Of a stretch of 64,000 nucleotides of DNA, positions 1-64,000 are shown one piece after another. The notes beneath the pieces are model-generated. The model saw only the letters and a list, made by a program, of their open reading frames with translations. It was not told the DNA's origin and did not search any database. Numbering within the stretch: position 1 is the first letter of the stretch; each line of letters starts with the position of its first letter. A program made the position numbers and the translations under genes. This DNA is from a virus, in the IMG/VR virus record IMGVR_UViG_3300009499_000148, positions 32,001 to 96,000 of that record; one strand, given 5' to 3'.

Positions 1-334
1 TGGCGACGACGTTGAAGTATGAAAAAGCCTTGAAACCCTTCGTGGCATCATACTTGTGAATCGCCTCGTACAAAAACGTTATGCAATCATTCTTTAAATC
101 ATCATACGTGTCATGGAGGCCCCTAAAACCGTGGATGAATATCAGGTTCTCAACGAGCTTATCGAACGCAGGGTATATCTCTGCAAGATACAGCTTCTCT
201 CTTTCAGACCTATCTGTCATCGTTTGGTACGCGATGATTGCCGCCGTCGTTCCCTCATTGAAATACATGTTCGACTTACCACCAGGCTTTCTCCTGATGA
301 TTTTCGACTTCTTTTTAACTGTCCTTAGCGTCAT
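1..334 (-). CDS. T4 gp55-like late sigma factor (partial, runs off window)
   Basis: Not in the ORF track. Manual translation from ATG 334: MTLRTVKKK...MYFNEGTTAAII...AFDKLVENLI...DLKNDCITFLYEAIHKYDATKGFKAFSYFNVVA, a phage sigma region 2 signature (D..KG.KAFSYF). Confidence 0.75.
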   Translation of the reverse strand, partial: MTLRTVKKKSKIIRRKPGGKSNMYFNEGTTAAIIAYQTMTDRSEREKLYLAEIYPAFDKLVENLIFIHGFRGLHDTYDDLKNDCITFLYEAIHKYDATKGFKAFSYFNVVA

Positions 335-641
335 CGACTTCCTCCGTAATGCCGCCGTATGGAGCAGCTAGCACATTCGAAACATACAATATCGAATCAC
401 GAACATTTGCCATCTGTCGCACGACATGCTGTGCCTCAGGAGTATTGACTGCTATCGGTAGCTCAAGCACACCAACAACATGTCCATACGCACTATCACA
501 TACATCAAGTGCCTCACTCAATGCATCCTCAAGCTCAATGATGATACGAGCATATCGCATAAGAACACGTATGCACATGATTAATGCAGCAAAAAGCACA
601 ATGCTCATGATTGTCAAGAACGCAATCACAGCTTTTCCCAA
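315..641 (-). CDS. hypothetical membrane-anchored protein
   Basis: N-terminal hydrophobic helix followed by a coiled region; overlaps both neighbours. Confidence 0.6.
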   Translation of the reverse strand: MGKAVIAFLTIMSIVLFAALIMCIRVLMRYARIIIELEDALSEALDVCDSAYGHVVGVLELPIAVNTPEAQHVVRQMANVRDSILYVSNVLAAPYGGITEEVDDAKDS

Positions 642-1813
642 AGCTCATCATACATCTTCGAGATTGATGAGTGACTGAATCTATCTAGAACGATGGGTGA
701 TAGCTCTTTTGCCCATTGCATCGGTATCGCGGGTCTCTCATAAAACTTAAGTAACCTTGACTTCGCGTCATGCTCACTTGGCTCAGCCCATCTAGAACCC
801 TGCATGAATATTGCACGTGCAGCATCATTTGGACCGGGCCTGTCAATCCGAGTTGGTGGAAGCTCCTTAAGTTCAAAATCAACCTTGATGAAACGACCGA
901 ATTTCATGAAATCTAGATGACCAGACCAGTTCGTGGCGATGACGGGTAGACCAGCCGCTGCGGCCTCTAGGATGGGAAGACCGTAGCCCTCACCACGCGT
1001 GAGCGTTAAGAACGCCTTAATCGAGTCATGATGATACAACGATGCCATCTCATCATCTGTCAGCATTCCATGCACAAGGCTGACACGTGGATATGGGCCC
1101 TTTCTGACCTGATTTAGCACACCCCTCAGCGTGTCAACAGTGACCCTACGGTCAATCTTCGTTTCACGCCCAGAGTTCGTCTTGATGATGAGACCGACAT
1201 CTGGATTATCCTTGAACGTCTCACAAAACCACTTCAACGTGTTAAAGATGTTCTTTCTATCACCCTCGACAGACCTCGACGTGAGCTGACCAACAAGCAA
1301 AAAATTGAACTTTGTTTCAAATTCAAACGATGACGGCTTAATTGAGTCAGCATCAAGCAGTGTGTCGATGAATGACTCCGGTATCACATGCAATGAATCG
1401 GGTCGATTGATGATACCCGTCTTTTCAATGACGCCACGTGTGAAAGTAGATGGCACAATCACATGCTCCATGGAATTGATGGCACCCAACCACGCAGGAT
1501 TGCATGTCGTCGTCTCAACAATCGCTGAAACACCGATGTTCGTCTTTGCAATACCGGGCGTCCACTCATTCGGAAGCTGCACCTGAAACGAGACATCGAA
1601 CGGGCCCTTGTCGTCCCTTGACCTATCAATCATTTGTCCAATGAGACCACCGCATGCTTCACGGTCTAGGTACCATGGCGTGATGCCCCATGGAGTGGGA
1701 TGTATCGTGAGCTCAACATCTGGCCTAGAAAGCAACCATCTAGCTATCTGACGCGTATGTACGCCATATCCCGATGAGCTCAGGGCCGGGCCACGCAATA
1801 ATACTTTTTTCAT
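626..1813 (-). CDS. GT4 family glycosyltransferase
   Basis: SSSGYG N-terminus, RKN motif, GEGYGLPILEAAAAGLPVIAT; SD GGAGG before ATG 1813. Confidence 0.9.
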   Translation of the reverse strand: MKKVLLRGPALSSSGYGVHTRQIARWLLSRPDVELTIHPTPWGITPWYLDREACGGLIGQMIDRSRDDKGPFDVSFQVQLPNEWTPGIAKTNIGVSAIVETTTCNPAWLGAINSMEHVIVPSTFTRGVIEKTGIINRPDSLHVIPESFIDTLLDADSIKPSSFEFETKFNFLLVGQLTSRSVEGDRKNIFNTLKWFCETFKDNPDVGLIIKTNSGRETKIDRRVTVDTLRGVLNQVRKGPYPRVSLVHGMLTDDEMASLYHHDSIKAFLTLTRGEGYGLPILEAAAAGLPVIATNWSGHLDFMKFGRFIKVDFELKELPPTRIDRPGPNDAARAIFMQGSRWAEPSEHDAKSRLLKFYERPAIPMQWAKELSPIVLDRFSHSSISKMYDELWEKL

Positions 1814-1850
1814 CTCTCCTCCATATATTACAATACTCAACAACTGTCTG

Positions 1851-4325
1851 TCACAGTTTCACAATCTCAACAGGACGATAGATGCTAGCTTTATTGCTCT
1901 TCCACGTTTCAATCGTCGTCGAAAGCGTCGTGTGCCAATCAGCGACCGTCTTTGAGAGACTAAACTCAGACAACACATACTGTCTGGCCTTCTCTCCAAG
2001 ACGTTCTCTTTCTTCATTACCCATGTCAAACATCTTAAGAAGAGCATCTGCGATTGTCTGGTTTGAACAGTAATCCTCGTAGATGTACGGACACAGCTGG
2101 CTTCCAACAAGAGTTTGCACCTCAACAGGAAGCGCGATACCATTCTCAGAACCATCACGATGGTCGACCACCTGACGTGTGAGGCCTCCCGTCTTTAATG
2201 CAATGATTGGTGTGCCGCACTGCATCGCCTCAAGTGTGCCTAAACCGAAGCCCTCATTACAGTTATGCGCTAAACATGTCTTAGTGGCATAAGAGTTATC
2301 TTTTTCAACTTCAAGATTAAACACCTTACATTCTACATCATCAACGTCAATCTCAAAAATACGTGCAATAATCAAGTTACCAACATTCCATGTTCGACAT
2401 GAACCATTCGAGCCCTCGGCATGTCGTCTATCACGCCACTCAATAGTCCAAATGCGTCCATTCTTGTTGTATCCATGACTATTATCATCATCATGTATCT
2501 GAGGACAATAGCCCAATGAAACAAGAAGTTGTTTCATATCAACCGCTAGACCATTTGAAATTGTTCTAACACGATTGACATACGTTGCATGTTGTTTATG
2601 AAACAGAACGCAACCGTCTCCTGCTTGATAGCCAGCTAAAAATGCCCTTTTGATGCTTTCATTTGATGAAAGAATTGCTCTTGGAATTCTTTTACCCTCA
2701 GAATATTCACCACAAACGTCTGTTATAAACGCTGAGTATACTGCTGGGTTCTTAAGATTTACTTCTAAGTGTCTGTCAAATTCTTTGATATAAGCAGTCT
2801 GTCCAAACACTCTTTCATACTTTTGGCGTAGCGTTTCTGCTAAATCAGCATCAAGCTTATTAAATGACACACTCATTGAATGAGTTGAACCATCAGCTAT
2901 CCATTCACCGAGAACATACGCGAAATCTTCATCAAGCTTGATATTTTCATGAGCAGCAAACTCGTCTATGCTCAATGCACAGTTATATTTAATTTTGCCA
3001 TTTTCACATCTGTATTTCATACGTGTTTTATTAAAATGCTCAAAACTTTCATCTTTAACTGAGTCCCAAACATTAAACTCATACGCATTAACACTGTCTA
3101 TTTTTTCGACACAATCTACGACATAGTCACCAACGCAAACATCAGACACCCTAATCCACTCAGCATGCTCAATCATGCTTTTTATATTTCTGCCAGGTAA
3201 TGAATTTGCGTGCTCACGCCTAATGACACGAATCGGATGTTCTTCTGTCATAGATAGTGTATCTGCATTTGACACATGTATCGTGTATAGTTTTCCAGAA
3301 TACTGTCTTTCATATTTTCGAACGACGGGCATGTATCTTCCCATATGCGTCAACACACTGTCGCCCGGTTCAATTGTTTCAATATCTTGGAATCCTTTTT
3401 CTGAAACAACTTTTGTTTTTGCAGGAAAACAGCTTATATTCACGACAACGTCAGAGATGTTATGCATCACCGCAACGTCTTCAAACAGAATTCTGTCCTT
3501 CGAAAAAATGACATCATTCTGTATCCCCAGCATCTCTGATGTTGCTACGAGGTTCGAGCCTGCCTGGTCGAATGGGTCCGTATGCATCAGAAGCGTCGCC
3601 TTTCTATGTCCGTGCTTCTTCTCAAGCATGTCCATGAACAGCTTCCATGCCTCGAGGAGGTCATTCGACCTCTTTCTCTTTGCATTTCTGTTTATCCAAA
3701 ATGACACGAAGTGGTCTTGGCGGTCAGGAGGAAGGAGACGCTTCTTAAAATCAGCCACGACGGTCGGCGAAAGTGGATGGAATATCTCCTGTGGGACAGC
3801 ATGAGGAATAAAATTAGTCTTCTCAGGAAAGTGTTCATGCACCATCTTATACGTGAGGTATGAATGACAATTGATGAGGTCTGTGCTTTCATACAGCACA
3901 CGATTGAACTCAGGCCACGGTAAGTTATCCCATACATGCCAATAAACTATCGGACATACCTGGTGTATCTCCTCTTCCATCTCCCATAGCCAAATGAAGA
4001 AGCGAGGGTCAGTAAAAATGAACAAGGCGTCTGGTTTTTCTGTCGCTAGGACCTGCCTCATCATGTTTGTGTCACCGAACCCGTCGATGGGTTTGATGAT
4101 GAAATCACCCGGCTCCCATGCAGCGCTCGTCGGTGGAACAGAGACCGTCTTATAGTCAGCGTGTTTGACAGCAGCGCCAAAACACTTGATGCGATACTCA
4201 CCCGTGTCTAGAAGTCCTGTTAGGAGGTATCGTGCCTGTGTACCAACTCCACTGGTTGATAAAGGATGGTCACAGAGCACCAATATCGTCTTCTTTTTTT
4301 TCTCAACAATTTTTACATTTTCCAT
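1851..4325 (-). CDS. GT4 family glycosyltransferase containing an intein
   Basis: DHPLSTSGVG, NRNAKRK, EGFGLGTLEAMQCGTP; 390-aa insertion between NIS and CNEGFG. Confidence 0.9.
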   Translation of the reverse strand: MENVKIVEKKKKTILVLCDHPLSTSGVGTQARYLLTGLLDTGEYRIKCFGAAVKHADYKTVSVPPTSAAWEPGDFIIKPIDGFGDTNMMRQVLATEKPDALFIFTDPRFFIWLWEMEEEIHQVCPIVYWHVWDNLPWPEFNRVLYESTDLINCHSYLTYKMVHEHFPEKTNFIPHAVPQEIFHPLSPTVVADFKKRLLPPDRQDHFVSFWINRNAKRKRSNDLLEAWKLFMDMLEKKHGHRKATLLMHTDPFDQAGSNLVATSEMLGIQNDVIFSKDRILFEDVAVMHNISDVVVNISCFPAKTKVVSEKGFQDIETIEPGDSVLTHMGRYMPVVRKYERQYSGKLYTIHVSNADTLSMTEEHPIRVIRREHANSLPGRNIKSMIEHAEWIRVSDVCVGDYVVDCVEKIDSVNAYEFNVWDSVKDESFEHFNKTRMKYRCENGKIKYNCALSIDEFAAHENIKLDEDFAYVLGEWIADGSTHSMSVSFNKLDADLAETLRQKYERVFGQTAYIKEFDRHLEVNLKNPAVYSAFITDVCGEYSEGKRIPRAILSSNESIKRAFLAGYQAGDGCVLFHKQHATYVNRVRTISNGLAVDMKQLLVSLGYCPQIHDDDNSHGYNKNGRIWTIEWRDRRHAEGSNGSCRTWNVGNLIIARIFEIDVDDVECKVFNLEVEKDNSYATKTCLAHNCNEGFGLGTLEAMQCGTPIIALKTGGLTRQVVDHRDGSENGIALPVEVQTLVGSQLCPYIYEDYCSNQTIADALLKMFDMGNEERERLGEKARQYVLSEFSLSKTVADWHTTLSTTIETWKSNKASIYRPVEIVKL
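2262..3431 (-). mobile_element. intein with LAGLIDADG homing endonuclease
   Basis: Starts CFPAKTKV, block B TEEHP, LGEWIADG and FLAGYQAGDG, ends VFNLEVEKDNSY...LAHN followed by Cys+1. Confidence 0.92.
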
Positions 4326-5296
4326 TAAAGAACTCCTAACTCCTTCAGCTCATGTTCGCGAATTATGACGATATTAACGCTTTCATTACTTCGTCTAATG
4401 CATTCAAATTTTTCAAGTGAATGACTCAACACAAACTCGTTTTTTGTATCTACGAATGAATCACGACCCTTCCAATTTTTCACAAAAAAGTCAGGAAAAT
4501 ATAGGCGCTGTTTGCCTTTTGTGTCGAACCACACCAGGGGCTTCGGATGTGTCTCAAACACATACCCATTAGCATCCAAAAATTTTATGAACCCGAGTTC
4601 CCATGTGCCCTGAACATGGTTCGACCGGCCCAAAGAGTCGATGTAATCATACCACCTAACGTTCGTAAAAATTACATTATTAAAGTCGCCTCTTTCCCAC
4701 GCTTGCTGCACTGATATCGATAAAGCCGTTCGCGTCTTTGGGCTGTGCTTTTTACCGTAATACGGATTTCCCGGGCCACGGTATGACGCATTTTGACATG
4801 TTGAACCACAAAATTTTGCGCTTTTTCTGCTCTTAATAACGCTAAATGTAACACCACACTGCCTGCATACATTTTGTACTCTTTTATGGGAGCGATGCTC
4901 ATATGAACATTCACGTGAGCAATACGTTCGATTCAAAAGCTTTCTAGATGTAAAGTCATTTTTGCATGTAAGACACTGCTTCTTCTCATATGCTTCACTC
5001 TTACGAAGGCCATTGATTGACTCTCTAGCGCAACCGTCGTAGCAATGCTTGCGTGCTCTATCAATGTAGGAAGCAATAAACGTTTTACCACATGATGTAC
5101 AGTCAATGCTAACATCAGGATGCTTTTTGATGTGCAATTTTGTCGCACATGATTTGCTGCACGTTGAACGTAAAGCATCTTTCAAACGTTTTCTTACAAC
5201 GCTAAAATCAACAGCACATACATCACAACGCATGTGCATTATGACACGAGTTCTCTTTGGACCAATGTGCTCTAGGCTTTCGCTCAATAAAACCAT
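4325..5296 (-). CDS. free-standing endonuclease: Zn-finger repeats, NUMOD3, TnsA-like PD-(D/E)XK domain
   Basis: Repeated CxxC...CSxxC units, GNPYYGKKHS, GTWE...YFPDF...VDTK. Confidence 0.75.
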   Translation of the reverse strand: MVLLSESLEHIGPKRTRVIMHMRCDVCAVDFSVVRKRLKDALRSTCSKSCATKLHIKKHPDVSIDCTSCGKTFIASYIDRARKHCYDGCARESINGLRKSEAYEKKQCLTCKNDFTSRKLLNRTYCSRECSYEHRSHKRVQNVCRQCGVTFSVIKSRKSAKFCGSTCQNASYRGPGNPYYGKKHSPKTRTALSISVQQAWERGDFNNVIFTNVRWYDYIDSLGRSNHVQGTWELGFIKFLDANGYVFETHPKPLVWFDTKGKQRLYFPDFFVKNWKGRDSFVDTKNEFVLSHSLEKFECIRRSNESVNIVIIREHELKELGVL

Positions 5297-5411
5297 CGTA
5301 TATTATGCTAGTGTCGCATTCACGCACGTATCAGTGATACGAGCATTATGCTTCATGACACCGTCGATTCTTAAAATCACAACATATTATACATGATGCA
5401 TCACAACACAA

Positions 5412-5867
5412 TCAACGATTGTCGCATGTCACGGTCTCATATGCATCAAGACCCATGACGACATCATCAACCACAAGCACAGGCATCAGTCTTGTGGTGC
5501 CATCAACAGTCAATACTCTTATGAACGACACGAGCCTAGCATCAATCACGTCTCTCGTGGTAAATTTCGACACAGAAGATGAATGATTAAGCTCTTTAAG
5601 CTCAGCATCAGATAGTTGCATGTACATGATGCTGACTACATTTGTCTCGTTATCAACGACAGTCACATACACTGTAGCAGTATTATGCAACATGCTATCA
5701 TAAATTAGTGTCTTTCTATATGCATCAAATACCGACAGTCCATACTCAGCGTACAACTGCGACTTGCATATACGTTCAAGACACATCACACTCTCAGCAT
5801 GATTATGCTTTGATACAAGGAGTGTTCCAACAGCTGGCATATGCACGTTATCAGGCATCGATGACAT
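5412..5867 (-). CDS. hypothetical protein
   Basis: ORF overlapping its upstream neighbour; N-terminal PAVGTLL motif. Confidence 0.5.
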   Translation of the reverse strand: MSSMPDNVHMPAVGTLLVSKHNHAESVMCLERICKSQLYAEYGLSVFDAYRKTLIYDSMLHNTATVYVTVVDNETNVVSIMYMQLSDAELKELNHSSSVSKFTTRDVIDARLVSFIRVLTVDGTTRLMPVLVVDDVVMGLDAYETVTCDNR

Positions 5868-6366
5868 CAAACATCGGACAGTACATGATATCACCGACAA
5901 CGACAGCTGGTATCGACAACAACTCACCCGCCCGTGATAGCAAGGTCACGATGCTGATGGCATCATCTGGAATCCGAAACCCATGATGATAAGCATCGAA
6001 TGTTGCAACTGTTGAAGTCGTTGCTGAGACTGACTGTCTTGGGCTGAACTGATACAGTAATGCTGCTGCATCATCATCATGAAGCACGTACTCACGCATC
6101 CATTTTTGACGACCAACGTTGTATGAAGCTATGATATGAACGCTGAATGCAAGTGAATTAGCGCTATATGAGGATTTAAGCACTCTTATGTTTATGTCAT
6201 ACATCTCGTTCGATGTGGGCGCCATTGGCTTCGTGATAAGCGTTCCATCAAGTGTTTGTGTGCATATCAAATCATTGTGATGACGATCGATACTGATGAG
6301 CATTAAAACATCTGCGTCGTTACGAAACGAAACAAGTGAGCCATTCTTTGGAATTGTGAAGCTCAC
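5851..6366 (-). CDS. hypothetical protein
   Basis: Start overlaps the upstream stop; N-terminal PKNGSLV; loosely similar to 5412..5867. Confidence 0.5.
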   Translation of the reverse strand: MSFTIPKNGSLVSFRNDADVLMLISIDRHHNDLICTQTLDGTLITKPMAPTSNEMYDINIRVLKSSYSANSLAFSVHIIASYNVGRQKWMREYVLHDDDAAALLYQFSPRQSVSATTSTVATFDAYHHGFRIPDDAISIVTLLSRAGELLSIPAVVVGDIMYCPMFDVIDA

Positions 6367-7235
6367 TCTATCTCCTGTGGAGCAACAGGTGTCGATGGTC
6401 TGACACCATCAGGACACAGCTCTGTGCCAGCAAACTCACAGAACTTACATGCCTCCCTGTTCTTAAGGAACCATCCCTTCTTGACAGCACGGACGTGGTT
6501 GTCGATGATTCTCATGCCCCGTGCAACAGGAGATGGACCTGCAGAGACCCTGATGAATTGGACTGAGCTTCCAACCTTGCCATCACGCTTTAAAAGCCCG
6601 AAGGCACACCTGACATCACGTGTGTTGATATCATGCTTCTTGCACCAAAAATTCTTATACAGTAAGAGTTGTAGCTGAACGTTGAAGTCGTTCTGTTTCT
6701 CACGCGACCAACCCCATCCACAGGTCTTCCAGTCTATCATCCAATACTTCTTACGGCCCCTCTTATCTCTAACGACGATGATTGCGTCGATGAAGCCCTT
6801 GAAGCTGATTTGTTGGTTTTCAATTGCCTCGTAGAGAGGCTCCTCTGCTGCATAACACTCCCATCCGGGAAACGTCTCATCAAGGTATGCAGGAACATCA
6901 TCGCAGATGCGACTCACCATCCCAATCCAATCATCGACACACCCAAACCCATGCGGAGCCCACGACGGGAATGGTCCCTTCGTGAAGAGCTCCTCGTTGT
7001 TTTTCCAATCCTCGCGGATGATATCAATCGCAATCTGTTTATTCATCACACGCGTCTTGATGTAATTCTCAGTCGATGCATGGATTGCTGTGCCAAACCC
7101 GAGATGTGGTGTTGGAACGAACACACCCTTCTTCTCGATATGAATCAAACGATGACGCCACGGACACTTCAACCAATCTCCAAGCTCAGAAAATGAGATG
7201 TGTTTCTTTCCTGTCGGCCACGCAAAATCAGACAT
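6363..7235 (-). CDS. PD-(D/E)XK nuclease, Cas4/AddB-like with Fe-S cysteines
   Basis: SFSE...CP, GTAIH, E, GFID, IDWKT, QLxxY, CKFCEF...LCP. Confidence 0.85.
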   Translation of the reverse strand: MSDFAWPTGKKHISFSELGDWLKCPWRHRLIHIEKKGVFVPTPHLGFGTAIHASTENYIKTRVMNKQIAIDIIREDWKNNEELFTKGPFPSWAPHGFGCVDDWIGMVSRICDDVPAYLDETFPGWECYAAEEPLYEAIENQQISFKGFIDAIIVVRDKRGRKKYWMIDWKTCGWGWSREKQNDFNVQLQLLLYKNFWCKKHDINTRDVRCAFGLLKRDGKVGSSVQFIRVSAGPSPVARGMRIIDNHVRAVKKGWFLKNREACKFCEFAGTELCPDGVRPSTPVAPQEIE

Positions 7236-7286
7236 ATATAATAATATCAACGCTTTGCATCATCGTTCATGATGCTACCCTTCGCA

Positions 7287-7553
7287 TCAGTCGTCGTTGT
7301 AGCCACTACCCGCGCATGCGCCACACGGAGGTGAGCCAGCGCTGTCATAGTAACCAGACCCGTTGCATGCAACACATCTCGACCCGATGCTATCAGCATC
7401 GAGACGTCGTAACAGCTCTTCACGAACAGACATGATGCGCTTCCTGTTATCCATCTCATTGCCTATCGATGATTCGCTTTCGAGCAAATCGACTAGCTCA
7501 ACAGTCGTCAATCCTTTCAAATATGTTCTGTTGTGTGGTAAATCACCGTTCAT
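7287..7553 (-). CDS. small protein with DnaJ-type CxxCxGxG zinc finger
   Basis: CVACNGSG...CGACAGSG. Confidence 0.55.
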   Translation of the reverse strand: MNGDLPHNRTYLKGLTTVELVDLLESESSIGNEMDNRKRIMSVREELLRRLDADSIGSRCVACNGSGYYDSAGSPPCGACAGSGYNDD

Positions 7554-7558
7554 GATAC

Positions 7559-8137
7559 TCACCCGTCCTTCAGCATCAACGTATCGATGCATTCACATAT
7601 GATGTGCTCAACAGCCAACATCCTCTCCTGGATGATTGCTGTCGTTGAGCCGCCGACAGCAATAGCGACATCAGACAGTTTCTCAAGCCTCGTGTCTTTC
7701 CCACCCACAAGCCCAATCGTCTTCAGGGCCCTCTCTCTAGCATACTCCATTGCATTGAGGATGCTCTTGGATGAACCCGATGTGCTGATACCAAGGATGA
7801 CATCATCAGGATTACACAGCGCTTCTAGCTGTCTCCTAAAGACATAGTCGTACTCCCAATCATTGGCAATCGCAGTAAGCGCTGATGTGTCTGTTGTGAG
7901 CGCGATGGCAGGAAGACCCTCCCTATCACGTCTGAAGCGACCAACGAGCTCAGCCGCCATGTGCTGTGAGTCAGCGGCGGAGCCGCCATTACCACATATG
8001 AATAAGCGACCACCCCTGTTGAAAGCTGAAACAATCAGACATGCTGCATCACAAATCTCTGGAGCAACATCATGAAGCGCGGGCCGGAAGCCACGCCTAT
8101 CATCAATGAGCTCATGTATGTCTTTAAGAAGCTTCAT
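7559..8137 (-). CDS. gmhA: phosphoheptose isomerase (SIS domain)
   Basis: CGNGGSAADSQHMAAELVGRF, TAIAND, STSGSS, IQE. Confidence 0.92.
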   Translation of the reverse strand: MKLLKDIHELIDDRRGFRPALHDVAPEICDAACLIVSAFNRGGRLFICGNGGSAADSQHMAAELVGRFRRDREGLPAIALTTDTSALTAIANDWEYDYVFRRQLEALCNPDDVILGISTSGSSKSILNAMEYARERALKTIGLVGGKDTRLEKLSDVAIAVGGSTTAIIQERMLAVEHIICECIDTLMLKDG

Positions 8138-8140
8138 TTC

Positions 8141-9067
8141 TTAACCCAGTGTGTTCGTCTTTCGAAGCTTCTTGATTATGGGTTGCTCACTGTCATAAAC
8201 CCTCTTGACACCGTTACCCATCATCGATGTCGTGATGCGAACGTAATCAACGAGCTTCTTCACACCCTCAGGTTCAAGGCTTGCGCTCTGGTCTGAACCG
8301 TATGACGTTCTATCGAGTGTGATATGGAACTCAAGCATCTTTGCACCAAGAGCGACGACGGCGGGAACCCATGACAGGCCTGAGTAGTGATTTGAAAAAC
8401 CGATGTTCGGTCGCGACCTATCGTTGAACGTCATAGTCGTCATGCTCAGGTTCTTGAGACCCATATCCACGGCACGTGCAAGGCGTGGGATGATGTCGAA
8501 TGAATCGTTCAGAGTTCGAATGTAGCTCAGGTTCATCTCTTCTGGCTTCGTTGGATATGTGCTTGTGCAATGGAGGATTGTGTCAAGGCTTGTGCCAAGA
8601 ATATCACACGCTCTGAATATCTGTTCCTCTGTCGCCATTCCCGTCGATAGGATGACTGGCTTCCTCGTCATGACCAACCGCTCAAGAAAACGAACGTCAG
8701 TCAGCAATGCTGATGCGACCTTATGAAAGGGTACATCGAAATTGTTATCGATGAAATCGACTGACAACTTATCCCAACATGAGACGAACCATCCGATGCC
8801 ACGCTCACGACAGTGCTTATCGATGGCGTGGTATTCATCTAGACCAAACTCAAGTCCCTCTTTTTGAGCACGGTTCGTCTTTCCCCACGGGCTTTCACGA
8901 GGAGCATCTAGCTCTTCCTGTGTGTAGCATGTGTTGATGTCCCGCTTCTGAAACTTTATGTAATCGCAACCACTATCTGCAGCTACGTCGATAAGCTTCC
9001 TAGCAATGTCAATCGAACCGTTTGCGTTAATCCCTGCCTCGGCAACAAGCGTGATACCATTAATCAT
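8141..9067 (-). CDS. neuB: N-acetylneuraminate synthase family protein (NeuB-like, no C-terminal SAF domain)
   Basis: AEAGINANG, KFQKR, KVAS, LSTGM, HCTSTYP, EFHITLDR, GSDQSASLEP. Confidence 0.9.
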   Translation of the reverse strand: MINGITLVAEAGINANGSIDIARKLIDVAADSGCDYIKFQKRDINTCYTQEELDAPRESPWGKTNRAQKEGLEFGLDEYHAIDKHCRERGIGWFVSCWDKLSVDFIDNNFDVPFHKVASALLTDVRFLERLVMTRKPVILSTGMATEEQIFRACDILGTSLDTILHCTSTYPTKPEEMNLSYIRTLNDSFDIIPRLARAVDMGLKNLSMTTMTFNDRSRPNIGFSNHYSGLSWVPAVVALGAKMLEFHITLDRTSYGSDQSASLEPEGVKKLVDYVRITTSMMGNGVKRVYDSEQPIIKKLRKTNTLG

Positions 9068-9121
9068 ATCTCTAACCCCTAAGCTGTCCACAACGTAAGT
9101 TTCATTGTATAGTCCTATTGT

Positions 9122-9607
9122 TTACTTAAAAAATGCACGTATATATGTTTTAAAGTTTTTTACAAAAACAAAGAACATATGAAACTGTAATGATATAGAT
9201 GTGTCATACTTCAACATGATTCGATATGCTCTCAACCATGCATTAAATTCAAAACGAACTCTATGGAAATCAACTCTATCATCAGAAAAATCTTCGCTGA
9301 GTCTTATATAGCCTTCTTTTTCTTGTTGAGTATGTCCATATTCATGTAATAAAACACATGCACACTCTTTAATATTAAAAGGCCAATGTATTGAATATAA
9401 AGAACTAGCTTTGGGTGAAAAATCTTCACTTAAAAATAAAAAAGGCCTTAAGGCAAATTTCGGCGATATTCTTACTTGAAGTGGTATTTTTTCATACTGA
9501 AAATTTCGATTGTCAAATATCAATTTTTGTGAATGAGGTTGACTATCAATAATATGATTCCAAAGCCTATTACACTTAATGTTATTACACATCACCACGC
9601 TCTCCAT
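9122..9607 (-). CDS. AT-rich hypothetical protein with HExxH metallopeptidase-like motif
   Basis: LLHEYGH...EFNAW. Confidence 0.5.
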   Translation of the reverse strand: MESVVMCNNIKCNRLWNHIIDSQPHSQKLIFDNRNFQYEKIPLQVRISPKFALRPFLFLSEDFSPKASSLYSIHWPFNIKECACVLLHEYGHTQQEKEGYIRLSEDFSDDRVDFHRVRFEFNAWLRAYRIMLKYDTSISLQFHMFFVFVKNFKTYIRAFFK

Positions 9608-10383
9608 CCTGCATCGATCGCGATATCGGCGCCCGTGACGTAGCTCGACATATCGCTAGCAAGGAATGCAATCACGCCCTTGAGCTCCTCGGGTCTTCCA
9701 ACGCGGCCCAACATGGTCTTCTTCTGAAGCTCTTCCTCGAACCATCCCCTGTCGTTATCAAAGCTACCCGGCCGTGAGAACGATCCAGGAGAGATGCTGT
9801 TGCAACGTATCCCATGCTTTCCACCGATGGCTGCGATGTATCGCGTTGCCTGCAACATCGCTGCCTTCATCGCACCGTATTGTATCGCATTTCCCATTCC
9901 AGGTGTGTCCCTGTAGATTGCATGATTGGGTGCAACATGTCCAAGCATCGATGCGACATTGATGATGCTCCCACCACCCTGTGCTTTCATCACACCATAC
10001 ACTACCTGTGTCAGCATCAGAGGCCCAACGAACCCATCAGTCGCTGCACGTGTCGCACCGTCGACCGTGAGATTCTCAAAATCAAGCTCCTTGCTCCACT
10101 CATGGCTGTTATTGACTAGAATGTCGATGCGACCCGTTCTGTTGAGAACGACATCAACGATTGATGACATCGGGTCTGCTGTGACGTCAGCGACGACTGT
10201 GTGAAAGTTGCTGACATTGATGTGTGTCGTGAATGATGTGCTCTTACCCCTCGACACGGCAAAGACATCACAGCCAAGCTCACTCAATGTCTCACACATC
10301 GGAGCGCCGAGCCACCCAGTGCCTCCAGTGACTATCGCAGTGCGACCCTTGAGGTCAATCAGCTCATTTATCGGTTTCATCAT
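9592..10383 (-). CDS. SDR family oxidoreductase
   Basis: TGGTGWLG, NNS, YGAMK, NSISPG. Confidence 0.9.
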   Translation of the reverse strand: MMKPINELIDLKGRTAIVTGGTGWLGAPMCETLSELGCDVFAVSRGKSTSFTTHINVSNFHTVVADVTADPMSSIVDVVLNRTGRIDILVNNSHEWSKELDFENLTVDGATRAATDGFVGPLMLTQVVYGVMKAQGGGSIINVASMLGHVAPNHAIYRDTPGMGNAIQYGAMKAAMLQATRYIAAIGGKHGIRCNSISPGSFSRPGSFDNDRGWFEEELQKKTMLGRVGRPEELKGVIAFLASDMSSYVTGADIAIDAGWRAW

Positions 10384-11191
10384 ACCCAAGAATTCTATTA
10401 ACAAATGCAACGTTGTTCATGAAAAGCTCTTTCTCTTTGCCGTTCTCACCGCGTGCTGTCTGAAACGTCACATACTCTACACATGGCCATCCCTTGATGT
10501 ACTCGATATCATCCAACGAGGTGTTTCCCTGACCGAGTGGCACTGTCGAACCAAGCCTCTTTGAAAAATCCTTCACATGAACATTATCAACCCATTTGCT
10601 GACATGCTTATCGTAATCTGTGATGTAGATGCCGTGCTTCGTCATGTTTCCCGTGTCCATCGTGATACGAAAAACATCATCATGCTTGTTCAAGAGCTGC
10701 ATCATCGCCTCTAACGTGTACGGGTCGAGGTCTGTCTCTAAAGAGAACGTGATGCCTTTCCATATCCTAGCGACATTGACGAGCTCCATCATCACGCAAA
10801 GCATGAGTGATGTATCGTGTGCAAGCGATGCCTTCTCAAGGAATGGAAGCACAAGCTTTCTGATGTGTTGCTTCTGCAACGTTACACATGCATCAGCCAA
10901 CACTCTGCTTCTGAACGATGACGATATGAACTCATCAGATATCAGAACGTCTAGACACACTGCACTGACATCAACGGGTAGCTTTCTCACATCACACCTG
11001 TCAAGCTGCAACACTGACTCACGCTCAGTCCATATCCACTCGATGTGTGATGCTTTGACCTCACGTGCTATGTCAAACTCTTCTTCCCATCGACCCCATG
11101 GAAAGCTCTGGATGAAATCACTCTCCTGTGGAAGAAGACGTCCCTGTATCACACCGTACATACGCGGTGTCGTGCGTATGAAATCACTCAT
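10364..11191 (-). CDS. sugar-phosphate isomerase/epimerase (xylose isomerase-like TIM barrel)
   Basis: GVIQGRL, IEWI, LETD, DTGN, VHVKD, LGQG. Confidence 0.8.
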   Translation of the reverse strand: MSDFIRTTPRMYGVIQGRLLPQESDFIQSFPWGRWEEEFDIAREVKASHIEWIWTERESVLQLDRCDVRKLPVDVSAVCLDVLISDEFISSSFRSRVLADACVTLQKQHIRKLVLPFLEKASLAHDTSLMLCVMMELVNVARIWKGITFSLETDLDPYTLEAMMQLLNKHDDVFRITMDTGNMTKHGIYITDYDKHVSKWVDNVHVKDFSKRLGSTVPLGQGNTSLDDIEYIKGWPCVEYVTFQTARGENGKEKELFMNNVAFVNRILGYDETDK

Positions 11192-11371
11192 CGCTTTTCA
11201 ACATCCGTGAGACGCTGTCAGTGATTGACGACGTCAATGAACCCACAAGAGGTATGTGCAACAGAGAATGTGCATTTATGATATCGATTCGATTGATAAG
11301 CACATTCTCTGTATACTGAATGTTTCGACCTGAGAAGTCAAGGGCATCAGTCATACACACGCCCGACGCTT

Positions 11372-11929
11372 TCATCGATTGTCCTCGTACAGTGCGGCGC
11401 GCCTGGCAGAGCGTTCTAGCTCTGAGATGATGCCGCTAAGACCGAAAATACAATCACCTGAAAGAATCAGCTCCTGCATACCTATGAACGTAGATGTTTC
11501 TGTCGTGTTGAGATTCCAGATACGCTTGAACTGCTTAGAGTGTAGCATGCAAACATCACCCATCGGTTCTCCATCATCGTTAACGATTGCAAAGACGTAA
11601 TACGTGTCATCGCCGTCTTTATTGAATGACTCAACATGGTCGTGTGTAGCAGTGATTGTCGTTCCATTTTTCACAGACTTACAGCTCAATCTTGCGAATC
11701 GCCGACCGTTCGAATAAAGCAAGATGCCGCCGTACCTCTCGTCTAGGCTCGGTATGAATGATGAAAACAGCTGCCTCGATGAAGACTTTCCACAAAACGC
11801 GTCGATTAGTTGTTTAATTGTCACGATACGAACACAATCAACATTCAACTTGGCGCTCAACATCCGCTGCATATATTTTTCAAAATCATGGCCCTGCTTA
11901 GCTCTGCCTGATTCTTTATCATACGTCAT
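11372..11929 (-). CDS. hypothetical protein, possibly restriction-endonuclease-like fold
   Basis: GHDFE...SCKS pattern only; weak. Confidence 0.4.
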   Translation of the reverse strand: MTYDKESGRAKQGHDFEKYMQRMLSAKLNVDCVRIVTIKQLIDAFCGKSSSRQLFSSFIPSLDERYGGILLYSNGRRFARLSCKSVKNGTTITATHDHVESFNKDGDDTYYVFAIVNDDGEPMGDVCMLHSKQFKRIWNLNTTETSTFIGMQELILSGDCIFGLSGIISELERSARRAALYEDNR

Positions 11930-11941
11930 GATGCTCTCCAA

Positions 11942-12154
11942 TCAAATCTCATTAGCACACGTGCGTGTGCATTCATCGCAACAGTTGCAGACATCATCAT
12001 CACAACCGTTGACGTCGCTATCATATGGGCATGGATGACGTTTAGTGCCAGCGTTTATGCCGCACTTTTTGCATTTTCTTTTTCGTTGTCTCTTAACGTC
12101 AATCGGCTTCACACTCTCATCACTGCTTTCATCATGTTTCATATGATTGTCCAT
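11942..12154 (-). CDS. small Cys-rich protein
   Basis: CKKC, HPCPY, CNCCDEC. Confidence 0.55.
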   Translation of the reverse strand: MDNHMKHDESSDESVKPIDVKRQRKRKCKKCGINAGTKRHPCPYDSDVNGCDDDVCNCCDECTRTCANEI

Positions 12155-12822
12155 CCACCGTCAATGATTATCTCTGCACCCGTCATGTATCTGTTATCTT
12201 GTGAAAGAAGCATTCTCATGGCTGGCTCAAGGTCCTTCAGTGAAGCCATCCTACCCATCGGTGCATACGAGCCATATAGGTTCTTAAACTCAATCGGTTG
12301 GTCATGTGAGACACCGCCAGGAACGATGCAGTTGACGCGTATGTCGGGTGCAAGATGCACAGCAAGGATTCGTGTCAGATGTGCAACGCCCGCTTTCGAC
12401 ACAGAGTAACCAACGTGCTTATGAGCGCCGTCATACATGTCTGGTCGAGCAGAGACGATGCCAGTCGATGCACCAAAATTAACGATGTTGCCGTGCTTGT
12501 TGTTTCGTGCATACTCACGACAGACTGAAAAGAGCGACGTGAGATTGACCTCAAGACAGTCTCTAAAGCTCTGCAAAGGAAGGTCGAACAGCGTTCCTCT
12601 CTTCTCACCTGAAGCAACGTGGTCGTTGAATGCGAACAGATTCACTATCGATGATGCCTGGCCCTGCGGAGATGCAAAGAACTCCCTGACATACGCTTCA
12701 TCAGTGAGGTCATGGCCGAGCGCGACATCAAGCTCGATGACCTCCTCAAGCAACGTATTCATTATGAACTGCACCATGTGCTGTCCAATCAATCCCCTAG
12801 AACCTGCAACTATCACAGTCAT
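12139..12822 (-). CDS. SDR family oxidoreductase
   Basis: GSRGLIG, YSVSK, VNCIVPGG, IDGGWT. Confidence 0.88.
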   Translation of the reverse strand: MTVIVAGSRGLIGQHMVQFIMNTLLEEVIELDVALGHDLTDEAYVREFFASPQGQASSIVNLFAFNDHVASGEKRGTLFDLPLQSFRDCLEVNLTSLFSVCREYARNNKHGNIVNFGASTGIVSARPDMYDGAHKHVGYSVSKAGVAHLTRILAVHLAPDIRVNCIVPGGVSHDQPIEFKNLYGSYAPMGRMASLKDLEPAMRMLLSQDNRYMTGAEIIIDGGWTII

Positions 12823-13697
12823 TTTTCGACCTCAATAATTGAAAAATTTTTCGACCTTACATCACTTTCACGTATTCTAACTAATTTTAGACAATGCTCA
12901 GCAAACCATTGATTTTGTTCTTTATCAGTTTGAATTTTTTTCAAAATTACTTTATCTCTAGCAGAACTTGAATTAAGAAGTTGTTCTATCGATCTATCAA
13001 GACCATGCCAATAATCACCATCAACTTGAATATAAAGCTTTTTAGACTTAACATAAAAATCGATCGGCCACTTATGAACAAACACTTGATATTCAACATC
13101 ATCAATTCCAAACAGTTTTTGAAGAAAAATATCTACATGACATTCAGGCTGTGTTTTTTGTCCATATGATGAATTTCGCTTCATCGTTTCATGTTGTCTA
13201 GCCCTAATCGACGGATCATTTTCAATGGCTTTTTTCATAGAAAAGCTTTTTTTCATTTTGACTTCAGGTCTATTTTGAGATTCTGTAAGAGAGATTATCC
13301 GTTTTTCTCTAACAACTGGATCTATCCAACTAATTTTTAGCTTTTCACTTTTTTTGAATCGAACTTCAGGTCTATTTTGTGCTTCTTTATTTGAGATTCG
13401 TTGTTTTTCTTTGACTGTCGGATTAGCTTGTATCTTTTTTGATATCTCAGAACGTATTTTTCTTACACCAGGTTGAGACCAGATTTCTTTTTGAGCTTTA
13501 CTCTTTTTTTCTCGAATATCATCACGATTAGCAAACTCTTTCATTGCTAGTTTATGATTTTTTTTAGCTTCTACTGTTTGACAACCATTTCTTTGTGAAA
13601 GATCTCTAATCTCTTTCCATTTTTCATCATGATGCTTACGATGAATACGCATTCCTTTGTTTGATTGAAAATTTCGAAGACAAATATCACAAATCAT
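12819..13697 (-). CDS. free-standing endonuclease: C2H2 finger, helical repeats, Vsr/DUF559-type nuclease
   Basis: CDIC...H...H, QNRPEV repeats, PE...IDFY...QVDGDYWHG...D..QN; AT-rich. Confidence 0.8.
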   Translation of the reverse strand: MICDICLRNFQSNKGMRIHRKHHDEKWKEIRDLSQRNGCQTVEAKKNHKLAMKEFANRDDIREKKSKAQKEIWSQPGVRKIRSEISKKIQANPTVKEKQRISNKEAQNRPEVRFKKSEKLKISWIDPVVREKRIISLTESQNRPEVKMKKSFSMKKAIENDPSIRARQHETMKRNSSYGQKTQPECHVDIFLQKLFGIDDVEYQVFVHKWPIDFYVKSKKLYIQVDGDYWHGLDRSIEQLLNSSSARDKVILKKIQTDKEQNQWFAEHCLKLVRIRESDVRSKNFSIIEVEK

Positions 13698-14656
13698 CTT
13701 TTATTCCATTCTTTAACTTGACTAATAAAATCAATGCCAACATTTCGTGACCACTGTTGACATATTTGCTGTGTAATCAGCCCCATTGGTTCTGAGTTAA
13801 TACAACCCTTTATCAATTGCCCGTTGAGACGATTACATGGAATAAGATTAGTGAACGTCCCAGTGAAAAATGCCTCATCTGCATTTAGAACATCATAAGG
13901 TTCAAAATTACATTCAATAACCTCGAGACCAAGCACCGGTGCTATGACATCGATGATGTACGTCATGCTACATCCACGAAGCACATTCCTGAGTTCTGGA
14001 ACGATAATCTTACGGTCTTTAATGATGACAAAGTTCGCACCTGTGCCCTCTGCGATAAGACCCTGTTCATCAAGCAGTAGCGCCTGCGCGTCCTTACCGT
14101 AGTGATTGGCCTGGATGTTCGCCAACATTAGATGAGCCCTTGAACGAGATTTCACCTTAGGGTCGAGGTATTGAGACGATATCTGTCTCTGCGGCACGAT
14201 GACAGCATTCGCACCAGTCTCATAGAAATGAGCCATCGTCTTTGCTGTCTTACTGAGAGGCCATGCGTTGATAATCCACGTCGGCTGGCCCCATTCCTCA
14301 CCCTCATCAAGCTCAAATACCTCACGATACACAGGTAGTGGGCCACGAGAGACATTAATCATGAAACGATACTCGTCATCTCTATAATGGGATTCATTCC
14401 TAACCATGACATCATGGATGATATCACGGAGCTCATTTCGCGTCTTATTGATGGGAATTGAAAAGCTTCTCATCGATGAAAAAAGTCTATCGATGTGCTC
14501 GTCGAGTAAGAAATGACGATGAACAAACGTTCGATGCATCTCAAAACAACCATCACCAAACATGAATTGTGAATCAGTCCATGAGATGGAAAGCTCCTCA
14601 TCAGGAAGCCAACGACCATTCTTATAACCGATGCGGCCCGTAGAAATTGGTCTCAT
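13694..14656 (-). CDS. class IV aminotransferase (IlvE/PabC-like)
   Basis: FGDGCFE, HIDRLF, KVK, AEGTGANF, LRGCS, ADEAFFTGT. Confidence 0.88.
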   Translation of the reverse strand: MRPISTGRIGYKNGRWLPDEELSISWTDSQFMFGDGCFEMHRTFVHRHFLLDEHIDRLFSSMRSFSIPINKTRNELRDIIHDVMVRNESHYRDDEYRFMINVSRGPLPVYREVFELDEGEEWGQPTWIINAWPLSKTAKTMAHFYETGANAVIVPQRQISSQYLDPKVKSRSRAHLMLANIQANHYGKDAQALLLDEQGLIAEGTGANFVIIKDRKIIVPELRNVLRGCSMTYIIDVIAPVLGLEVIECNFEPYDVLNADEAFFTGTFTNLIPCNRLNGQLIKGCINSEPMGLITQQICQQWSRNVGIDFISQVKEWNKR

Positions 14657-14690
14657 TGGATGACCCTCAACAAGATACAGTTAAAAAAAA

Positions 14691-15434
14691 TCATCCCTCA
14701 ATCTGCCTCTTCTTCCAATCATCATTACGATACTGATTGATGACCGTCAGCCCAGGATGTTTCATGAAGAAATCGACAATCTCAGAACGAGTGCATCCAG
14801 AGCCAAGGATGCGATGCACTGTCGAAATGACCCAATAATCTTGCTCATAATCAAGCGTAAGACGGATGTCCTTCTCAATCGGTTCAACATAAAATCCAAG
14901 CATCGCCTGCTTCAGACCCGGCAACAGATGCTTCCACACCATCTCAGTGCTGATGTTTGGATTAACGTTGTCAAGCGACGATACTATCGACGACGTCTTG
15001 AATGCCCAGCCATGTGAGCCAAGATACGCATCCATGTTAGGAGCAACGACGTCTAGGCCCCTTGCTTCAAGCTGGTCCATCGACTGCTGACACAACCCAC
15101 CATCAAAGAATGGGTCGTCAGCATCGACTGTGATGAACTGTTTCACACCAAAACGCTCACATGCCTGTGCCCACCTCAACATCTTATTCTGAGCAGGGCC
15201 CCTGTGGATACGTTCTCCGACGATTGGACGCAACATCTTCACAAGAGCATCATCAGAAGAGTCATCTGTCGTCGCGATGATGGGAGAAAATCCGAACCCG
15301 ATGCATCTATGAACGACATGCTGTATCACAGTCGTCGTGCCAAGAGGCAGGAGACACTTTCCAGGAAGCCGCGTCGATGCAGTTCGAACAGAGATGATTG
15401 CATCAATCATTCCCATGCTCCTTCTCAAGAACAC
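14691..15434 (-). CDS. cytidylyltransferase (SpsF/NeuA/KdsB-like)
   Basis: RTASTRLPGK, ATT..SDD, DADDP, RLTLDYEQD. Confidence 0.88.
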   Translation of the reverse strand: MFLRRSMGMIDAIISVRTASTRLPGKCLLPLGTTTVIQHVVHRCIGFGFSPIIATTDDSSDDALVKMLRPIVGERIHRGPAQNKMLRWAQACERFGVKQFITVDADDPFFDGGLCQQSMDQLEARGLDVVAPNMDAYLGSHGWAFKTSSIVSSLDNVNPNISTEMVWKHLLPGLKQAMLGFYVEPIEKDIRLTLDYEQDYWVISTVHRILGSGCTRSEIVDFFMKHPGLTVINQYRNDDWKKRQIEG

Positions 15435-15663
15435 GCATCAGATGCTTGAACGTCGAACGCATGAACGCGGGGGCGGGTGTTGTTGCACCGTCCATCCAAT
15501 GCTTAATCGTCTGTTGCGACACACCCATCTTCTCAGCAAGGTCTGCAAGCTTAAATTGCATCAATGCATATGCATTCACTAACGCTGTCCTACATGCGGG
15601 TGCATCCTCAAAATCAACAGCACGAAGCTCATCCATCAATGCAATGTATTCACTGACATCCAT
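15403..15663 (-). CDS. XRE-type helix-turn-helix protein
   Basis: LAEKMGVSQQTIKHWMDGATTP. Confidence 0.75.
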   Translation of the reverse strand: MDVSEYIALMDELRAVDFEDAPACRTALVNAYALMQFKLADLAEKMGVSQQTIKHWMDGATTPAPAFMRSTFKHLMRVLEKEHGND

Positions 15664-16643
15664 TATGTGAATAACTGTATCATGAATTGATGAACGTTTT
15701 CACTGGCGACATCGACACGATTCAAATGAGCGCCACGGCACATACCAACGATTGCATCAACGTCTGTTTCAAGCAAACGCGTGTATAGGTCATGCTCAGG
15801 ATGTGAAAATGTGCTCCATGGATGCTTGTCTGGGTGAAGGTCAATGTTTATGTACCTACAACCGGCCTCGATGAGGTCAGTGTATGCAGTCGAACCGAAT
15901 CCGACGACTGCGCGTGATGCCAACGCCAGCTCAATGCCCTCCGCGGGATACCACACATCATCCCACACAACAGTGCAGTCTGACGATGAGACTGCCTGAT
16001 GCTTGCGGCGTTGCTTAACAACGACAGAGAATCCATCGTCTTTGAGCGCCGTGATGACAGCGTTTGCTGATGCAACATCACCCGCATCAGGATAAAAGAT
16101 GAGGATGCGCTTTTCATCGACATCAACCCTTGATGCTCCATCCCAGAATGGAATTGGGTGTGGCGGGTGGAGAAGATTGAGACGAGAGCCACGAGAACGA
16201 ACATGCTCAATCATCCATCGTGTCGGACAGACATACACATCACACAGCGCAGAGACGTCATCGTGGTGCCAATTACAATCGAACCCGTGCTGTATCGATA
16301 CTCTCTTAACGTTGCTACTGAACCTCTCTGCAGGAAACTCAAGCGACACAGCGTAATCAACGACAGACGAAGTATCAAACGGCCTAACCTCTGCCCAGGG
16401 ACAGCGTTCACTGACACGGTCGAGCAGCACCTGAAAGTTCTCGTGTCGTGCGAAACCGTTATACTTCTCACTTCGTCTTGAGACATCGAACGACTGGACG
16501 ACATCTGGCATGACATGATGTAGCACCCTACTGAAGGGTATCATGTAGCGAAGCTCAGTGAGCCCCGTCATGATGAACGATGCGCGCTTCATCTCTTTGG
16601 ATGGCCCAATGTGATTATGTAGAGCTGTGGAGATGCTGGCCAA
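15663..16643 (-). CDS. putative GT-B fold transferase (sialyltransferase/CDP-glycerol transferase-like)
   Basis: IQHG, VVKQR, GSTAY motifs; adjacent to the cytidylyltransferase. Confidence 0.5.
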   Translation of the reverse strand: MASISTALHNHIGPSKEMKRASFIMTGLTELRYMIPFSRVLHHVMPDVVQSFDVSRRSEKYNGFARHENFQVLLDRVSERCPWAEVRPFDTSSVVDYAVSLEFPAERFSSNVKRVSIQHGFDCNWHHDDVSALCDVYVCPTRWMIEHVRSRGSRLNLLHPPHPIPFWDGASRVDVDEKRILIFYPDAGDVASANAVITALKDDGFSVVVKQRRKHQAVSSSDCTVVWDDVWYPAEGIELALASRAVVGFGSTAYTDLIEAGCRYINIDLHPDKHPWSTFSHPEHDLYTRLLETDVDAIVGMCRGAHLNRVDVASENVHQFMIQLFT

Positions 16644-17227
16644 AGCATCTTGAACCTGATGCGTTCGTAATCGTAATCAACGAGCGCTGGCACCTCATCA
16701 CAGATGATTTTATCAATGTCGGGTGCATCAGAATACCCGAAGCGCCCAGCGATGCTCTTCACAAACGCCTGGACCTCGGGTTGCATCACAAACTCATGAC
16801 GCCATAGGCATGAATGAAGCGTGTTACGTTTATCATACGCCCACTCATGCTCACCGTTCCTGACCCAACCGACCTTGAACGCATCGAAGCGCCAATGGTC
16901 GCCGAGCCCAAAATCAAGCATGATGCGCCCACCAACATTGAGATGAGCATCACACCTATCGATGAAATCACGTGGATTACGTGAAAAATACGGACACCTC
17001 GTCGAGACTATCAGGTCGTACTTTCGCTTGAGGCTCCACTCTGAGTTGATGTCCCACGAACCTGCTCCACCCAGACGAATGTCATAGAAGTCTCTGACAG
17101 AGCCTGGCACAGACGCTGTGAAAGCGTTCTCTCCATCGAACCCCAAGAACGCAGTTGCATCAGACATGACGCCCTCAAGTATCTGTCGATACTCTGCAAA
17201 AATGTATGGGTCAGACTTACCCATCAC
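16589..17227 (-). CDS. class I SAM-dependent methyltransferase-like protein
   Basis: YDLIVS and LNVGG motifs. Confidence 0.6.
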   Translation of the reverse strand: MMGKSDPYIFAEYRQILEGVMSDATAFLGFDGENAFTASVPGSVRDFYDIRLGGAGSWDINSEWSLKRKYDLIVSTRCPYFSRNPRDFIDRCDAHLNVGGRIMLDFGLGDHWRFDAFKVGWVRNGEHEWAYDKRNTLHSCLWRHEFVMQPEVQAFVKSIAGRFGYSDAPDIDKIICDEVPALVDYDYERIRFKMLWPASPQLYIITLGHPKR

Positions 17228-17946
17228 ATGCTACCTGACATGAGACCGTCGATAAAACTGAACTCATACTCACCGACATGCTCATGAAGGAATGCAATCA
17301 GCTCTGTCGTCATCTCACTAGAAAGGTAGTTGCTGTCCCATTCACATGCATGATACATGACCTCGAGTGCATCATCACGCATGACCAATGGCTTCTGCGG
17401 AGGAGCACAGTGATACATCACATGTCTCAAAGATGCATAGGCACCGTCATACGTCTTCATCGCATAATCATCTGGGCTCAATGCAAACAACGTAAAGCCC
17501 CTATCGTGGAATGCACGCATCGCATCAGGGCTCATACGCCATGCAGGAGGCCTGATGATGGGCTTGAATGCATCGATGAGGCCGGCCTTGGTGACACCTT
17601 CGAACATCCCATCGATGACACACAATGCATCGTCGTAGCTCAGGTGCTGTAATTCATCATTATTTGACCTGCCCGGTATCCCATGATGAAGACCATGATA
17701 TGCAAGCTCATAGTTATTCTTGTCTAGACCACGCAACACATCACAGAAGTCGGGATGCTCATGAAGCCAAAGGGGTTCTGCTGTCGCCGTGTGCCCCACT
17801 GTTCTCCAGTATGCTATCGGGACGAACAGCGTGAACTTTACATCAGGAAATTCCTTGATGATGCGCTCACACTGCCGAAGCACACGTATTGATGACATCG
17901 GGTGTGGAGAAACATCGTCTATTGATATGTTCAGAGGTGTTGTCAT
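17224..17946 (-). CDS. polysaccharide deacetylase (CE4/DUF2334-like)
   Basis: SIDDVSPH, TLFVP, HGLHH, RPPAW. Confidence 0.8.
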   Translation of the reverse strand: MTTPLNISIDDVSPHPMSSIRVLRQCERIIKEFPDVKFTLFVPIAYWRTVGHTATAEPLWLHEHPDFCDVLRGLDKNNYELAYHGLHHGIPGRSNNDELQHLSYDDALCVIDGMFEGVTKAGLIDAFKPIIRPPAWRMSPDAMRAFHDRGFTLFALSPDDYAMKTYDGAYASLRHVMYHCAPPQKPLVMRDDALEVMYHACEWDSNYLSSEMTTELIAFLHEHVGEYEFSFIDGLMSGSM

Positions 17947-18818
17947 TTTTTGGGTCTTCCAAACGTCCACCCCAATTCAAGATACTTGTCGACTTCATCT
18001 ACTTTGACATGCTTATATCCAGACATCTCTGGATTCGACATTATCTTTCGACCTGAAAGACTTTCAGTCATTTTCTTTTTATTTTTAGGATTTGAGAATT
18101 GGCGCTTAGTTGCTATACGTTGCTTTTCTTTCGTTTCTGGATTTGACATCGCTAACTTTATTGCATCACTTCGACGTTTTTTAACGTCAGGCCTTGCATC
18201 AGTAACTTTTCTACGAAGTTTTCGATCGGCATCAGTCCACATTTTTCGAAGACCTTTGCTGCGATTTTCTTTTGCTTTTGGCGTCGACAAGCTTTCTTTA
18301 ACAGCTTTTGAATGACGCTCCTTTACGTCTGGTTTATTTAAAGCATTTTTTATCGCTACATTACGCTTTTCACGATTTTCAATACTAGCATTTGCCCATA
18401 CTGCTTTGCTAGCAGCTGATTGTCTAGCCTTTACTTCAGGTAATGCTAACGTTTCTTTCATTGAAAGGCTTAGTCGTAGTAATGCTTCTTCACTCAAAGA
18501 CGAGCCTCCAGCTAGTTTATTATAACCGTACCTTGAATCATTCGTTTTCCATAGTGCTATATGTTCAATTTCTCGTTTATCAAGCTCTTCTCTTGATGAA
18601 CATTCACAAACTAACTGCCACTTGAACCCGTTAAAGCCGTATTTCTTTAGAGCATTATCTAAATGAAGATTATGACCTTTCTTGCTATATCTCTTAGAGA
18701 GATATTTCAATAAATCAACTACTGCAACTCGATTTCTTGTTTGTCCAACATAACGTTTTTGATTTACAATGTTCGTTGCACAATAAATCACTCCATAAAC
18801 ATTAGACATACTTTTCAA
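17943..18818 (-). CDS. GIY-YIG homing endonuclease with helical-repeat tail
   Basis: GVIYCATN...YVGQT, E, GYNKLAGG; RPDVK repeats; C-terminal GWTFGR. Confidence 0.88.
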   Translation of the reverse strand: MKSMSNVYGVIYCATNIVNQKRYVGQTRNRVAVVDLLKYLSKRYSKKGHNLHLDNALKKYGFNGFKWQLVCECSSREELDKREIEHIALWKTNDSRYGYNKLAGGSSLSEEALLRLSLSMKETLALPEVKARQSAASKAVWANASIENREKRNVAIKNALNKPDVKERHSKAVKESLSTPKAKENRSKGLRKMWTDADRKLRRKVTDARPDVKKRRSDAIKLAMSNPETKEKQRIATKRQFSNPKNKKKMTESLSGRKIMSNPEMSGYKHVKVDEVDKYLELGWTFGRPKK

Positions 18819-19755
18819 TTAACTCCACTAATGATTGACCAGCGCTTTTTCTAATATTATAAACAGGAAAATTTCCAGCATTGACACGATTTGCTAGTGT
18901 TGATAATGCTGTCTCGAACGACTCATTGAATGATTCTCCACAATTTCTGACATACTCTGGGATGCTTCCTCCATTCATATGATAAAGGATGGGAAGGCCA
19001 CAAGCCATCGCCTCTAGAACGTGGTTGGCGCCTGCCTCTTCCTCAGACGCTGTCACATACACATCATGCATCGGAAGAGACCTCGCAAGCTCATCGACGT
19101 CTAACACACCAGATGATGTGAATGTTGCCGTATCGGGTGCACGTCCGTAGAACGTGAACGTGTGCCCATTGTTCTTACACCACGCATCGAGCTCATTGTA
19201 GAACGCGAAGCCCTTCTTCGGGTTCATCGACCAATGATGCGTCACGAACCTGATGTTCTTCTGAGGAATTGGACGACTCACACGTCTATGTGCAAAGAAC
19301 GCTGGATTGGGTGAATTCCAAATGACAGCATAGTCATTCATCATCTTTCCTAGCTTGAAAAGACTGTCATTGACCATCGTGGAGCACCACTCACTTGGAA
19401 ATATCACGAAGTCAGACACGGGTGCAGTTCGAATGACGAGGTTTCTCAACTCTGGTTTCCCATGTGTTCCAATGTCTCCGACGCGCTGCACGATGAACGG
19501 TCGCTGTGATGCATTCGGGAAGATTGCCATGATTGCATCGTGTGAAAGCTCATCACTCGTTGCACCCTGTCGTGGGTCCATGCAGAAAATGACATCGACA
19601 CGTGCATCATCACGGAATGCATCTGATAATGAAAAGATGACATCATGACCAGCTGCACGTGCCTCATTGATGAATGACTGGAGGATGCGATTACCTCCTC
19701 CCCACGGGCCAGTGACCGGCTTGCGATTGCAGTATATCGTTAGTCTTGTTGTCAT
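18802..19755 (-). CDS. GT4 family glycosyltransferase
   Basis: GPWGGGN, KKGF, EAGANHVLEAMACGLP. Confidence 0.88.
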   Translation of the reverse strand: MTTRLTIYCNRKPVTGPWGGGNRILQSFINEARAAGHDVIFSLSDAFRDDARVDVIFCMDPRQGATSDELSHDAIMAIFPNASQRPFIVQRVGDIGTHGKPELRNLVIRTAPVSDFVIFPSEWCSTMVNDSLFKLGKMMNDYAVIWNSPNPAFFAHRRVSRPIPQKNIRFVTHHWSMNPKKGFAFYNELDAWCKNNGHTFTFYGRAPDTATFTSSGVLDVDELARSLPMHDVYVTASEEEAGANHVLEAMACGLPILYHMNGGSIPEYVRNCGESFNESFETALSTLANRVNAGNFPVYNIRKSAGQSLVELIEKYV

Positions 19756-20849
19756 GATTGTGCTCGTTTTAATGCAGTGATGATTTTCTGACGTGCTAAA
19801 TCAACATCATCGTACGACCATACAATAATAACATTATATCCCATTTTTTCAAGCTCTAAAACCCTTCTTCTATCTACATCCCACTTTTCTGATGCAGAGT
19901 ACCCGAATCCTTTGACGATATCATCTGGCTTAAAGCGTAAAGGAGTTGCATGAACATGGTCGCCATAAAATTCAACAATGACTTTTTTTTCTTCATTGAG
20001 CTCATCGACGATTTTGCTTTTAACATGTTGCTCTGGTACAAACCCTAGCTCGTCCATTCCGATTAAGCTTCGCATTTTTTGATGAAGCTTTGAGAGACGA
20101 CATCCTGAACGGGACGTCTTTAAAAAGGCCTCAAGCTTTTCTGGATTATCTGCAAAATACTGTTTCATTTTGGCAGATATCTTCGCACGCTTTTCTGGTT
20201 TAGAGTTCGCTACCCTAGTCGCATCAGCATGATGTTTCTTTTTTTCGACATCAGAGTATGCTGCATTCACTGATGCTACTCTTTTTTCTCTAACATCAGG
20301 GCGATTTTGCGCTTCTTTTTGTGCATTGGAGCGCTTCTCTTTCATCTCTGGCGTTGCCATCATTTCTATCATTTTTTTATGATAGTCTTCATTTAACCAT
20401 AACAACTTAATTCTATTGCCGACTTTTTCTCGTCTAGTCGGGTCGTCGATATACACCTGTTTTTGTGCATCACTTCGTCGTTTTTTTACATCTGGACGAG
20501 CATTAGCTTCATCAATTGTGCGACGAAACTCATCAGAATTGTAGTACGCCTGTCGAGAAGCTCTCTTCTCAGGATTAGCATGTTGTTTTATGGCTGATAA
20601 GCTACGTTGCTTTCTAACCTCTGGCTGTGATGCATACGTTTTTGTAGCAATTCGTCTACGTTCTCTTGATGCTGGGTCGTGGTTTTTAATATGAATCGCT
20701 AGACCGTTGCTCGTCTTGAACAGCCTATCACAGATAGGGCACTTAACATCGATGTTCTGCATTGCATGCACATGCTTCATGTGAATGCGGAGCCCCTTTA
20801 AAGAAGAAAACTCTCTATTACATTTTTCACAGCACAGATTGGAGGACAT
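19752..20849 (-). CDS. free-standing endonuclease: two C2H2 fingers, helical repeats, Vsr/DUF559-type nuclease
   Basis: CEKC..H..H, CPIC..H..H, RPDV repeats, VDE...VEFYGDHVH...D..R...GYNVIIVW. Confidence 0.8.
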   Translation of the reverse strand: MSSNLCCEKCNREFSSLKGLRIHMKHVHAMQNIDVKCPICDRLFKTSNGLAIHIKNHDPASRERRRIATKTYASQPEVRKQRSLSAIKQHANPEKRASRQAYYNSDEFRRTIDEANARPDVKKRRSDAQKQVYIDDPTRREKVGNRIKLLWLNEDYHKKMIEMMATPEMKEKRSNAQKEAQNRPDVREKRVASVNAAYSDVEKKKHHADATRVANSKPEKRAKISAKMKQYFADNPEKLEAFLKTSRSGCRLSKLHQKMRSLIGMDELGFVPEQHVKSKIVDELNEEKKVIVEFYGDHVHATPLRFKPDDIVKGFGYSASEKWDVDRRRVLELEKMGYNVIIVWSYDDVDLARQKIITALKRAQS

Positions 20850-21726
20850 ATTCGTACCTCTCTGCGACGTATCCGATGTCGATGTTAGTGTCAAATCTGC
20901 CCTGTCTTACAAGAGAAAAGTCCATTTTCGGTGGGTTGTACAACTCACATGGTTTAAAGTCCCACTCATCTTCTAGAATTATTGTAGAGTCTAAACCAGC
21001 AATCTCTTCTGTGCCACCTGTGGATGAACAAATGATATGACAACCAGCGGCGCGCGCATCAACAACAATGTTCGGGCAATGGTCGATATACGCGCAATGG
21101 ATGAACGTGTCTGTCGCTCTCAACAGTGATATAAGCGCATCTCGCTCTAAATCTCCAGCATAGAACACACGCGTGTCTGCGATTCTAACGTCTGGGTCCT
21201 TACCCGCGATTATTAGAACGTCTTTCGGGCCTGAGTGCTCCATGAAATACCTGATATTCTCTCCAAGACGCTTATGCGGTCGCCATGCAGACGCGCACGT
21301 CCATACTTTCTCAACATCATGGAGCTCAGGAACGTGAAGGGCGTCGCATGACTGTATGGCTTCAACGTCGGTACCGTTGTGAATCACATGCATGTTCATG
21401 CGTGCTCCGAAGTAATTCTCAACCAAACGCCTATCAAACTCTGACTGCACAATCACGCCCTCAACCCTCTTATACGTATCCCGTATCGGTCTGTTGAGAA
21501 GCTGCCAATCCTGCGCACTGTTGAACCATATGCCATCGAGGCGTTGCACTATTGGAAGGCCCTCAAGACGTTGCGTCGCCTGGATGAACGAGAGCTGTAC
21601 ATCTGGTGACTCATGCTTCTCAACAACCGTGTGCCCTCTCATTGATAGAGCAGTCGCTATCTTGAGACCGAATCCATTCGGACCGCTTCTAGATTGAAGC
21701 TGCACATTGTCAAGCATGATACGCAT
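20827..21726 (-). CDS. GT4 family glycosyltransferase
   Basis: SGPNGF, RLDG, NGTD, DHCPNIVVDARAAG. Confidence 0.85.
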   Translation of the reverse strand: MRIMLDNVQLQSRSGPNGFGLKIATALSMRGHTVVEKHESPDVQLSFIQATQRLEGLPIVQRLDGIWFNSAQDWQLLNRPIRDTYKRVEGVIVQSEFDRRLVENYFGARMNMHVIHNGTDVEAIQSCDALHVPELHDVEKVWTCASAWRPHKRLGENIRYFMEHSGPKDVLIIAGKDPDVRIADTRVFYAGDLERDALISLLRATDTFIHCAYIDHCPNIVVDARAAGCHIICSSTGGTEEIAGLDSTIILEDEWDFKPCELYNPPKMDFSLVRQGRFDTNIDIGYVAERYEYVLQSVL

Positions 21727-22445
21727 CACTTTAAGAACCCTCTTGCTCTGACCAAATTGACTGTCGCAAGCTGTTTTCTCTCTGCCCAATCCCTATCATC
21801 AACAGAACAACTCCTGATGCGATACAGATAACACACATCTGGGATGTATTTTCTTACCTTCGCAACCGTCAATAGTGGCAACATGAGAGATTGATCGTAT
21901 CCCCTTTGAAACCACACACTCTTGTTATCCTTGAAGTTATCATCAGATATAGAGTTCAACAGACGAGCGTCGAACGTTCTGAGATGTGATGAGCACCACG
22001 GCCACTGATATGGATTAACGTTCTGTGGCATCTCCCTTGAGATGTTTATGTCATTGATGTCCCACCGGTGTGCTGTCCATGCCACGGTATCGGGCTGTGA
22101 GTGTGCATCCTTCACCAACCTGACGGTCTCAGTGTTGCAGAGCTGGTCATCGCCGTCAATGATTGCGATTATGTTTCTGTCTGCATCATTGTTGGCGATG
22201 ATTGTACGTGATGCATGAATGATGTTATAAAGAGCATACATCCTGCTTGACCCAAGAACGACAGCAATCCTACCATCAGACGCCATGGCCTCCTTTAGAG
22301 CATCTCTCGTGTCGTCAGTCGAACAATCGTCTATGAATAACGCAGACCAATCTGCGTCAGATTGCGCCTTCAACGATTGCACCAGGTCGTGGATGTTCGG
22401 AGCAGCATTATAGCATGGAATGATGAACGTTAACATATGTTTCAT
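21726..22445 (-). CDS. GT2 family glycosyltransferase
   Basis: IIPCYN, IDDCSTD, IDGDD. Confidence 0.88.
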   Translation of the reverse strand: MKHMLTFIIPCYNAAPNIHDLVQSLKAQSDADWSALFIDDCSTDDTRDALKEAMASDGRIAVVLGSSRMYALYNIIHASRTIIANNDADRNIIAIIDGDDQLCNTETVRLVKDAHSQPDTVAWTAHRWDINDINISREMPQNVNPYQWPWCSSHLRTFDARLLNSISDDNFKDNKSVWFQRGYDQSLMLPLLTVAKVRKYIPDVCYLYRIRSCSVDDRDWAERKQLATVNLVRARGFLK

Positions 22446-22449
22446 GATA

Positions 22450-22722
22450 TCATACATCATCTGATGTGAATTGAACAGGGTGTGCCGTGTCATCATTCGG
22501 TCCATAAAACACCCACGAAGTTCTCCACGCACGGGGGTCAGAAAACTCAACAATGTTACCGTCGGCTATTAAAAATACAAACCGTCTTACGTGCTTTTGA
22601 AGCACTCCTGCGTTGGTGTTGACATCGACCAATAACAGAATAGACAATTCATAATTGCTACGTGAATCCATGAATCCCGTGTAGACGAACAACGTTCCAA
22701 CTTCAAACACTGATGTGCTCAT
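22450..22722 (-). CDS. small paralog 1 of PGTLF array
   Basis: FEVGTLF...LLLV...FVFL...PRAW. Confidence 0.65.
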   Translation of the reverse strand: MSTSVFEVGTLFVYTGFMDSRSNYELSILLLVDVNTNAGVLQKHVRRFVFLIADGNIVEFSDPRAWRTSWVFYGPNDDTAHPVQFTSDDV

Positions 22723-23021
22723 TCTTTGCATCTCTTCATCACATAAGACTTATAATCGTATAACGTCATCTCATCATGCCCAGGCTCATGAACAGTCCAG
22801 TTGATGATGTTGTACAGCCACGCAACCGGTTCTGGCAAATCATCATGATAATCTGGTTCTCCACCGCCATTTGACCAATCAATGACATCTAAAAACCGAT
22901 GATGACCATCTATTTCACCTACATAGAGACGATACATTGTTCTCATGCCAAGCCAACGTTCTGCTGACATGCTATCATCAACAATCATAATGAACAGCGT
23001 TCCTGGCACATACTCATTCAT
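22719..23021 (-). CDS. small paralog 2 of PGTLF array
   Basis: YVPGTLF...RLYV...HRFL...PVAW. Confidence 0.65.
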   Translation of the reverse strand: MNEYVPGTLFIMIVDDSMSAERWLGMRTMYRLYVGEIDGHHRFLDVIDWSNGGGEPDYHDDLPEPVAWLYNIINWTVHEPGHDEMTLYDYKSYVMKRCKE

Positions 23022-23287
23022 ACATCACTGTTTATGACAAAAAGACTGGTACATTCACCGTTTAACGGACTGACAAGCCTCCAGTTCTTCGCGTTCCAAC
23101 TACGTGGGTTGTCAAGCTCAAAAACATCACCAAAAGAAGACAGAAAAAACATAGCGTTATCATTAACACTGACGAGAATAAATCTCTGCTTACACTTAGC
23201 AGTACATGAGCAGTAAAATAATGTTCCTGGAATGAATTGCTCTGCATCATCTAGAAATAAGTTTTTAAAGTTTTTCATTTGACTCAA
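23018..23287 (-). CDS. small paralog 3 of PGTLF array
   Basis: FIPGTLF...ILV...FFL...PRSW. Confidence 0.65.
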   Translation of the reverse strand: MSQMKNFKNLFLDDAEQFIPGTLFYCSCTAKCKQRFILVSVNDNAMFFLSSFGDVFELDNPRSWNAKNWRLVSPLNGECTSLFVINSDV

Positions 23288-23543
23288 CTGGACCCAAGAA
23301 TGTCGCTACTCCATCTGGAGAGACGATAAGCCACCCATTTGACCACATACCCACCCACATGTGTGGATTTACGACTGTTTCAAACATGACTGCACCGTTG
23401 TCATGTTTGCTATGTGAATGACTTAAAAAACGATACCACATTAAATTATCAGATTTAATTTCAAGGCTAACGAATAGACGAACCTCAACCTCCCATAAAT
23501 TCTGCTTTATTAACAGACAACCGGGATAGATGTTATTGCTCAT
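23265..23543 (-). CDS. small paralog 4 of PGTLF array
   Basis: IYPGCLL...RLFV...YRFL...PHMW. Confidence 0.65.
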   Translation of the reverse strand: MSNNIYPGCLLIKQNLWEVEVRLFVSLEIKSDNLMWYRFLSHSHSKHDNGAVMFETVVNPHMWVGMWSNGWLIVSPDGVATFLGPVESNEKL

Positions 23544-23552
23544 ACCATCGCT

Positions 23553-23822
23553 CTATTTCGAAAACACCACAAGTTCATCTGAACATGATGAAAGCACATA
23601 CCATATGCCGGGCCACCAGCGAGGATGAATGTAATCATGCAGGTCGCATGTCGTGGCACCTGAGTCATAAACGAACGTTCTTAAAAAGAGATAACGTCCA
23701 TCAGACAGACTCGAAACAAAGAGAGCAGTGATATGCGATGCATATTGATGCGTCATATCGTCCATTTTTCTAATCAACAGCATACCTGGAGTAAGCGTCT
23801 GTATCATAGCATCAGTGACCAT
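23553..23822 (-). CDS. small paralog 5 of PGTLF array
   Basis: LTPGMLL...ALFV...YLFL...PRWW. Confidence 0.65.
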   Translation of the reverse strand: MVTDAMIQTLTPGMLLIRKMDDMTHQYASHITALFVSSLSDGRYLFLRTFVYDSGATTCDLHDYIHPRWWPGIWYVLSSCSDELVVFSK

Positions 23823-24138
23823 CTACGTCTCCCAATATCAGTTCATTGGTTGAACCGAGAAAAACGACCTTCGTTTCAGGTGCAAACACAGGATTCCATA
23901 ACGACACAACCTCGATTGATTCAACGTCGTGTGCACCGCTGGGTCTAACGCAGACATCCACCTCTAAGAACACGTACACATCACCAAATGGATGCTCATT
24001 GTCACGAATGCGATTCACCAACAATCGATACACTGTGCCTTGTCTCACATTCCGTTTGTTCCAAATCAGCAACGTTCCCAGAGGGATATTCACGTTTGAC
24101 AGAAACACATGTTCTCTCTTAAAAGCGGACATAATCAT
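23812..24138 (-). CDS. small paralog 6 of PGTLF array
   Basis: IPLGTLL...RLLV...YVFL...NPVF. Confidence 0.65.
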   Translation of the reverse strand: MIMSAFKREHVFLSNVNIPLGTLLIWNKRNVRQGTVYRLLVNRIRDNEHPFGDVYVFLEVDVCVRPSGAHDVESIEVVSLWNPVFAPETKVVFLGSTNELILGDVDGH

Positions 24139-24379
24139 TCAACCTAACAGGGTATGACTCCCCAACATTGATGAATGAAACATTTTTTTTGGATATCCAA
24201 AGATGAGGAGCATCGTAGCATGCTAAATAAGAAACGCCGTTAAACGTCTCTAAAAACTCATACTTGTTTTCAACAAACAAATCACCCATGACAACTCGTC
24301 GAATCAACAACAGAATCATGTTTGGTATGTCTTCAGATTGAGGTTCTACAAAAAACAGCGTCCCTGGCAACCACTCCAT
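24119..24379 (-). CDS. small paralog 7 of PGTLF array
   Basis: WLPGTLF...LLLI...YEFL...PHLW. Confidence 0.65.
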   Translation of the reverse strand: MEWLPGTLFFVEPQSEDIPNMILLLIRRVVMGDLFVENKYEFLETFNGVSYLACYDAPHLWISKKNVSFINVGESYPVRLNDYVRF

Positions 24380-24387
24380 ACTGATGA

Positions 24388-24681
24388 TTATAGCACGACT
24401 TTAACATCCATTACAACGCTGTAGTATGCATCGTTGTACTCAGTCAAAGGCCTCTCTACATCATCCGGCTGTATGTAGCACCATGAACGTGAGTGCCAGT
24501 CTATCGGTGACGACTCAAATAGCTCACCATCGCCATCGAGAAACACGTATGACGAAGAGCTGCCAGGTGATTGTCGTATCAGAAGCAACGCTGCATGGCG
24601 GCGAGCCAACACAGAACGGAAATCTTTCCTAAAGAACAGCGTCCCTGGCTTAAAAAACTCATTCACAGACGTCTGCATCAA
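24388..24681 (-). CDS. small paralog 8 of PGTLF array
   Basis: FKPGTLF...LLLI...YVFL...PIDW. Confidence 0.65.
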   Translation of the reverse strand: MMQTSVNEFFKPGTLFFRKDFRSVLARRHAALLLIRQSPGSSSSYVFLDGDGELFESSPIDWHSRSWCYIQPDDVERPLTEYNDAYYSVVMDVKVVL

Positions 24682-25897
24682 TTGAGAAGATGTTATCAGA
24701 AAGCAACCTAATCGCTCCTGTCGGTGATGACATCAGCTCTTCTGTCTGAAATGGTTTGAGCGTCTCTCTAACGGCGGCGTCCCTACGGGCCTTATACGCC
24801 TCGTGGTCAAGCGAACGAAGCGCGGCGTTCCCTGGGTCCTTGCACACTCGACATATCGGCGGCACAGACAGCGGGTTGGGAAGCCTCATTGAGTTGAACA
24901 CAGGATGATGCCACGCCCAAAACAGGTCATCATTTGTCATCTTGTCAATGTCTGCTATCATCGGGCTTATCCTGTTGCAGACAGCTAGCTCAGACTGTCC
25001 CTTTCGAAACGGGTCTGACTTGAACAGAAAGCTGCTGAACGGCTCATGGCATCCACCAGCATACGGCTTCTCATCAGTTGGGAATGCAGTCTTTCCACTC
25101 ACAACATCAAGCGCTGGGATGATTGACTGCTGCTGGTGCTTCTGCTCAACGATGAACTTCGGCTCTTTCGGGTCAAGCTGTAATCCAACACGAGCTGCCT
25201 CATCATAGACTGCTCTTAGAGTGTCATTCGTTAGCTTGACATCATCGTACAATGAGACATCTTCATCAAAGTCATTTGGAGACTTATAATAAAGATAGAC
25301 GGTCATCATATCAACACCAAGAGACTTCGCCATCCTCACTGCCGCGACTGCATCTACCTGATTCAAACGTCCAATCCCAAAGTTGATGTTCGTCCTCGTC
25401 GGCACACCCTTTCTTGCGGAGCAAAAATACCTGATGTTCTCAATCACACGCTCGAACCTGTTTTTATTGCCCGGGCCCATCACCCTAGCATAGACCTCAG
25501 GTGTCGCTGCATGCAATGAGAACGTCAATGAGACGGGTGCATGCGCAATGAGAAAATCAGACCTCTCTTTCGTTAGAAGAAGACCGTTCGTCGATAGGTC
25601 TATCACGATGTTCTTGTTGATGTCCCTTATCGTCCTGATGATGTCGTCGAACGTTGGCGCATATAGGGGCTCACCCAACCCAGTCCGACCACCGATATTC
25701 ACGACACGTGCAGAGCGCAACATCGACGTGAACGCTAGAACGTTCTCTACAGTCATGATGTTGCGTTGGTAGCTCTTTCCTATCTTATGAAGCTTCTCAT
25801 CGACGCCGTTGATTTCACAGAAACCACACCTATAATTGCATTGTGCGATTATGGGAAGAGAAATGAAGTCAGGTCTCATCTGTGTGTTCATAGTCAC
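24659..25897 (-). CDS. radical SAM protein with SPASM/Twitch-like C-terminus
   Basis: CNYRCGFC, GEP, STNG, CHEPF...C...CRVC. Confidence 0.88.
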   Translation of the reverse strand: MTMNTQMRPDFISLPIIAQCNYRCGFCEINGVDEKLHKIGKSYQRNIMTVENVLAFTSMLRSARVVNIGGRTGLGEPLYAPTFDDIIRTIRDINKNIVIDLSTNGLLLTKERSDFLIAHAPVSLTFSLHAATPEVYARVMGPGNKNRFERVIENIRYFCSARKGVPTRTNINFGIGRLNQVDAVAAVRMAKSLGVDMMTVYLYYKSPNDFDEDVSLYDDVKLTNDTLRAVYDEAARVGLQLDPKEPKFIVEQKHQQQSIIPALDVVSGKTAFPTDEKPYAGGCHEPFSSFLFKSDPFRKGQSELAVCNRISPMIADIDKMTNDDLFWAWHHPVFNSMRLPNPLSVPPICRVCKDPGNAALRSLDHEAYKARRDAAVRETLKPFQTEELMSSPTGAIRLLSDNIFSIDADVCE

Positions 25898-26283
25898 CGA
25901 CTTAGCTTAAATCGCTTCTTTAAAGCATCTCTAAGCATATTAATTTTATTTAAACGAGCTTCATGTTCTGGTGCTAGTTGATAATTACAGTGCTCACGAT
26001 GCATACCTTCAAAATCTTTAAGACTAAGTCCAACAGCTTCTTTACGAAGGGTTTCAAGATCTTTATCGTTGTGTGTATCTAAGCCTCTAATCTTAGATTG
26101 CTGGTTAGCAAAATTTTGATTAACAATATTATGATTTATACCACGTGGAGGTTTAAAGTTATCAATCCACTCTTCAAAAAACGCACAAATTTGAACAAGC
26201 GCTTGTCTTTTAGCTTCTTTTTTACCAACGTTAAATATGAAGCTAAAAATATCAAAAATATTAAAATGAAAAATGCTAAACAT
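25894..26283 (-). CDS. AT-rich hypothetical protein
   Basis: ORF whose stop overlaps the next start; no recognised motif. Confidence 0.45.
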   Translation of the reverse strand: MFSIFHFNIFDIFSFIFNVGKKEAKRQALVQICAFFEEWIDNFKPPRGINHNIVNQNFANQQSKIRGLDTHNDKDLETLRKEAVGLSLKDFEGMHREHCNYQLAPEHEARLNKINMLRDALKKRFKLSR

Positions 26284-26320
26284 ATGTTCCTAAATTTCAA
26301 AAAATTCTAACTTCAATATA

Positions 26321-27055
26321 TCACCAATCATTCAAGAATGCACTTGCATCGAACTTAGGATGCTTCACAAGCACCTGTCCGTAGTCAATCTGCTCATCAG
26401 GGATGCGTCTATCGTCAAAGAAAATCCTGCGGTCAGAGCGAATGAGTTCTTTGTCTTCGTCAAGCCCGTCGATGAACCTAGCAACCTGCATGTCTGGGCT
26501 CTTTGATGATGGGTCGTAGTCGTCGAAAAGTACAAACTTATTATACCTATCCTTGAGACATTCCCAGTCGTACTTTACACCCTCGAATGTGTGAAGCCCA
26601 TCGATGTAAATCAAATCGACGTTCTCCTTGATGTTCAGGACTGCATCATTGACTGTTCCCTTTATGAGATTGAGCTTCGAAAGCCACTCCCTTGGAAACG
26701 CCTGACCCAGGAGCTTGAGGTGGTTCTCATCGAAGTTCGGGTCGACGCTATACACCCTGCCGTCGTCAAAGCCCATGTCTGTCATTGCCTTTGCAGCGCA
26801 GAGGGATGCATAGCCACGACCGAACCCTATCTCCAACATCGTTCGAATCTCATAGCGCTTGATAAGGGCATAGATGAGGAGACCACGCTCAAAATTCGGT
26901 CTAAAAAAAGCTCCTGCAGAGCGATAAAGCGGGTCTGATGGATGACGAGACTTTTTAGCAGTCAGCTCACCAATCTGGTCAAAGTCTCCAAGTGAAAGTG
27001 AAGAAACTGGATAATGTAGCTCTTCTAGCTTCTGTCTAATGTCTGTGTGTTTCAT
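26321..27055 (-). CDS. class I SAM-dependent methyltransferase (Methyltransf_24-like)
   Basis: LEIGFGRGYA, SVDP, DLIYIDGLHTFEG, FDDY. Confidence 0.85.
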   Translation of the reverse strand: MKHTDIRQKLEELHYPVSSLSLGDFDQIGELTAKKSRHPSDPLYRSAGAFFRPNFERGLLIYALIKRYEIRTMLEIGFGRGYASLCAAKAMTDMGFDDGRVYSVDPNFDENHLKLLGQAFPREWLSKLNLIKGTVNDAVLNIKENVDLIYIDGLHTFEGVKYDWECLKDRYNKFVLFDDYDPSSKSPDMQVARFIDGLDEDKELIRSDRRIFFDDRRIPDEQIDYGQVLVKHPKFDASAFLNDW

Positions 27056-27936
27056 GGTAGGAATTCCTTTAATTTAGAAAAATCACCGCGCTTAACTTCT
27101 TTATCTGTTATTCTAACCAGCTTTAAATTATTGGTTTTAAACCAAGCATTTTGTTCACTGTCAGTGTGGCGTCTGCTATAGATGTTAATGTCTCGTTTTG
27201 TTTTTAACAAAGCTAATTCTTCGACTGTTCTGTCAAGGCCATGCCAATATACACCATCAAGCTGGATATACGCATCAACACTCTTGACATAAAAGTCAAT
27301 AGGCCATCTATGAATGAATTTCTGATAAATGACATTGTCAATGCCAAATGTTGATTGTAGAAATGTCTCAAGCTTGGCTTCAGGTTTTGTTTTTTTTCCA
27401 TATGTCCCATTTCGCTTCATCGTTTCATGACGTCTTTGATGAGCTTCTGGTGTCCAAGCTTCTTTAATTGACTTACTTTTTTTCTCTTTAATTTCTGGTC
27501 TATTTTGTGCTTCTTTTTGAATTTCACTTGCTTTTGCTTTATACTCAGGAGTACTATGTGAACGTTTAATAGACACACTTCGTTTTTGCACAACATCATG
27601 ACGGTTTTGAGCTATTTTTTGAGCTTTAGAACGTTTTTCTTTGACATCTGGTTTCGATAATGATTTTGTAATAGCAGCTATTGTTCGCTCCCTAATCTCT
27701 TGATTTTGCCAATTTTCTTTCGTCTTACTGACATTCATCGAATGAACTTTTCCGCCAGGTTTGTTTGCATTTTTTCGACAATCATCATTACAAAATGTAT
27801 ATTTCTGTTTAAGAAAATCAAGATTATGTGGTCTTATAAATGATAACGAGCATTGATCGCAAATAAAACGCATAACAGTTTTCTTTTTATTCTTTCTCGG
27901 ATGTGAATACTCAATCGTCTCAAACTTTATGAACAT
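27052..27936 (-). CDS. free-standing endonuclease: Zn finger, helical repeats, Vsr/DUF559-type nuclease
   Basis: Nuclease domain closely similar to 12819..13697 (WPIDFYVKS, QLDGVYWHGLDR). Confidence 0.8.
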   Translation of the reverse strand: MFIKFETIEYSHPRKNKKKTVMRFICDQCSLSFIRPHNLDFLKQKYTFCNDDCRKNANKPGGKVHSMNVSKTKENWQNQEIRERTIAAITKSLSKPDVKEKRSKAQKIAQNRHDVVQKRSVSIKRSHSTPEYKAKASEIQKEAQNRPEIKEKKSKSIKEAWTPEAHQRRHETMKRNGTYGKKTKPEAKLETFLQSTFGIDNVIYQKFIHRWPIDFYVKSVDAYIQLDGVYWHGLDRTVEELALLKTKRDINIYSRRHTDSEQNAWFKTNNLKLVRITDKEVKRGDFSKLKEFLP

Positions 27937-29854
27937 TTCTCTTCATCCACTCTTCTATCACTTTAGGATGTTTAATTTGACACCTTATGCTTGGTGTTGG
28001 CCTTGAAAAATCAACTCTCTGATGAAAAATCCATCCACCCATTTCTTTGCTCAACTTCTTTGCTAAAATGTCAATTTCATCATCACTGACGTCTGACCAC
28101 TTCTTGTCGAAAAATTTATTGTTATCTGCAGTATCTTCTTGCTTAACGTCGTAAAGACTTTCCCAATGCTTTGACCAATAATTCTTATAAGTTTTTATCT
28201 TTCTTTCGATATTGAACCAACTATAATGATGCACTGACGGGAGGGCTTTCACAGCTTGATTGAACCACTCTTCGAACTGTTTTAGTGCATCAGGATTGCT
28301 AAATGCAGCCTGCCGAACTTGTTCAACATCAGGCGTATAGAACGATGCAGCAGGGACAACATCAAATGTATCATGTCTGACATAATCACAACCATCGCTT
28401 CCAGGAGCTGAAAATAATTCGCCGTCGCTGTCGAACTTTCTCAACTGTCGCGGAATACCATGTGTAGTAGTTGGAGCGTTCCAACTCAATCGCCACTTCC
28501 AAACGTTGATATCCATTCTTACCTTGTCTGGCCCACCCCAATATTCAATCACTGGTAATGAAAGAACAGGAATGTTTTTCGGAAGGATTTTTGCAACATC
28601 TCTAACCTTTTGATAATCATCTTCATGAACTAGTTCGTCGCTATCTTGCTGCCAGCATAATGTTTTTGTGCAAAGCGACCGAGCCAACGCCTTTTGTGCT
28701 CCATCAAATACAGCAAACCTCTTATGGCTCCAGTCTCTCTTCTGCTGATGAATAACAACACGTGCATCAGATGCAGCTAACGACTGCAACTTTTCCCACG
28801 TTCCATCAGTTGAGCCGCCATCAACAATCACTACTTCATCACAAAACCCTAACATTGACGTAATACACTCGACGAATGGATAATCTTGGCTTATACAATC
28901 TTTTGTCGTCGTATATCCAGATATCGTTGGCCTGTAGTCGATATCTGCTTTAATACCATTCCAGAATGTCTCTCTTGCTGCATAGAGATACGCTTCTGTG
29001 TTGAACATATCATCAGTTTCAAACCAAAGTTCATGACGATGCTGAACATTATCATTCAGATAAAGCTTACATCCAAGAAGTTTTGCTTCGATAACGAGGC
29101 GTGGACATGTATCTTCGCCTTTTGGAAGAAAGACAAGTCCTTCTGCTTGAACAAGCTCTTCAAGCATTTTTTCATAAGGTAGCCCCCAAACAACACGATG
29201 CTCAAGGCCATGCTCATTGCAGTATGCAACTGCATCATCAGTGCCCTTAACCCAAGACGGAGAACCACATACGATATTTCCCTTTCTAGGAAGTTGTTTT
29301 GCATTAAGAAGCTTAATTCTAGCGAATGTCTCATCATCAAATACAGATGAAAGTACCATATTGGGACGCTGTGATAGAAACGGAAATGCCTTATGATGTA
29401 TATCCATCTGCTTTTCAGACATCCACCACAACGACTTAGCACCATAAAGAAATGCAGATACAAGCTTCCCTCTATCTTCGTTCTGACAATCACATTGAGT
29501 TTTCTCAATATCACTGTGCTTCATCGGAGAACGATAACGACAGAAGTGAAAATCAAAACTGATAATTGAATAACTCATATTGCCAACAATTGTTGGAATG
29601 AGCTCTGTGTTCAAATTTGAAAAGTTTCCGAATATCCAGTGTTTCCCATGGCCTTGTTGTAATAGCTCAACAGAAACATCACGTGAATGAACACGATACA
29701 CTTCAAATGGAGATGCTTTAATTAAAGCCTCTGTCGTTAGTTCTGCTCCTCCGTTATAATCAGAAAGGAACATGTCAGAAACGACAACAACATCGCAGTC
29801 TGCAATCGACTTTGCTTTTGAAAAAAGATGTTCTGCTAAATTGATAATAGTCAT
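27920..29854 (-). CDS. two-domain glycosyltransferase (GT-B/GT4-like fused to GT2)
   Basis: GGAE, KG, DTCPRLVIEAKLLG; then VDGGSTDGT and QDSDE. Confidence 0.85.
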   Translation of the reverse strand: MTIINLAEHLFSKAKSIADCDVVVVSDMFLSDYNGGAELTTEALIKASPFEVYRVHSRDVSVELLQQGHGKHWIFGNFSNLNTELIPTIVGNMSYSIISFDFHFCRYRSPMKHSDIEKTQCDCQNEDRGKLVSAFLYGAKSLWWMSEKQMDIHHKAFPFLSQRPNMVLSSVFDDETFARIKLLNAKQLPRKGNIVCGSPSWVKGTDDAVAYCNEHGLEHRVVWGLPYEKMLEELVQAEGLVFLPKGEDTCPRLVIEAKLLGCKLYLNDNVQHRHELWFETDDMFNTEAYLYAARETFWNGIKADIDYRPTISGYTTTKDCISQDYPFVECITSMLGFCDEVVIVDGGSTDGTWEKLQSLAASDARVVIHQQKRDWSHKRFAVFDGAQKALARSLCTKTLCWQQDSDELVHEDDYQKVRDVAKILPKNIPVLSLPVIEYWGGPDKVRMDINVWKWRLSWNAPTTTHGIPRQLRKFDSDGELFSAPGSDGCDYVRHDTFDVVPAASFYTPDVEQVRQAAFSNPDALKQFEEWFNQAVKALPSVHHYSWFNIERKIKTYKNYWSKHWESLYDVKQEDTADNNKFFDKKWSDVSDDEIDILAKKLSKEMGGWIFHQRVDFSRPTPSIRCQIKHPKVIEEWMKRNVHKV

Positions 29855-29862
29855 TCAGCTCA

Positions 29863-29892
29863 ATTATAACATGTGATAGTTCAACTGTTCAA
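29863..29892 (-). promoter_or_regulatory. sigma70-type promoter with extended -10
   Basis: TTGAAC-18 nt-TATAAT, with TG upstream of the -10, just before the ATG at 29854. Confidence 0.55.
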
Positions 29893-30030
29893 CAACTTGC
29901 TGATATTAAAGAGGTTATGACGTTCTAGAAGAACATTTACAAATTTATCAGACTAATTTTAATCAAACTAACTTTTGCGTGGTATTTGTTGTTCAACACA
30001 CAACACAACCTGCTAGCGTTTGATTTCTTA

Positions 30031-30075
30031 TTATCAAAGGGCACGGCACCTGACGGTGCCAACAGCCCTCCCTTT
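30031..30075 (-). promoter_or_regulatory. hairpin followed by boxA-like sequence
   Basis: GGCACC-GTCA-GGTGCC hairpin then TGCCCTTTGATAA; outer AGGGC/GCCCT pairing. Confidence 0.4.
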
Positions 30076-30082
30076 TTCTATA

Positions 30083-31381
30083 TCATAGAATCTCAGCAGC
30101 AAGAGTCGCTAGCGCACTACGTTCTCCCTTAATGAGTGCGATGTGTGCAGCCATGGCATGCTCTTTAAACTTCTCAGCCGTATACGTCAATCCGTTTGAC
30201 AGTGCATCTATCTGTGGATTATCAACCTGTTCTATATCACCTGTCAGAACTATTTTTGTTCCTTCACCCACACGTGTTATGACTGTCTTGACCTCATGCG
30301 GTGTCAGGTTCTGTCCCTCATCAATGATGATGTATGCATTTGGAATAGACCTACCCCTGATGTACGTTATTGCCTCAACCTCTATGATACCTTGGTCGAA
30401 ATACATCTGCACCATATCACGCTTTCTAGAACCAAAAAGGAATTCAAGATTGTCCATGATGGGCTGTATCCACGGTTCCATCTTCTCTTCTTTTGTGCCC
30501 GGCAAATAACCGATATCACGTCCCATTGGTTGTATCGGCCTAGATACGATGAGCTTACTGAACTTTTTCTCTTCTATGACCTGTTTAATGCCTGCAGCAA
30601 GAGCTAAAATCGTCTTACCACAACCAGCAGCACCAATCATAGTCGTCAGCTTAACGTTGTCATCGAATAGAGCATCAAGCGCAAATCTCTGCTCTTTGTT
30701 TCTCGGCTTCAACCCCCAGACGTCATCAACGTTTATGATTGGTTTAAGCGTTCCATCTACACACTTTGAAAGACCAGACGTTGAGTGTCCGTTCTTGATT
30801 ACGACGTATTCGTTTGGAAATAGGTCTTCATCGATGTTAAGCTTATCAACATCAAGCCCCTTGCTTCGATAAAACTCATCAAGGTTAGCCTTCGTCGTAT
30901 TAACGACACGAACGCCTCCGTAGATGAGGTCGCTCTTTCCAATGTGATGTTTTAGATAATCTTCACATTTCACGCCGAGCGCATCACATTTGATACGCAT
31001 GCTGATATCCTTCGTTATCAGCCTAACGGGCTCACCAAGCTCTTTTTGAAGCTCCAGCACTGCTGAGATGATGAAATTATCAGCCCTGTTCTTATCAAAC
31101 TCTTGAGGGATGTCAGCGCTGAGCGTGCTTCTAATGATGCGAAGCGTTCCTCCACCTGGGAGCTTCACACCCTTCATCAGGTCTCCGGTGTGTCGAAGCT
31201 CATCTAGCACCCTGTTCGTGATGCGTGCATTTTTTCCTGCATCATCGAACCTATGCTCTTTGAGCTTATCAAGCTCTTCTAAGACTATGATTGGAATGAC
31301 AACGTCGTTGTCCTCGAATGAATACACGGCACGAGGGTCGTATATGAAAACGTTCGTGTCGATGCAAAATGTCTTTTTCAT
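30083..31381 (-). CDS. phoH: PIN-PhoH (PhoH2/YlaK-type) ATPase
   Basis: IDTNVF PIN domain, GAAGCGKT, GYLPG, IRGRS, DEGQN, TRVGEG, GDIEQ. Confidence 0.93.
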   Translation of the reverse strand: MKKTFCIDTNVFIYDPRAVYSFEDNDVVIPIIVLEELDKLKEHRFDDAGKNARITNRVLDELRHTGDLMKGVKLPGGGTLRIIRSTLSADIPQEFDKNRADNFIISAVLELQKELGEPVRLITKDISMRIKCDALGVKCEDYLKHHIGKSDLIYGGVRVVNTTKANLDEFYRSKGLDVDKLNIDEDLFPNEYVVIKNGHSTSGLSKCVDGTLKPIINVDDVWGLKPRNKEQRFALDALFDDNVKLTTMIGAAGCGKTILALAAGIKQVIEEKKFSKLIVSRPIQPMGRDIGYLPGTKEEKMEPWIQPIMDNLEFLFGSRKRDMVQMYFDQGIIEVEAITYIRGRSIPNAYIIIDEGQNLTPHEVKTVITRVGEGTKIVLTGDIEQVDNPQIDALSNGLTYTAEKFKEHAMAAHIALIKGERSALATLAAEIL

Positions 31382-31442
31382 TCAATCTCCACCTGTGCAA
31401 CATCTGAACGTGCACAGCAGTATGCATTACCATCATCTTTAG

Positions 31443-31706
31443 ATGAATAATGACGATGTTCCTGTCCCAGGAGACACATGCTTCTCAGCACATGCTCGAT
31501 TTCGAGTCGAATGTCCGCGTGCAACATGCAACTACTGGATTGAAAACCCAGAGACGCAGAACTGTTCATTGCTAGCTGCCCAACATGGTGGTATGACTCT
31601 TGAAGCAATCGGAAGCTTCTTCGGTCTGACGAGAATGCGAGTCTGTCAGATTGAGAAGAACATCTATCAAAAGATTATGACCCAGCTTGAGGAACATCAG
31701 TCTTAG
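31443..31706 (+). CDS. stand-alone sigma-70 region 4 HTH with Cys-rich N-terminus
   Basis: MTLEAIGSFFGLTRMRVCQIEK; C...C...CNYWI...NC. Confidence 0.75.
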   Translation: MNNDDVPVPGDTCFSAHARFRVECPRATCNYWIENPETQNCSLLAAQHGGMTLEAIGSFFGLTRMRVCQIEKNIYQKIMTQLEEHQS

Positions 31707-32142
31707 GCTCTTGTTTCTTTTTCTGAAACTTTCCTGACTGTTTCTTTTCAGCCTTCTGCTCTTGTGGCTGTTGAACATCAACACTTTCTGTCGTATCAAC
31801 GCTCAACCCAAGCACTTTTGACTGCTCTTGCTCAATCTTAGCATCAGCTGGTGTAGCAACATGTTTTGGTTGTTCAACCTCATGCTTCACATCATTCTGC
31901 TCCACGCTGCTTACGACGACCTCTGTCTCTACGACTTGTTCGACAACAACATGTGTGTGCTTAACAGATGTAATGATGTCAGGAGTTGCTTCAGGCTTGG
32001 GTGCCTGAGCAACAACCTGAACGTTGGCGTCAATGACATGAACATCGTTTTGGATGAATTCACCCTTGTGCGTTGTCGAATAAGACTTGGTGTGGTCCAA
32101 CCCCTTCACTTCAATGTCATGTCGAATGTGTCTTCGTGCCAT
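31675..32142 (-). CDS. hypothetical low-complexity protein
   Basis: E/Q/V/K-rich ORF. Confidence 0.5.
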   Translation of the reverse strand: MARRHIRHDIEVKGLDHTKSYSTTHKGEFIQNDVHVIDANVQVVAQAPKPEATPDIITSVKHTHVVVEQVVETEVVVSSVEQNDVKHEVEQPKHVATPADAKIEQEQSKVLGLSVDTTESVDVQQPQEQKAEKKQSGKFQKKKQEPKTDVPQAGS

Positions 32143-32158
32143 ATGAACTAACTATACA

Positions 32159-32840
32159 TCACCAGAGCACTTCAAGCTCTCCTTTCATGACACGAGCTAA
32201 AGTTGCTTTCTTTCCTGTGATATGGTCATTCACAACATCATCTCGTTCTCTGTAAGTCCGACGCTTATCGCCGCGGGCTCCACAACCCACCATTTGTTTT
32301 CTATCAGAACTTAACTGTTGTGAAAATGATGTATCATGAATTTCTTTAAGACGTCTTTCAAGCTCATTCCATGCATTTGCTCTATTTTGTGCTTGTGAAC
32401 GCTCGTTTTCAGATCTAACTTGTATTCCAGTCGGACGGTGTGTTAATCTACATGCAGTTGATGTTTTATTTCTGTTTTGGCCGCCCTTACCGCTTCCTCT
32501 CATAAAAGCTTCATCAACATCACTTGGATTAAGTTTAAATGTGCTTTTCGCACCGTCTTTAATAACAGCAACCGTGACAGTTGATGTTTGCACTCTATCT
32601 CTCTTTTCAGTCGGCGGAATTCTTTGCCATCTATGGCCGCCTGTTTCATTCTGAAATGATGCATATGCACCATCGCCCTTCACTTTAAGAATGATTTGCC
32701 CATCATGCTCAAGTCTTTCAATGACGCTAAAGACGCCTCCGAGAACAAAACTTTTCATACATCGCTGCCATATCCTGCGCTAATAATTTTGCATCTTGGC
32801 CGCCTTCTGCCGCCCTAATTTCAACCGCTATGATATCCAT
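32159..32840 (-). CDS. prfA: RF1-type peptide chain release factor lacking domain 1, expressed via +1 programmed frameshift (226 aa)
   Basis: ORF0 32840..32730 MDIIAVEIRAAEGGQDAKLLAQDMAAMYEKFCSRRRL joins the +1 frame SVIERL...ETGGHRWQRIPPTEKRDRVQTS (PxT)...GSGKGGQNRNKT; SD GGGAG before ATG 32840. Confidence 0.88.
32726..32740 (-). promoter_or_regulatory. prfB-like +1 frameshift cassette with amber stop
   Basis: GGAGG-CGT-CTT-TAG-C: internal SD, 3-nt spacer, CUU-U slippery site, stop, then C. Confidence 0.85.
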
Positions 32841-32970
32841 GTTATCTCCCTGTGTCAATGGAACATGTCCCATTGACTCGTCGTATCACTCTAATGCATT
32901 GATTATCTGTAGATGATAATCACATAGTCATAAAAATCGATGACTTGGAGTGTGTCAGGTGAAACAGAAG

Positions 32971-33066
32971 CTAAAATACGGGTGGGTCTTCATCTGAAGA
33001 TGAGAGCGCAATATTCTTTGCATTAACTTGCTTATCTTGTTCAAGTTCATCATACGCTTTCATCAT
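32971..33066 (-). CDS. putative leader peptide (31 aa) ending in UAG
   Basis: MMKAYDELEQDKQVNAKNIALSSSDEDPPVF-TAG, followed by a structured spacer that can pair with the release-factor SD. Confidence 0.5.
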   Translation of the reverse strand: MMKAYDELEQDKQVNAKNIALSSSDEDPPVF

Positions 33067-33115
33067 TAATACAATTTAAGTATAAAGTACGGTAAATAAC
33101 ACTACTGAAAAAAAA

Positions 33116-33407
33116 TGGAGCTGCCGGCGTTTGCAAGCCGGGTCCAAAAGACTTAGAAGCGATGTTCATTCACAGGTTTGGTGGGCTAAGCCCACGTTCC
33201 GTTGAAACAGATATGTGTCATAGCATTAACCCAAGCTAGACGGGTCTTTGCTTCGTTTATCGGGTGTGCAAAGAGACCCGATGAATCACGCCGCGAGGCG
33301 TAGTTCAGATTCGAAATCGTTGCCGATTATCAATGTTGTCTTCTTAAGGGAAAAGACGGCCCACCTGCACATCGTATCATCATCCTCTGTCGAAACTTAT
33401 CAGCCCC
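33116..33407 (-). ncRNA. ssrA: tmRNA
   Basis: 5' GGGGCTG...TTCGAC; 3' GAC-CCGGC/GCCGG T arm and CAGCTCCA with G3-U70; tag frame GNDFESELRLAA-TGA at 33324..33286. Confidence 0.92.
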
Positions 33408-33413
33408 AAAGAA

Positions 33414-33623
33414 TTACTCTGTCGCGGCGGCCTTCTTGGCCTCTGACACCGTCAACTGCACAAGGTCATGGGCCTCCTTCTTTAGGACTCGAAGGCCCTT
33501 GCGAGCTCTGACTCCGGCTGACGAATTACCCTTAGCGTTCTTCAGGACGTCATCCTCAATCGAAGCCACAAGGACCTTGAGTCGTTCCCACTGTTCAACA
33601 ATCACTGCATTAGGTTCCTTCAT
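33414..33623 (-). CDS. histone H1-like Hc1 family protein
   Basis: KNAKGNSSAGVRARKGL; SD GGAGG before ATG 33623. Confidence 0.75.
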   Translation of the reverse strand: MKEPNAVIVEQWERLKVLVASIEDDVLKNAKGNSSAGVRARKGLRVLKKEAHDLVQLTVSEAKKAAATE

Positions 33624-33789
33624 TTTTGCCTCCTGCGTTCTTCTGACGCTTTTCACTATACACCCATGAGCGTGGGTTGTAATGTCTCGTTTTTTAAGCT
33701 CATCTTTTGTTTCATCACTGCGTCTCCATGACGGCCATCTCGACACACATTTAGTTGCAGATGAAAGAACGCTTAAAAACAACTTTTGT

Positions 33790-34758
33790 TCATTTTTTTG
33801 TCTCATATTTCAACTTGTTCATGCTTTCTTTTAGTTCATCACTGATTTTATTAAAGCTTTCTTTTGAAAAATCAGTGATTCTCATCAATGAAAAACCCAA
33901 CTTCTGTGCTAGCTCTGTTTTAAGCTTATCATTCAAAGCGATGCCCATTACTTTTGAGATATGCTTAGCACTAAATTTTTTATCAATGCAATGCTGAACA
34001 TCATGCCAACACTTACCGTCGATTTCAATCAACAAATTAAGTTGTGGAATATAGAAATCGTATAATTTCCATGCTTTACGTCCTGATTGTTTTGTGTATG
34101 CAATCCTATACTGTGCTACGTAATTTATACGTTCATTTAATAATTGTTGTTCAAACATAAATTCTGGAAACGATTTAGCTTTCTTTCGATATAGAGAAAG
34201 CTCTGATTCTGACATGATTTTATTGTCTAAAATCTGCTTAATGACCTTTTCTTTACTTAAAGAAACGATTGATACTATCGTGGGAATTGATGCTTTTTTT
34301 GTTAAAAGTTCGTTTATTTTTAAGACAGTAAGTCTGTCTACTTTAATGAAACGTCCGTTGTTCGGGCCTGCCGTATTACCGAAGTTATTTTCTGGCTTAT
34401 ACGATTTGTTCTTTGCACGTGTTATAAGCATGTTTTTTATGCTTGTTGGATTGAGCATTGGGCTTTTCCAATCTGGATTGTTGGCCCTCCATGTCTCAAC
34501 TTGACGTTTTTTTCTATCATTTTGGTTAACAAGCAACGAACAAATTTTTCCTCTTGTTTCTTTTAACACGTGCTCATCAACACAGTTTTTGAGTATTCGA
34601 CGTATGATACCTCGATTCGTATTATAGCGTTTCGCAATATCATCCATTTTCATTAGATGATTAACGTATAAATCAACGATAACACATACATCATCATCTG
34701 TTAATGTAGATGTAGTCTTACGAAAAAAACGTTTACTGAATATTTCTGTTAGCTTCAT
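33790..34758 (-). CDS. free-standing endonuclease: HTH plus Vsr/DUF559-type nuclease
   Basis: SFPE, QY, YDFY, IEIDGKCWH, ND..K..LA..LGF.LMRI; AT-rich. Confidence 0.8.
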   Translation of the reverse strand: MKLTEIFSKRFFRKTTSTLTDDDVCVIVDLYVNHLMKMDDIAKRYNTNRGIIRRILKNCVDEHVLKETRGKICSLLVNQNDRKKRQVETWRANNPDWKSPMLNPTSIKNMLITRAKNKSYKPENNFGNTAGPNNGRFIKVDRLTVLKINELLTKKASIPTIVSIVSLSKEKVIKQILDNKIMSESELSLYRKKAKSFPEFMFEQQLLNERINYVAQYRIAYTKQSGRKAWKLYDFYIPQLNLLIEIDGKCWHDVQHCIDKKFSAKHISKVMGIALNDKLKTELAQKLGFSLMRITDFSKESFNKISDELKESMNKLKYETKK

Positions 34759-36398
34759 GCTTTCTTTAGTGCTTTTTTGAATGACTCTGGAAACATATTT
34801 TCATGCTGTTGATAGAACTTTTCCCAATTGCTATCCAAAATGTATGTGATTGCGTGGTCTGTTTCATTTCTAATGCTTCTACCAACAGACTGTATGATTG
34901 TTTTTGCAGTCTGATACGGATACCACAGTCTATTTTTTGTCATACGCTTTTTTGTGAGAGGGTCCCCGAGGTATGGAAACGGTATCTTACACAGGATTTG
35001 GAATCGGCTCAGCTCATCCTTGAGGTCAATTCCCTCTGACAGGGATGGTGATAGAAGAATCGTCGGTTTCGATGACGCCGCGTGTTTCGCAATCATTTCT
35101 TCACGATTGAAGCTATCATGCATCAGCAAACGGCTGCTTTTCACGTTTCTCTTGATGTAGCTTGCGATTTTATACGACTGACAGTGGATGATTCCCTTGT
35201 CTCCCTTGTGTTGCTCCATGATTAGCTTCACCATTTCTGCAAGCTTCGGGAGTGTCTGGTCAATCGTCGACTGTGCCATTGCACCTACTGGCGCGTAGTA
35301 AATCGGTCTATTCTCAATCGGAAACGGTGAGTCTATCGACAAAAAATCGACCTCATCTTGTCTGAGGCCGAGCGTGGCACAGAACACGTCCTTATCAACG
35401 ATTGTCGCTGACATCATCAGTACGCGTCTGCCGTACGATAACAGTAGGTCATTCGTGTATGGGCTGACATCGACTGGTTTGAACTCAAGCTTCTTGAGAC
35501 CCTTCTCTTCGCTTTCAACGATGCTCATCACCCAATTGTCATCAGACCACATCTCCATGAACCGATGCATCTTACAGATGTGCTTATCAAGTAGCTCAAT
35601 CTTAGATGATATCATCTCAAAGTCCTTGAGCTTATCCTTCATATTCAACTTCAAAATCATCAACTGTGCCTGCTCTAGATGAGCAACTGCTGCTGGGATG
35701 TAGGTCGTCCTCAGCCACTCAATCATCTTCGTCGGATTCGATGTTGATGGCCATTTCAGCTTAAGCGTATCCTTCGCGAATTTCTCTGAGACAGACGTTT
35801 CAACGAACTTGCTCAGCTCTGATTCAAGGTTATGGCATTCATCTAGCACAAGTAGCTCTCGTGGCTTAAGCTTTCCTCCGTATTTCGTCTCAGCCATGAA
35901 GTATGAATAGTTTGTCGTCCCTTCCTCTGAATCAATAAACAACTTCTTCTGACGCTTGTAGCAACAGTCTGTCGTGCATTTGCGCCAAAATGCGCTTCCC
36001 TGCGTCTCGTTCTTCACAAGTCGTTGGCTTTCACCACATGTGTTTCCAGTGTAAAATTCACATTTGTAGTTGCTCGCCGACTTGATTGACTGAAGCTCAC
36101 CATTCGGTGGCCCAAAATCATGTACGTACTGTTCTTGTAAGACTTTTTGTGTCGTTAAGACGTAGGTACCGGGCACGTAATCATCATTTGGAATGCGAAT
36201 TGAGTTCAAATATCTACCGACAGTTAAGCCAATGGCAGACTTTCCTGTTCCTGTCCCGAGCTCTGCTATTACATAACGTTTGTTGCTTTTAAGAAATGAT
36301 GAAAGAATAAAGTTGATTGCTTTTTCTTGTGTATCTCTGGTAATTGAAAAAGGAAAAAAACGCTTCCATTGATAATCTGTATTCATTTTATTATTCAT
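34755..36398 (-). CDS. DinG/XPD family helicase
   Basis: GTGTGKS, Fe-S cysteines, DECH, EGID, QSVGRSIR. Confidence 0.92.
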   Translation of the reverse strand: MNNKMNTDYQWKRFFPFSITRDTQEKAINFILSSFLKSNKRYVIAELGTGTGKSAIGLTVGRYLNSIRIPNDDYVPGTYVLTTQKVLQEQYVHDFGPPNGELQSIKSASNYKCEFYTGNTCGESQRLVKNETQGSAFWRKCTTDCCYKRQKKLFIDSEEGTTNYSYFMAETKYGGKLKPRELLVLDECHNLESELSKFVETSVSEKFAKDTLKLKWPSTSNPTKMIEWLRTTYIPAAVAHLEQAQLMILKLNMKDKLKDFEMISSKIELLDKHICKMHRFMEMWSDDNWVMSIVESEEKGLKKLEFKPVDVSPYTNDLLLSYGRRVLMMSATIVDKDVFCATLGLRQDEVDFLSIDSPFPIENRPIYYAPVGAMAQSTIDQTLPKLAEMVKLIMEQHKGDKGIIHCQSYKIASYIKRNVKSSRLLMHDSFNREEMIAKHAASSKPTILLSPSLSEGIDLKDELSRFQILCKIPFPYLGDPLTKKRMTKNRLWYPYQTAKTIIQSVGRSIRNETDHAITYILDSNWEKFYQQHENMFPESFKKALKKA

Positions 36399-37231
36399 TT
36401 TTTAGTAAAAGACTTTAAAGAACTTTGTATAAACACAACATCTGCATCTAGCAATGCATCTTCAAAAGACACTTTTTTGAAATCTAGCTCTGTTAAAACA
36501 GAAAATGTTATGTCTTTTGATTCAAAGAACTTTTTAGCTGCTTTCCATTTTTCGCAATCTGGAGATTGATTTTTCTTTACAACCCATGACTGTTTAATTT
36601 CATATACTGATTTAGTTTTTTCTATGTAGAAGTCTATTGTGTATGTTCTTTTTACGCCGTTCAATTCATAATTGACTTTAAAACATTCTTGCTTTATATC
36701 ATTCAATGAAAAGCCATTATTCTCTAGGTGTTTTATAAATGAATACTCTAACAAGCTTCTAAAAAAACGACCCTTATAATAACCTTTGACAGAGCGACCA
36801 CCCTTTTGATAAACTTTACCAAAAGCAGGATTCTTTTCACCTTTTGTGTTATTTGAAAATTTTAATCTAATTTCTCTAGCTTTATCAATTCCGTGGATTT
36901 CTTCTAAAGTTTTTCCACGAAGCGACTTATTGTAATTAACTCGAACAGCTCTAGCAACTTCTTTTTGATGAGTCATATCAGCTGCTAAGATTGCTTTACT
37001 TAAAGTTTGTTTATATTCAGACATTTTTACGTCTGCATATTCTTTACCATGTTTTTCTAAAACATATTCATACCATGGTTTATGCGGGTTGAAACCAATT
37101 TTTCTAATACCTTTTGCATGTTGCCATGCATTAGAACATGATTTATTACAAAATCTTCTTTTATCACAACGCCGAAGACGTCGTTCTTTACCACAAAACT
37201 CACAATTAATTATTTTCCAAAATTTACTCAT
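36395..37231 (-). CDS. free-standing endonuclease: Zn finger plus TnsA-like PD-(D/E)XK domain
   Basis: FCNKSC, RSLLE, YTIDFY, YEIK, LTE; AT-rich. Confidence 0.78.
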   Translation of the reverse strand: MSKFWKIINCEFCGKERRLRRCDKRRFCNKSCSNAWQHAKGIRKIGFNPHKPWYEYVLEKHGKEYADVKMSEYKQTLSKAILAADMTHQKEVARAVRVNYNKSLRGKTLEEIHGIDKAREIRLKFSNNTKGEKNPAFGKVYQKGGRSVKGYYKGRFFRSLLEYSFIKHLENNGFSLNDIKQECFKVNYELNGVKRTYTIDFYIEKTKSVYEIKQSWVVKKNQSPDCEKWKAAKKFFESKDITFSVLTELDFKKVSFEDALLDADVVFIQSSLKSFTKK

Positions 37232-37275
37232 GTTATTAAATATGAGTAAGGAACTGATTGTGGTTCTTATGTTCT

Positions 37276-37884
37276 TTAAATTATTGAGTCAATCGCACCG
37301 AGCTTCTTTGCCTCTTCGGCAGAGATGTACCTATCACGCGTCGGTCCGTCGCGGTCATATAACTTTCTAACATTCTCAAGCGTTAGGCCAGTCTCAGCAG
37401 CAAAACATGAATCATATTTGTCTTCCTGCTGTTCAAATGCCTGAAGTGATGCGCGCATCTCAAAGATGTTTCCGTGGATGTGGTCCCATCCACAGTGGTA
37501 CATCATCTGTGCATTTTTCCCCATCTTTCTTTCACCCTTCTTTCCAGCAGCAAGAAGAAGACAACCGGCAGACATTATCTTGCCAAGCCCGACAGTGTGA
37601 ATTGGTGTTGAGACGTATTTCATCAAATCATACAGCATGAATGTGTCATACACGTCGCCACCGTATGTATTAATAATCATTGTGATTGGAGACTTTGCAT
37701 CACGTTCTGATAGAGCAATCAACTTCTCTGTCGTTGAACGTATCATCTCTTCATCGATATCACCGACGAGGTAAATCGTTCTACTATCCTCACCACCCTC
37801 TACAACTTGTTCAGCATCGAATTGCTCAAACTCACGCTTTCGTTGCCTCGTCTGTTGCTTTCTGTTCTTCATAGTAAGTTTCAA
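37276..37884 (-). CDS. clpP: ATP-dependent Clp protease proteolytic subunit
   Basis: INTYGG, IMSAG (Ser), MMYH (His), RDRYISAEEA (Asp). Confidence 0.9.
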   Translation of the reverse strand: MKLTMKNRKQQTRQRKREFEQFDAEQVVEGGEDSRTIYLVGDIDEEMIRSTTEKLIALSERDAKSPITMIINTYGGDVYDTFMLYDLMKYVSTPIHTVGLGKIMSAGCLLLAAGKKGERKMGKNAQMMYHCGWDHIHGNIFEMRASLQAFEQQEDKYDSCFAAETGLTLENVRKLYDRDGPTRDRYISAEEAKKLGAIDSII

Positions 37885-38120
37885 ACCTCAGTGATAAGAG
37901 TGCTTCGTTGTTGGCCAGACTCTAGACGCTCAATCAATGACGTGATGTCTTGAAGATAATCTCGATTCTCAAGCTCTAATGCTAACAAAAAGATGATTTT
38001 AAGCTTTTCCTTTTCAGAGACGCCGAAATCAATCAGTGTTCTAACGATTTGCCTGCATTTAACATTATGCTCTGCGCTATCTTCTTCTGTCGTTGTGCCG
38101 TAATGTTTTACATCAGACAT
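37881..38120 (-). CDS. hypothetical protein
   Basis: Stop overlaps the clpP start. Confidence 0.55.
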   Translation of the reverse strand: MSDVKHYGTTTEEDSAEHNVKCRQIVRTLIDFGVSEKEKLKIIFLLALELENRDYLQDITSLIERLESGQQRSTLITEV

Positions 38121-38153
38121 GTAGCAATCATATCATCCATCGATGACATTGTT

Positions 38154-38627
38154 TCAATGTTGTGGAAAGACAAATGAGTTGCTAAACGGCTCTATACGGA
38201 TGCTGTTTGGGCCATCAACACGTAGGCATTTTCCACTAACAACGCCAGACACATCCTCAGATGAAAGGATGATTGTAGTGTCCCATGCTTTATTTGCGAT
38301 GACCCATGCGACACACTCCCAGATTGATACATCTGCACTGTATGATTCTAAAACAGAGATGATGTTTGAGGGTAGTGATACCTTTATATCATTTATTGAA
38401 ATGATTGATGCATTGTTTTCAAGGCCGCTCAGAATCTCTGAATGACCGATGTCAATGACACGATGTACAACACCACAGTTATTGCATTGCGCAAACTTTG
38501 AAATGACATTGTCATTTTCATCAATCTCAGAAAACACAATGAACCGATGATAGACGATGTCTTTTCTATCACGAAACTGAGGAAGTGTGCAATGACACTC
38601 TACAAGATGTCGTATGCATGACTTCAC
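38154..38627 (-). CDS. hypothetical protein with CHC and CNNC motifs
   Basis: Probable zinc ribbon. Confidence 0.6.
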   Translation of the reverse strand: MKSCIRHLVECHCTLPQFRDRKDIVYHRFIVFSEIDENDNVISKFAQCNNCGVVHRVIDIGHSEILSGLENNASIISINDIKVSLPSNIISVLESYSADVSIWECVAWVIANKAWDTTIILSSEDVSGVVSGKCLRVDGPNSIRIEPFSNSFVFPQH

Positions 38628-38911
38628 TTCTTTTCAGTGATTCGACCTTCTTTGATTGCAACGCGTAATGTTTCACTGACCTGCTTTGAGCTTTGGATGA
38701 ATGCATCATCGATTGACTTACTGATGATGAAATCGAGGCCCGATAGCTTACTTTCATCAATCGAAATCTGTTTATTTCTGATTGCATTCGTTAGATTCTT
38801 TGAAACAAGCGCTTTCGCATGTTTAAACATCAGTTGCACGGCTACATTAACATCTCGTTCAATGCTCATGCTATATCTTAAACGTTTGAGCACTCCTGTA
38901 TAATAAGACAT
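38624..38911 (-). CDS. hypothetical protein
   Basis: Stop overlaps the next start. Confidence 0.5.
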   Translation of the reverse strand: MSYYTGVLKRLRYSMSIERDVNVAVQLMFKHAKALVSKNLTNAIRNKQISIDESKLSGLDFIISKSIDDAFIQSSKQVSETLRVAIKEGRITEKK

Positions 38912-38951
38912 GCAACGATGTTGCTACTTATCACAATCCGGGGACAGAGCA

Positions 38952-39857
38952 ATGAAAACACTCAAAGAAACGCATCAAAAAAAGCTAGCAATCCTGACAG
39001 AGCAGTTGAACAATAATCCAGATATCCTTCGAGAGGCAATCGACCAAAAGCAAATCGATGATATACAACGCGCTGTTGAAAAATTGACTAGGCTGTTTTC
39101 TGCTCCTGAGTTTGAAGAGCTACAATCAATGAGAGCAGGACTCTCAAGGGCTTATGAGAATCTGACTGACCTGTTGGCTGCTAACAGAATGACACGTTGG
39201 ATGAAGCTCGGCAAGGAGCTCAAAGATGTTGGAACATTCACGACGGGTGTGATGGCATTTTTGCGACAGCTCCCACAGATAGCAATGATGATAACGAACT
39301 CTGTGAATGCTGGTGGAAACGTGAATAGAGATGAACCGATTGCACATATTTTAAGTGGAGACCAGGGCACACTCGGTAAGCTGTCATCAATCATTGTTAA
39401 GTCTCTTAGGCCAGCATCATTCTTTGGACAAAAACAGCTTCCATACGTTGATATGGAGCAGATTGCATTTGAAGTACTCGGACTGTCACTAAATCAGATT
39501 GATAAATTGAAGGAGCTTTCAACGCAATCACGTGTTGTTAAGAAAACACTCAATCCAGAGCTATTCAAATCGATTGATGATGCACTAAAGAGTCTAGGTC
39601 AGCCCTCCAAACCCGATGAAGCGAGTGAGCAGGGTCAAGAAAGCACAGTAACAAAACAAAAGCTACCCACGGTCGCTGTTGTCAAGCAAGACTTTCCTGT
39701 CATGTTTAGAGCGGCGGTCGCGAGCGCCTTTCCTGAGAGGGAGAAGGATGACTATGGTCATGTCAAGATAGGAACACGTGAAGCTGTCGCAAGGGACCTC
39801 TTCATAAAGAACATCATTGAGTGGTTAAAAGAGCACGGTCTTATCGAGACAAAGTGA
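38952..39857 (+). CDS. hypothetical helical protein
   Basis: Long ORF on the opposite strand to its neighbours. Confidence 0.6.
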   Translation: MKTLKETHQKKLAILTEQLNNNPDILREAIDQKQIDDIQRAVEKLTRLFSAPEFEELQSMRAGLSRAYENLTDLLAANRMTRWMKLGKELKDVGTFTTGVMAFLRQLPQIAMMITNSVNAGGNVNRDEPIAHILSGDQGTLGKLSSIIVKSLRPASFFGQKQLPYVDMEQIAFEVLGLSLNQIDKLKELSTQSRVVKKTLNPELFKSIDDALKSLGQPSKPDEASEQGQESTVTKQKLPTVAVVKQDFPVMFRAAVASAFPEREKDDYGHVKIGTREAVARDLFIKNIIEWLKEHGLIETK

Positions 39858-41123
39858 TGCTCCATCAAATGATTTCATGATGCTCGTTGCGTAATGAATT
39901 GCAGAACCGATGATTATTGCAGATGATTCATCCTCTAGAATGCCATCAAGCAATGAGATGTCGTAACCGCTTATCTTTTGACGTTGAACGACCCCGTATT
40001 TAAGCATCGAACGAATCACCTTCAGCCCGATGTCTAGGTCATGCATCATCTTACTACCCAACGACCCAGCATCAGACACACGTATCACGACTGACGCACC
40101 CGTCAATGACCTGACGCGTTTGTCAAGTATCATTCGTAGCGCAGGAATCTGTTCATCGATGCGTCGTTGAATGAGATTTTGTAGATGTGGTTTAATACCG
40201 TTTGTGCTTGAGCTTGAAATGATTGTTGTTGAGCCAGTGCATGTCACATTTTGGACCGTTGGAAGCTCATCATACTTGATTTGTGATATGACGTCACCCT
40301 TTAGCGATGATACAACATCACAGCCCGCAACCATCGCAACATCAATGAGCACATTTGCTGTCTCAAGCCCAAACTCAACGACGACTGGGACGACGTTCAG
40401 TGTTTTACGTGCATAATTGACGTTGAGCGTTGATATGACATCACGGCTGAACCCCCTAGCCATGATGACCATCGGTCTCTTAAGCTCATGACTACGTTGC
40501 AACATGTGGTCAATCTCTGACACATTCTCAATCGTGCCGTCAATCAGCGCTAGCTTAACATCAGATGCGAACCATCGTCCGTTTTTAAGAAATGATGCAT
40601 TTGCACCGATGTTGAACATATGACCCATCAATAGTTCAACCGTGTTCGTCCCTGTCGTTGATGGTTCTATGAATATCTTACAATCACTTCCTGCCAACGC
40701 TATTGCCTCTTCAAGCATTCCAGCAACATTTGGCACGGTGCTTCTTAAGCGTTCTTTAAGAGCGACAGATGTCGTTGAACATGAAAATTCATCAATCATA
40801 TGAAGCAATTCATCATATGATTTTATGATGCTAGCAGTCGAAAGCTCTGACGTGATGCTGTTCTTTAATAGCCTAATGAGATGCTTGCTTGATGTAGGAG
40901 CGACAATCTCACTTTTTTTACATGCATCAATGATGATTGAGCGAATGATGCTCTGTGATTCAGGAGCACGACTTAGCACGCTCAACACAGCGTATGCATC
41001 ATTCATAACGTCTATCGAGCCATCTGGCATTCGCATGACAGTGAGGCCACCGTGTGTCATCGCTTCAAGCTCATTAACGACGATTGATAACGCTGATTTA
41101 ATCTGTTCCTTGTCAGACAGCAT
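39825..41123 (-). CDS. divergent GroEL/Cpn60-like chaperonin
   Basis: Apical-domain-like IDGTIENVSEI, RPMVIMARGFS, LIDVAMVAG; the GDGTT motif is absent. Confidence 0.7.
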   Translation of the reverse strand: MLSDKEQIKSALSIVVNELEAMTHGGLTVMRMPDGSIDVMNDAYAVLSVLSRAPESQSIIRSIIIDACKKSEIVAPTSSKHLIRLLKNSITSELSTASIIKSYDELLHMIDEFSCSTTSVALKERLRSTVPNVAGMLEEAIALAGSDCKIFIEPSTTGTNTVELLMGHMFNIGANASFLKNGRWFASDVKLALIDGTIENVSEIDHMLQRSHELKRPMVIMARGFSRDVISTLNVNYARKTLNVVPVVVEFGLETANVLIDVAMVAGCDVVSSLKGDVISQIKYDELPTVQNVTCTGSTTIISSSSTNGIKPHLQNLIQRRIDEQIPALRMILDKRVRSLTGASVVIRVSDAGSLGSKMMHDLDIGLKVIRSMLKYGVVQRQKISGYDISLLDGILEDESSAIIIGSAIHYATSIMKSFDGASLCLDKTVLF

Positions 41124-41135
41124 GATAAATCATAA

Positions 41136-41207
41136 CGCGCCCAATGGGATTTGAACCCATGACGTAGCAATTTAGAATTGCGTGTTCTACCGCTGAACTA
41201 TAGGCGC
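41136..41207 (-). tRNA. amber suppressor tRNA, anticodon CUA
   Basis: GCGCCTA/TGGGCGC acceptor, GTTC/GAAC D stem, GCAA-TTCTAAA-TTGC anticodon arm, ATGGG-TTCAAAT-CCCAT T arm. Confidence 0.85.
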
Positions 41208-41551
41208 TAAGCAAACGAATTTCCACAACCACACGTCGTGGATGCATATGGATTAATGAACTTGAATCCAGTTCCTGATAGACCCATGATGTAATCAATC
41301 ATCACTCCCTCTAGATGCATCGCAGATACTGGGTCGATATACACGGTGATTCCATCATGCGTTGATACAATGTCATCATCGTTTTTGTTTGAAAAATCAA
41401 GAACATACTCAAACCCAGCACAACCGCCTCCTCTGATTCCCACACGTAATCCATCACCGACTACGTTCGGTTCTAGCATGAATTCTTTTATTGCAATGAT
41501 AGCCTTCTGCGTGATTGTGATTATCTCATTGCTGTTTTCGCTTTCTTGCAC
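41207..41551 (-). CDS. iscA: HesB/IscA iron-sulfur cluster carrier
   Basis: ITITQKA, GGGCAGFEY, IDY, FINP, TCGCGNSF; probable GTG start at 41551. Confidence 0.88.
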   Translation of the reverse strand: MQESENSNEIITITQKAIIAIKEFMLEPNVVGDGLRVGIRGGGCAGFEYVLDFSNKNDDDIVSTHDGITVYIDPVSAMHLEGVMIDYIMGLSGTGFKFINPYASTTCGCGNSFA

Positions 41552-41855
41552 GTGCCTCTTCCTTATACAATCGATTGAGTTGTTCTTGTCTGTCAAGCTG
41601 TATCGCAGTGAGACGGCGCTTGCTGATATCGTGTCTCTTTTCGGCTGCAACGACAACGTTAGACATACGCTTAAGCATTGCGTCTATTGCTCGTATAACG
41701 TTTATTAGGACAAGCAGAGCACTCTTCTCAAAGCCCCTTGACTGTGCAACATCCTTATACATCGCCTTGAGTGTGCCATCAGCATCAAGCGACGACTGCA
41801 TGCCATCTAACAGCTTACGAAGTGCGTTAGCACGTTCTTGAAATGATGCACTCAC
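41526..41855 (-). CDS. hypothetical protein
   Basis: ORF in operon context. Confidence 0.5.
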   Translation of the reverse strand: MSASFQERANALRKLLDGMQSSLDADGTLKAMYKDVAQSRGFEKSALLVLINVIRAIDAMLKRMSNVVVAAEKRHDISKRRLTAIQLDRQEQLNRLYKEEARARKRKQQ

Positions 41856-41859
41856 GTGA

Positions 41860-42096
41860 TTATCTCTTAAGTTCTTTGATGCGTTCTTCGATTTCGTTTA
41901 TCTTTTCAATCATCGCCTGATGCTCTGCTTCAAGACACACCAGCCGATATGAGCCAGGATGTTTTCTACACATACCGCTAGCAGAAGCATCTCCACATGT
42001 GCATGCAGGAACACGCAAAATTATGCTCTCAGACAAACTCATGACAGCATTAGATATCCTGCTTCGTAGCTTGCCATATAGCTTTGTTATCATCAT
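41860..42096 (-). CDS. hypothetical protein
   Basis: CTC...CRKH small ORF. Confidence 0.45.
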   Translation of the reverse strand: MMITKLYGKLRSRISNAVMSLSESIILRVPACTCGDASASGMCRKHPGSYRLVCLEAEHQAMIEKINEIEERIKELKR

Positions 42097-42139
42097 GTCT
42101 TAATCACTAGGATACACCCTTATTCATCGAAATGTCATT

Positions 42140-42589
42140 TCAATTGACACAATCATCATCATCATTCGATGTGCTACGCTTCATTATAGAGCTTGCCCAC
42201 TGGACGTATTTAATGAGCTTTTTGTCTGTCGGTTGAACGTCTAATGAGCCATTGACAAAAATCATGTAGCTATCAAGCGCATACCTTCCTACTCCTGGAA
42301 GGTTTTTCACATCTACACCATCTATAAACGCCCTTGACATCTTAATGATTGTTGCTGCCCTTCGATTGTAGAAACCAAGTGAGCGTATCACCTCTATCAT
42401 CTCTTGGATGTTTGCTGATGCTGCAGCCTCAGGCGTCGGCCATTTAGTAAAAAAAGCATCTACAACACATCTTACCTGTTTGATGTTTGTTAGATTTAAG
42501 AACATGCAACACACAAGAAGCTTCCATGGCTCATTTCGAAGCTCTTCCTGAATCAATCCATATGGTGAACGCTCAACAGGAGTCATCAA
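42140..42589 (-). CDS. MBD4-like HhH-GPD DNA glycosylase
   Basis: SPYGLIQE, PWKLLV, LNLT, LPGVGRYALDSY, D.KL. Confidence 0.85.
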   Translation of the reverse strand: MMTPVERSPYGLIQEELRNEPWKLLVCCMFLNLTNIKQVRCVVDAFFTKWPTPEAAASANIQEMIEVIRSLGFYNRRAATIIKMSRAFIDGVDVKNLPGVGRYALDSYMIFVNGSLDVQPTDKKLIKYVQWASSIMKRSTSNDDDDCVN

Positions 42590-42650
42590 CTAATTCTACA
42601 ATGCCGCGTCTTATCGAAAGCAACACAAATAGCACGCCATATTTAACGTA

Positions 42651-43271
42651 ATGAAGATACGACTCAGTGAAGTCAGGCACATCCTAGAACGCATCGTTTT
42701 AGAGGCTGTCGGAGATGAACCAGCAGTTGATATACGCTTCGTTGTAGATGAAACGTTACCATTGTTTCGTGAAGTCAGAGTTAAAAAGCTGAATGATGGA
42801 ACATTCTTCGGTGGCGAGCCACGAGGACCGGGAGCAACGTATAAAACACTGCCAGCCGGCACAGAATGCTTGGTGCTCCAAAGAATTGGAGGAAAAGCAG
42901 CATGGTGTCAGGTAGAGGGATTTGACGCTCCCATCCGGATGGACATCAATAAATTCTGTCCGACGAAGGCAGAGGTCTATCTGTCTAGGCAAAGAAAGAA
43001 AGCTCAGATGGAACCGCCACCGCTACGTGGAGCTAAAAGCACATCAAGCATTAAGGATGCTGAACAGCAATTGCGTGATGCAGAGCGTGTATTGATGCTT
43101 GCGAAGCAACAGTTCGAAAAACTAAAAGCATCACAAGAGCAAGAGATAGAAGCAGAACCACCAGAAGAGCACACAGAAGATGAATCGCCCTCAGAATGGG
43201 AAGACACTGGTGATTCTGATTGGGAAAGCGTTCTTAACGACCTTTCACCACAGACGAAATCGAAACGCTAA
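42651..43271 (+). CDS. hypothetical protein
   Basis: MKIRLSEVRHIL N-terminus, coiled coil, acidic tail. Confidence 0.6.
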   Translation: MKIRLSEVRHILERIVLEAVGDEPAVDIRFVVDETLPLFREVRVKKLNDGTFFGGEPRGPGATYKTLPAGTECLVLQRIGGKAAWCQVEGFDAPIRMDINKFCPTKAEVYLSRQRKKAQMEPPPLRGAKSTSSIKDAEQQLRDAERVLMLAKQQFEKLKASQEQEIEAEPPEEHTEDESPSEWEDTGDSDWESVLNDLSPQTKSKR

Positions 43272-44531
43272 TCAAAATCCCGTCTTAACGCGCTCAGACT
43301 TCATGACAGCTGACTCAATATGAGTCAACAGGTCGATAAGACCCTTTTTTACATCATCATTTTCAATCACACGCGACGTTCGTTCAATCGTGTAGCTAGC
43401 AGCAGTCGCAAATAGCTCTTTGTGAAATGCATATGAATGACCCTTAAGCTTCTTACATGCATCACGAAGAACGTCAGCATCAACATTTTCACCAGAAAAT
43501 AGCTTCTGCATGTATGCAAATCCCTCATCTTCAGAGGGCTGTGCATAGAATACCTGCTTGTCGAAGCGACCAGGGCGTGCTAGCACCTGTTGGTCAAGCG
43601 TCTTCGGTTCATTCGCTGTCGCAACAACAATCATGTTGCGACGTTCGACTGCACCATCAAGCGCCTGAAGGATTGCTTGAAGCGTGACCTGCGTGTGCTT
43701 CGTGCCGTCTCTTGGGAAGATGCGGTCGATATCCTCTAGAACGAGGAGACGGATAGGCGTTCTCTCAACTGAAGCAACATCACGTTCATCATTTTCATCA
43801 TCATCACGAGCAATTCGCTCAGACTCACCCAACACCCATGCCTTAAACTCATCATCAGGAGAATTTCTTGAAGCAGAAAAATCAAACGTTTCAGGCTTAG
43901 TGTTCAAAAACTTTGCCAACGCCTTGATTGTCGTCGTCTTTCCATTGCCTGGAGGACCGTGCAAGAGGTATGAACGACTGTATGCCATGTCACGCGAATC
44001 GAAAAACTTCTTTCCAGATACGAAAAATTCGATATCACGCTTTAAAATAGCCGTATCATCATTCCAATGAACAGACGTTAGAGCATCATAGTTGTACTCT
44101 TTTGGAGCAATCTCAGTCTCAGACATGAGTTGCTCAAACTTTGACAGCTCAGAAGACAGAACGATAAACTTCCCAGGCTCGATGGTAGAGATGATTTTCA
44201 ATCCAAACTTATCATTTTTAAGAACTGACCAAAGAGGAGGAAGCTCATCACCCACAAACTTAACACATCTAATGAGGTTGTTCTTTCTGTGGTCGATGTT
44301 AAACTCAATCTCTTCACCTGGATACGTCATGTCAAGCTCAAACGCCTTATTGATTGCAGGCATCGGTACCTTAACAAAAACGACATCAACAGAGCCCAAG
44401 ACGCTGTTGATGTAGTGCCCGTGGCTATCAAGAAGCAACTGTCTGTCAATCTCTGACTCATATCGACAGACGTAGTTGATGTTCAACCCTTCTTTTGGAG
44501 TTGGCTGCTTAATGACGGTTGGATTATCCAT
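43272..44531 (-). CDS. AAA+ ATPase
   Basis: GPPGNGKT, LVLEDID, ATAN, RPGRFD. Confidence 0.9.
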   Translation of the reverse strand: MDNPTVIKQPTPKEGLNINYVCRYESEIDRQLLLDSHGHYINSVLGSVDVVFVKVPMPAINKAFELDMTYPGEEIEFNIDHRKNNLIRCVKFVGDELPPLWSVLKNDKFGLKIISTIEPGKFIVLSSELSKFEQLMSETEIAPKEYNYDALTSVHWNDDTAILKRDIEFFVSGKKFFDSRDMAYSRSYLLHGPPGNGKTTTIKALAKFLNTKPETFDFSASRNSPDDEFKAWVLGESERIARDDDENDERDVASVERTPIRLLVLEDIDRIFPRDGTKHTQVTLQAILQALDGAVERRNMIVVATANEPKTLDQQVLARPGRFDKQVFYAQPSEDEGFAYMQKLFSGENVDADVLRDACKKLKGHSYAFHKELFATAASYTIERTSRVIENDDVKKGLIDLLTHIESAVMKSERVKTGF

Positions 44532-44874
44532 TCTTCGCTCCAGTCTTGTTCGAGGACAGGTTCTTCAAAAGCTTTGAGCATAAATCATCATATGCTCTGC
44601 TCAATGCGATGTTGTATCCAATGTTAGGGTCGTACAAGTCATCAGGCATCATCTTCGATGCACCCAGTCCCACTGCATGCTTAATTGGCATAGAGATAGC
44701 TACTACAGTAAAATTTCCTGCAATTGAAACATCGATGGATGTGCTTGCCTGCTTGAACAGCGCATAAACTGCAATCACATCATTCGGTGTTGCATTCAAC
44801 CGCTTAAGAGAACGACTAACAAGTGTTTTTTCATTAGCAATTTCAACCATGATAGCATCATAACACGACAACAC
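44524..44874 (-). CDS. hypothetical protein
   Basis: G.SK..P.D.YD..IG..IALSRA pattern. Confidence 0.55.
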   Translation of the reverse strand: MLSCYDAIMVEIANEKTLVSRSLKRLNATPNDVIAVYALFKQASTSIDVSIAGNFTVVAISMPIKHAVGLGASKMMPDDLYDPNIGYNIALSRAYDDLCSKLLKNLSSNKTGAKNG

Positions 44875-44889
44875 ATTTGTTTCACAACA

Positions 44890-45300
44890 TCATGATTCAT
44901 TATCAAACATCTTAATGCGTTGAAGAATTAGCTTCTCATTATGAGACAATTGCTTTTTTTCTACATGCTGGCCCTGTGCTGATGACTCAAACTGCTCTTT
45001 CTTTTCTTTTTCTATCTTAGCAAACTGAAGCATCATGTAGTAGCTGAGCGCTTCAAGGATATCCTTCTTATCAGAAAGATAATCTTCTAGCTCAATTGAC
45101 ATCTTCATCGTGCGAGCATACACAAGCATGTCCTCGTAGAATGATTCATCAATTATTGACAATAGAAGTAGTTCATCATCAGTTATGGGCTCAAACTTAG
45201 ACAAAGGGTCAAGCGCACCCTTACGAAGAAAAAAAACAAGGATGCACAATACAATCAATGCACTGATACATCCCAATGCTAATAGCTTAAGCACCATCAT
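44890..45300 (-). CDS. hypothetical membrane-anchored protein
   Basis: N-terminal hydrophobic helix. Confidence 0.55.
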   Translation of the reverse strand: MMVLKLLALGCISALIVLCILVFFLRKGALDPLSKFEPITDDELLLLSIIDESFYEDMLVYARTMKMSIELEDYLSDKKDILEALSYYMMLQFAKIEKEKKEQFESSAQGQHVEKKQLSHNEKLILQRIKMFDNES

Positions 45301-45304
45301 TCGT

Positions 45305-45829
45305 TCACTGTTTGTTGTCGGGCTGCGCTAACCAATCTTTCCATTCAATTGGAAGGTCATTCCTCCAAATTAGCATAAATCTCATTGAAAAGGGAAGCGT
45401 TTTCGGTTTAACGGGTGTAGAAAGCAGTCGTAATCCTGCTTGGCTCGGTGTCAAAGAGCCTTTCTTTTGATTACAGGCATGGCATGCAATGACGATGTTT
45501 TCCCACTGCGTCTTACCACCAGCACGTCGTGGTACAACATGGTCATACGTTGCTTCATATTTTGCAACGCTTACATTGCAATACTGACAGCGACCCTTAT
45601 CACGCATGTACACGTTTTCACGTGAAAACTTAATGACAGACTTCTTGCGATATCTCGTCAGCTCTCTAACGACTGCTGGCATCTTTATGACGAATGATGC
45701 AGACCTAATGTCTCTGTCCTCGTATGATTGAATGATTTCAACCTTACCCTTACACCACTGCGTGATTGCTCTATCCCACGAGATATGACCAGCGGGCTGA
45801 AAGTTAAAGTCTAAGACAAGCGTTTCCAT
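45305..45829 (-). CDS. HNH endonuclease (McrA-like)
   Basis: TLVLD, RD..RCQYC, TYDHVVPR..GG..WENIVIACHACNQKKG. Confidence 0.9.
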   Translation of the reverse strand: METLVLDFNFQPAGHISWDRAITQWCKGKVEIIQSYEDRDIRSASFVIKMPAVVRELTRYRKKSVIKFSRENVYMRDKGRCQYCNVSVAKYEATYDHVVPRRAGGKTQWENIVIACHACNQKKGSLTPSQAGLRLLSTPVKPKTLPFSMRFMLIWRNDLPIEWKDWLAQPDNKQ

Positions 45830-45834
45830 TATAG

Positions 45835-45912
45835 CTCCAGATGCCCGTTCATTAGGGCAACGTCATTCCGGAGGCCCTAACAAAGGATAAATATGTTGTT
45901 ATCGTTAAGCAT
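45835..45912 (-). promoter_or_regulatory. putative translational attenuator: 11-codon leader ending in UAG with alternative stems
   Basis: MLNDNNIFILC-TAG (45912..45877); TTAGGGC/GCCCTAA versus CTCCGGA/TCTGGAG, which masks the SD. Confidence 0.55.
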
Positions 45913-45956
45913 TGCTATCACATTATATTACTACACACGTAGCATAAAATACACTA

Positions 45957-46175
45957 CTATCTGTGGTGATGTCGCATCCTTAATAAAAGACGCTCAGCGA
46001 ACATCGTTAGCAAGCGTTGGTCTGATAATGTTAAACGGCGCCAGATGAGTTGTAGTGTATCATCGATGTCAGCGATTTCATACCGCTTAAGCTCAGATGC
46101 GTTGTCATGTCTATTAAGTAGAGAAATCACGCGACGTATCAATTTTTTTGAGATGATGATATCTCTGTTAAGCAT
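45957..46175 (-). CDS. hypothetical protein
   Basis: Small ORF ending TAG TAG. Confidence 0.45.
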   Translation of the reverse strand: MLNRDIIISKKLIRRVISLLNRHDNASELKRYEIADIDDTLQLIWRRLTLSDQRLLTMFAERLLLRMRHHHR

Positions 46176-46184
46176 CTATTTGTT

Positions 46185-46946
46185 CTATACATCGATAAGA
46201 AGTGCTTTGTTAAAGTCTGGGTTGATATCTGACGGCCAGTAGCCTCGAGGGTTGCACACAACACGTGTAGACTTGCTTGTATCATAATGCTCAATGCGAT
46301 AATCAAATGAGTCATGAGTGTGTCCGTGTATCCAAAGCTTCGGTCCATTTGTACGGATGAATTCATCCATGTCAGTCAGATAAAACGACGTAAGCTCACT
46401 GTGCTTAAATCTCTCTGCAACACTCATTTTTGATGGAAGATGATGCGTGATTAATATGTCAGATGCTGATGCTTCACTGTTAAAGAACGCTGTTGCACGT
46501 GCATTTTCATCATACACCCAATCTCTGATGCACTTGATTATGCGAAAATCATTCATGAAAAATTCGTACTGTTGGTTTCGTACATGCCACGGAAACCACA
46601 TCGTGGCACCAAGAAACCTCTGTCCCTTCACTGTGATTGTTCCACAATCAAGCCAGTGAAGGTTTGAATTCTGTCTCATCGCTTCATGCGATAGCGCCAC
46701 TATCGTATCTCTGTCAGATGCATAATATTCATGATTACCATGAACCCATATGACGTCAGAGTGCTCATACCTTTTGCATAGCCTAGACATGACCTCAATG
46801 ATTTGAGATTTTGTGCATATATCACCTGCTAGCACCAAAACATCGACGCCATCTGGGTCGAGCGTGCTGATAAAGGATGAGATGCTTGATGTTTTATGGT
46901 CGTCATCAAATTCTAGATGAATATCACTCATGATAGCTAATTTCAT
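46185..46946 (-). CDS. calcineurin-like metallophosphoesterase
   Basis: SDIH, AGD, GNHE, THHLP, HGHTH, CNPRGY. Confidence 0.92.
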   Translation of the reverse strand: MKLAIMSDIHLEFDDDHKTSSISSFISTLDPDGVDVLVLAGDICTKSQIIEVMSRLCKRYEHSDVIWVHGNHEYYASDRDTIVALSHEAMRQNSNLHWLDCGTITVKGQRFLGATMWFPWHVRNQQYEFFMNDFRIIKCIRDWVYDENARATAFFNSEASASDILITHHLPSKMSVAERFKHSELTSFYLTDMDEFIRTNGPKLWIHGHTHDSFDYRIEHYDTSKSTRVVCNPRGYWPSDINPDFNKALLIDV

Positions 46947-47224
46947 GATTCACACTCTACATACGCATCTATACTATAGAGCATTAAATTTTCGCATACA
47001 AAAATGCTCTGACCAATCAATAGTTTTGCACCAGATAACGTCTTATTATTAATAACGCTTCTTGCACACGAAACAACACTACATGTCATGTCTAACAATG
47101 ATATAGCGCATCTATCTTGTAAACGATTTTTACATTGCCCGCTACAGACATCAACACAACGAGAGCTTATTTGATGAAAATGATACATGTCATGCAACAC
47201 TATAAGTGAACCCTTGGCTATCAT
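46943..47224 (-). CDS. hypothetical protein
   Basis: Start and stop overlap both neighbours; N-terminal AKGSLI. Confidence 0.45.
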   Translation of the reverse strand: MIAKGSLIVLHDMYHFHQISSRCVDVCSGQCKNRLQDRCAISLLDMTCSVVSCARSVINNKTLSGAKLLIGQSIFVCENLMLYSIDAYVECES

Positions 47225-48009
47225 CGAAAGATGTCCACGTATGGAGCCAACATATTTTGTATGATTGGTCTCTCTAGCCAATGTCCGTCTGCATCTGCGA
47301 TTGAGTTTAAAAATGAGCTTCTCACCCACTTATAACGCTCTAGCACTGAATCATCATTTTCTACCTTGATGTAAAGACCCTCCATCGTATCGTTCTTGTC
47401 AGTTTGACGAAGCGCAACGTCATATGCAACACCTGCATTCTGTGCCTGTGTGTTGAGATTATCTTTCCAGCGACCCGTCTTGTAGTATGACATCGTGATG
47501 AGTTGTGTGATGTCATCTAGGCACGTGATGATGCTATCCTGAATGATGTTAACAGAAACGATTGGAGAACCATGAAGTAGTTCAAGCCGTCTCTGTGTTG
47601 AAATAAATGTGTTTGTTTCTTTGTCAAAGACATCAAACGCTAAAAAATAATGTGGTAAGAGGTCATAGAACACAGTGTGTTTTGCGAATAACCACTCACC
47701 GTAAATGATGTATCTGTCTCCAATGATGTTTAACAGCGTGGCTTCATGAACTGCAGCCCATTGTTTAAAAAGGTCCCAGTGCTTTTCTCGCGGGCCACCT
47801 GTAAGGTAATGCCCCCTACTTTGCAGCAGCAACGAACCATCATGCGAGAACGATATCCCAGCATTCGCGCCGTCGACCTTTTCTTCTATAATTACCCGTT
47901 TACCAAATAGTTCAGAGACACGAACCTGTGATAAGTCTTCATCACCGCTCTGTAGTCTTGAGCCCTCAAGATGAGGGGTCCGAACAAACTTGATGATTTC
48001 GATGCTCAT
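47221..48009 (-). CDS. ATP-dependent RNA ligase family protein
   Basis: RTPHL, EEKVDGAN, YGEW, FLAFDV, EGLYIK, RYKWV. Confidence 0.88.
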   Translation of the reverse strand: MSIEIIKFVRTPHLEGSRLQSGDEDLSQVRVSELFGKRVIIEEKVDGANAGISFSHDGSLLLQSRGHYLTGGPREKHWDLFKQWAAVHEATLLNIIGDRYIIYGEWLFAKHTVFYDLLPHYFLAFDVFDKETNTFISTQRRLELLHGSPIVSVNIIQDSIITCLDDITQLITMSYYKTGRWKDNLNTQAQNAGVAYDVALRQTDKNDTMEGLYIKVENDDSVLERYKWVRSSFLNSIADADGHWLERPIIQNMLAPYVDIFR

Positions 48010-48425
48010 TTATCTTCATTATCACACATATCGACGTTGCTGTGCAATGCTGTGAGCTTATCATCTTTTTTTTGTCTTTTTATGAATAACTCAAGCCTCA
48101 GCGCTGAGCTCTTTGAAGGCATTTTTCTGCTATCACAGAGAGTTATCGGCCCTCTTCCTCGTGTGTATTTTGCACCCTTTCCATCCTGATGGGCTTTCAC
48201 TCTCTTTGCTACGTCAGTTGTGATGCCAGTGTAAAGAGAACCATCGCCACATCGAACAATATAGACGAACCACATCTTTTTTCCACCGTATTTCGGTGTC
48301 AGGTCTCCATCAGATGTATAGATTCCAACATCAACACATGAAAGAAACAATTCATGTGGTGTCATCTTACGAAGACGCTTCATTAATTTTTGATGAGCAA
48401 GTGCGTTTTGTTTCGTGTACGTCAT
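48006..48425 (-). CDS. GIY-YIG nuclease (YhbQ/UPF0213-like) with N-terminal extension
   Basis: WFVYIVRCGDGSLYTGITTD..KR...H..GKGAKYTRGR. Confidence 0.85.
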   Translation of the reverse strand: MTYTKQNALAHQKLMKRLRKMTPHELFLSCVDVGIYTSDGDLTPKYGGKKMWFVYIVRCGDGSLYTGITTDVAKRVKAHQDGKGAKYTRGRGPITLCDSRKMPSKSSALRLELFIKRQKKDDKLTALHSNVDMCDNEDK

Positions 48426-48722
48426 CTAGATAACTGCTTTACCGTAGATAGACGCAGGTCCAATCCACCCGTTTATGCGACCCTTATTATTCGCTATCTG
48501 AAATCTTGTACCGTCAATCGCTTTAACAAGATGCAAATACTGCCTTCCCGCAACCTTACACAGCACTACGTCACCGACAGCGAGCTCTGTGATATTGACT
48601 GGATGAACGACAACTGTCTGACCGTCCTCAACACGACCTGCCATTGACCTTCCCCTCGGAGTGATGACGACGCTTTCACCACCCTGAAGCTTTTCAATCG
48701 CCATTGATGCCCAGCCCGTCAT
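48426..48722 (-). CDS. S24/S26 peptidase-like protein
   Basis: GRSM, GDVVL, YLHLVK. Confidence 0.65.
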   Translation of the reverse strand: MTGWASMAIEKLQGGESVVITPRGRSMAGRVEDGQTVVVHPVNITELAVGDVVLCKVAGRQYLHLVKAIDGTRFQIANNKGRINGWIGPASIYGKAVI

Positions 48723-49318
48723 TTTGACATACCCGCGCCGAAGCGTGAAAATCTGCTGATGACGATGTTTTCACCCGTCTTTTGTACGAGATCTGTCAAA
48801 AGTGTGCCAATCTTTTTGGATTGGTCCTTCACCCACTGTTGGTCAATAAGACATATCTGCGAATACAGTTTCTCCATCTGTCCATCGACAATCTTTGACA
48901 ACATCGACTCAGGTTTACCTGAGATGACAGCCTTCGACAGCAACGCGGCCCTTTCACGCTCAACTACATCTGATGGAATTGAGTTTCTATCAACATATTG
49001 CGGGTCTAATGCAGCAATCTGAAGCATCACCTCATGCATAAAATCCTTGAAATCATCGCTTCTAGCGACAAAATCAGTCTCACAATCGACCTGAAGTAGA
49101 ACACCTATTCTACCCTCACCGTGAATATACGACCCTACACGACCCTCAGATAACTTTCGTTCTCTCTTTGCCTGTGCTCCAATCGAACCAAGCTCTCTTA
49201 GGAGCAAAAGTGCGTTTCCTTGGTCATATCCTGATTTTTCTAGAACGTCCTTACACAGACTCATGCTCACGCCGGTCATTTCACGAAGCGCTTTTATTTG
49301 TTCAATCTTTGTGCTCAT
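48719..49318 (-). CDS. tsf: translation elongation factor Ts (short form)
   Basis: IKALREMTG, EG...SYIH..GRIGVL, CETDFVAR, GENIVISRFSRF. Confidence 0.93.
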   Translation of the reverse strand: MSTKIEQIKALREMTGVSMSLCKDVLEKSGYDQGNALLLLRELGSIGAQAKRERKLSEGRVGSYIHGEGRIGVLLQVDCETDFVARSDDFKDFMHEVMLQIAALDPQYVDRNSIPSDVVERERAALLSKAVISGKPESMLSKIVDGQMEKLYSQICLIDQQWVKDQSKKIGTLLTDLVQKTGENIVISRFSRFGAGMSK

Positions 49319-49326
49319 TTTTTATC

Positions 49327-49773
49327 CTATAGCTGTGAAGCAATCGCAGACCTCAATCTAAAGCTACTCCTATCGAATGGTATCTGCGCCGCGACGTATC
49401 CATTACCTGCAAGGTCTGCGACCATATGCTCAGCATGTCGCACATTCAATGACCAAACGATGACTGGAACATTTTTCCATGACAGTGAAATGTCATTCTG
49501 ACACAGAAGTTTGACAGCATCACTTCCGGTCTTTCCGTCTTTATCGAGAGGCCAGTTTCCGGGTATGTCGACGATGATACCGCCGCCGATAGGGTCATTC
49601 GACCCAAGGTCGTGGTCAAGTATGATTAAAGAGATATCATCAGCAACATTATCACGTAATGCAGCAACGAATGAGCTAACATCCTGACACCAGATTACAT
49701 TAGTGTCAGGAAACGCATCTTTCAACCACTTGATGCGAAAATCAACATCTTCAAGCACTAATATCGATTTCAT
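49327..49773 (-). CDS. cyclic-phosphate-processing receiver-like domain protein
   Basis: ILVLED...R, LDHDLG, TG.D, WSLN. Confidence 0.7.
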   Translation of the reverse strand: MKSILVLEDVDFRIKWLKDAFPDTNVIWCQDVSSFVAALRDNVADDISLIILDHDLGSNDPIGGGIIVDIPGNWPLDKDGKTGSDAVKLLCQNDISLSWKNVPVIVWSLNVRHAEHMVADLAGNGYVAAQIPFDRSSFRLRSAIASQL

Positions 49774-50843
49774 CGAAATTCAAGCCTATTCTGTATGCCA
49801 CATGACTGCTTCATTGCAGACACAAGAAGCTGGTCAATGACAGCATCATCTAAAGTATACAACGGTTGTTTTTTATCATTCACAACGTGTTGCATTCCCA
49901 TGATGTGTGTTGCTATTGCGGCGTCGGCGTCAGACAACGCTGCATCACTGAATTCATTCCACCATGTGATTGTCTGTCCATCGCTGCATTTTCCAACGAT
50001 TTTTTCTGTTGAGCCATGTTCTGTTGAATGTCTTACAACACTCATTCGTTCCGTTTTTCCTGCATTTAAAAACATGACGTCGATGATTTCATAATCATTC
50101 GTTCTGTCAATCATACGTCCCGTGATGATTGTGCCGTCTGAAGAGTATGCTCGCAATGACTGAAGAGAACGAAATGGAGCTGTCTTACATGCGTATGCAA
50201 ACTGATGCATCAACGTTACACCATTCTCAAACGCAATCGTCCCTATCTCCCATGAATCAACGCTGCTGTCGACACGTAGTCCTTCACTGTTCTCGTGCTC
50301 TGCAAGTGGTGCTAGCACCCGATGAGCAAATGCTGATGTCGGTCTGTGTTGTCTTCCGATGTATGTTCTTAGCTGTGCTATTGCGTGGTAATCGTATGAC
50401 CGACAATCATTCTGAACTAGAAACGGTCGTGATACAATACCCGATGCATACACTTTTTCTTTGAACTGCTCTAATGGAAGATAAGGCCACTGCTCAATCA
50501 CGCCGACACTCACACCGTATTTTCGAGCTGACTCAACTAACCGTGGGTCATCTAGAGGCGTCTCACACAAGATTGGAATCCCATGATGCATCGTTGAGCC
50601 GATGACTGCAGACGACGCCGATGCATTAACACAGACCAACAGATAGTCTGGATTTTGTGCCACTAATTCTTCACGTGTCTTAAATGCCTTTATTCCTGTG
50701 GCATCACTAAAGCGTTGTGCTGTTGATTGTGAACGTGTCGTAAATCCAACGACGTCGATAGAGCCAAGCTTTTGTAATTTTTGCAGAATGGGAGCGTAAA
50801 CGTTCGTCATTCTTTTCCCTGCACCGACTAGTCCTATACGCAT
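49770..50843 (-). CDS. Gfo/Idh/MocA family oxidoreductase
   Basis: IGLVGAG, LCETP, DYH. Confidence 0.8.
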   Translation of the reverse strand: MRIGLVGAGKRMTNVYAPILQKLQKLGSIDVVGFTTRSQSTAQRFSDATGIKAFKTREELVAQNPDYLLVCVNASASSAVIGSTMHHGIPILCETPLDDPRLVESARKYGVSVGVIEQWPYLPLEQFKEKVYASGIVSRPFLVQNDCRSYDYHAIAQLRTYIGRQHRPTSAFAHRVLAPLAEHENSEGLRVDSSVDSWEIGTIAFENGVTLMHQFAYACKTAPFRSLQSLRAYSSDGTIITGRMIDRTNDYEIIDVMFLNAGKTERMSVVRHSTEHGSTEKIVGKCSDGQTITWWNEFSDAALSDADAAIATHIMGMQHVVNDKKQPLYTLDDAVIDQLLVSAMKQSCGIQNRLEFR

Positions 50844-51538
50844 TTTAGAACCTCATTCTCATATAACTCAACCTGCTCTTTATGAACGTTGATGTCAGAC
50901 AACGACCTTTCATACTGATGACGTCTTAAAAATGAATAGATGATTCTTATAGACCCATCCTGATGTGAATCTGGGATGACGCCATGCAACATGCTTGTGT
51001 TGAATATCACGAATGAATCATCTGATGATAGATAGTCCTTTCTCGGCATGCCACTGCAACCATTCATATCATCACTAAGAGAATCAAAGTTCCTTCGATG
51101 AGAGCCGACAATCATCTTAAGCTTTCTCTCTGGCTGTCGTCCCAACGTTGGGTAATAGATGAGCTTATGTGCAGGAGGAAAATTGCCAACAGGCTTTAGA
51201 CCCGTATGGATGTATGTGTCCCTGTGCCAATCCATGTAGCTCGGCCCTGGTCTAGAGCATCTTATCTGTGTATGCGTTAACACCATGTCTGGTCCGAGAA
51301 GTTCATCTAACAGTTTAGGGATATTGTTGATGCGGAGCGTCCCTAAAATGACTGCATCGTATGAGTGTGCATCAGGCCTCAGGTCAAGCGTGTTCTGGTA
51401 CTTAGACTCCCATGTGTATGGATGCTTTAGAGATTGTGCTGAGTGTAGGTCTGTCAGCAGTGCTCTAAGTGGAGCACAGTCAACAAATTTTTTTTCGACG
51501 CAACCTGCAATTGCATACGTCGTCTCTAATGATGTCAT
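50834..51538 (-). CDS. Fe(II)/2OG dioxygenase (PhyH-like)
   Basis: WHRD, GSH, MLHG, R. Confidence 0.8.
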   Translation of the reverse strand: MTSLETTYAIAGCVEKKFVDCAPLRALLTDLHSAQSLKHPYTWESKYQNTLDLRPDAHSYDAVILGTLRINNIPKLLDELLGPDMVLTHTQIRCSRPGPSYMDWHRDTYIHTGLKPVGNFPPAHKLIYYPTLGRQPERKLKMIVGSHRRNFDSLSDDMNGCSGMPRKDYLSSDDSFVIFNTSMLHGVIPDSHQDGSIRIIYSFLRRHQYERSLSDINVHKEQVELYENEVLKCV

Positions 51539-51846
51539 AGTCTTTCTGATGCATCCCTTGCGTCATCATACGTCGTGCCGATTGCGCTGTAAATGTCATT
51601 TGGATGATAGCCCTTCACCCAGTAGAGCCCAGAACTTATGTGATACACCTCAGCAAGAAAGTGATGATGTGCACACACAGATACACCATTTTCGACTGCG
51701 TATCCATCATTCGGCATATCATGTCTGTCAGTTATATGGTGTGCGTCGACAGCAGGGAGCACACAAAAAACGCAACGATGTCCATCACGTTTAAAAACGC
51801 CATCTCGAAATAAGACACGAAGCTTCTTAGCCCGAGACTTGTCCAT
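51535..51846 (-). CDS. small HNH-type nuclease
   Basis: RD..RCVFC, DAHHI, NGVSVCAHHH. Confidence 0.75.
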   Translation of the reverse strand: MDKSRAKKLRVLFRDGVFKRDGHRCVFCVLPAVDAHHITDRHDMPNDGYAVENGVSVCAHHHFLAEVYHISSGLYWVKGYHPNDIYSAIGTTYDDARDASERL

Positions 51847-52414
51847 TTGCTAACCTCAAAAACGTACCATTGACAATCGATGAACCCTTCACAAAGAGTT
51901 CATCAAGGTGCTTCCACATCTCAGCCTCAATAACACCCTCACCAGAGCATCTACCGCGTAATTCTGCCTTGAACGTGTCCCATTCTCGTGAATACATTGA
52001 AAATGAACCAGCACTTTGTACAGACGTCAATGACCTCACTGACTCTCCAACATTAGCAATCCTGTCAGCTAGTTTCACCGTTATTGCGTCTGGCGTTGCC
52101 CTGATTTTTGGGTATGTCAGCTCTTGACGTTGCTTGCGTGTTGGTGCAACATGATATGAGACAGCTCCGACTATATCAGCGACATAATCACCGAATGCAG
52201 AACGAACATCATCAATCGATGTCTCAGTGTCTTCAACAACATCATGCAACCATGAAGCGTCTAGAAGACCCTGTGATAGCTTACTTCCCGCAAAACATCT
52301 CATTGTATACACGGTATCGAAAAGATGAAATTGATAAGGCTTATCACCGTACTTTTGTTCGCCGTGTTTTTCAATTGCGAACCGAGCCGCAGCGCCAACC
52401 AAAATAAGCGTCAT
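51827..52414 (-). CDS. HD-domain hydrolase, RelA/SpoT/Mesh1-like
   Basis: HGEQ...PY..H, WLHDVVEDT, VKLADRIAN. Confidence 0.85.
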   Translation of the reverse strand: MTLILVGAAARFAIEKHGEQKYGDKPYQFHLFDTVYTMRCFAGSKLSQGLLDASWLHDVVEDTETSIDDVRSAFGDYVADIVGAVSYHVAPTRKQRQELTYPKIRATPDAITVKLADRIANVGESVRSLTSVQSAGSFSMYSREWDTFKAELRGRCSGEGVIEAEMWKHLDELFVKGSSIVNGTFLRLANGQVSG

Positions 52415-52431
52415 GAATCATTGTATAATGA

Positions 52432-53460
52432 TTACTGTGTCGTATTCAAAGCTACACACGTTGTATACAGTTCGTGTAGCAACTTCATCGACCCAACTGC
52501 AGCATCATACAACCCACGAGGAATGCATGCACCATCGCTGACATATGAAATGAACTTCATGACAGACAGCTGTAATGCGCGCTCATATTCAATCTCAGCA
52601 TCATATGTGCATCTTTCGACGATGGGTGCTTGTATGAAGTAGCCCCTGTCATCAAATGTTCTTCTACCACACCTGACAATGAGCTCATTATCACGTATTG
52701 AAAAAATGCCATTCGTTCCAACCACATTCATTTCAAACATGAATGGTGTTGCGTATGATACGAGAATGTTCGTTCGTCTGATTCGTGGTGTAATGATAGA
52801 TGCATTAGAATGAACGATGTTGATGTCTGCAGTGTCGTATGCAGTGCCCGTGGGTGCCATCTTCAACGGCAACATCGTTGCATGTGCTGTGTCATGACCG
52901 AGTGATGTCCATATCATCATCGCACGCTCAATGAAATGAATACCGAGTGTCTCAACAACGCCAAGAGCATGCCTAGTGCCGTCAGACCTCCATGATGTTG
53001 TCCATTCATCTTCAAGCGCGAGACCGTGTCCAGCCTTAAATGAGATTGAAATTATGTCTCCAAGCGAATTAGAGCTGATTAGCTCGTCTAACATAGTGAA
53101 TGACTTAGCATGAGCATACTGAAAATTGAAGTATATGTGTGTGCTATCATCATCGAACAATGCACATAGTTCATCGATTTCATCATGAGAAACTGGCGGC
53201 TTTTCACAGAAGATGTACCCGTTGTACAGCATCTGTCTCAATTTTGTGAGATATGACAGGTGTGTATCATTCGGTGATGCAATGATGATTGCATCACATC
53301 CAATCATATCTTTAAACTCTTGAGTGCATCTAGAGTCATCGATTTTTTTATTGGGGTGATATAGGTGCGTTACATTGGCAATGGGTTCTATGATGTCCCT
53401 GAGCCTCTGTGCATGTCCTGTCAGGCCTATGATGCCGACAGACGGTTTATCTGATGACAT
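52432..53460 (-). CDS. Gfo/Idh/MocA family oxidoreductase
   Basis: IIGLTG, IASPNDTH, FCEKP, SWR, GIH. Confidence 0.85.
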   Translation of the reverse strand: MSSDKPSVGIIGLTGHAQRLRDIIEPIANVTHLYHPNKKIDDSRCTQEFKDMIGCDAIIIASPNDTHLSYLTKLRQMLYNGYIFCEKPPVSHDEIDELCALFDDDSTHIYFNFQYAHAKSFTMLDELISSNSLGDIISISFKAGHGLALEDEWTTSWRSDGTRHALGVVETLGIHFIERAMMIWTSLGHDTAHATMLPLKMAPTGTAYDTADINIVHSNASIITPRIRRTNILVSYATPFMFEMNVVGTNGIFSIRDNELIVRCGRRTFDDRGYFIQAPIVERCTYDAEIEYERALQLSVMKFISYVSDGACIPRGLYDAAVGSMKLLHELYTTCVALNTTQ

Positions 53461-53691
53461 GTTGAACATCATGGGTGTAAGCAATGTACCCGCCTCTCTT
53501 GAACTTCGGCGCGCTCCTGTAATTAAACGTAGCATGATGCCCAGACAACTTACCTGCGACGTAAAAATGTCTTCGTCGAATTATTCTTCGTGGTGTTAAA
53601 GCACCGCCGACGACAATCATACCAAGAACTCGTGCTTCACATGATTTGTCTGTTTCAAACTGCTTCCCAATGATTCTCGCCGTGATACGTT

Positions 53692-53958
53692 TCATGATAT
53701 GCACTTTAGATGTCTTTTTAATGGATTAATCCTAAAACGTGAAGACAGTCCATGCCTTTCATATTCAACGCTAACAACGATATATACTCCAGAATAATAG
53801 ACGACTCGAGACACCTTACGTGTGTAGCTCCCACGCCCGGTGATGCATGTCCTGACATCAAGCTTTCGTGTGCGTCTAAGCTGACGACGCCTTCCAAGTT
53901 TATGAATCTCATCATAACTTATGATATCATCACTGATGTTACGCACATTAAACTTCAT
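53692..53958 (-). CDS. hypothetical basic protein
   Basis: Starts immediately after the radical SAM stop. Confidence 0.4.
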   Translation of the reverse strand: MKFNVRNISDDIISYDEIHKLGRRRQLRRTRKLDVRTCITGRGSYTRKVSRVVYYSGVYIVVSVEYERHGLSSRFRINPLKRHLKCIS

Positions 53959-55098
53959 TTACGAAACACCACACCTATCACATGGATTAAAGTTAGCACG
54001 GGTACCTCGTAGGTGCGCTTCTCTAAGGCGTCTATACATCCCTCCATGCCATGCATCTTTTATTGACATTGTCATTGCGTTTCCCATCGTAAGACGCGAC
54101 CTGTAATCAACATCACACGGATTCATCACACCGTCCCACCAAATGTACATTCTTTCAAAAAGATATGCACATGGCTTCGTCATCTCTGGGTGCTGTGTGT
54201 TGTTGTATGTATCCCATCTCTCCTCAGCGTCTGTCATTGCGACAGTATCGACGATACCCGACCAAAGCTCGAAGAATGCTTTTTCATCCTGCTCTGTCGT
54301 CAATAGCGCTGGATTTTTCAATCGAACGCCCGCAACACGTACCTCCGTCCTACTATTTGGGTAGTGCTCTTTTTTGATTCGCATGAATTCTTTGACGTTG
54401 TTCAGCACTGTCTCAAAATCACCCCTGACACGTATCTTTGCATATTGTTCTGCATCTGCGCTATCGATTGAGATGACGACAATGCTAACGTTGGCCTTGA
54501 GTATTGCATGTGCCACGTCTGATGTGAGACGCGTTCCATTCGTGTTGAGTTTAATATCAAAAAATGCATCCTTTGATGCAGCGTACGCTAGCATATCACT
54601 GATTCTTGGGTGGAGCAACGGCTCACCTCGTGATGCTAACGTTACTGCCCTTGTTCCACCAGCAGCAGCCTCATCGATGAGCCTTGTGTAGAGGTCATAG
54701 TCCATGTATCCCATGTATCCAGACGACTTTTTATTGAATTGCGTATCGACCTGAAAACACATCACGCATCGAAGATTACATGCAGACGCAGGTTCAATCA
54801 AAAGATATACAGGAAAATCAGACACAATCTTTTGCTGTGGGTATATGCTCATCTTGTATCGATAGACGAGATACGGCACTATACGTGCAGGCTCACATTG
54901 GCTGATGAAGTGCTGTTCCTGCGGGCCCCACTCAAAAGGAAGTTCATCACATGCATCTAGGCTGAGCGCGATGTGGTCGGCGATGCGTGCGTCCTCATCA
55001 TTTAGTCCAGCCGGCGTCAATTCACGAACGCTCTTTGCAGATATACCATCATGACCCTTTGTCGGAGTTAAAAATCGATAAAATTCATTCTTTCTCAT
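53959..55098 (-). CDS. radical SAM/SPASM protein
   Basis: CNLRCVMC, GEPLLHP, NTNG, C...W.G...PCDVD...GN...CDRC. Confidence 0.9.
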   Translation of the reverse strand: MRKNEFYRFLTPTKGHDGISAKSVRELTPAGLNDEDARIADHIALSLDACDELPFEWGPQEQHFISQCEPARIVPYLVYRYKMSIYPQQKIVSDFPVYLLIEPASACNLRCVMCFQVDTQFNKKSSGYMGYMDYDLYTRLIDEAAAGGTRAVTLASRGEPLLHPRISDMLAYAASKDAFFDIKLNTNGTRLTSDVAHAILKANVSIVVISIDSADAEQYAKIRVRGDFETVLNNVKEFMRIKKEHYPNSRTEVRVAGVRLKNPALLTTEQDEKAFFELWSGIVDTVAMTDAEERWDTYNNTQHPEMTKPCAYLFERMYIWWDGVMNPCDVDYRSRLTMGNAMTMSIKDAWHGGMYRRLREAHLRGTRANFNPCDRCGVS

Positions 55099-55405
55099 GT
55101 GCTTCACTTTCATGTCGTTGTTTATCTTCGCACCAAATCTCACACAACTCGCACCATTCATCCTGAGGCCACAATTTCCATGCGATGAACTCACACAACC
55201 ACATGTAGCGATGCTTAATAAAATGAATGTCGATAAAATCGAGTGATTTCGCTAATAACAGCCTCATGCTACGAATGGGTCGCCTGATGTTCATCAATCA
55301 CTCCGCATCAACTCAAACGTTATACTATAACAGCGGATGTATCACACAAAAAACGCTGACATAATATACATCATATAACGTCGAATGACGTTTTTTCATT
55401 GCTTA

Positions 55406-55476
55406 AGCTGATGTCGTGAATCGAACACGAATCACTTTCTTACCAAGAAAGTACTCTACCGTTGAGATACATCAGC
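55406..55476 (-). tRNA. tRNA-Thr(GGT)
   Basis: Cloverleaf; CTTTC-TTGGTAA-GAAAG. Confidence 0.85.
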
Positions 55477-55479
55477 GCG

Positions 55480-56034
55480 TCATTTTGATAACATTGTGAT
55501 GGCTGCATCAACGTTCGATGATGCAAATTCACGAGCATCTGCTTCATGAGGAGCGTCCCAATAACCGTATCTGCGCTCCCAAAAAGTGCATATGTCGTCC
55601 CAGCTTGTCTCATAAAGTGCAATCGGGTCATCGGTGATTGACGGCGGTAGCTTCTTACTCTTGACAAACTCACTTCTAAATGACATATCGTTGTCCCAGC
55701 TCATGCGCTGGTTGTAGTGCTGAATTTCGTGAAGAACATCCTCGATGCGCTCACGCATCGAAACATCTGGGTCATCGTTCAACATCAGCTCAGGATGAAC
55801 GTACAGCGCTCCGAGCTGTGAGACATCACGATGAAACCCGCCCGTGGTTCGCAGTCTTTTTCCAGAGAACGCCGAGGTGAATGAGCCTCCCACGTGCTTA
55901 AGCTTCGGAGACCAGCGCCCCTGTGCAAATGCACGTATAAGCTTTTTTACGTCAGCATCAGTCAGGCGTCTGTTATCATCATGACCATCTTCTTCTTTTA
56001 GAAGCTTAATAAGCTCAAGCAGCTTTTTCACCAT
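55480..56034 (-). CDS. zincin-like HExxH protein
   Basis: LHEIQHYNQ...PHEADAR. Confidence 0.65.
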   Translation of the reverse strand: MVKKLLELIKLLKEEDGHDDNRRLTDADVKKLIRAFAQGRWSPKLKHVGGSFTSAFSGKRLRTTGGFHRDVSQLGALYVHPELMLNDDPDVSMRERIEDVLHEIQHYNQRMSWDNDMSFRSEFVKSKKLPPSITDDPIALYETSWDDICTFWERRYGYWDAPHEADAREFASSNVDAAITMLSK

Positions 56035-56042
56035 GATAGATA

Positions 56043-56119
56043 CACCCCCGACAGGAGTCGAACCTGTATGTGTCCAATTAGCCTTTCAAGCGAGTAGAAA
56101 TCGCAGGGCATACGAGGGT
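56043..56119 (-). ncRNA. non-canonical tRNA-like RNA, TCT (Arg) loop, no conventional D arm
   Basis: ACCCTCG/CGGGGGT acceptor, canonical T arm, GCGA-TTTCTAC-TCGC hairpin. Confidence 0.6.
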
Positions 56120-56123
56120 TCAA

Positions 56124-56195
56124 AGCTCACGCCGGGAATTGAACCCGGGCCAACTGCTTACGAAACAGTCGTTCTACCGTCTAAACTACATGAGC
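56124..56195 (-). tRNA. tRNA-Thr(CGT)
   Basis: ACTGT-TTCGTAA-GCAGT. Confidence 0.88.
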
Positions 56196-56453
56196 ATCAT
56201 ATTATCATGCTGCGCTGACTTATGATTTTGTGTTTGCTGATACCAGCGCACTGCTTTTCTAAGAAAGAATGTTGTGAAATGTATGTATGAGTTTTTAATC
56301 GAAATACACATGTGGGCCGTGATATGACCATCAGTCTAACTGAGCCGCACGAAAGCCTGTATATCGATTGCTCTTTATTGTTAAAAACGCATGCTGATAT
56401 GAATTTTCTTCCTCGCTTGAGGATGCGACAGTCCATCATCATTCCATTAAGTT

Positions 56454-56813
56454 TCACGAGATTTTTCCATTTTCGTCTTTCAGTCGAAGGTGCGAACCGT
56501 ATAGCTTAAGAGAGCCGAAGAACTCAGGCCATTTTTCGCGTGGTTTGAACCCGATTGCAACCTCAACATCATCGATTGCATCCTCTGTCATGATAAGAAA
56601 GTCTCCGTACTTTTTAGACTTTTCAAACTGTTCGTCTGATACGATACACGTCACCTTTCTAAAGTGCTTACTCTGTACCCATTCCTGCATGACTGGGTCA
56701 TCCTTGAACTTTAAAAACGTAGCAAGGCTTGTGTGTCCGATTGCATTTGCACCCAGTCCTATCGGAATAGAACTTTTGACGAGGATGTACATCTTAAGCT
56801 TCTGTTCTGACAC
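56454..56813 (-). CDS. peptidyl-tRNA hydrolase Pth2-like protein
   Basis: KMYILV, G...N.IGH, W....FRKVTC, AIGFKPR, LKLY. Confidence 0.7.
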   Translation of the reverse strand: MSEQKLKMYILVKSSIPIGLGANAIGHTSLATFLKFKDDPVMQEWVQSKHFRKVTCIVSDEQFEKSKKYGDFLIMTEDAIDDVEVAIGFKPREKWPEFFGSLKLYGSHLRLKDENGKIS

Positions 56814-56866
56814 AAATGTTCCTTTATTCTTCGGTAAAAAATCCGTCCAATCATCACCCTACATCA

Positions 56867-57085
56867 CTACCTCCAAAATAGCTCCCACTCTTTTTTATCA
56901 ACCTTATCTGCGAGCTTACAATATTTTTTTAGAATCCGTGTGTATTGTCGCCCTGGATTAGTGCTTTCATTGAACCAATGCTTTGGATACCTTTTTTTGA
57001 TATCTTCAAGCTTGATTTCAAGCTTATCAAGCCTTGCAAACATTGTGTTCAATCGCATAATCTCTATTGTGCGATATTTTGCCAT
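56867..57085 (-). CDS. hypothetical protein
   Basis: Small basic ORF ending TAG TGA. Confidence 0.45.
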   Translation of the reverse strand: MAKYRTIEIMRLNTMFARLDKLEIKLEDIKKRYPKHWFNESTNPGRQYTRILKKYCKLADKVDKKEWELFWR

Positions 57086-57089
57086 ACAA

Positions 57090-57176
57090 CGGAGTGTGAG
57101 AGATTCGAACTCCCGATACCCTTTCGGGTATGGCGGTTTTCAAAACCGCTGCCTTCAGCCACTCGGCCAACACTCC
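57090..57176 (-). tRNA. tRNA-Ser(TGA)
   Basis: Long variable arm; GCGGT-TTTGAAA-ACCGC. Confidence 0.92.
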
Positions 57177-57182
57177 AACAAA

Positions 57183-57254
57183 TCGCGGGTTTGCGACTTG
57201 AACGCAAAACTACGGATTATGAGTCCGTTAAGATACCAATTTCTCCAACCCGCA
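57183..57254 (-). tRNA. tRNA-Met(CAT), initiator-like acceptor
   Basis: ACGGA-CTCATAA-TCCGT; U1-G72. Confidence 0.8.
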
Positions 57255-57311
57255 ATGTTTAATGATAATACCATTCAACATATGATGTTTTCAACACCAT
57301 CGCTACAAACA

Positions 57312-57383
57312 TTCGAGCGGAGGGTAGCGCGCCCCCTTTTCACGGTTATCAGCCGTGCGTTATAACTTCTCTACTACGCTCGA
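57312..57383 (-). tRNA. tRNA-Ile(GAT), atypical T loop
   Basis: CACGG-CTGATAA-CCGTG. Confidence 0.72.
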
Positions 57384-57400
57384 ATAATAAGACAATTGAT

Positions 57401-57438
57401 AAAACAATCCACCGGATGTCGCCACCCGATGGATTGTT
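57401..57438 (-). terminator. intrinsic terminator-like hairpin inside the tRNA array
   Basis: AACAATCCATCGG...CCGGTGGATTGTT followed by TT. Confidence 0.55.
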
Positions 57439-57471
57439 CAATGGTCGTCGATTTGATGTCGTTTCTACTGA

Positions 57472-57909
57472 TTAGGCTGAGCCAGCAGCAATCGTAATTG
57501 AGCCTGAGCCACCGAGGATGCACCAGTTTGCGCCGTCAGACATCAGACAGACTGACGAACCAGCAATCGCAGGAAACGTGATAGAGCTTCCATGGCTACC
57601 CGTGATGTTTCCAGCAGGGTTGCTGTATCTCTCAACAATCGTGTTGCCAGCATCACCAGATGACGTGATTACGTGTGCGCTTGGTGATGTTGAGCGAAAG
57701 ATGAACATGCTTCCAGGTGATGTTGAGACTGCCGGTAGCGTCATCGTCAGCACACCCTGTGATGCAGAGATAACCGTGACACCAGCATCATTACCACCCA
57801 ATGTCGCTGACGCAGTGCGTGTGTTTGATTGCACGGCAGAGATTGAACCCTCGAAGCCGCTTCCAGGAACTATGATTACGCCTTGGTCTGTGATACGTGT
57901 TTTAACCAT
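57472..57909 (-). CDS. Gly/Ser/Thr-rich beta protein, possibly virion-associated
   Basis: TMTLPA...G..F.F, L.SDG.NW pattern. Confidence 0.55.
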   Translation of the reverse strand: MVKTRITDQGVIIVPGSGFEGSISAVQSNTRTASATLGGNDAGVTVISASQGVLTMTLPAVSTSPGSMFIFRSTSPSAHVITSSGDAGNTIVERYSNPAGNITGSHGSSITFPAIAGSSVCLMSDGANWCILGGSGSITIAAGSA

Positions 57910-57955
57910 GAGCATAAGTATCGTTGCTTTTCGGAAAACACGCTGAAATATGCAA

Positions 57956-58029
57956 AGATGTCGGTTGGACTCGCACCAACTATGACGGCATTTGCAGTGC
58001 CGTGACTCGTCTGCTTCATCTTCGACACC
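57956..58029 (-). tRNA. tRNA-Cys(GCA)
   Basis: CGGCA-CTGCAAA-TGCCG; U73. Confidence 0.8.
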
Positions 58030-58033
58030 ATGA

Positions 58034-58104
58034 TGCTCCCATGGAGAATCGAACTCCAAATCCCCGATTGAAAATCGAGTGTTTTTCCTTTGAACTATGG
58101 GAGC
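58034..58104 (-). tRNA. tRNA-Glu(TTC)
   Basis: CTCGA-TTTTCAA-TCGGG. Confidence 0.85.
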
Positions 58105-58119
58105 ATTTACTTATAGAGC

Positions 58120-58821
58120 ATGAAATCATTAAATGCAAAAAAACCATCAATCGTTATCGTTGATTACGACGTTGGAATTCCTCGCACTGAGCTTGTGATT
58201 GTTGCACGTGCGCTTCAGAAACAAGCAAACCAACATTTCGCACAACCCCCACCACATGGATACGGCATCGGATGCACTGTTCGTGTCGCGTCAAAGCGCT
58301 CTCCTCCAAAAGAGCATGAGTGGTTGATGGGTCTGTTTAAGGATGCTGACCAACCTGGAGCTCTCGGCTACCACGATGAAACATCATCAGGAATGCCTCT
58401 CATGCGTATCTTTCCTCTTTTGGCACCCAACGAACCATGGTCAATCACAGCATCTCATGAGCTTCTTGAAACATTAGCTGACCCAAACATCTGTAGATGT
58501 GCCCAGGGCCCTGATGGCCGGATATGGGCTTATGAGGTCTGCGACGGTGTAGAGGCAGACAGCTACGAGATAGATGGTGTTAGGGTCTCTAATTTTGGCC
58601 TACCTCCATACTTTGAGCCCCCTCCTGTACTAACTGGTGTGAGATTCGACTACATGGGTCTTTGCACACATCCGTATGAGACTAGAAAAGGAGGCTACAA
58701 CCAATATTGGGATGGTCGTGGATGGCATCAGGTGCAAAACTTTCAACGCCATGCAAGGCAGTGGCTTAATGAAACGGGTCGTGGTGCACGTCGTAGAAAG
58801 AAGACGAAAGCAAACGACTGA
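58120..58821 (+). CDS. zinc metalloprotease-like protein
   Basis: GALGYH, SHELLETLADP, EVCD. Confidence 0.65.
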   Translation: MKSLNAKKPSIVIVDYDVGIPRTELVIVARALQKQANQHFAQPPPHGYGIGCTVRVASKRSPPKEHEWLMGLFKDADQPGALGYHDETSSGMPLMRIFPLLAPNEPWSITASHELLETLADPNICRCAQGPDGRIWAYEVCDGVEADSYEIDGVRVSNFGLPPYFEPPPVLTGVRFDYMGLCTHPYETRKGGYNQYWDGRGWHQVQNFQRHARQWLNETGRGARRRKKTKAND

Positions 58822-58884
58822 GATAGACTTGAACTATCATCCCAACGCTCCAAAGGCGTGTGTAATCCATTATACTATCAGTCG
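58814..58884 (-). tRNA. tRNA-Gln(TTG)
   Basis: ACGC-CTTTGGA-GCGT; CGACTGA/TCAGTCG acceptor. Confidence 0.7.
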
Positions 58885-58888
58885 ATGT

Positions 58889-58959
58889 TTGAGCCACTAG
58901 GACTTGAACCTAGACAGAAGCAGTCAGAGTGCAGCATGCTACCATTACATCATAGCTCA
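58889..58959 (-). tRNA. tRNA-Gln(CTG)
   Basis: GCA-CTCTGAC-TGC; U1-A72. Confidence 0.8.
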
Positions 58960-58962
58960 TCA

Positions 58963-59032
58963 TGGAGTGTATGGGCACTGCCCCCACCGCGTCCGGATTG
59001 CAAATCCAGTCTCTGCCCTGTGCAGACACCCC
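58963..59032 (-). tRNA. tRNA-Ala(TGC), short D arm
   Basis: G3-U70, CTGGA-TTTGCAA-TCCGG. Confidence 0.75.
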
Positions 59033-59034
59033 AT

Positions 59035-60768
59035 TCATTCTATCGCAGCGAACAACGAATCTTCCATTTTTGCTTTCACTGACCGAACGTACGCCTGCGT
59101 CTCAGCAAATGGAGGAACTCCATCGTATCGCTCAACGTTTGCCTGCCCAGCATTATACGCGGCCGCGGCAAGCTCGTAATCATTCTCAAACCTATCCAAA
59201 AGCTGTCGTAGATGCCTAGTACCAGCATCGATCGCCTGTGCTGGGTCAAATGCATTACGAAGTCCAAGACCACGGGCTGTCCTCGGCATGATTTGCATTA
59301 TTCCCTGTGCTCCAACAGACGACACGGCTCTAGGATTGTAGTTCGACTCTGTTCGAATGATTGCATCAATGAATGCTGCAGGAACCTCATACCTCTTCGA
59401 TGCGCGCTGAACAAGCCTATGCAATTCACGACGTGAATACGTTCGTGTCGGTGTTGTCGTCTGCGATACAGAAGATGTCTCAGTCGGTTGTGCATCATCA
59501 ATATTGATAGATGTCTCAGGTGCAACAATCGGTTCTTTATGCTTTTTTAGTGTGTGCTTTTGCGCTAAATTGCTGCCACCCACTGCCTGATGTTTTTGAT
59601 TGTAATCATCAAGCGCGCCCAACCCGACCAATGATGCAACGAGAGCAGTGTTAAGCTTTTTACCCTCTTCATACGATAATCTCTTCGGGTGTGCTTTGAC
59701 ATCAATACCCCTTGCCCTGAGAAGCTCTATTCTGCTCTTTAGGTCCTTCAATGGGCTCAACTCTTCATGACCCTGATGGGCCGGCTGCCCGAAGCTCCAA
59801 TCAAGCTTCTTCAGCTTCTTTAAAGCCTCCTTCGGAGAATCAGATGCATTCCACACTGCAACCATCTCCATCTCAGACGGAGTAAGCTTCTGCTTGTCTG
59901 ATGCTGCAACGTGTTGTTCAGCATCATTCTCGTCGTCGAATGACATCATGGGCATGTCCTCAGTGTCATGCACATCTTCAGGCTGCTCAAACTCGACGGG
60001 CTCTTCATCTTGAATGAATTCTTCAGGTGGCTCAAATGCATCATACGTGTCTAATGCAACGTCAGGATGTTCATCCTGAACAACATCATCAGGAACGACG
60101 ATGGGTTCATCGTTGAGCTTCCATCGTGTTGCACGCCGGTCGGGCAAATCTCTTATGAAATCGTCTCCAAGCTGTTTCTTTAGCTTCCACGCCATCATTT
60201 TGATGAACTCTGGCGTCAATGTAGGGTATGCATCGTTGATGTTTTTTACAGCGTCGCGTCTGTCTTCAGAGCTATCCCAAATCTCTTTAAATTCATCAGG
60301 CGTAGGCGTATCTGTTCTCTTCGGACGACCCCTACCTGCCTTCATTATGGGTTGCTGATTTTTCATGGCACGTTCAGCATTGATTCTAGAGACCAACTTC
60401 GAAAGCTGCATATATGTTATGTTGAGACTCTTCGCAGCAGCAGATACGTTTCCACCCGAAGCTAGCAGCGCCGACTCGATATCATGAATGGAAATCTCAC
60501 GCTCTTGCTTCTGTGATGTGGGCGACATCTTCGCTAGCATTCTCCAAGGAGCATCCCTATCCTTGAAAGATGGAAGCCTCTGTGAGTCATTTGTCTGTTT
60601 GTTGTTGTACTGTTGCGCGCGCATCGCAAGATTGTGGTAGCTTAGTCCCATCTCATCAGCTAGCTCTTGCAGCGTTTTTCCTGCCTGCCATGCAGCCCTA
60701 TATGCTTTACCAAACTCGTCTAAATCCCATTTCATCGCTTCATTTAGAAACGAACGCAAGATACGCAT
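59035..60768 (-). CDS. multidomain protein: HTH-like repeats, acidic linker, C-terminal SLT lytic transglycosylase
   Basis: AIIRTESNYNPRAVS..GAQGIMQIMP, AAYNAG, PPFAETQAYV; Fis-like GGNVSAAAKSLNI. Confidence 0.85.
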   Translation of the reverse strand: MRILRSFLNEAMKWDLDEFGKAYRAAWQAGKTLQELADEMGLSYHNLAMRAQQYNNKQTNDSQRLPSFKDRDAPWRMLAKMSPTSQKQEREISIHDIESALLASGGNVSAAAKSLNITYMQLSKLVSRINAERAMKNQQPIMKAGRGRPKRTDTPTPDEFKEIWDSSEDRRDAVKNINDAYPTLTPEFIKMMAWKLKKQLGDDFIRDLPDRRATRWKLNDEPIVVPDDVVQDEHPDVALDTYDAFEPPEEFIQDEEPVEFEQPEDVHDTEDMPMMSFDDENDAEQHVAASDKQKLTPSEMEMVAVWNASDSPKEALKKLKKLDWSFGQPAHQGHEELSPLKDLKSRIELLRARGIDVKAHPKRLSYEEGKKLNTALVASLVGLGALDDYNQKHQAVGGSNLAQKHTLKKHKEPIVAPETSINIDDAQPTETSSVSQTTTPTRTYSRRELHRLVQRASKRYEVPAAFIDAIIRTESNYNPRAVSSVGAQGIMQIMPRTARGLGLRNAFDPAQAIDAGTRHLRQLLDRFENDYELAAAAYNAGQANVERYDGVPPFAETQAYVRSVKAKMEDSLFAAIE

Positions 60769-60814
60769 GCTAATATATATCGCGTCGTCAATAGAAATTG
60801 ACAACCTTAAGTAA

Positions 60815-60897
60815 TGCTTAGAGCGGGACTTGAACCCGCACGCCATCAATGACAACAACTTCTAAGGCTGCCGCGTCTACCATTCCGCCACCCAAGC
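60815..60897 (-). tRNA. tRNA-Leu(TAG)
   Basis: GCAGC-CTTAGAA-GTTGT; long variable arm. Confidence 0.88.
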
Positions 60898-60900
60898 ATA

Positions 60901-60982
60901 TGCTCCGGGAGGGATTTGAACCCTCATGACATCAGTCGGCGCGTTTTGAATGCGCTGTGTCTGCCTATTCCACCACCAGAGC
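60901..60982 (-). tRNA. tRNA-Leu(CAA)
   Basis: GCGC(A)-TTCAAAA-(C)GCGC; long variable arm. Confidence 0.88.
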
Positions 60983-60988
60983 AATCGA

Positions 60989-61068
60989 TGGACCCAGACG
61001 GACTCGAACCGTCAAGCATTGCAGTCCCGTGTGGGATTTCAATACAACGCCCAGACCAACCTGGGCCC
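60989..61068 (-). ncRNA. anticodon-less tRNA-like RNA with alanine identity elements
   Basis: GGGCCCA/TGGGTCC-A (G3-U70, A73), canonical T arm, unpaired D region, GCGTTGTA/TGCAATGC helix. Confidence 0.6.
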
Positions 61069-61074
61069 AAAAAG

Positions 61075-61145
61075 CACGGTGTGAAGGACTCGAACCCTCA
61101 CAATACGAGTTGGAAACGTATATGCTACCATTACATCAACACCGT
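61075..61145 (-). tRNA. tRNA-Trp(CCA)
   Basis: TACG(T)-TTCCAAC-(T)CGTA; G73. Confidence 0.8.
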
Positions 61146-61153
61146 ATGCGACA

Positions 61154-61226
61154 TGCTTCAGATGGGACTCGAACCCATACGACCCGGCTTCTCGAACCGG
61201 TGACTTTACCATTTGTCCACCGAAGC
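61154..61226 (-). tRNA. tRNA-Leu(GAG), short variable region, C33
   Basis: CCGGT-TCGAGAA-GCCGG. Confidence 0.65.
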
Positions 61227-61229
61227 AAA

Positions 61230-61300
61230 TGGGACCTAAGGGATTTGAACCCTGACCAACGGTGTGTAATACCGATATGCTACCGTTACACCAAGGCCCC
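61230..61300 (-). tRNA. tRNA-Val(TAC)
   Basis: CGGT-ATTACAC-ACCG. Confidence 0.82.
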
Positions 61301-61392
61301 GACACAAACAGAAGCATGGCTTAACCTTCCAGCCATCAGAGGACATGGGGATGCTCAATCGGATGAGCCTCTTTGAGATGCTGTCCCAACAA

Positions 61393-61466
61393 TCGAGGCG
61401 GAGGGACTTGAACCCACACGATACCCTGCTCCCAAAGCAGGTGGCCTACCATTGGCCCACACCTCG
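61393..61466 (-). tRNA. tRNA-Pro(TGG)
   Basis: CCTGC-TTTGGGA-GCAGG. Confidence 0.88.
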
Positions 61467-61471
61467 GTAAA

Positions 61472-61544
61472 TCAGAATGGGTGGAATTGCACCACCACGT
61501 GATGGCCCCGAACCACCCATGCTGCTGTTGAACATCACATCCTG
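61472..61544 (-). tRNA. tRNA-Pro(CGG)
   Basis: GGTGG-TTCGGGG-CCATC. Confidence 0.8.
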
Positions 61545-61547
61545 AAA

Positions 61548-61619
61548 CTCCAAGGCTCAGATTTGAACTGAGATAATCTCCGTTAACAGCGGAGCGCACT
61601 GCCGTTGTGCTACCTTGGA
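61548..61619 (-). tRNA. tRNA-Asn(GTT)
   Basis: CTCCG-CTGTTAA-CGGAG. Confidence 0.88.
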
Positions 61620-61622
61620 ATA

Positions 61623-61695
61623 TGGTCTCATTCGGAATCGCACCGAACTCCCGTGCTTTTCAGACACATGCTTTCTCTATGTAAGCTAAGAGACC
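61623..61695 (-). tRNA. tRNA-Phe(GAA) with 6-nt anticodon loop
   Basis: TGTGT-CTGAAA-GCACG. Confidence 0.6.
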
Positions 61696-61697
61696 GT

Positions 61698-61771
61698 TGC
61701 GCCCGAGTGGACTCGAACCACTAACCTTCTCATTAAAAGTGAGCTGCTGCTACCGATTGAGCTACGAACGC
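61698..61771 (-). tRNA. tRNA-Lys(TTT)
   Basis: CTCA-CTTTTAA-TGAG. Confidence 0.85.
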
Positions 61772-61777
61772 ATAAAA

Positions 61778-61847
61778 CGAAGGGCCCAGATTTGACTCCA
61801 GAACTTCATCGAATCCCGATGATATGATGCTATTTCACCAGCCCTTC
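61778..61847 (-). pseudogene. tRNA-like element with aberrant anticodon and T loops
   Basis: Perfect GAAGGGC/GCCCTTC acceptor; TCATCG-GGATT-CGATGA hairpin. Confidence 0.5.
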
Positions 61848-61854
61848 AGATTAA

Positions 61855-61924
61855 AGCCGTGGGTATGAATTGAACATACGACCTATCGATTAATATCGAT
61901 TGCTCTACACTGAGCTACCACGGC
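61855..61924 (-). tRNA. tRNA-like gene with 6-nt anticodon loop (TATTAA)
   Basis: Intact acceptor, D and T arms; ATCGA-TATTAA-TCGAT. Confidence 0.6.
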
Positions 61925-61927
61925 AAG

Positions 61928-62011
61928 TGGAGACGGATGGATTTGAACCAATCACAGTCATAATGACGCTTGATTTACAATCAAGTGAGCTCACCATTGC
62001 TCAGCATCTCC
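61928..62011 (-). tRNA. tRNA-Tyr(GTA)
   Basis: CTTGA-TTGTAAA-TCAAG; long variable arm. Confidence 0.88.
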
Positions 62012-62048
62012 ATACAACCATTATACCAAACGTATGAATAAAATACAC

Positions 62049-62121
62049 TGCGGGCGGAGGGACTCGAACCCTCACCATTAGTTTGGAAAACTAACATGCT
62101 ACCATTGGACACTACGCACGC
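62049..62121 (-). tRNA. tRNA-Gly(TCC)
   Basis: TTAGT-TTTCCAA-ACTAA. Confidence 0.85.
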
Positions 62122-62127
62122 AACTGA

Positions 62128-62216
62128 CGGAGAGCAGTGGGCTTGCACCACATACGCATAAAGCGCACCATCTGTTTAGCAAGCAGCGCCGAATCTAGAT
62201 TTTCGATTTACTCTCC
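62128..62216 (-). tRNA. tRNA-Ser(GCT)
   Basis: Loop TTGCTAA, long variable arm, G73. Confidence 0.75.
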
Positions 62217-62220
62217 AAAA

Positions 62221-62291
62221 CACCACATGGGAGAATTGCACTCCCGCGAACGACTGGACAGGTCGTCATGCTGCTACTACATCAATGCGGT
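62221..62291 (-). tRNA. tRNA-Asp(GTC)
   Basis: ACGAC-CTGTCCA-GTCGT. Confidence 0.82.
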
Positions 62292-62294
62292 AAG

Positions 62295-62366
62295 GGTATC
62301 CGACGGGTGTTGCACCCGTGTCTTTCGAGCCACAGTCGAATGCTCTACTGTTGAGCTACGGACACC
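62295..62366 (-). tRNA. tRNA-His(GTG)
   Basis: TTCGA-CTGTGGC-TCGAA; G-1/C73. Confidence 0.85.
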
Positions 62367-62369
62367 AAA

Positions 62370-62927
62370 TTAAAGTGTTAAACGCTTGGGTGCATTTCTT
62401 CGAAAACAGTGTGTGAAATAAAATTCAGGCATCCAATTTCGAATCTTTTTTGCACAAAAAACATGATTTTCATTTGTTAATTTACAAACTTTTTCTAGCC
62501 AACCGATTTTTCCAAAATCAATAGACTTATCAAGAAATGCTTGATTAATTAAATTACAAAAATTGTTTTTGTATTCAAGCTGTTCTTTTATAATTTTTTG
62601 ATGAACTAGCTTTTTTTCTTCATATAAAGCTTGTCCTTTTCTAATTCTTAAAGATGTTTTTTTATTTGTTCTGCCCCAATTTCTAAAATTGGGTGTTAAT
62701 GCATGACAGTTTGGACACAAAACTCTAAGATTATCTCGATTTTCGTTTTTGTGATTACCATCTATATGGTCAATTTCTAAAATTATACCACCACAATTTC
62801 TGCGTTTATTATAACCACATTCACTACAGCTATAGTTTGCTTCCTTAAAAAGGAACTGTCGCTTTTTCTTTGCAGACAACATCTCAAAAGGAACTTCATC
62901 CCAATTAAAATTTTTCCATTGATTCAT
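62370..62927 (-). CDS. HNH homing endonuclease inserted in the tRNA array
   Basis: CSECG, LEIDHIDGN..N...NLRVLCPNCH; very AT-rich. Confidence 0.88.
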   Translation of the reverse strand: MNQWKNFNWDEVPFEMLSAKKKRQFLFKEANYSCSECGYNKRRNCGGIILEIDHIDGNHKNENRDNLRVLCPNCHALTPNFRNWGRTNKKTSLRIRKGQALYEEKKLVHQKIIKEQLEYKNNFCNLINQAFLDKSIDFGKIGWLEKVCKLTNENHVFCAKKIRNWMPEFYFTHCFRRNAPKRLTL

Positions 62928-62964
62928 ACAATGGTCAATTATTGTGATAAAGTGTGATTGTAAA

Positions 62965-63038
62965 AGCTGATGATTGGATTCGAACCAACGACCTGAGCAT
63001 TACAAATGCTCTGCTACTACCAACTGAGCTACATCAGC
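62965..63038 (-). tRNA. tRNA-Thr(TGT)
   Basis: GAGCA-TTTGTAA-TGCTC. Confidence 0.88.
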
Positions 63039-63040
63039 AA

Positions 63041-63110
63041 CATCGTCGGCGGGACTTGCACCACGCATCCTCTCAAAGAATTTTGAGAACTTTGCTTAAG
63101 CTACGACGAT
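63041..63110 (-). pseudogene. tRNA-like element without a canonical anticodon loop
   Basis: Perfect ATCGTCG/CGACGAT acceptor; TCTCAAA-AATTC-TTTGAGA hairpin. Confidence 0.55.
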
Positions 63111-63184
63111 AGTCTTCACGAATTCTTTTGTCAAACGACAACGATGATGACGGCATTACCCAGTCATTTATCTAAAGAAATCTG

Positions 63185-63343
63185 TTATTCAATTTTCAAA
63201 CAGCCCAACCACCCTCTCAGGCGGCTTATCGGCTGTCTGAGAGGAACTGTCTATGTTGTCGTATACCCGTTTGCAAAGAGACTATCTGATGTCAACGCTT
63301 CATTAGAAGCATTCTGCCATCTATGTAGTCCTTTGGGTTGCAC
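63185..63343 (-). promoter_or_regulatory. tRNA-array leader: 30-codon ORF ending in UAG, long stem, boxA-like element
   Basis: GAGG-6 nt-GTG ORF 63343..63251; TAGACAGTTC pairs with GGGCTGTTTG; GCTGTTTGAAAATTGAATA. Confidence 0.55.
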
Positions 63344-63437
63344 GGTTATCCTCAACAAGATGATAATAATGTATCACCTTCACGCAGTATGTATCACAAC
63401 AAATTGACAATTGGTCATGCTTACAGTAAGTAAATAA

Positions 63438-64000
63438 ATGGCACAAAAAGACGATGTTCATTTAAGCTTTAAAAAAGACTTGTTAGCATTGCTGTGGTTC
63501 GTCGCCCTCAATGTATCATGTGCAGCGCAGACATCGGTCTATAGCTGTCAACCGAACTGTCAAAATGATTTAAAGCACGTTGAACAGGATGCAACGTCTG
63601 TACCTGTCGCTTCGTTTGTATATGTTCAATCGACGAACTTTTATCGTGGTGAGTGTGAATCACAGACGTGCGTTCCAACGCTAAAGACAACATCTGGTTC
63701 AGGTTTCATAATCCATCGCTCTGTCTCTGACGCAACGACAGCATACATCATGACTGCTGACCACCTTTGCAAGCACATGAATGATGATGAAAATGAAAAG
63801 CTTGGTCATAAATTTCTTGTCGTCGATTATCACGGCGGCATACATCGTGCTAAGCATTTCTTTTCAAATGATAGTGATGATGTTTGTGTTCTACAAATAA
63901 CGGGCCTTCGTCGCGACATTCCGACGGCGCAGCTAGCTGATGCACTTCCCGCAATCGGGTCTAGAGTGTATAACGTTGCAGCACCGAGGTCTTACTTCAA
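63438..64000 (+). CDS. trypsin-like serine protease (partial, runs off window)
   Basis: Not in the ORF track. Manual translation from ATG 63438: SGSGFII, YIMTADHLC, DDVCVL; hydrophobic N-terminal segment. Confidence 0.8.
   Translation, partial: MAQKDDVHLSFKKDLLALLWFVALNVSCAAQTSVYSCQPNCQNDLKHVEQDATSVPVASFVYVQSTNFYRGECESQTCVPTLKTTSGSGFIIHRSVSDATTAYIMTADHLCKHMNDDENEKLGHKFLVVDYHGGIHRAKHFFSNDSDDVCVLQITGLRRDIPTAQLADALPAIGSRVYNVAAPRSYF

Follow-up and report, generated by a model that had tools for sequence, protein, structure and literature searches.

A putative prfB-like +1 frameshift in a shortened phage RF1-type gene, set apart from four other amber-centred features

The window, by which we mean the whole 64,000-nucleotide stretch of phage DNA analysed here, carries an RF1-type release factor gene split between two reading frames, with a short ORF and a tmRNA gene upstream of it. 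This part of the window holds the following features.

32159..32728, minus strand: +1-frame part of the RF1-type gene (189 aa), with a PPT decoding motif and GGQ
32726..32740, minus strand: +1 frameshift cassette GGAGG-CGT-CTT-TAG-C, from the sequence and its recurrence in relatives
32727..32840, minus strand: zero-frame part of the RF1-type gene (ORF1), from ATG 32840 through 37 sense codons to TAG 32729-32727
32971..33066, minus strand: 31-codon ORF between the tmRNA and the release factor gene, ending in TAG (ORF list, sequence)
33113..33407, minus strand: phage tmRNA (Rfam RF00023, 51.1 bits against a gathering score of 47), with the tag A-N-D-F-E-S-E-L-R-L-A-A

The tmRNA was called neither by ARAGORN nor by the whole-window Rfam run. 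Also encoded in the island are a PTH2-like protein, an RNA ligase with a phosphoesterase, ClpP, an AAA+ ATPase and a chaperonin-like protein.

Joining frames 0 and +1 gives a stop-free factor of 226 aa with unbroken RF1 homology: Pfam PCRF positions 95-134 fall in frame 0, and PCRF positions 152-194 together with the RF-1 domain fall in frame +1. The 37 zero-frame residues score 28-31 bits against NCBIfam prfA, and the N-terminal start M-x-x-V-I-I-E-I-R-A-A-E-G-G is common to the RF1-type genes of relatives. For the +1-frame part, NCBIfam prfA reaches 175 bits versus 119 for prfB, and PDB comparisons give 122 bits for RF1 and 75 for RF2. This part contains the motifs R-I-P-P-T-E (with the PxT decoding tripeptide) and S-G-K-G-G-Q (with GGQ), and in the PDB comparison Q-R-I-P-P-T...T-S aligns with the RF1 decoding loop. 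The 175-bit match begins at about model position 106 and does not reach the prfA equivalog cut-off of 400-423 bits; the factor, at 226 aa against about 360 for full-length RF1, has no domain 1. By these comparisons the gene is predicted to encode a shortened termination factor of RF1 type, not RF2, without domain 1. PrfH (release factor H) is a natural class-I factor that likewise lacks domain 1, and shares with the phage protein a length of about 200 aa and a build of domains 2-4 only. It differs in sequence, as the prfH model gives the phage factor 71 bits, far under the 166-bit cut-off and below the prfA score.

At the junction of the two frames, GGAGG (32740-32736) is followed by the 3-nt spacer CGT, CTT (32732-32730), TAG (32729-32727) and C (32726). 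A preliminary description of this DNA had proposed that the RF1-type gene frameshifts at CUU-UAG-C, and this was borne out: the +1 frame holds the rest of the factor, and the 14-nt cassette motif occurs once in the window versus 0.06 times expected. Among 35 distinct related loci, 24 are frameshifted, and 21 of these 24 have the arrangement SD-N3-CTT-stop at the equivalent codon, defined as lying 29 codons downstream of where the conserved R-A-A-E-G-G motif begins. The remaining three shift at other codons. CTT directly precedes the stop in all 24, and most related loci have GGAGG or a sequence close to it. More widely, about 67 of the 120 nearest cluster representatives bear the +1-frame footprint G-G-V-F-x, and 15 of the 120 are contiguous RF1-type genes without any frameshift gate. 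As most of the related genes in huge phages are split in this way too, we infer a programmed +1 frameshift of the prfB kind. Gene callers split such frameshifted genes, which makes the cassette relevant to annotation.

The likeness to bacterial prfB (SD-N3-CUU-UGA-C) extends to the SD-like GGAGG, the 3-nt spacer, the CUU-U slippery site, the stop followed by C, and the remainder of a class-I release factor in the +1 frame. The phage gene differs in being of RF1 rather than RF2 type, in having UAG as its stop and in the placement of its site. The frameshift falls between PCRF profile positions 134 and 152, in domain 2, and is not homologous to that of prfB (codon ~26, domain 1), because domain 1, the home of the prfB site, is absent. 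A further difference is that the stop of most phage relatives, UGA, is not one that their encoded factor should read. To our knowledge, the use of a programmed frameshift to sense termination capacity is textbook material for RF2 only. A survey from 2025, spanning over 12,000 genomes and 8,164 prfB motifs, reported no TAG in the motif, no RF1 case and no programmed frameshift in prfA (PMC12421855). In the literature, we found no published description of a frameshift-gated short phage RF1.

We then compared the stop codon itself across relatives. Among the 24 distinct frameshift loci it is UGA in 19 and UAG in five; stops inferred from proteins, for about 67 of the 120 nearest representatives, comprise about 55 UGA, 9 UAG and 3 UAA. 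Even a 95%-identical relative (P0002) has a protein reading L-G-G-V-F-D, which implies CTT-TGA-Y. The UAG loci lie dispersed over the tree, with at least 3-4 origins (4 changes needed). The preliminary description had looked to a stop kept as TAG among homologs, and this fails at the frameshift site, where most relatives have UGA and some UAA. From these comparisons the stop appears evolutionarily interchangeable, with UGA much commoner than UAG and UAA rarest. The device would therefore sense slow termination generally or set a fixed yield, rather than act as a dedicated UAG sensor. In the present phage, UAG does coincide with an RF1-type decoding loop, as stop-specific autoregulation would need, the codon specificity of the factor being a prediction; the same PPT loop is carried by the related UGA loci (19/24) and by the 95% relative.

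The 31-codon ORF was the next amber-centred feature, described earlier as a leader whose UAG lies just before an anti-SD strand. The ORF exists and ends in TAG, but its properties do not support a leader role. There is no SD-like run in the 16 nt before its ATG, the proposed anti-SD pairing consists of 6 bp, of which two are G-U, and the fold of the whole tmRNA-to-RF spacer is no better than that of shuffled sequences (z -1.06). In a ~98% relative, contig breaks fall at 33108 and 32997, a weak observation. Contigs from one RNA library (X9) did not extend over the frameshift site. Most likely, this is a chance ORF and not a functional leader.

A second proposed leader lies upstream of an HNH endonuclease gene.

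45305..45829, minus strand: HNH endonuclease (Pfam HNH_5, 3e-14; HNH, 2.5e-13)
45957..46175, minus strand: 72-codon ORF (the 'HNH leader'), ending in TAG-TAG (ORF call; two homologs)

The ORF is present and ends in TAG as described; the local fold upstream of HNH, where the UAG was said to lie inside a stem, is not significant (z -0.46). The ORF begins 9 nt past the stop of the preceding gene. Two homologs are exactly 72 aa long, with 83% and 81% identity and long invariant blocks. The variation of the peptide expected around a kept stop is thus not seen, and we consider this ORF unlikely to be a regulatory leader in view of a peptide that is conserved in sequence and length rather than drifting. 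It is, as judged from its homologs, an ordinary conserved small protein gene.

The third proposed leader precedes the tRNA array.

55406..63038, minus strand: tRNA array of 23 ARAGORN calls (ARAGORN, Rfam), interleaved with HNH and other ORFs
63041..63110, minus strand: additional tRNA-like gene opening the array; its anticodon loop is short (6 nt) (Rfam tRNA, 34.9 bits against a gathering score of 29)
63196..63240, minus strand: second strong hairpin of the 5' region (MFE -27.6 kcal/mol, z -4.05)
63247..63360, minus strand: long imperfect hairpin enclosing the whole 30-codon ORF (MFE -36.0 kcal/mol, z -4.72, 0/200 shuffles as good)
GTG 63343 to TAG 63253-63251, minus strand: 30-codon ORF (the 'tRNA-array leader'), with a GAGGA SD 5 nt before its GTG

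ARAGORN did not call the tRNA-like gene at 63041..63110. What had been described of the leader stands as regards the ORF, its TAG and the presence of structure, but not as regards the architecture of an attenuator. In the minimum-energy fold, the SD and start of the ORF pair with its Thr codons and TAG in a single long hairpin. No terminator-like site was found in 62900-63500, nor any alternative hairpin pair centred on the stop that would form a terminator/antiterminator pair. The ORF ends Thr-Thr-Thr-amber, and the array downstream has three tRNA-Thr genes. A short ORF with an SD and three terminal Thr codons, placed before an operon holding tRNA-Thr genes, recalls the leader peptides of trp/his/thr attenuation; it differs from them in having neither a U-run terminator nor alternative hairpins, and in that its start and stop are base-paired. 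This 5' region is most likely a structural RNA, for example one of processing or stability hairpins. Some regulatory role may exist, given the good SD, the Thr-Thr-Thr-amber end and the very significant structure.

The remaining amber-centred feature is a suppressor-type tRNA.

41136..41207, minus strand: tRNA with anticodon CUA, of amber suppressor type (ARAGORN; Rfam tRNA, 63.9 bits)
41207..41656, minus strand: Fe-S cluster (IscA-like) ORF (Pfam PF01521, 3.4e-17)

The coordinates confirm that this tRNA starts on the G of the IscA-like TAG, an arrangement most likely due to ordinary tight packing. It has a canonical cloverleaf and G73. Stop usage in the 106-kb contig also agrees with the earlier observation that long genes mostly end in TGA or TAA, as do 95 of the 106 ORFs of at least 100 aa (68 TGA, 27 TAA and 11 TAG). 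A TAG share of about 10% is ordinary and not unusually rare. Short ORFs in coding-strand intergenic sequence end in TAG in 19 of 56 cases; this share (34%, from ORFs that are not independent) is slightly above the 22% TAG share of coding-strand non-coding stop triplets. Picking three TAG-ended 'leaders' is therefore unremarkable. We found no TAG recoding in the 106 kb (29% of the genome), which include baseplate and tail genes, and no excess of TAG-separated in-frame ORF pairs. Coverage was 0.864 under the standard code versus 0.881 with TAG as sense, and the number of ORFs was unchanged. We accordingly rejected a stop-codon-recoded phage with TAG as sense: tRNA(CUA) is present, but this 29% of the genome gives no in-frame TAG signal.

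At least 5 of about 35 contigs (G000, G008, G009, G010 and L031) have a tRNA(CUA) in the neighbourhood of the RF1-like gene, and no UGA or UAA suppressor tRNA was seen near RF1-like genes in the same set. This recurrence may point to a functional link. Compared between phages, the suppressor tRNAs are unalike in sequence, and the other contigs with tRNA(CUA) have UGA, not UAG, within the release factor gene. Conversely, we found no suppressor tRNA in the UAG-type relatives G001, G002 and G003, of which G002 is complete and has 22 tRNAs.

In the preliminary description, a long dwell time at UAG, caused by low RF1 activity or by suppression, was to induce the phage RF1, the tRNA operon and the HNH nuclease co-ordinately through amber-terminated structured leaders. 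We regard this as highly improbable. The five features do all exist, the release factor site does offer UAG to an RF1-type factor, and the tRNA leader combines an SD with a highly significant structure. Against these points, the stop at the release factor site varies even in the 95% relative, the 72-aa product of the 'HNH leader' is conserved as a protein, the ORF upstream of the release factor gene has neither an SD nor a significant fold, and the tRNA leader has no terminator/antiterminator pair. TAG-ended short ORFs are the rule rather than the exception, TAG is used at an ordinary frequency, and UAG-type sites are not always accompanied by a suppressor tRNA, which the complete genome G002 lacks. 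One of the three proposed outputs, the RF1-type factor, is thus supported, while the tRNA operon and HNH outputs are not; only the RF1-type frameshift is demonstrable as a signal, and it alone of the five exceeds chance. A multi-operon amber regulon, which is not supported, would have represented a novel type of circuit. We consider it likely instead that the window belongs to a translation-support island of a jumbo phage, in which only the +1 frameshift of the RF1-type gene recodes and the other four amber-centred features are ordinary. The main value of the analysis is that it separates one real signal from four look-alikes.

How the frameshift might work can be proposed by analogy. The ribosome would translate 37 codons and then pause, its P site occupied by peptidyl-tRNA-Leu paired to CUU and its A site facing UAG-C, while GGAGG 3 nt upstream would pair with the anti-SD of 16S rRNA and push the ribosome forward. 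High RF1 activity, from host RF1 and the phage factor, would release a 37-aa peptide; were the A site left empty, the tRNA would re-pair on UUU and the 226-aa factor would be made from the +1 frame. The tRNA(CUA) of this phage would also compete at the cassette UAG, where zero-frame read-through would meet a TGA two codons on. As the A-site codon is the one that an RF1-type factor is expected to read, feedback by RF1 activity on the phage gene is plausible. It is also possible, though rather unlikely in our estimation, that the cassette senses nothing and is a fixed-ratio expression device or a guard against over-production, for which any weak stop after CUU-U would serve and UAG would be a neutral variant. 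The presence of UGA, UAG and UAA at the site and the 15 of 120 ungated genes fit such a device. So does the UGA of most relatives, which an RF1-type factor should not be able to read, so that self-feedback would be no general rule of the family. Yet an A-site stop is inherently sensitive to release-factor concentration, as established for prfB, and UAA, the stop recognised by both host factors, is used least often (about 3/67), suggesting selection for a stop that only one factor reads. With its interchangeable stops and its re-invention of the cassette at another position, this large huge-phage family of RF1-type genes can serve as a natural experiment for learning what such a device senses.

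We also weighed, as improbable, a two-part amber switch in which the reading of UAG in the infected cell would depend jointly on tRNA(CUA) and the frameshift-gated factor. Late genes located in the unseen ~70% of the genome might, for instance, be read through or recoded at a set time, and the frameshift UAG would couple factor synthesis to the balance of suppressor and RF1. Both elements lie in one island, 8.3 kb apart; tRNA(CUA), and no other suppressor type, lies close to the RF1-like gene of G008, G009, G010 and L031 as well; and phage 'code-change modules' of suppressor tRNA and release factor have been described (bioRxiv 10.1101/2021.08.26.457843). Such a switch is at odds with the lack of a TAG recoding signal in the 106 kb, with suppressor tRNAs that are unalike among phages, with UAG-type relatives that have none (G001, the complete G002 and G003), and with the UGA inside the release factor gene of the contigs that carry one. 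We are just as doubtful that the change from the UGA of the 95% relative to UAG was adaptive and tied to the amber-suppressor tRNA, with suppressor, host RF1 and phage factor competing at one UAG. If it were, factor synthesis would track the current reading of amber in the infected cell, forming a self-tuning controller of stop-codon meaning that would possibly time genes in the unseen part of the genome.

Islands that combine release factors, tmRNA, many tRNAs and suppressor tRNAs have been described in huge phages (Borges et al., 10.1101/2021.08.26.457843; Al-Shayeb et al. 2020, PMC7162821). Neither paper mentions a frameshift in the phage factor gene ('frameshift', 0 occurrences). The island studied here has a release factor, tmRNA, tRNAs and a suppressor tRNA in common with recoded phages that carry RF1/RF2 code-change modules, and differs from them in that the contig gives no stop-codon recoding signal. 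Another viral parallel is the class-I release factor gene of Mimivirus and Megavirus, which involves a frameshift and read-through (Jeudy et al. 2012, PMC3521657). That factor is of eukaryotic/archaeal eRF1 type, from an amoeba virus, and has no sequence relation to the bacterial-type RF1 fragment. The two cases share a virus-encoded termination factor whose own synthesis requires recoding at internal stops, and one relative of the phage gene (L027) also combines an in-frame stop with a frameshift.

The actual content of this locus is a frameshift-gated short RF1-type release factor of huge phages, in its amber form, within a normal translation-support island. On the minus strand, ORF1 starts at an ATG at 32840 preceded by GGGAGA, encodes a protein beginning M-D-I-I-A-V-E-I-R-A-A-E-G-G, and comprises 37 codons before the stop in CTT TAG C, with GGAGG exactly 3 nt upstream of the CTT. 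The +1 frame then stays open through the PPT decoding loop and the GGQ motif. By Pfam, ORF1 covers PCRF positions 95–134 and the +1 part covers PCRF 152–194 plus the RF-1 domain; when CTTT is read as a single step, the result is an uninterrupted protein of 226 aa. This joined reading, together with a 14-nt cassette that has a single occurrence in the window (0.06 expected), upholds the frameshift at CUU-UAG-C reported in the preliminary description. The factor scores higher as RF1 than as RF2 (NCBIfam models, 175 versus 119 bits; PDB matches, 122 versus 75 bits), and in alignment its Q-R-I-P-P-T...T-S loop matches the RF1 loop, which recognises A/G as the third base of the stop. Since domain 1 is absent and the score lies far below the prfA equivalog cut-off, we regard the product as an RF1-type protein, not a full prfA.

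We found no paper reporting frameshifting in an RF1-type gene, whether of phage or bacterial origin. According to a 2025 prfB survey, no programmed frameshift is known for prfA, and TAG occurs in none of 8,164 prfB motifs (PMC12421855). The nearest viral precedent is the eRF1-type gene of Mimivirus, whose synthesis needs both a frameshift and read-through (PMC3521657). A frameshift-gated short RF1-type factor is a notable, apparently unpublished variant of a known mechanism.

From huge-phage contigs we fetched 40 related loci of 6.5 kb, 34 of them distinct (35 counting the window). A +1 shift at a CTT-stop is required in 24 of the 35, and 21 of these sites fall at the same codon, 29 codons past the start of the conserved R-A-A-E-G-G, mostly with GGAGG-N3 ahead. 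The other three shift elsewhere: at codon 45 in two low-GC phages, one of them after an extra in-frame TGA, and at codon 39 in locus L023. Nine of the remaining distinct loci carry an in-frame TGA (two of these also an in-frame TAG), one has an in-frame TAG alone and one is contiguous. In a collection of 5.8 billion proteins, 1,343 match the factor at E <= 1e-20; among the 120 nearest representatives, ~67 begin with the G-G-V-F-x footprint of the cassette and 15 are contiguous, while the called proteins of the rest are too short to judge. Judging from these sequences, the split of the RF1-type gene is a family trait, not an error.

Several relatives depart from the common arrangement. In the low-GC phages (loci L006/L008 and L027), the +1 site is TGC-CTT-TAG-C, lacks a Shine–Dalgarno (SD) sequence and is displaced 16 codons downstream relative to other family members, suggesting that the gate arose in this gene a second time, independently. 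The contigs L022, L029 and L030 (about 3100–3130), which come from different samples, hold a one-frame RF1-like gene with an internal TGA and, eight codons on, a TAG; L031 and L034 are also single-frame, with TGA as the second internal stop. The contig of L034 (G006) is probably TGA-recoded, since TGA ends only 1 of its 83 ORFs. Four distinct RF1-like genes (L018, L032, L036 and L040) have an in-frame GGY-TGA, after a Gly codon, 38–39 codons past the RAAEGG start. TGA ends 23/81, 32/84 and 33/61 ORFs in contigs of such genes (G008, G009 and G010, respectively), and the in-frame GGY-TGA may reflect regulated read-through, not reassignment of TGA.

Does the frameshift stop sense UAG? The A site here presents UAG, a codon that an RF1-type factor is expected to recognise, which makes self-feedback in concert with host RF1 plausible, and to this extent the amber-sensing claim for the gene has support. 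Against it, the identity of the stop is labile among relatives. The 24 distinct loci have 19 UGA and 5 UAG at the site. Across the 120 nearest representatives, the residue that follows the footprint indicates the stop (D/E for UGA, S/R for UAG, N/K for UAA; four rows with a second F corrected by eye), and the tally is about 55 UGA, 9 UAG and 3 UAA. UAG loci are scattered over a maximum-likelihood tree, with four changes needed. The closest relative (protein P0002, 95% identical) reads L-G-G-V-F-D versus L-G-G-V-F-S here; its zero frame would thus end ...R-R-R-L-TGA, a UGA deduced from the +1-frame peptide only. The next relatives (P0003/P0004) are at 67–68% identity. The UAG form in this phage is evidently a recent variant. 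As the PPT loop is common to all members, the stop at the site in most relatives is one that their own factor would not be expected to read. Apparently the device signals slow termination generally, or host RF2 in the UGA forms, or else just fixes a yield. A rule tying the frameshift stop to genome-wide stop usage failed: among relatives with a UAG site, G003 is without TGA stops and G002 uses TAG often, and the phage studied here has a UAG site yet TGA-rich stops.

The preliminary description had extended UAG sensing to a regulon that also took in the tRNA array and an HNH nuclease, through three short TAG-ending ORFs treated as leaders. The features concerned are as follows.

Proposed leader ORFs and RNA genes considered with the RF1-type gene
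32971-33066, minus strand: upstream ORF of the release factor, 31 codons, between the tmRNA and the RF gene
33113-33407, minus strand: tmRNA, Rfam 51.1 bits versus a gathering score of 47
41136-41207, minus strand: separate tRNA(CUA), outside the array
Start 9 nt after the preceding gene, minus strand: HNH leader, 72-codon ORF ending TAG-TAG
55406-63038, minus strand: tRNA array, 23 tRNA genes
63041-63110, minus strand: uncalled tRNA-like gene, Rfam tRNA 34.9 bits, directly ahead of tRNA-Thr(TGT)
GTG 63343 to TAG 63251, minus strand: tRNA-array ORF with a good SD, ending Thr-Thr-Thr-amber

Most long genes do end in another stop, as had been said, but the share of TAG is ordinary (11 of 106 ORFs of at least 100 aa; 16 of 135 of at least 70 aa). 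On the coding strand, 19 of 56 intergenic short ORFs (8–69 codons) end in TAG, so three TAG leaders picked after the fact carry no weight. The chance of a 30-codon open frame is itself about one in four per frame.

Upstream of the release factor, the 31-codon ORF is present, but it has no SD, the proposed anti-SD strand pairs over 6 bp, two of which are G-U, and the fold of the surrounding spacer does not stand out from shuffled sequence (z -1.06). In a wastewater RNA library, where the RF gene itself is uncovered, the contigs of a ~98% relative break at 33108 and 32997, which weakly hints that the spacer is variable. The HNH leader was said to end in a UAG within a stem; the sequence from this ORF to the HNH gene shows no significant fold (z -0.46). 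Its two homologs (P0123/P0124) are exactly 72 aa long, with 83% and 81% identity and long invariant blocks, and an IMG/VR scan found no relatives. A leader stop should be kept while the peptide varies; here the peptide is conserved (81–83%), and the ORF is an ordinary small protein gene, quite unlike a leader whose peptide drifts.

The tRNA-array ORF has a good SD and a structured setting. A single long imperfect hairpin (z -4.72) encloses the whole ORF and pairs its SD/start region with its Thr-codon/TAG region, and a second strong hairpin follows (z -4.05); both fall within 63196-63360 on the minus strand, and no Rfam family matches them. Start and stop thus pair in one hairpin, the 5' region contains no terminator-like site, and the boxA-like element has 9/12 matches, by eye, to the E. 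coli rrn boxA. An attenuator role for the ORF is possible. We read the region as a probable structured leader RNA of the tRNA operon, for processing or stability, and the hairpins may be the elements that serve this. Searching IMG/VR by the trypsin-like neighbour of the leader returned no relatives. In the tRNA-like gene the anticodon loop is 6 nt long and the D arm is short; a 20-mer from this gene matched five contigs in JGI metagenomes, without flanking similarity, and we discarded these as chance hits. The array holds a second odd-loop tRNA, called "tRNA-??? (tt)" by ARAGORN, at 61855-61924.

The tRNA(CUA) folds as a canonical cloverleaf (63.9 bits), and the last base of the TAG of an IscA-like ORF indeed serves as G1 of this tRNA. 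No clear parent emerged among the phage tRNAs (best match, 49/72 positions identical). Within 106 kb there is no sign of TAG as a sense codon: coding coverage is 0.864 with the standard code versus 0.881 with TAG as sense, and TAG-separated in-frame ORF pairs show no excess. A suppressor acting at the frameshift site would produce zero-frame read-through with a stop two codons later, and so less factor synthesis, not more. The suppressor tRNA is absent from UAG-type relatives (G001, G003 and the complete 197.7-kb genome G002). It lies near the RF1-like gene in G008, G009, G010 and L031, where that gene carries UGA, not UAG, and suppressors of different phages are unlike in sequence. Because the RF gene usually sits within a tRNA island, proximity alone means little. 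Overall, the observation is partly confirmed. A UAG-sensing reading is supported for the release factor only, with a labile stop even there; the multi-operon regulon, the novel part of the claim, fails its own tests and is not supported.

The window covers bases 32001-96000 of a 106,059-bp IMG/VR virus contig with a CheckV completeness of 29%, implying a jumbo phage of roughly 350 kb, and nearly all genes lie on the minus strand. tRNAs, tmRNA and RF1/RF2 are already known in huge phages (PMC7162821). The tmRNA was overlooked by ARAGORN and by a whole-window Rfam run at the gathering threshold, and was detected only on searching a short stretch; it encodes the tag A-N-D-F-E-S-E-L-R-L-A-A (ANDFESELRLAA), has no encoded CCA and is followed by a T-run. 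Directly upstream, at 33414-33806 (minus strand), is an ORF with a histone H1-like Hc1 domain (PF07432, 3.6e-09). The island also includes a weak PTH2-like ORF, ClpP, an AAA+ ATPase, a chaperonin-like protein and several homing-type nucleases. At 46185-48009 (minus strand), an RNA ligase (PF09414) adjoins a calcineurin-like phosphoesterase; they resemble a tRNA-repair pair and fit an island built to sustain translation against host attack. No GenBank phage matched the RF/tmRNA region by megablast, and the best tblastn matches, at up to 47% identity, are unannotated huge phages of Al-Shayeb et al. Over the stretch 32100-46300, the phage is represented not only in its subsurface source sample but also by identical pieces in contigs from two other runs, one of marine sediment and one of soil; a ~98% relative is present in a wastewater metatranscriptome library.

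Follow-up and report, generated by a model that had tools for sequence, protein, structure and literature searches.

The window analysed here is a 64-kb stretch (positions 32,001 to 96,000) of the 106-kb IMG/VR virus record IMGVR_UViG_3300009499_000148, a huge-phage fragment which is estimated to be 29% complete. On its minus strand lies a release factor gene that is divided between two reading frames and has the following layout.

32845..32850, minus strand: ribosome-binding site GGGAGA, 4 nt 5' of the ORF0 start codon (direct reading)
32730..32840, minus strand: ORF0, 37 sense codons from ATG 32840, start of release factor domain 2; the Pfam PCRF and RF1 models run continuously from it into ORF1
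32736..32740, minus strand: internal Shine-Dalgarno-like GGAGG, formed by the Arg codons CGG AGG, 3 nt 5' of the shift codon (direct reading)
32735-32733, minus strand: spacer CGT between GGAGG and CTT (direct reading)
32726..32732, minus strand: shift site CTT TAG C, with P-site Leu CUU (CTT 32732-32730), A-site UAG (TAG 32729-32727) and then C (32726) (direct reading)
32159..32728, minus strand: ORF1, in the +1 frame from AGC (Ser38) onward to the stop TGA 32161-32159; remainder of domain 2/4 and domain 3
32609..32617, minus strand: PPT tripeptide, a PxT-type RF1 recognition motif, within HRWQRIPPTEKRDRVQTS; aligns to E. coli RF1
32477..32485, minus strand: GGQ peptidyl-tRNA hydrolysis motif, within GKGGQ; aligns to E. 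coli RF1

The 37 codons of ORF0 translate as MDIIAVEIRAAEGGQDAKLLAQDMAAMYEKFCSRRRL, a product which opens EIRAAEGGQDAKLL and closes MYEKFCSRRRL. At the junction the minus strand reads CGG AGG CGT CTT TAG C, and frame 0 continues past the TAG with CGT CAT and then TGA. The elements of a prfB-type cassette are all present, namely a slippery P-site CUU followed by U, which makes re-pairing on UUU possible, a stop codon followed by C (TAG C at 32729-32726), and GGAGG at the prfB spacing of 3 nt 5' of the shift codon. A single instance of GGAGG-N3-CTTTRRC is present in the window, where shuffled sequences lead one to expect 0.02, and its position is exactly that of the frame junction. The first-pass annotation had described ORF0 ending in this cassette with PPT and GGQ in the +1 frame, and had remarked that the ORF caller missed the true N-terminus. 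Both descriptions agree with our direct reading of the minus strand; the ORF list holds just a 199-aa +1-frame ORF that begins at an internal ATG.

A sigma-70-like promoter match (TTGACA-17-TATCAT, 11/12, at 32830-32858 on the minus strand) overlaps the start of ORF0. A transcript from it would start inside ORF0, and such matches occur in the region in the number expected by chance. The 540 nt upstream of the gene (32874-33413) contain coding-strand ORFs of no more than 39 aa and no Rfam match.

With CTT-T read as one step, the joined product (P0001) has 226 amino acids and matches Pfam PCRF and RF-1. Its alignment to the RF1 equivalog model NF001859 runs without a break over positions 106-333 (of 347) and scores 208 bits, versus 135 bits with prfB (RF2) and 72 bits with prfH. 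Among solved structures the RF1 chains are its best matches (E = 4e-41), followed by RF2 (6e-23) and PrfH (8e-10). P0001 corresponds to residues 113-340 of E. coli RF1, with PPT at residues 75-77 and GGQ at residues 119-121, and its decoding and switch-loop residues align with those of RF1. It thus shares with the canonical bacterial protein (prfA) the PxT-type loop, GGQ, the switch-loop region and domains 2-4, but it lacks domain 1 (approximately 105 residues), has Gln in place of the stacking His193, and with its incomplete four-domain architecture stays under the RF1 equivalog cut-off (208 vs 400 bits). No domain 1 was located upstream of ORF0, where 32874-33413 is without a long ORF; the relatives begin at the same point, their start being as far from the EIRAAEGG segment as that of ORF0. 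Judged by its domain content and motifs, the product is an RF1-type class-I release factor consisting of domains 2-4 without domain 1. The earlier description of the locus as a prfB-style +1 cassette in an RF1-type gene is therefore upheld by PPT, GGQ and the RF1 score. From the PPT loop and that score, specificity for UAG and UAA is predicted.

PrfH (RF-H), which is paired with RtcB, is likewise a short class-I release factor homologue without domain 1. P0001 is nevertheless a weak match to it, falling below the TIGR03072 family cut-off (71.6 vs 166.65 bits), and no RtcB partner was seen next to the phage gene. PrfH is also without a PxT loop, and reads damaged ribosomes and not stop codons.

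Relatives were collected at several levels. A search of IMG/VR yielded 40 loci at 38-56% identity and the phage collection contributed four further huge-phage loci; at the DNA level, a search of the same phage collection found no close relative. A protein search returned 1,411 relatives at E <= 1e-10, most of which, as called, are about 195 aa long and open with a +1-frame leader that has GGVFD, GGVFE or GGVFS as its last residues, the result of translating the cassette in the wrong frame. Seventeen loci on MAG contigs, a good many of them labelled Myxococcota and not one derived from an isolate, included seven CTT-TGA and six CTT-TAG cassettes. The cassette is conserved in 22 IMG/VR and phage loci, 13 MAG loci and about 70 database proteins, and the pooled set comprises 103 non-redundant members of the frameshift type; for the database proteins the stop type was deduced from the residue that follows Phe in the +1-frame leader.

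All 22 non-redundant IMG/VR and phage loci encode the N-terminal segment in one frame and continue the protein in the +1 frame, and ORF0 ends ..RRGL-stop at the same codon. Their consensus is C-GGAGG-nGT-CTT-TGA-C. The shift codon is CTT in 22/22, and the Shine-Dalgarno positions are conserved to a similar degree (G at -8 in 21/22, G at -7 in 20/22, A at -6 in 18/22 and G at -5 in 17/22), while the stop is followed by C in 17, by G in four, by A in one and by T in none. The Arg-Arg pair is nearly always encoded by CGG AGG, which points to constraint at synonymous sites. Two uninterrupted relatives, L011 and P0010 (..FCKRKDL-SITKK..), align without gaps to the predicted junction ..FCSRRRL-SVIER.., and both halves of the gene are conserved at the protein level. 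Since 103 non-redundant, diverged relatives, found in huge phages and on MAG contigs, all have the cassette at this same codon, neither decay nor a sequencing error explains it, as the first-pass annotation had already held with regard to decay. On these comparative grounds the +1 frameshift is programmed; slippage itself and its efficiency we infer from sequence.

We consider it quite probable that the locus encodes a 226-aa RF1-type factor without domain 1 which is made by programmed +1 frameshifting, and that the cassette together with the competing ways of decoding its UAG makes the gene a stop-codon gate. Translation would initiate at ATG 32840 and proceed through 37 codons, whereupon the ribosome would pause with peptidyl-tRNA-Leu on CUU, its A site being occupied by UAG-C, which would be decoded slowly and is a poor context for termination. 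By analogy with E. coli prfB, GGAGG would pair with the anti-Shine-Dalgarno sequence of 16S rRNA and the tRNA would re-pair on UUU, after which translation would resume in the +1 frame (..SRRRL-SVIER..) to give the full factor. A 37-aa dead end would result from termination at the UAG, whether by host RF1 or, provided that it has UAG activity, by the phage factor. Output would thus rise when UAG is decoded slowly and fall when RF1 activity or a suppressor tRNA is abundant.

The latter is of relevance because the window, which carries 24 tRNA genes, includes an amber suppressor. Two of these genes may bear upon the cassette.

41136..41207, minus strand: tRNA(CUA), amber suppressor (ARAGORN; Rfam tRNA 63.9 bits); putative competitor at the cassette UAG
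61153..61227, minus strand: tRNA-Leu(GAG) (ARAGORN), possible decoder of the slippery CUU; a role in the shift is suggested by the E. coli prfB mechanism

If tRNA(CUA) were to read the UAG in frame, translation would stop two codons later at the TGA and leave a 40-aa dead end, so the suppressor should lower synthesis of the factor. The link between this tRNA and the cassette is a putative one. The suppressor gene is not part of the main tRNA array, which occupies 55-63 kb; the gene immediately upstream of it (41207-41656) encodes an IscA-like Fe-S assembly protein. ARAGORN also reported a tRNA at 61855-61924 (minus strand) with an undetermined two-base anticodon ('tt'; Rfam tRNA 56.8 bits).

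Genome-wide recoding of TAG or TGA was considered and rejected: under the standard code ORFs cover 80% of the 106 kb, and pairs of ORFs linked in frame through a TAG are not over-represented on the coding strand. TAG terminates nine of the 113 long minus-strand ORFs in the 106 kb. Neither of the two TAG-joined ORF pairs in the window has a Pfam domain spanning the TAG (two further pairs lie outside the window). A TAG-gated Pth2-like gene was entertained as the target of tRNA(CUA) and discarded, there being no PTH2 match in the 106-kb, 29% complete fragment. The release factor gene is the only recognisable gene found in the 106 kb in which an internal TAG has to be bypassed, and there the suppressor would oppose the +1 shift. 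Its neighbours encode a PhoH-PIN protein, an Hc1-like protein, nucleases and a helicase.

Which stop codon the cassette carries, and whether this matches the specificity of the factor, was assessed across the 103 members. TGA is found in 86 (83%), TAG in 14 and TAA in three. The recognition loop has PPT in all three stop classes, followed by Q or H alike in the TGA and TAG classes. No co-variation was detected among the 103 members between the cassette stop and the decoding residues, and the only alignment column that separates the classes is the codon overlapping the stop itself. A tree of the 103 members, built by a quick method and weakly supported at many nodes, requires 16 state changes to account for the 17 non-TGA rows, and the five rows nearest to the window's gene all have TGA. 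A smaller, more careful tree places site-A TAG (site A being the cassette described above) in three separate places. The nearest relative, P0002, is 95% identical and has the leader GGVFD, from which TGA is inferred. The amber forms mostly retain the Shine-Dalgarno sequence and the +4 C. The amber cassette, as these comparisons present it, is a real, recurrent and recent tip variant of a mostly-UGA cassette which has founded no lasting TAG clade. The earlier wording that the cassette was 'rewired' to amber is apt in this sense. The alignment of homologues for SD-NNN-CTT-TAG-C that had been suggested gave a divided answer: the Shine-Dalgarno sequence, the CTT and the position are conserved, but the TAG is not.

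These data bear directly on the possibility that the cassette provides dedicated autogenous feedback, TAG having been selected because the product reads UAG and would hold down its own production, in the way that the UGA of prfB serves RF2. The first-pass annotation had drawn this conclusion from the agreement between the stop and the predicted specificity. In the window's gene that agreement exists as far as specificity can be told from the motif: UAG stands in the A site of a complete prfB-type cassette, and reading of UAG and UAA is predicted for the product from its PPT loop and from its score, which is higher for RF1. In addition, retention of the Shine-Dalgarno sequence and the +4 C in most TAG relatives suggests that the cassette stays under selection after the stop has been swapped. 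In the family, however, TGA accompanies the same loop in 86 of the 103 cassettes, so a stop that matches the specificity of the factor is not the rule, and the lack of co-variation, the 16 changes for 17 TAG or TAA rows with no TAG lineage persisting, and the TGA inferred for the 95% identical relative all argue against selection of TAG for feedback. Host RF1 and the phage tRNA(CUA) would moreover act at the same codon, and thus the product need not be the main input. We therefore regard dedicated feedback as doubtful, and the argument by which it had been deduced does not carry over to the family. Feedback by the product in the window's own gene is plausible, self-limitation being what would follow if the product is active on UAG. 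As a tip variant, the TAG form could be neutral or short-lived, or the change from UGA could have been adaptive.

The stop codons of the gene are not confined to the cassette. In 43 of 44 aligned homologues a stop falls within residues 33-53, and none falls elsewhere in the gene; the majority of the 44 have the site-A frameshift, and many have one or two in-frame TGA codons. Several loci deviate in detail. A second +1 site, CTT TAG C, without a recognisable Shine-Dalgarno sequence, lies 16 codons (about 48 nt) 3' of site A in L010, L012 and L031, the last of which has an additional in-frame TGA at residue 38. L026, L033 and L034 combine an in-frame TGA (residue 43) with an in-frame TAG (residue 51), and L003 and L038 have TGA at both of these places. 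L002:486-1143 (LR745208.1, a 485-kb phage) carries a CTT TGA C cassette and a loop shortened to QRTSNGRIHSS, without PxT.

One further locus, L018 (L018:1381-2060, IMG/VR 3300037067_027616, record G003), has an in-frame TAG (TAT TAG ATG) at the codon immediately following site A, which aligns with Ser38 of P0001, in place of the frameshift of other relatives. The 467-kb record that holds it encodes a tRNA(CUA), and the 40 kb sampled nearby follows the standard code. By its reading frame, the L018 design is that of a readthrough-gated RF1-type gene, which a 2016 review listed as unknown (Atkins et al. 2016, PMC5009743). In stretches of 30-49 kb taken from LR745206, G005, G003 and G002, the standard code reads about as well as one with TGA or TAG as sense, and the in-frame stops therefore look gene-specific in the sampled regions. 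The window's phage record and five related phage records have one release factor gene each, and no second one of the RF2 type was found in them. In four of the five related records the gene lies in or beside a tRNA array. A check of other TAG-cassette phages for a suppressor tRNA found none in the tRNA regions sampled from G001, G002, G004 and G005; only G003, whose release factor gene carries the in-frame TAG, has a tRNA(CUA).

A second explanation would accept the frameshift as real and regard it as a fixed attenuator that keeps the yield low and roughly constant, it being of little consequence which stop is present. The presence of all three stops at the site and the frequent swaps among them are what it would lead one to expect, and residue 38 is variable in the uninterrupted relatives, which indicates that the protein places no constraint on the stop. 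There is nevertheless a strong preference for TGA over TAG (86 to 14), two codons of equal GC content, and the restriction of stops, whether frameshift or in-frame, to codons 33-53 in nearly all relatives suggests a sensor of stop decoding and not a simple brake. We judge a fixed attenuator to be rather unlikely.

A third explanation is that the short factor is not RF1-specific and is perhaps an omnipotent or rescue-type hydrolase, for which the TGA, TAG and TAA cassettes would all be self-sensing. This would account for one loop accompanying all three stops, and would be in keeping with the missing domain 1, with a stacking His that is often Gln, and with the single release factor gene in each phage genome examined. 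Against it, the decoding and switch-loop residues align with RF1, and in-frame TGA codons occur within this very gene in relatives that share the PPT loop, an arrangement which a UGA-reading product would defeat. It is accordingly an improbable reading.

That ORF0 and ORF1 are a split gene giving two polypeptides, with the internal Shine-Dalgarno sequence initiating ORF1, is very improbable. GGAGG does lie close upstream of ORF1 and there is a +1-frame ATG at 32758, but this ATG is upstream, not downstream, of GGAGG, and the sequence just downstream of GGAGG has no ATG, GTG or TTG in the ORF1 frame, so re-initiation does not account for ORF1. The +1-frame leaders of the relatives vary in length or are absent, and a split here would interrupt an element of domain 2 which is continuous in RF1. 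A broken gene or assembly error, that is, a 1-nt indel in a formerly intact release factor gene, is hardly credible, for while the window comes from one metagenome contig, the frame structure and cassette recur in more than 100 independent assemblies, both halves are conserved as protein, and a cassette exactly at the junction would be a very improbable product of chance.

To our knowledge, programmed frameshifting in release factor genes is textbook material for bacterial RF2 only, with UGA or rarely UAA as the stop. The bacterial prfB cassette has the same geometry as the one described here (Shine-Dalgarno sequence, 3-nt spacer, CUU, stop, C), it too lies in a class-I release factor gene (PMC3711429, PMC12421855), and the slip of peptidyl-tRNA-Leu from CUU to UUU which is presumed here is the same as in prfB. 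The phage gene differs in being of the RF1 type, in having UAG as its stop, and in the location of the site, which is at codon 37 in domain 2 as against codon 26 in domain 1 for prfB; furthermore, the stop in the phage family is mostly not the one which the product is predicted to read. Given that the two positions are non-homologous and that the gene is RF1-type, the same RNA device most likely arose independently in the huge phages. In a survey of more than 12,000 bacterial genomes, TAG was found in none of 8,164 prfB motifs and prfA showed no conserved frameshifting (Prince et al. 2025, PMC12421855). An RF1/UAG counterpart was described as unknown in a 2016 review (Atkins et al. 2016, PMC5009743). 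The window's gene is also set apart from canonical RF1 by being phage-borne and by its frameshift cassette, prfA not being known to use frameshifting (PMC12421855, PMC5009743).

RF1 and RF2 genes have been reported from stop-codon-recoded phages by Borges et al. (preprint 10.1101/2021.08.26.457843) and Al-Shayeb et al. 2020 (PMC7162821), with no recoding inside them. As here, those genes occur in large phages beside suppressor and many other tRNAs. They are, however, described as uninterrupted, standard-code 'code-change' genes, with no mention of a frameshift or internal stop, and in contrast to the recoded phages the 106 kb of the window's phage reads as standard code. Phage release factors are not treated by Burroughs and Aravind 2019 (PMC6514570). 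The nearest viral parallel in expression strategy is an eRF1-like gene of a giant amoeba virus, cited by Atkins et al. 2016 (PMC5009743), which is also a virus-borne termination factor whose own expression needs recoding at stop codons, in that case readthrough plus a frameshift. That gene is of the eukaryotic eRF1 type, from amoeba viruses, and both its protein and its signals are unrelated to those of the phage gene. A full-text literature search found no published description of a frameshift-gated phage RF1-type factor, a result which is not proof of novelty.

Taken together, we put forward tentatively, at somewhat less than an even chance, that huge phages have independently built a stop gate into a short RF1-type factor. 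In this family, which has over 1,000 members, more than 90% would have a premature stop (codons 33-53) that is bypassed by a prfB-like +1 shift at UGA, UAG or UAA, or by in-frame readthrough. Synthesis of the factor would in this way be coupled to the decoding of one stop by the cell, through host RF2 in most members and through RF1 plus the phage's own amber suppressor tRNA here. If true, this would be the first recoding circuit of the RF1 type, and the first release factor whose synthesis is set by the activity of the other. The family also shows that an RF1 without domain 1 is widespread in phages and that gene callers systematically truncate its genes. The occurrence of all three stops on one cassette provides natural variants with which to find out what the cassette responds to. 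Where an amber cassette and an amber suppressor tRNA share a genome, as they do here, termination, suppression and frameshifting should compete at a single codon, and this could be tested with reporters.
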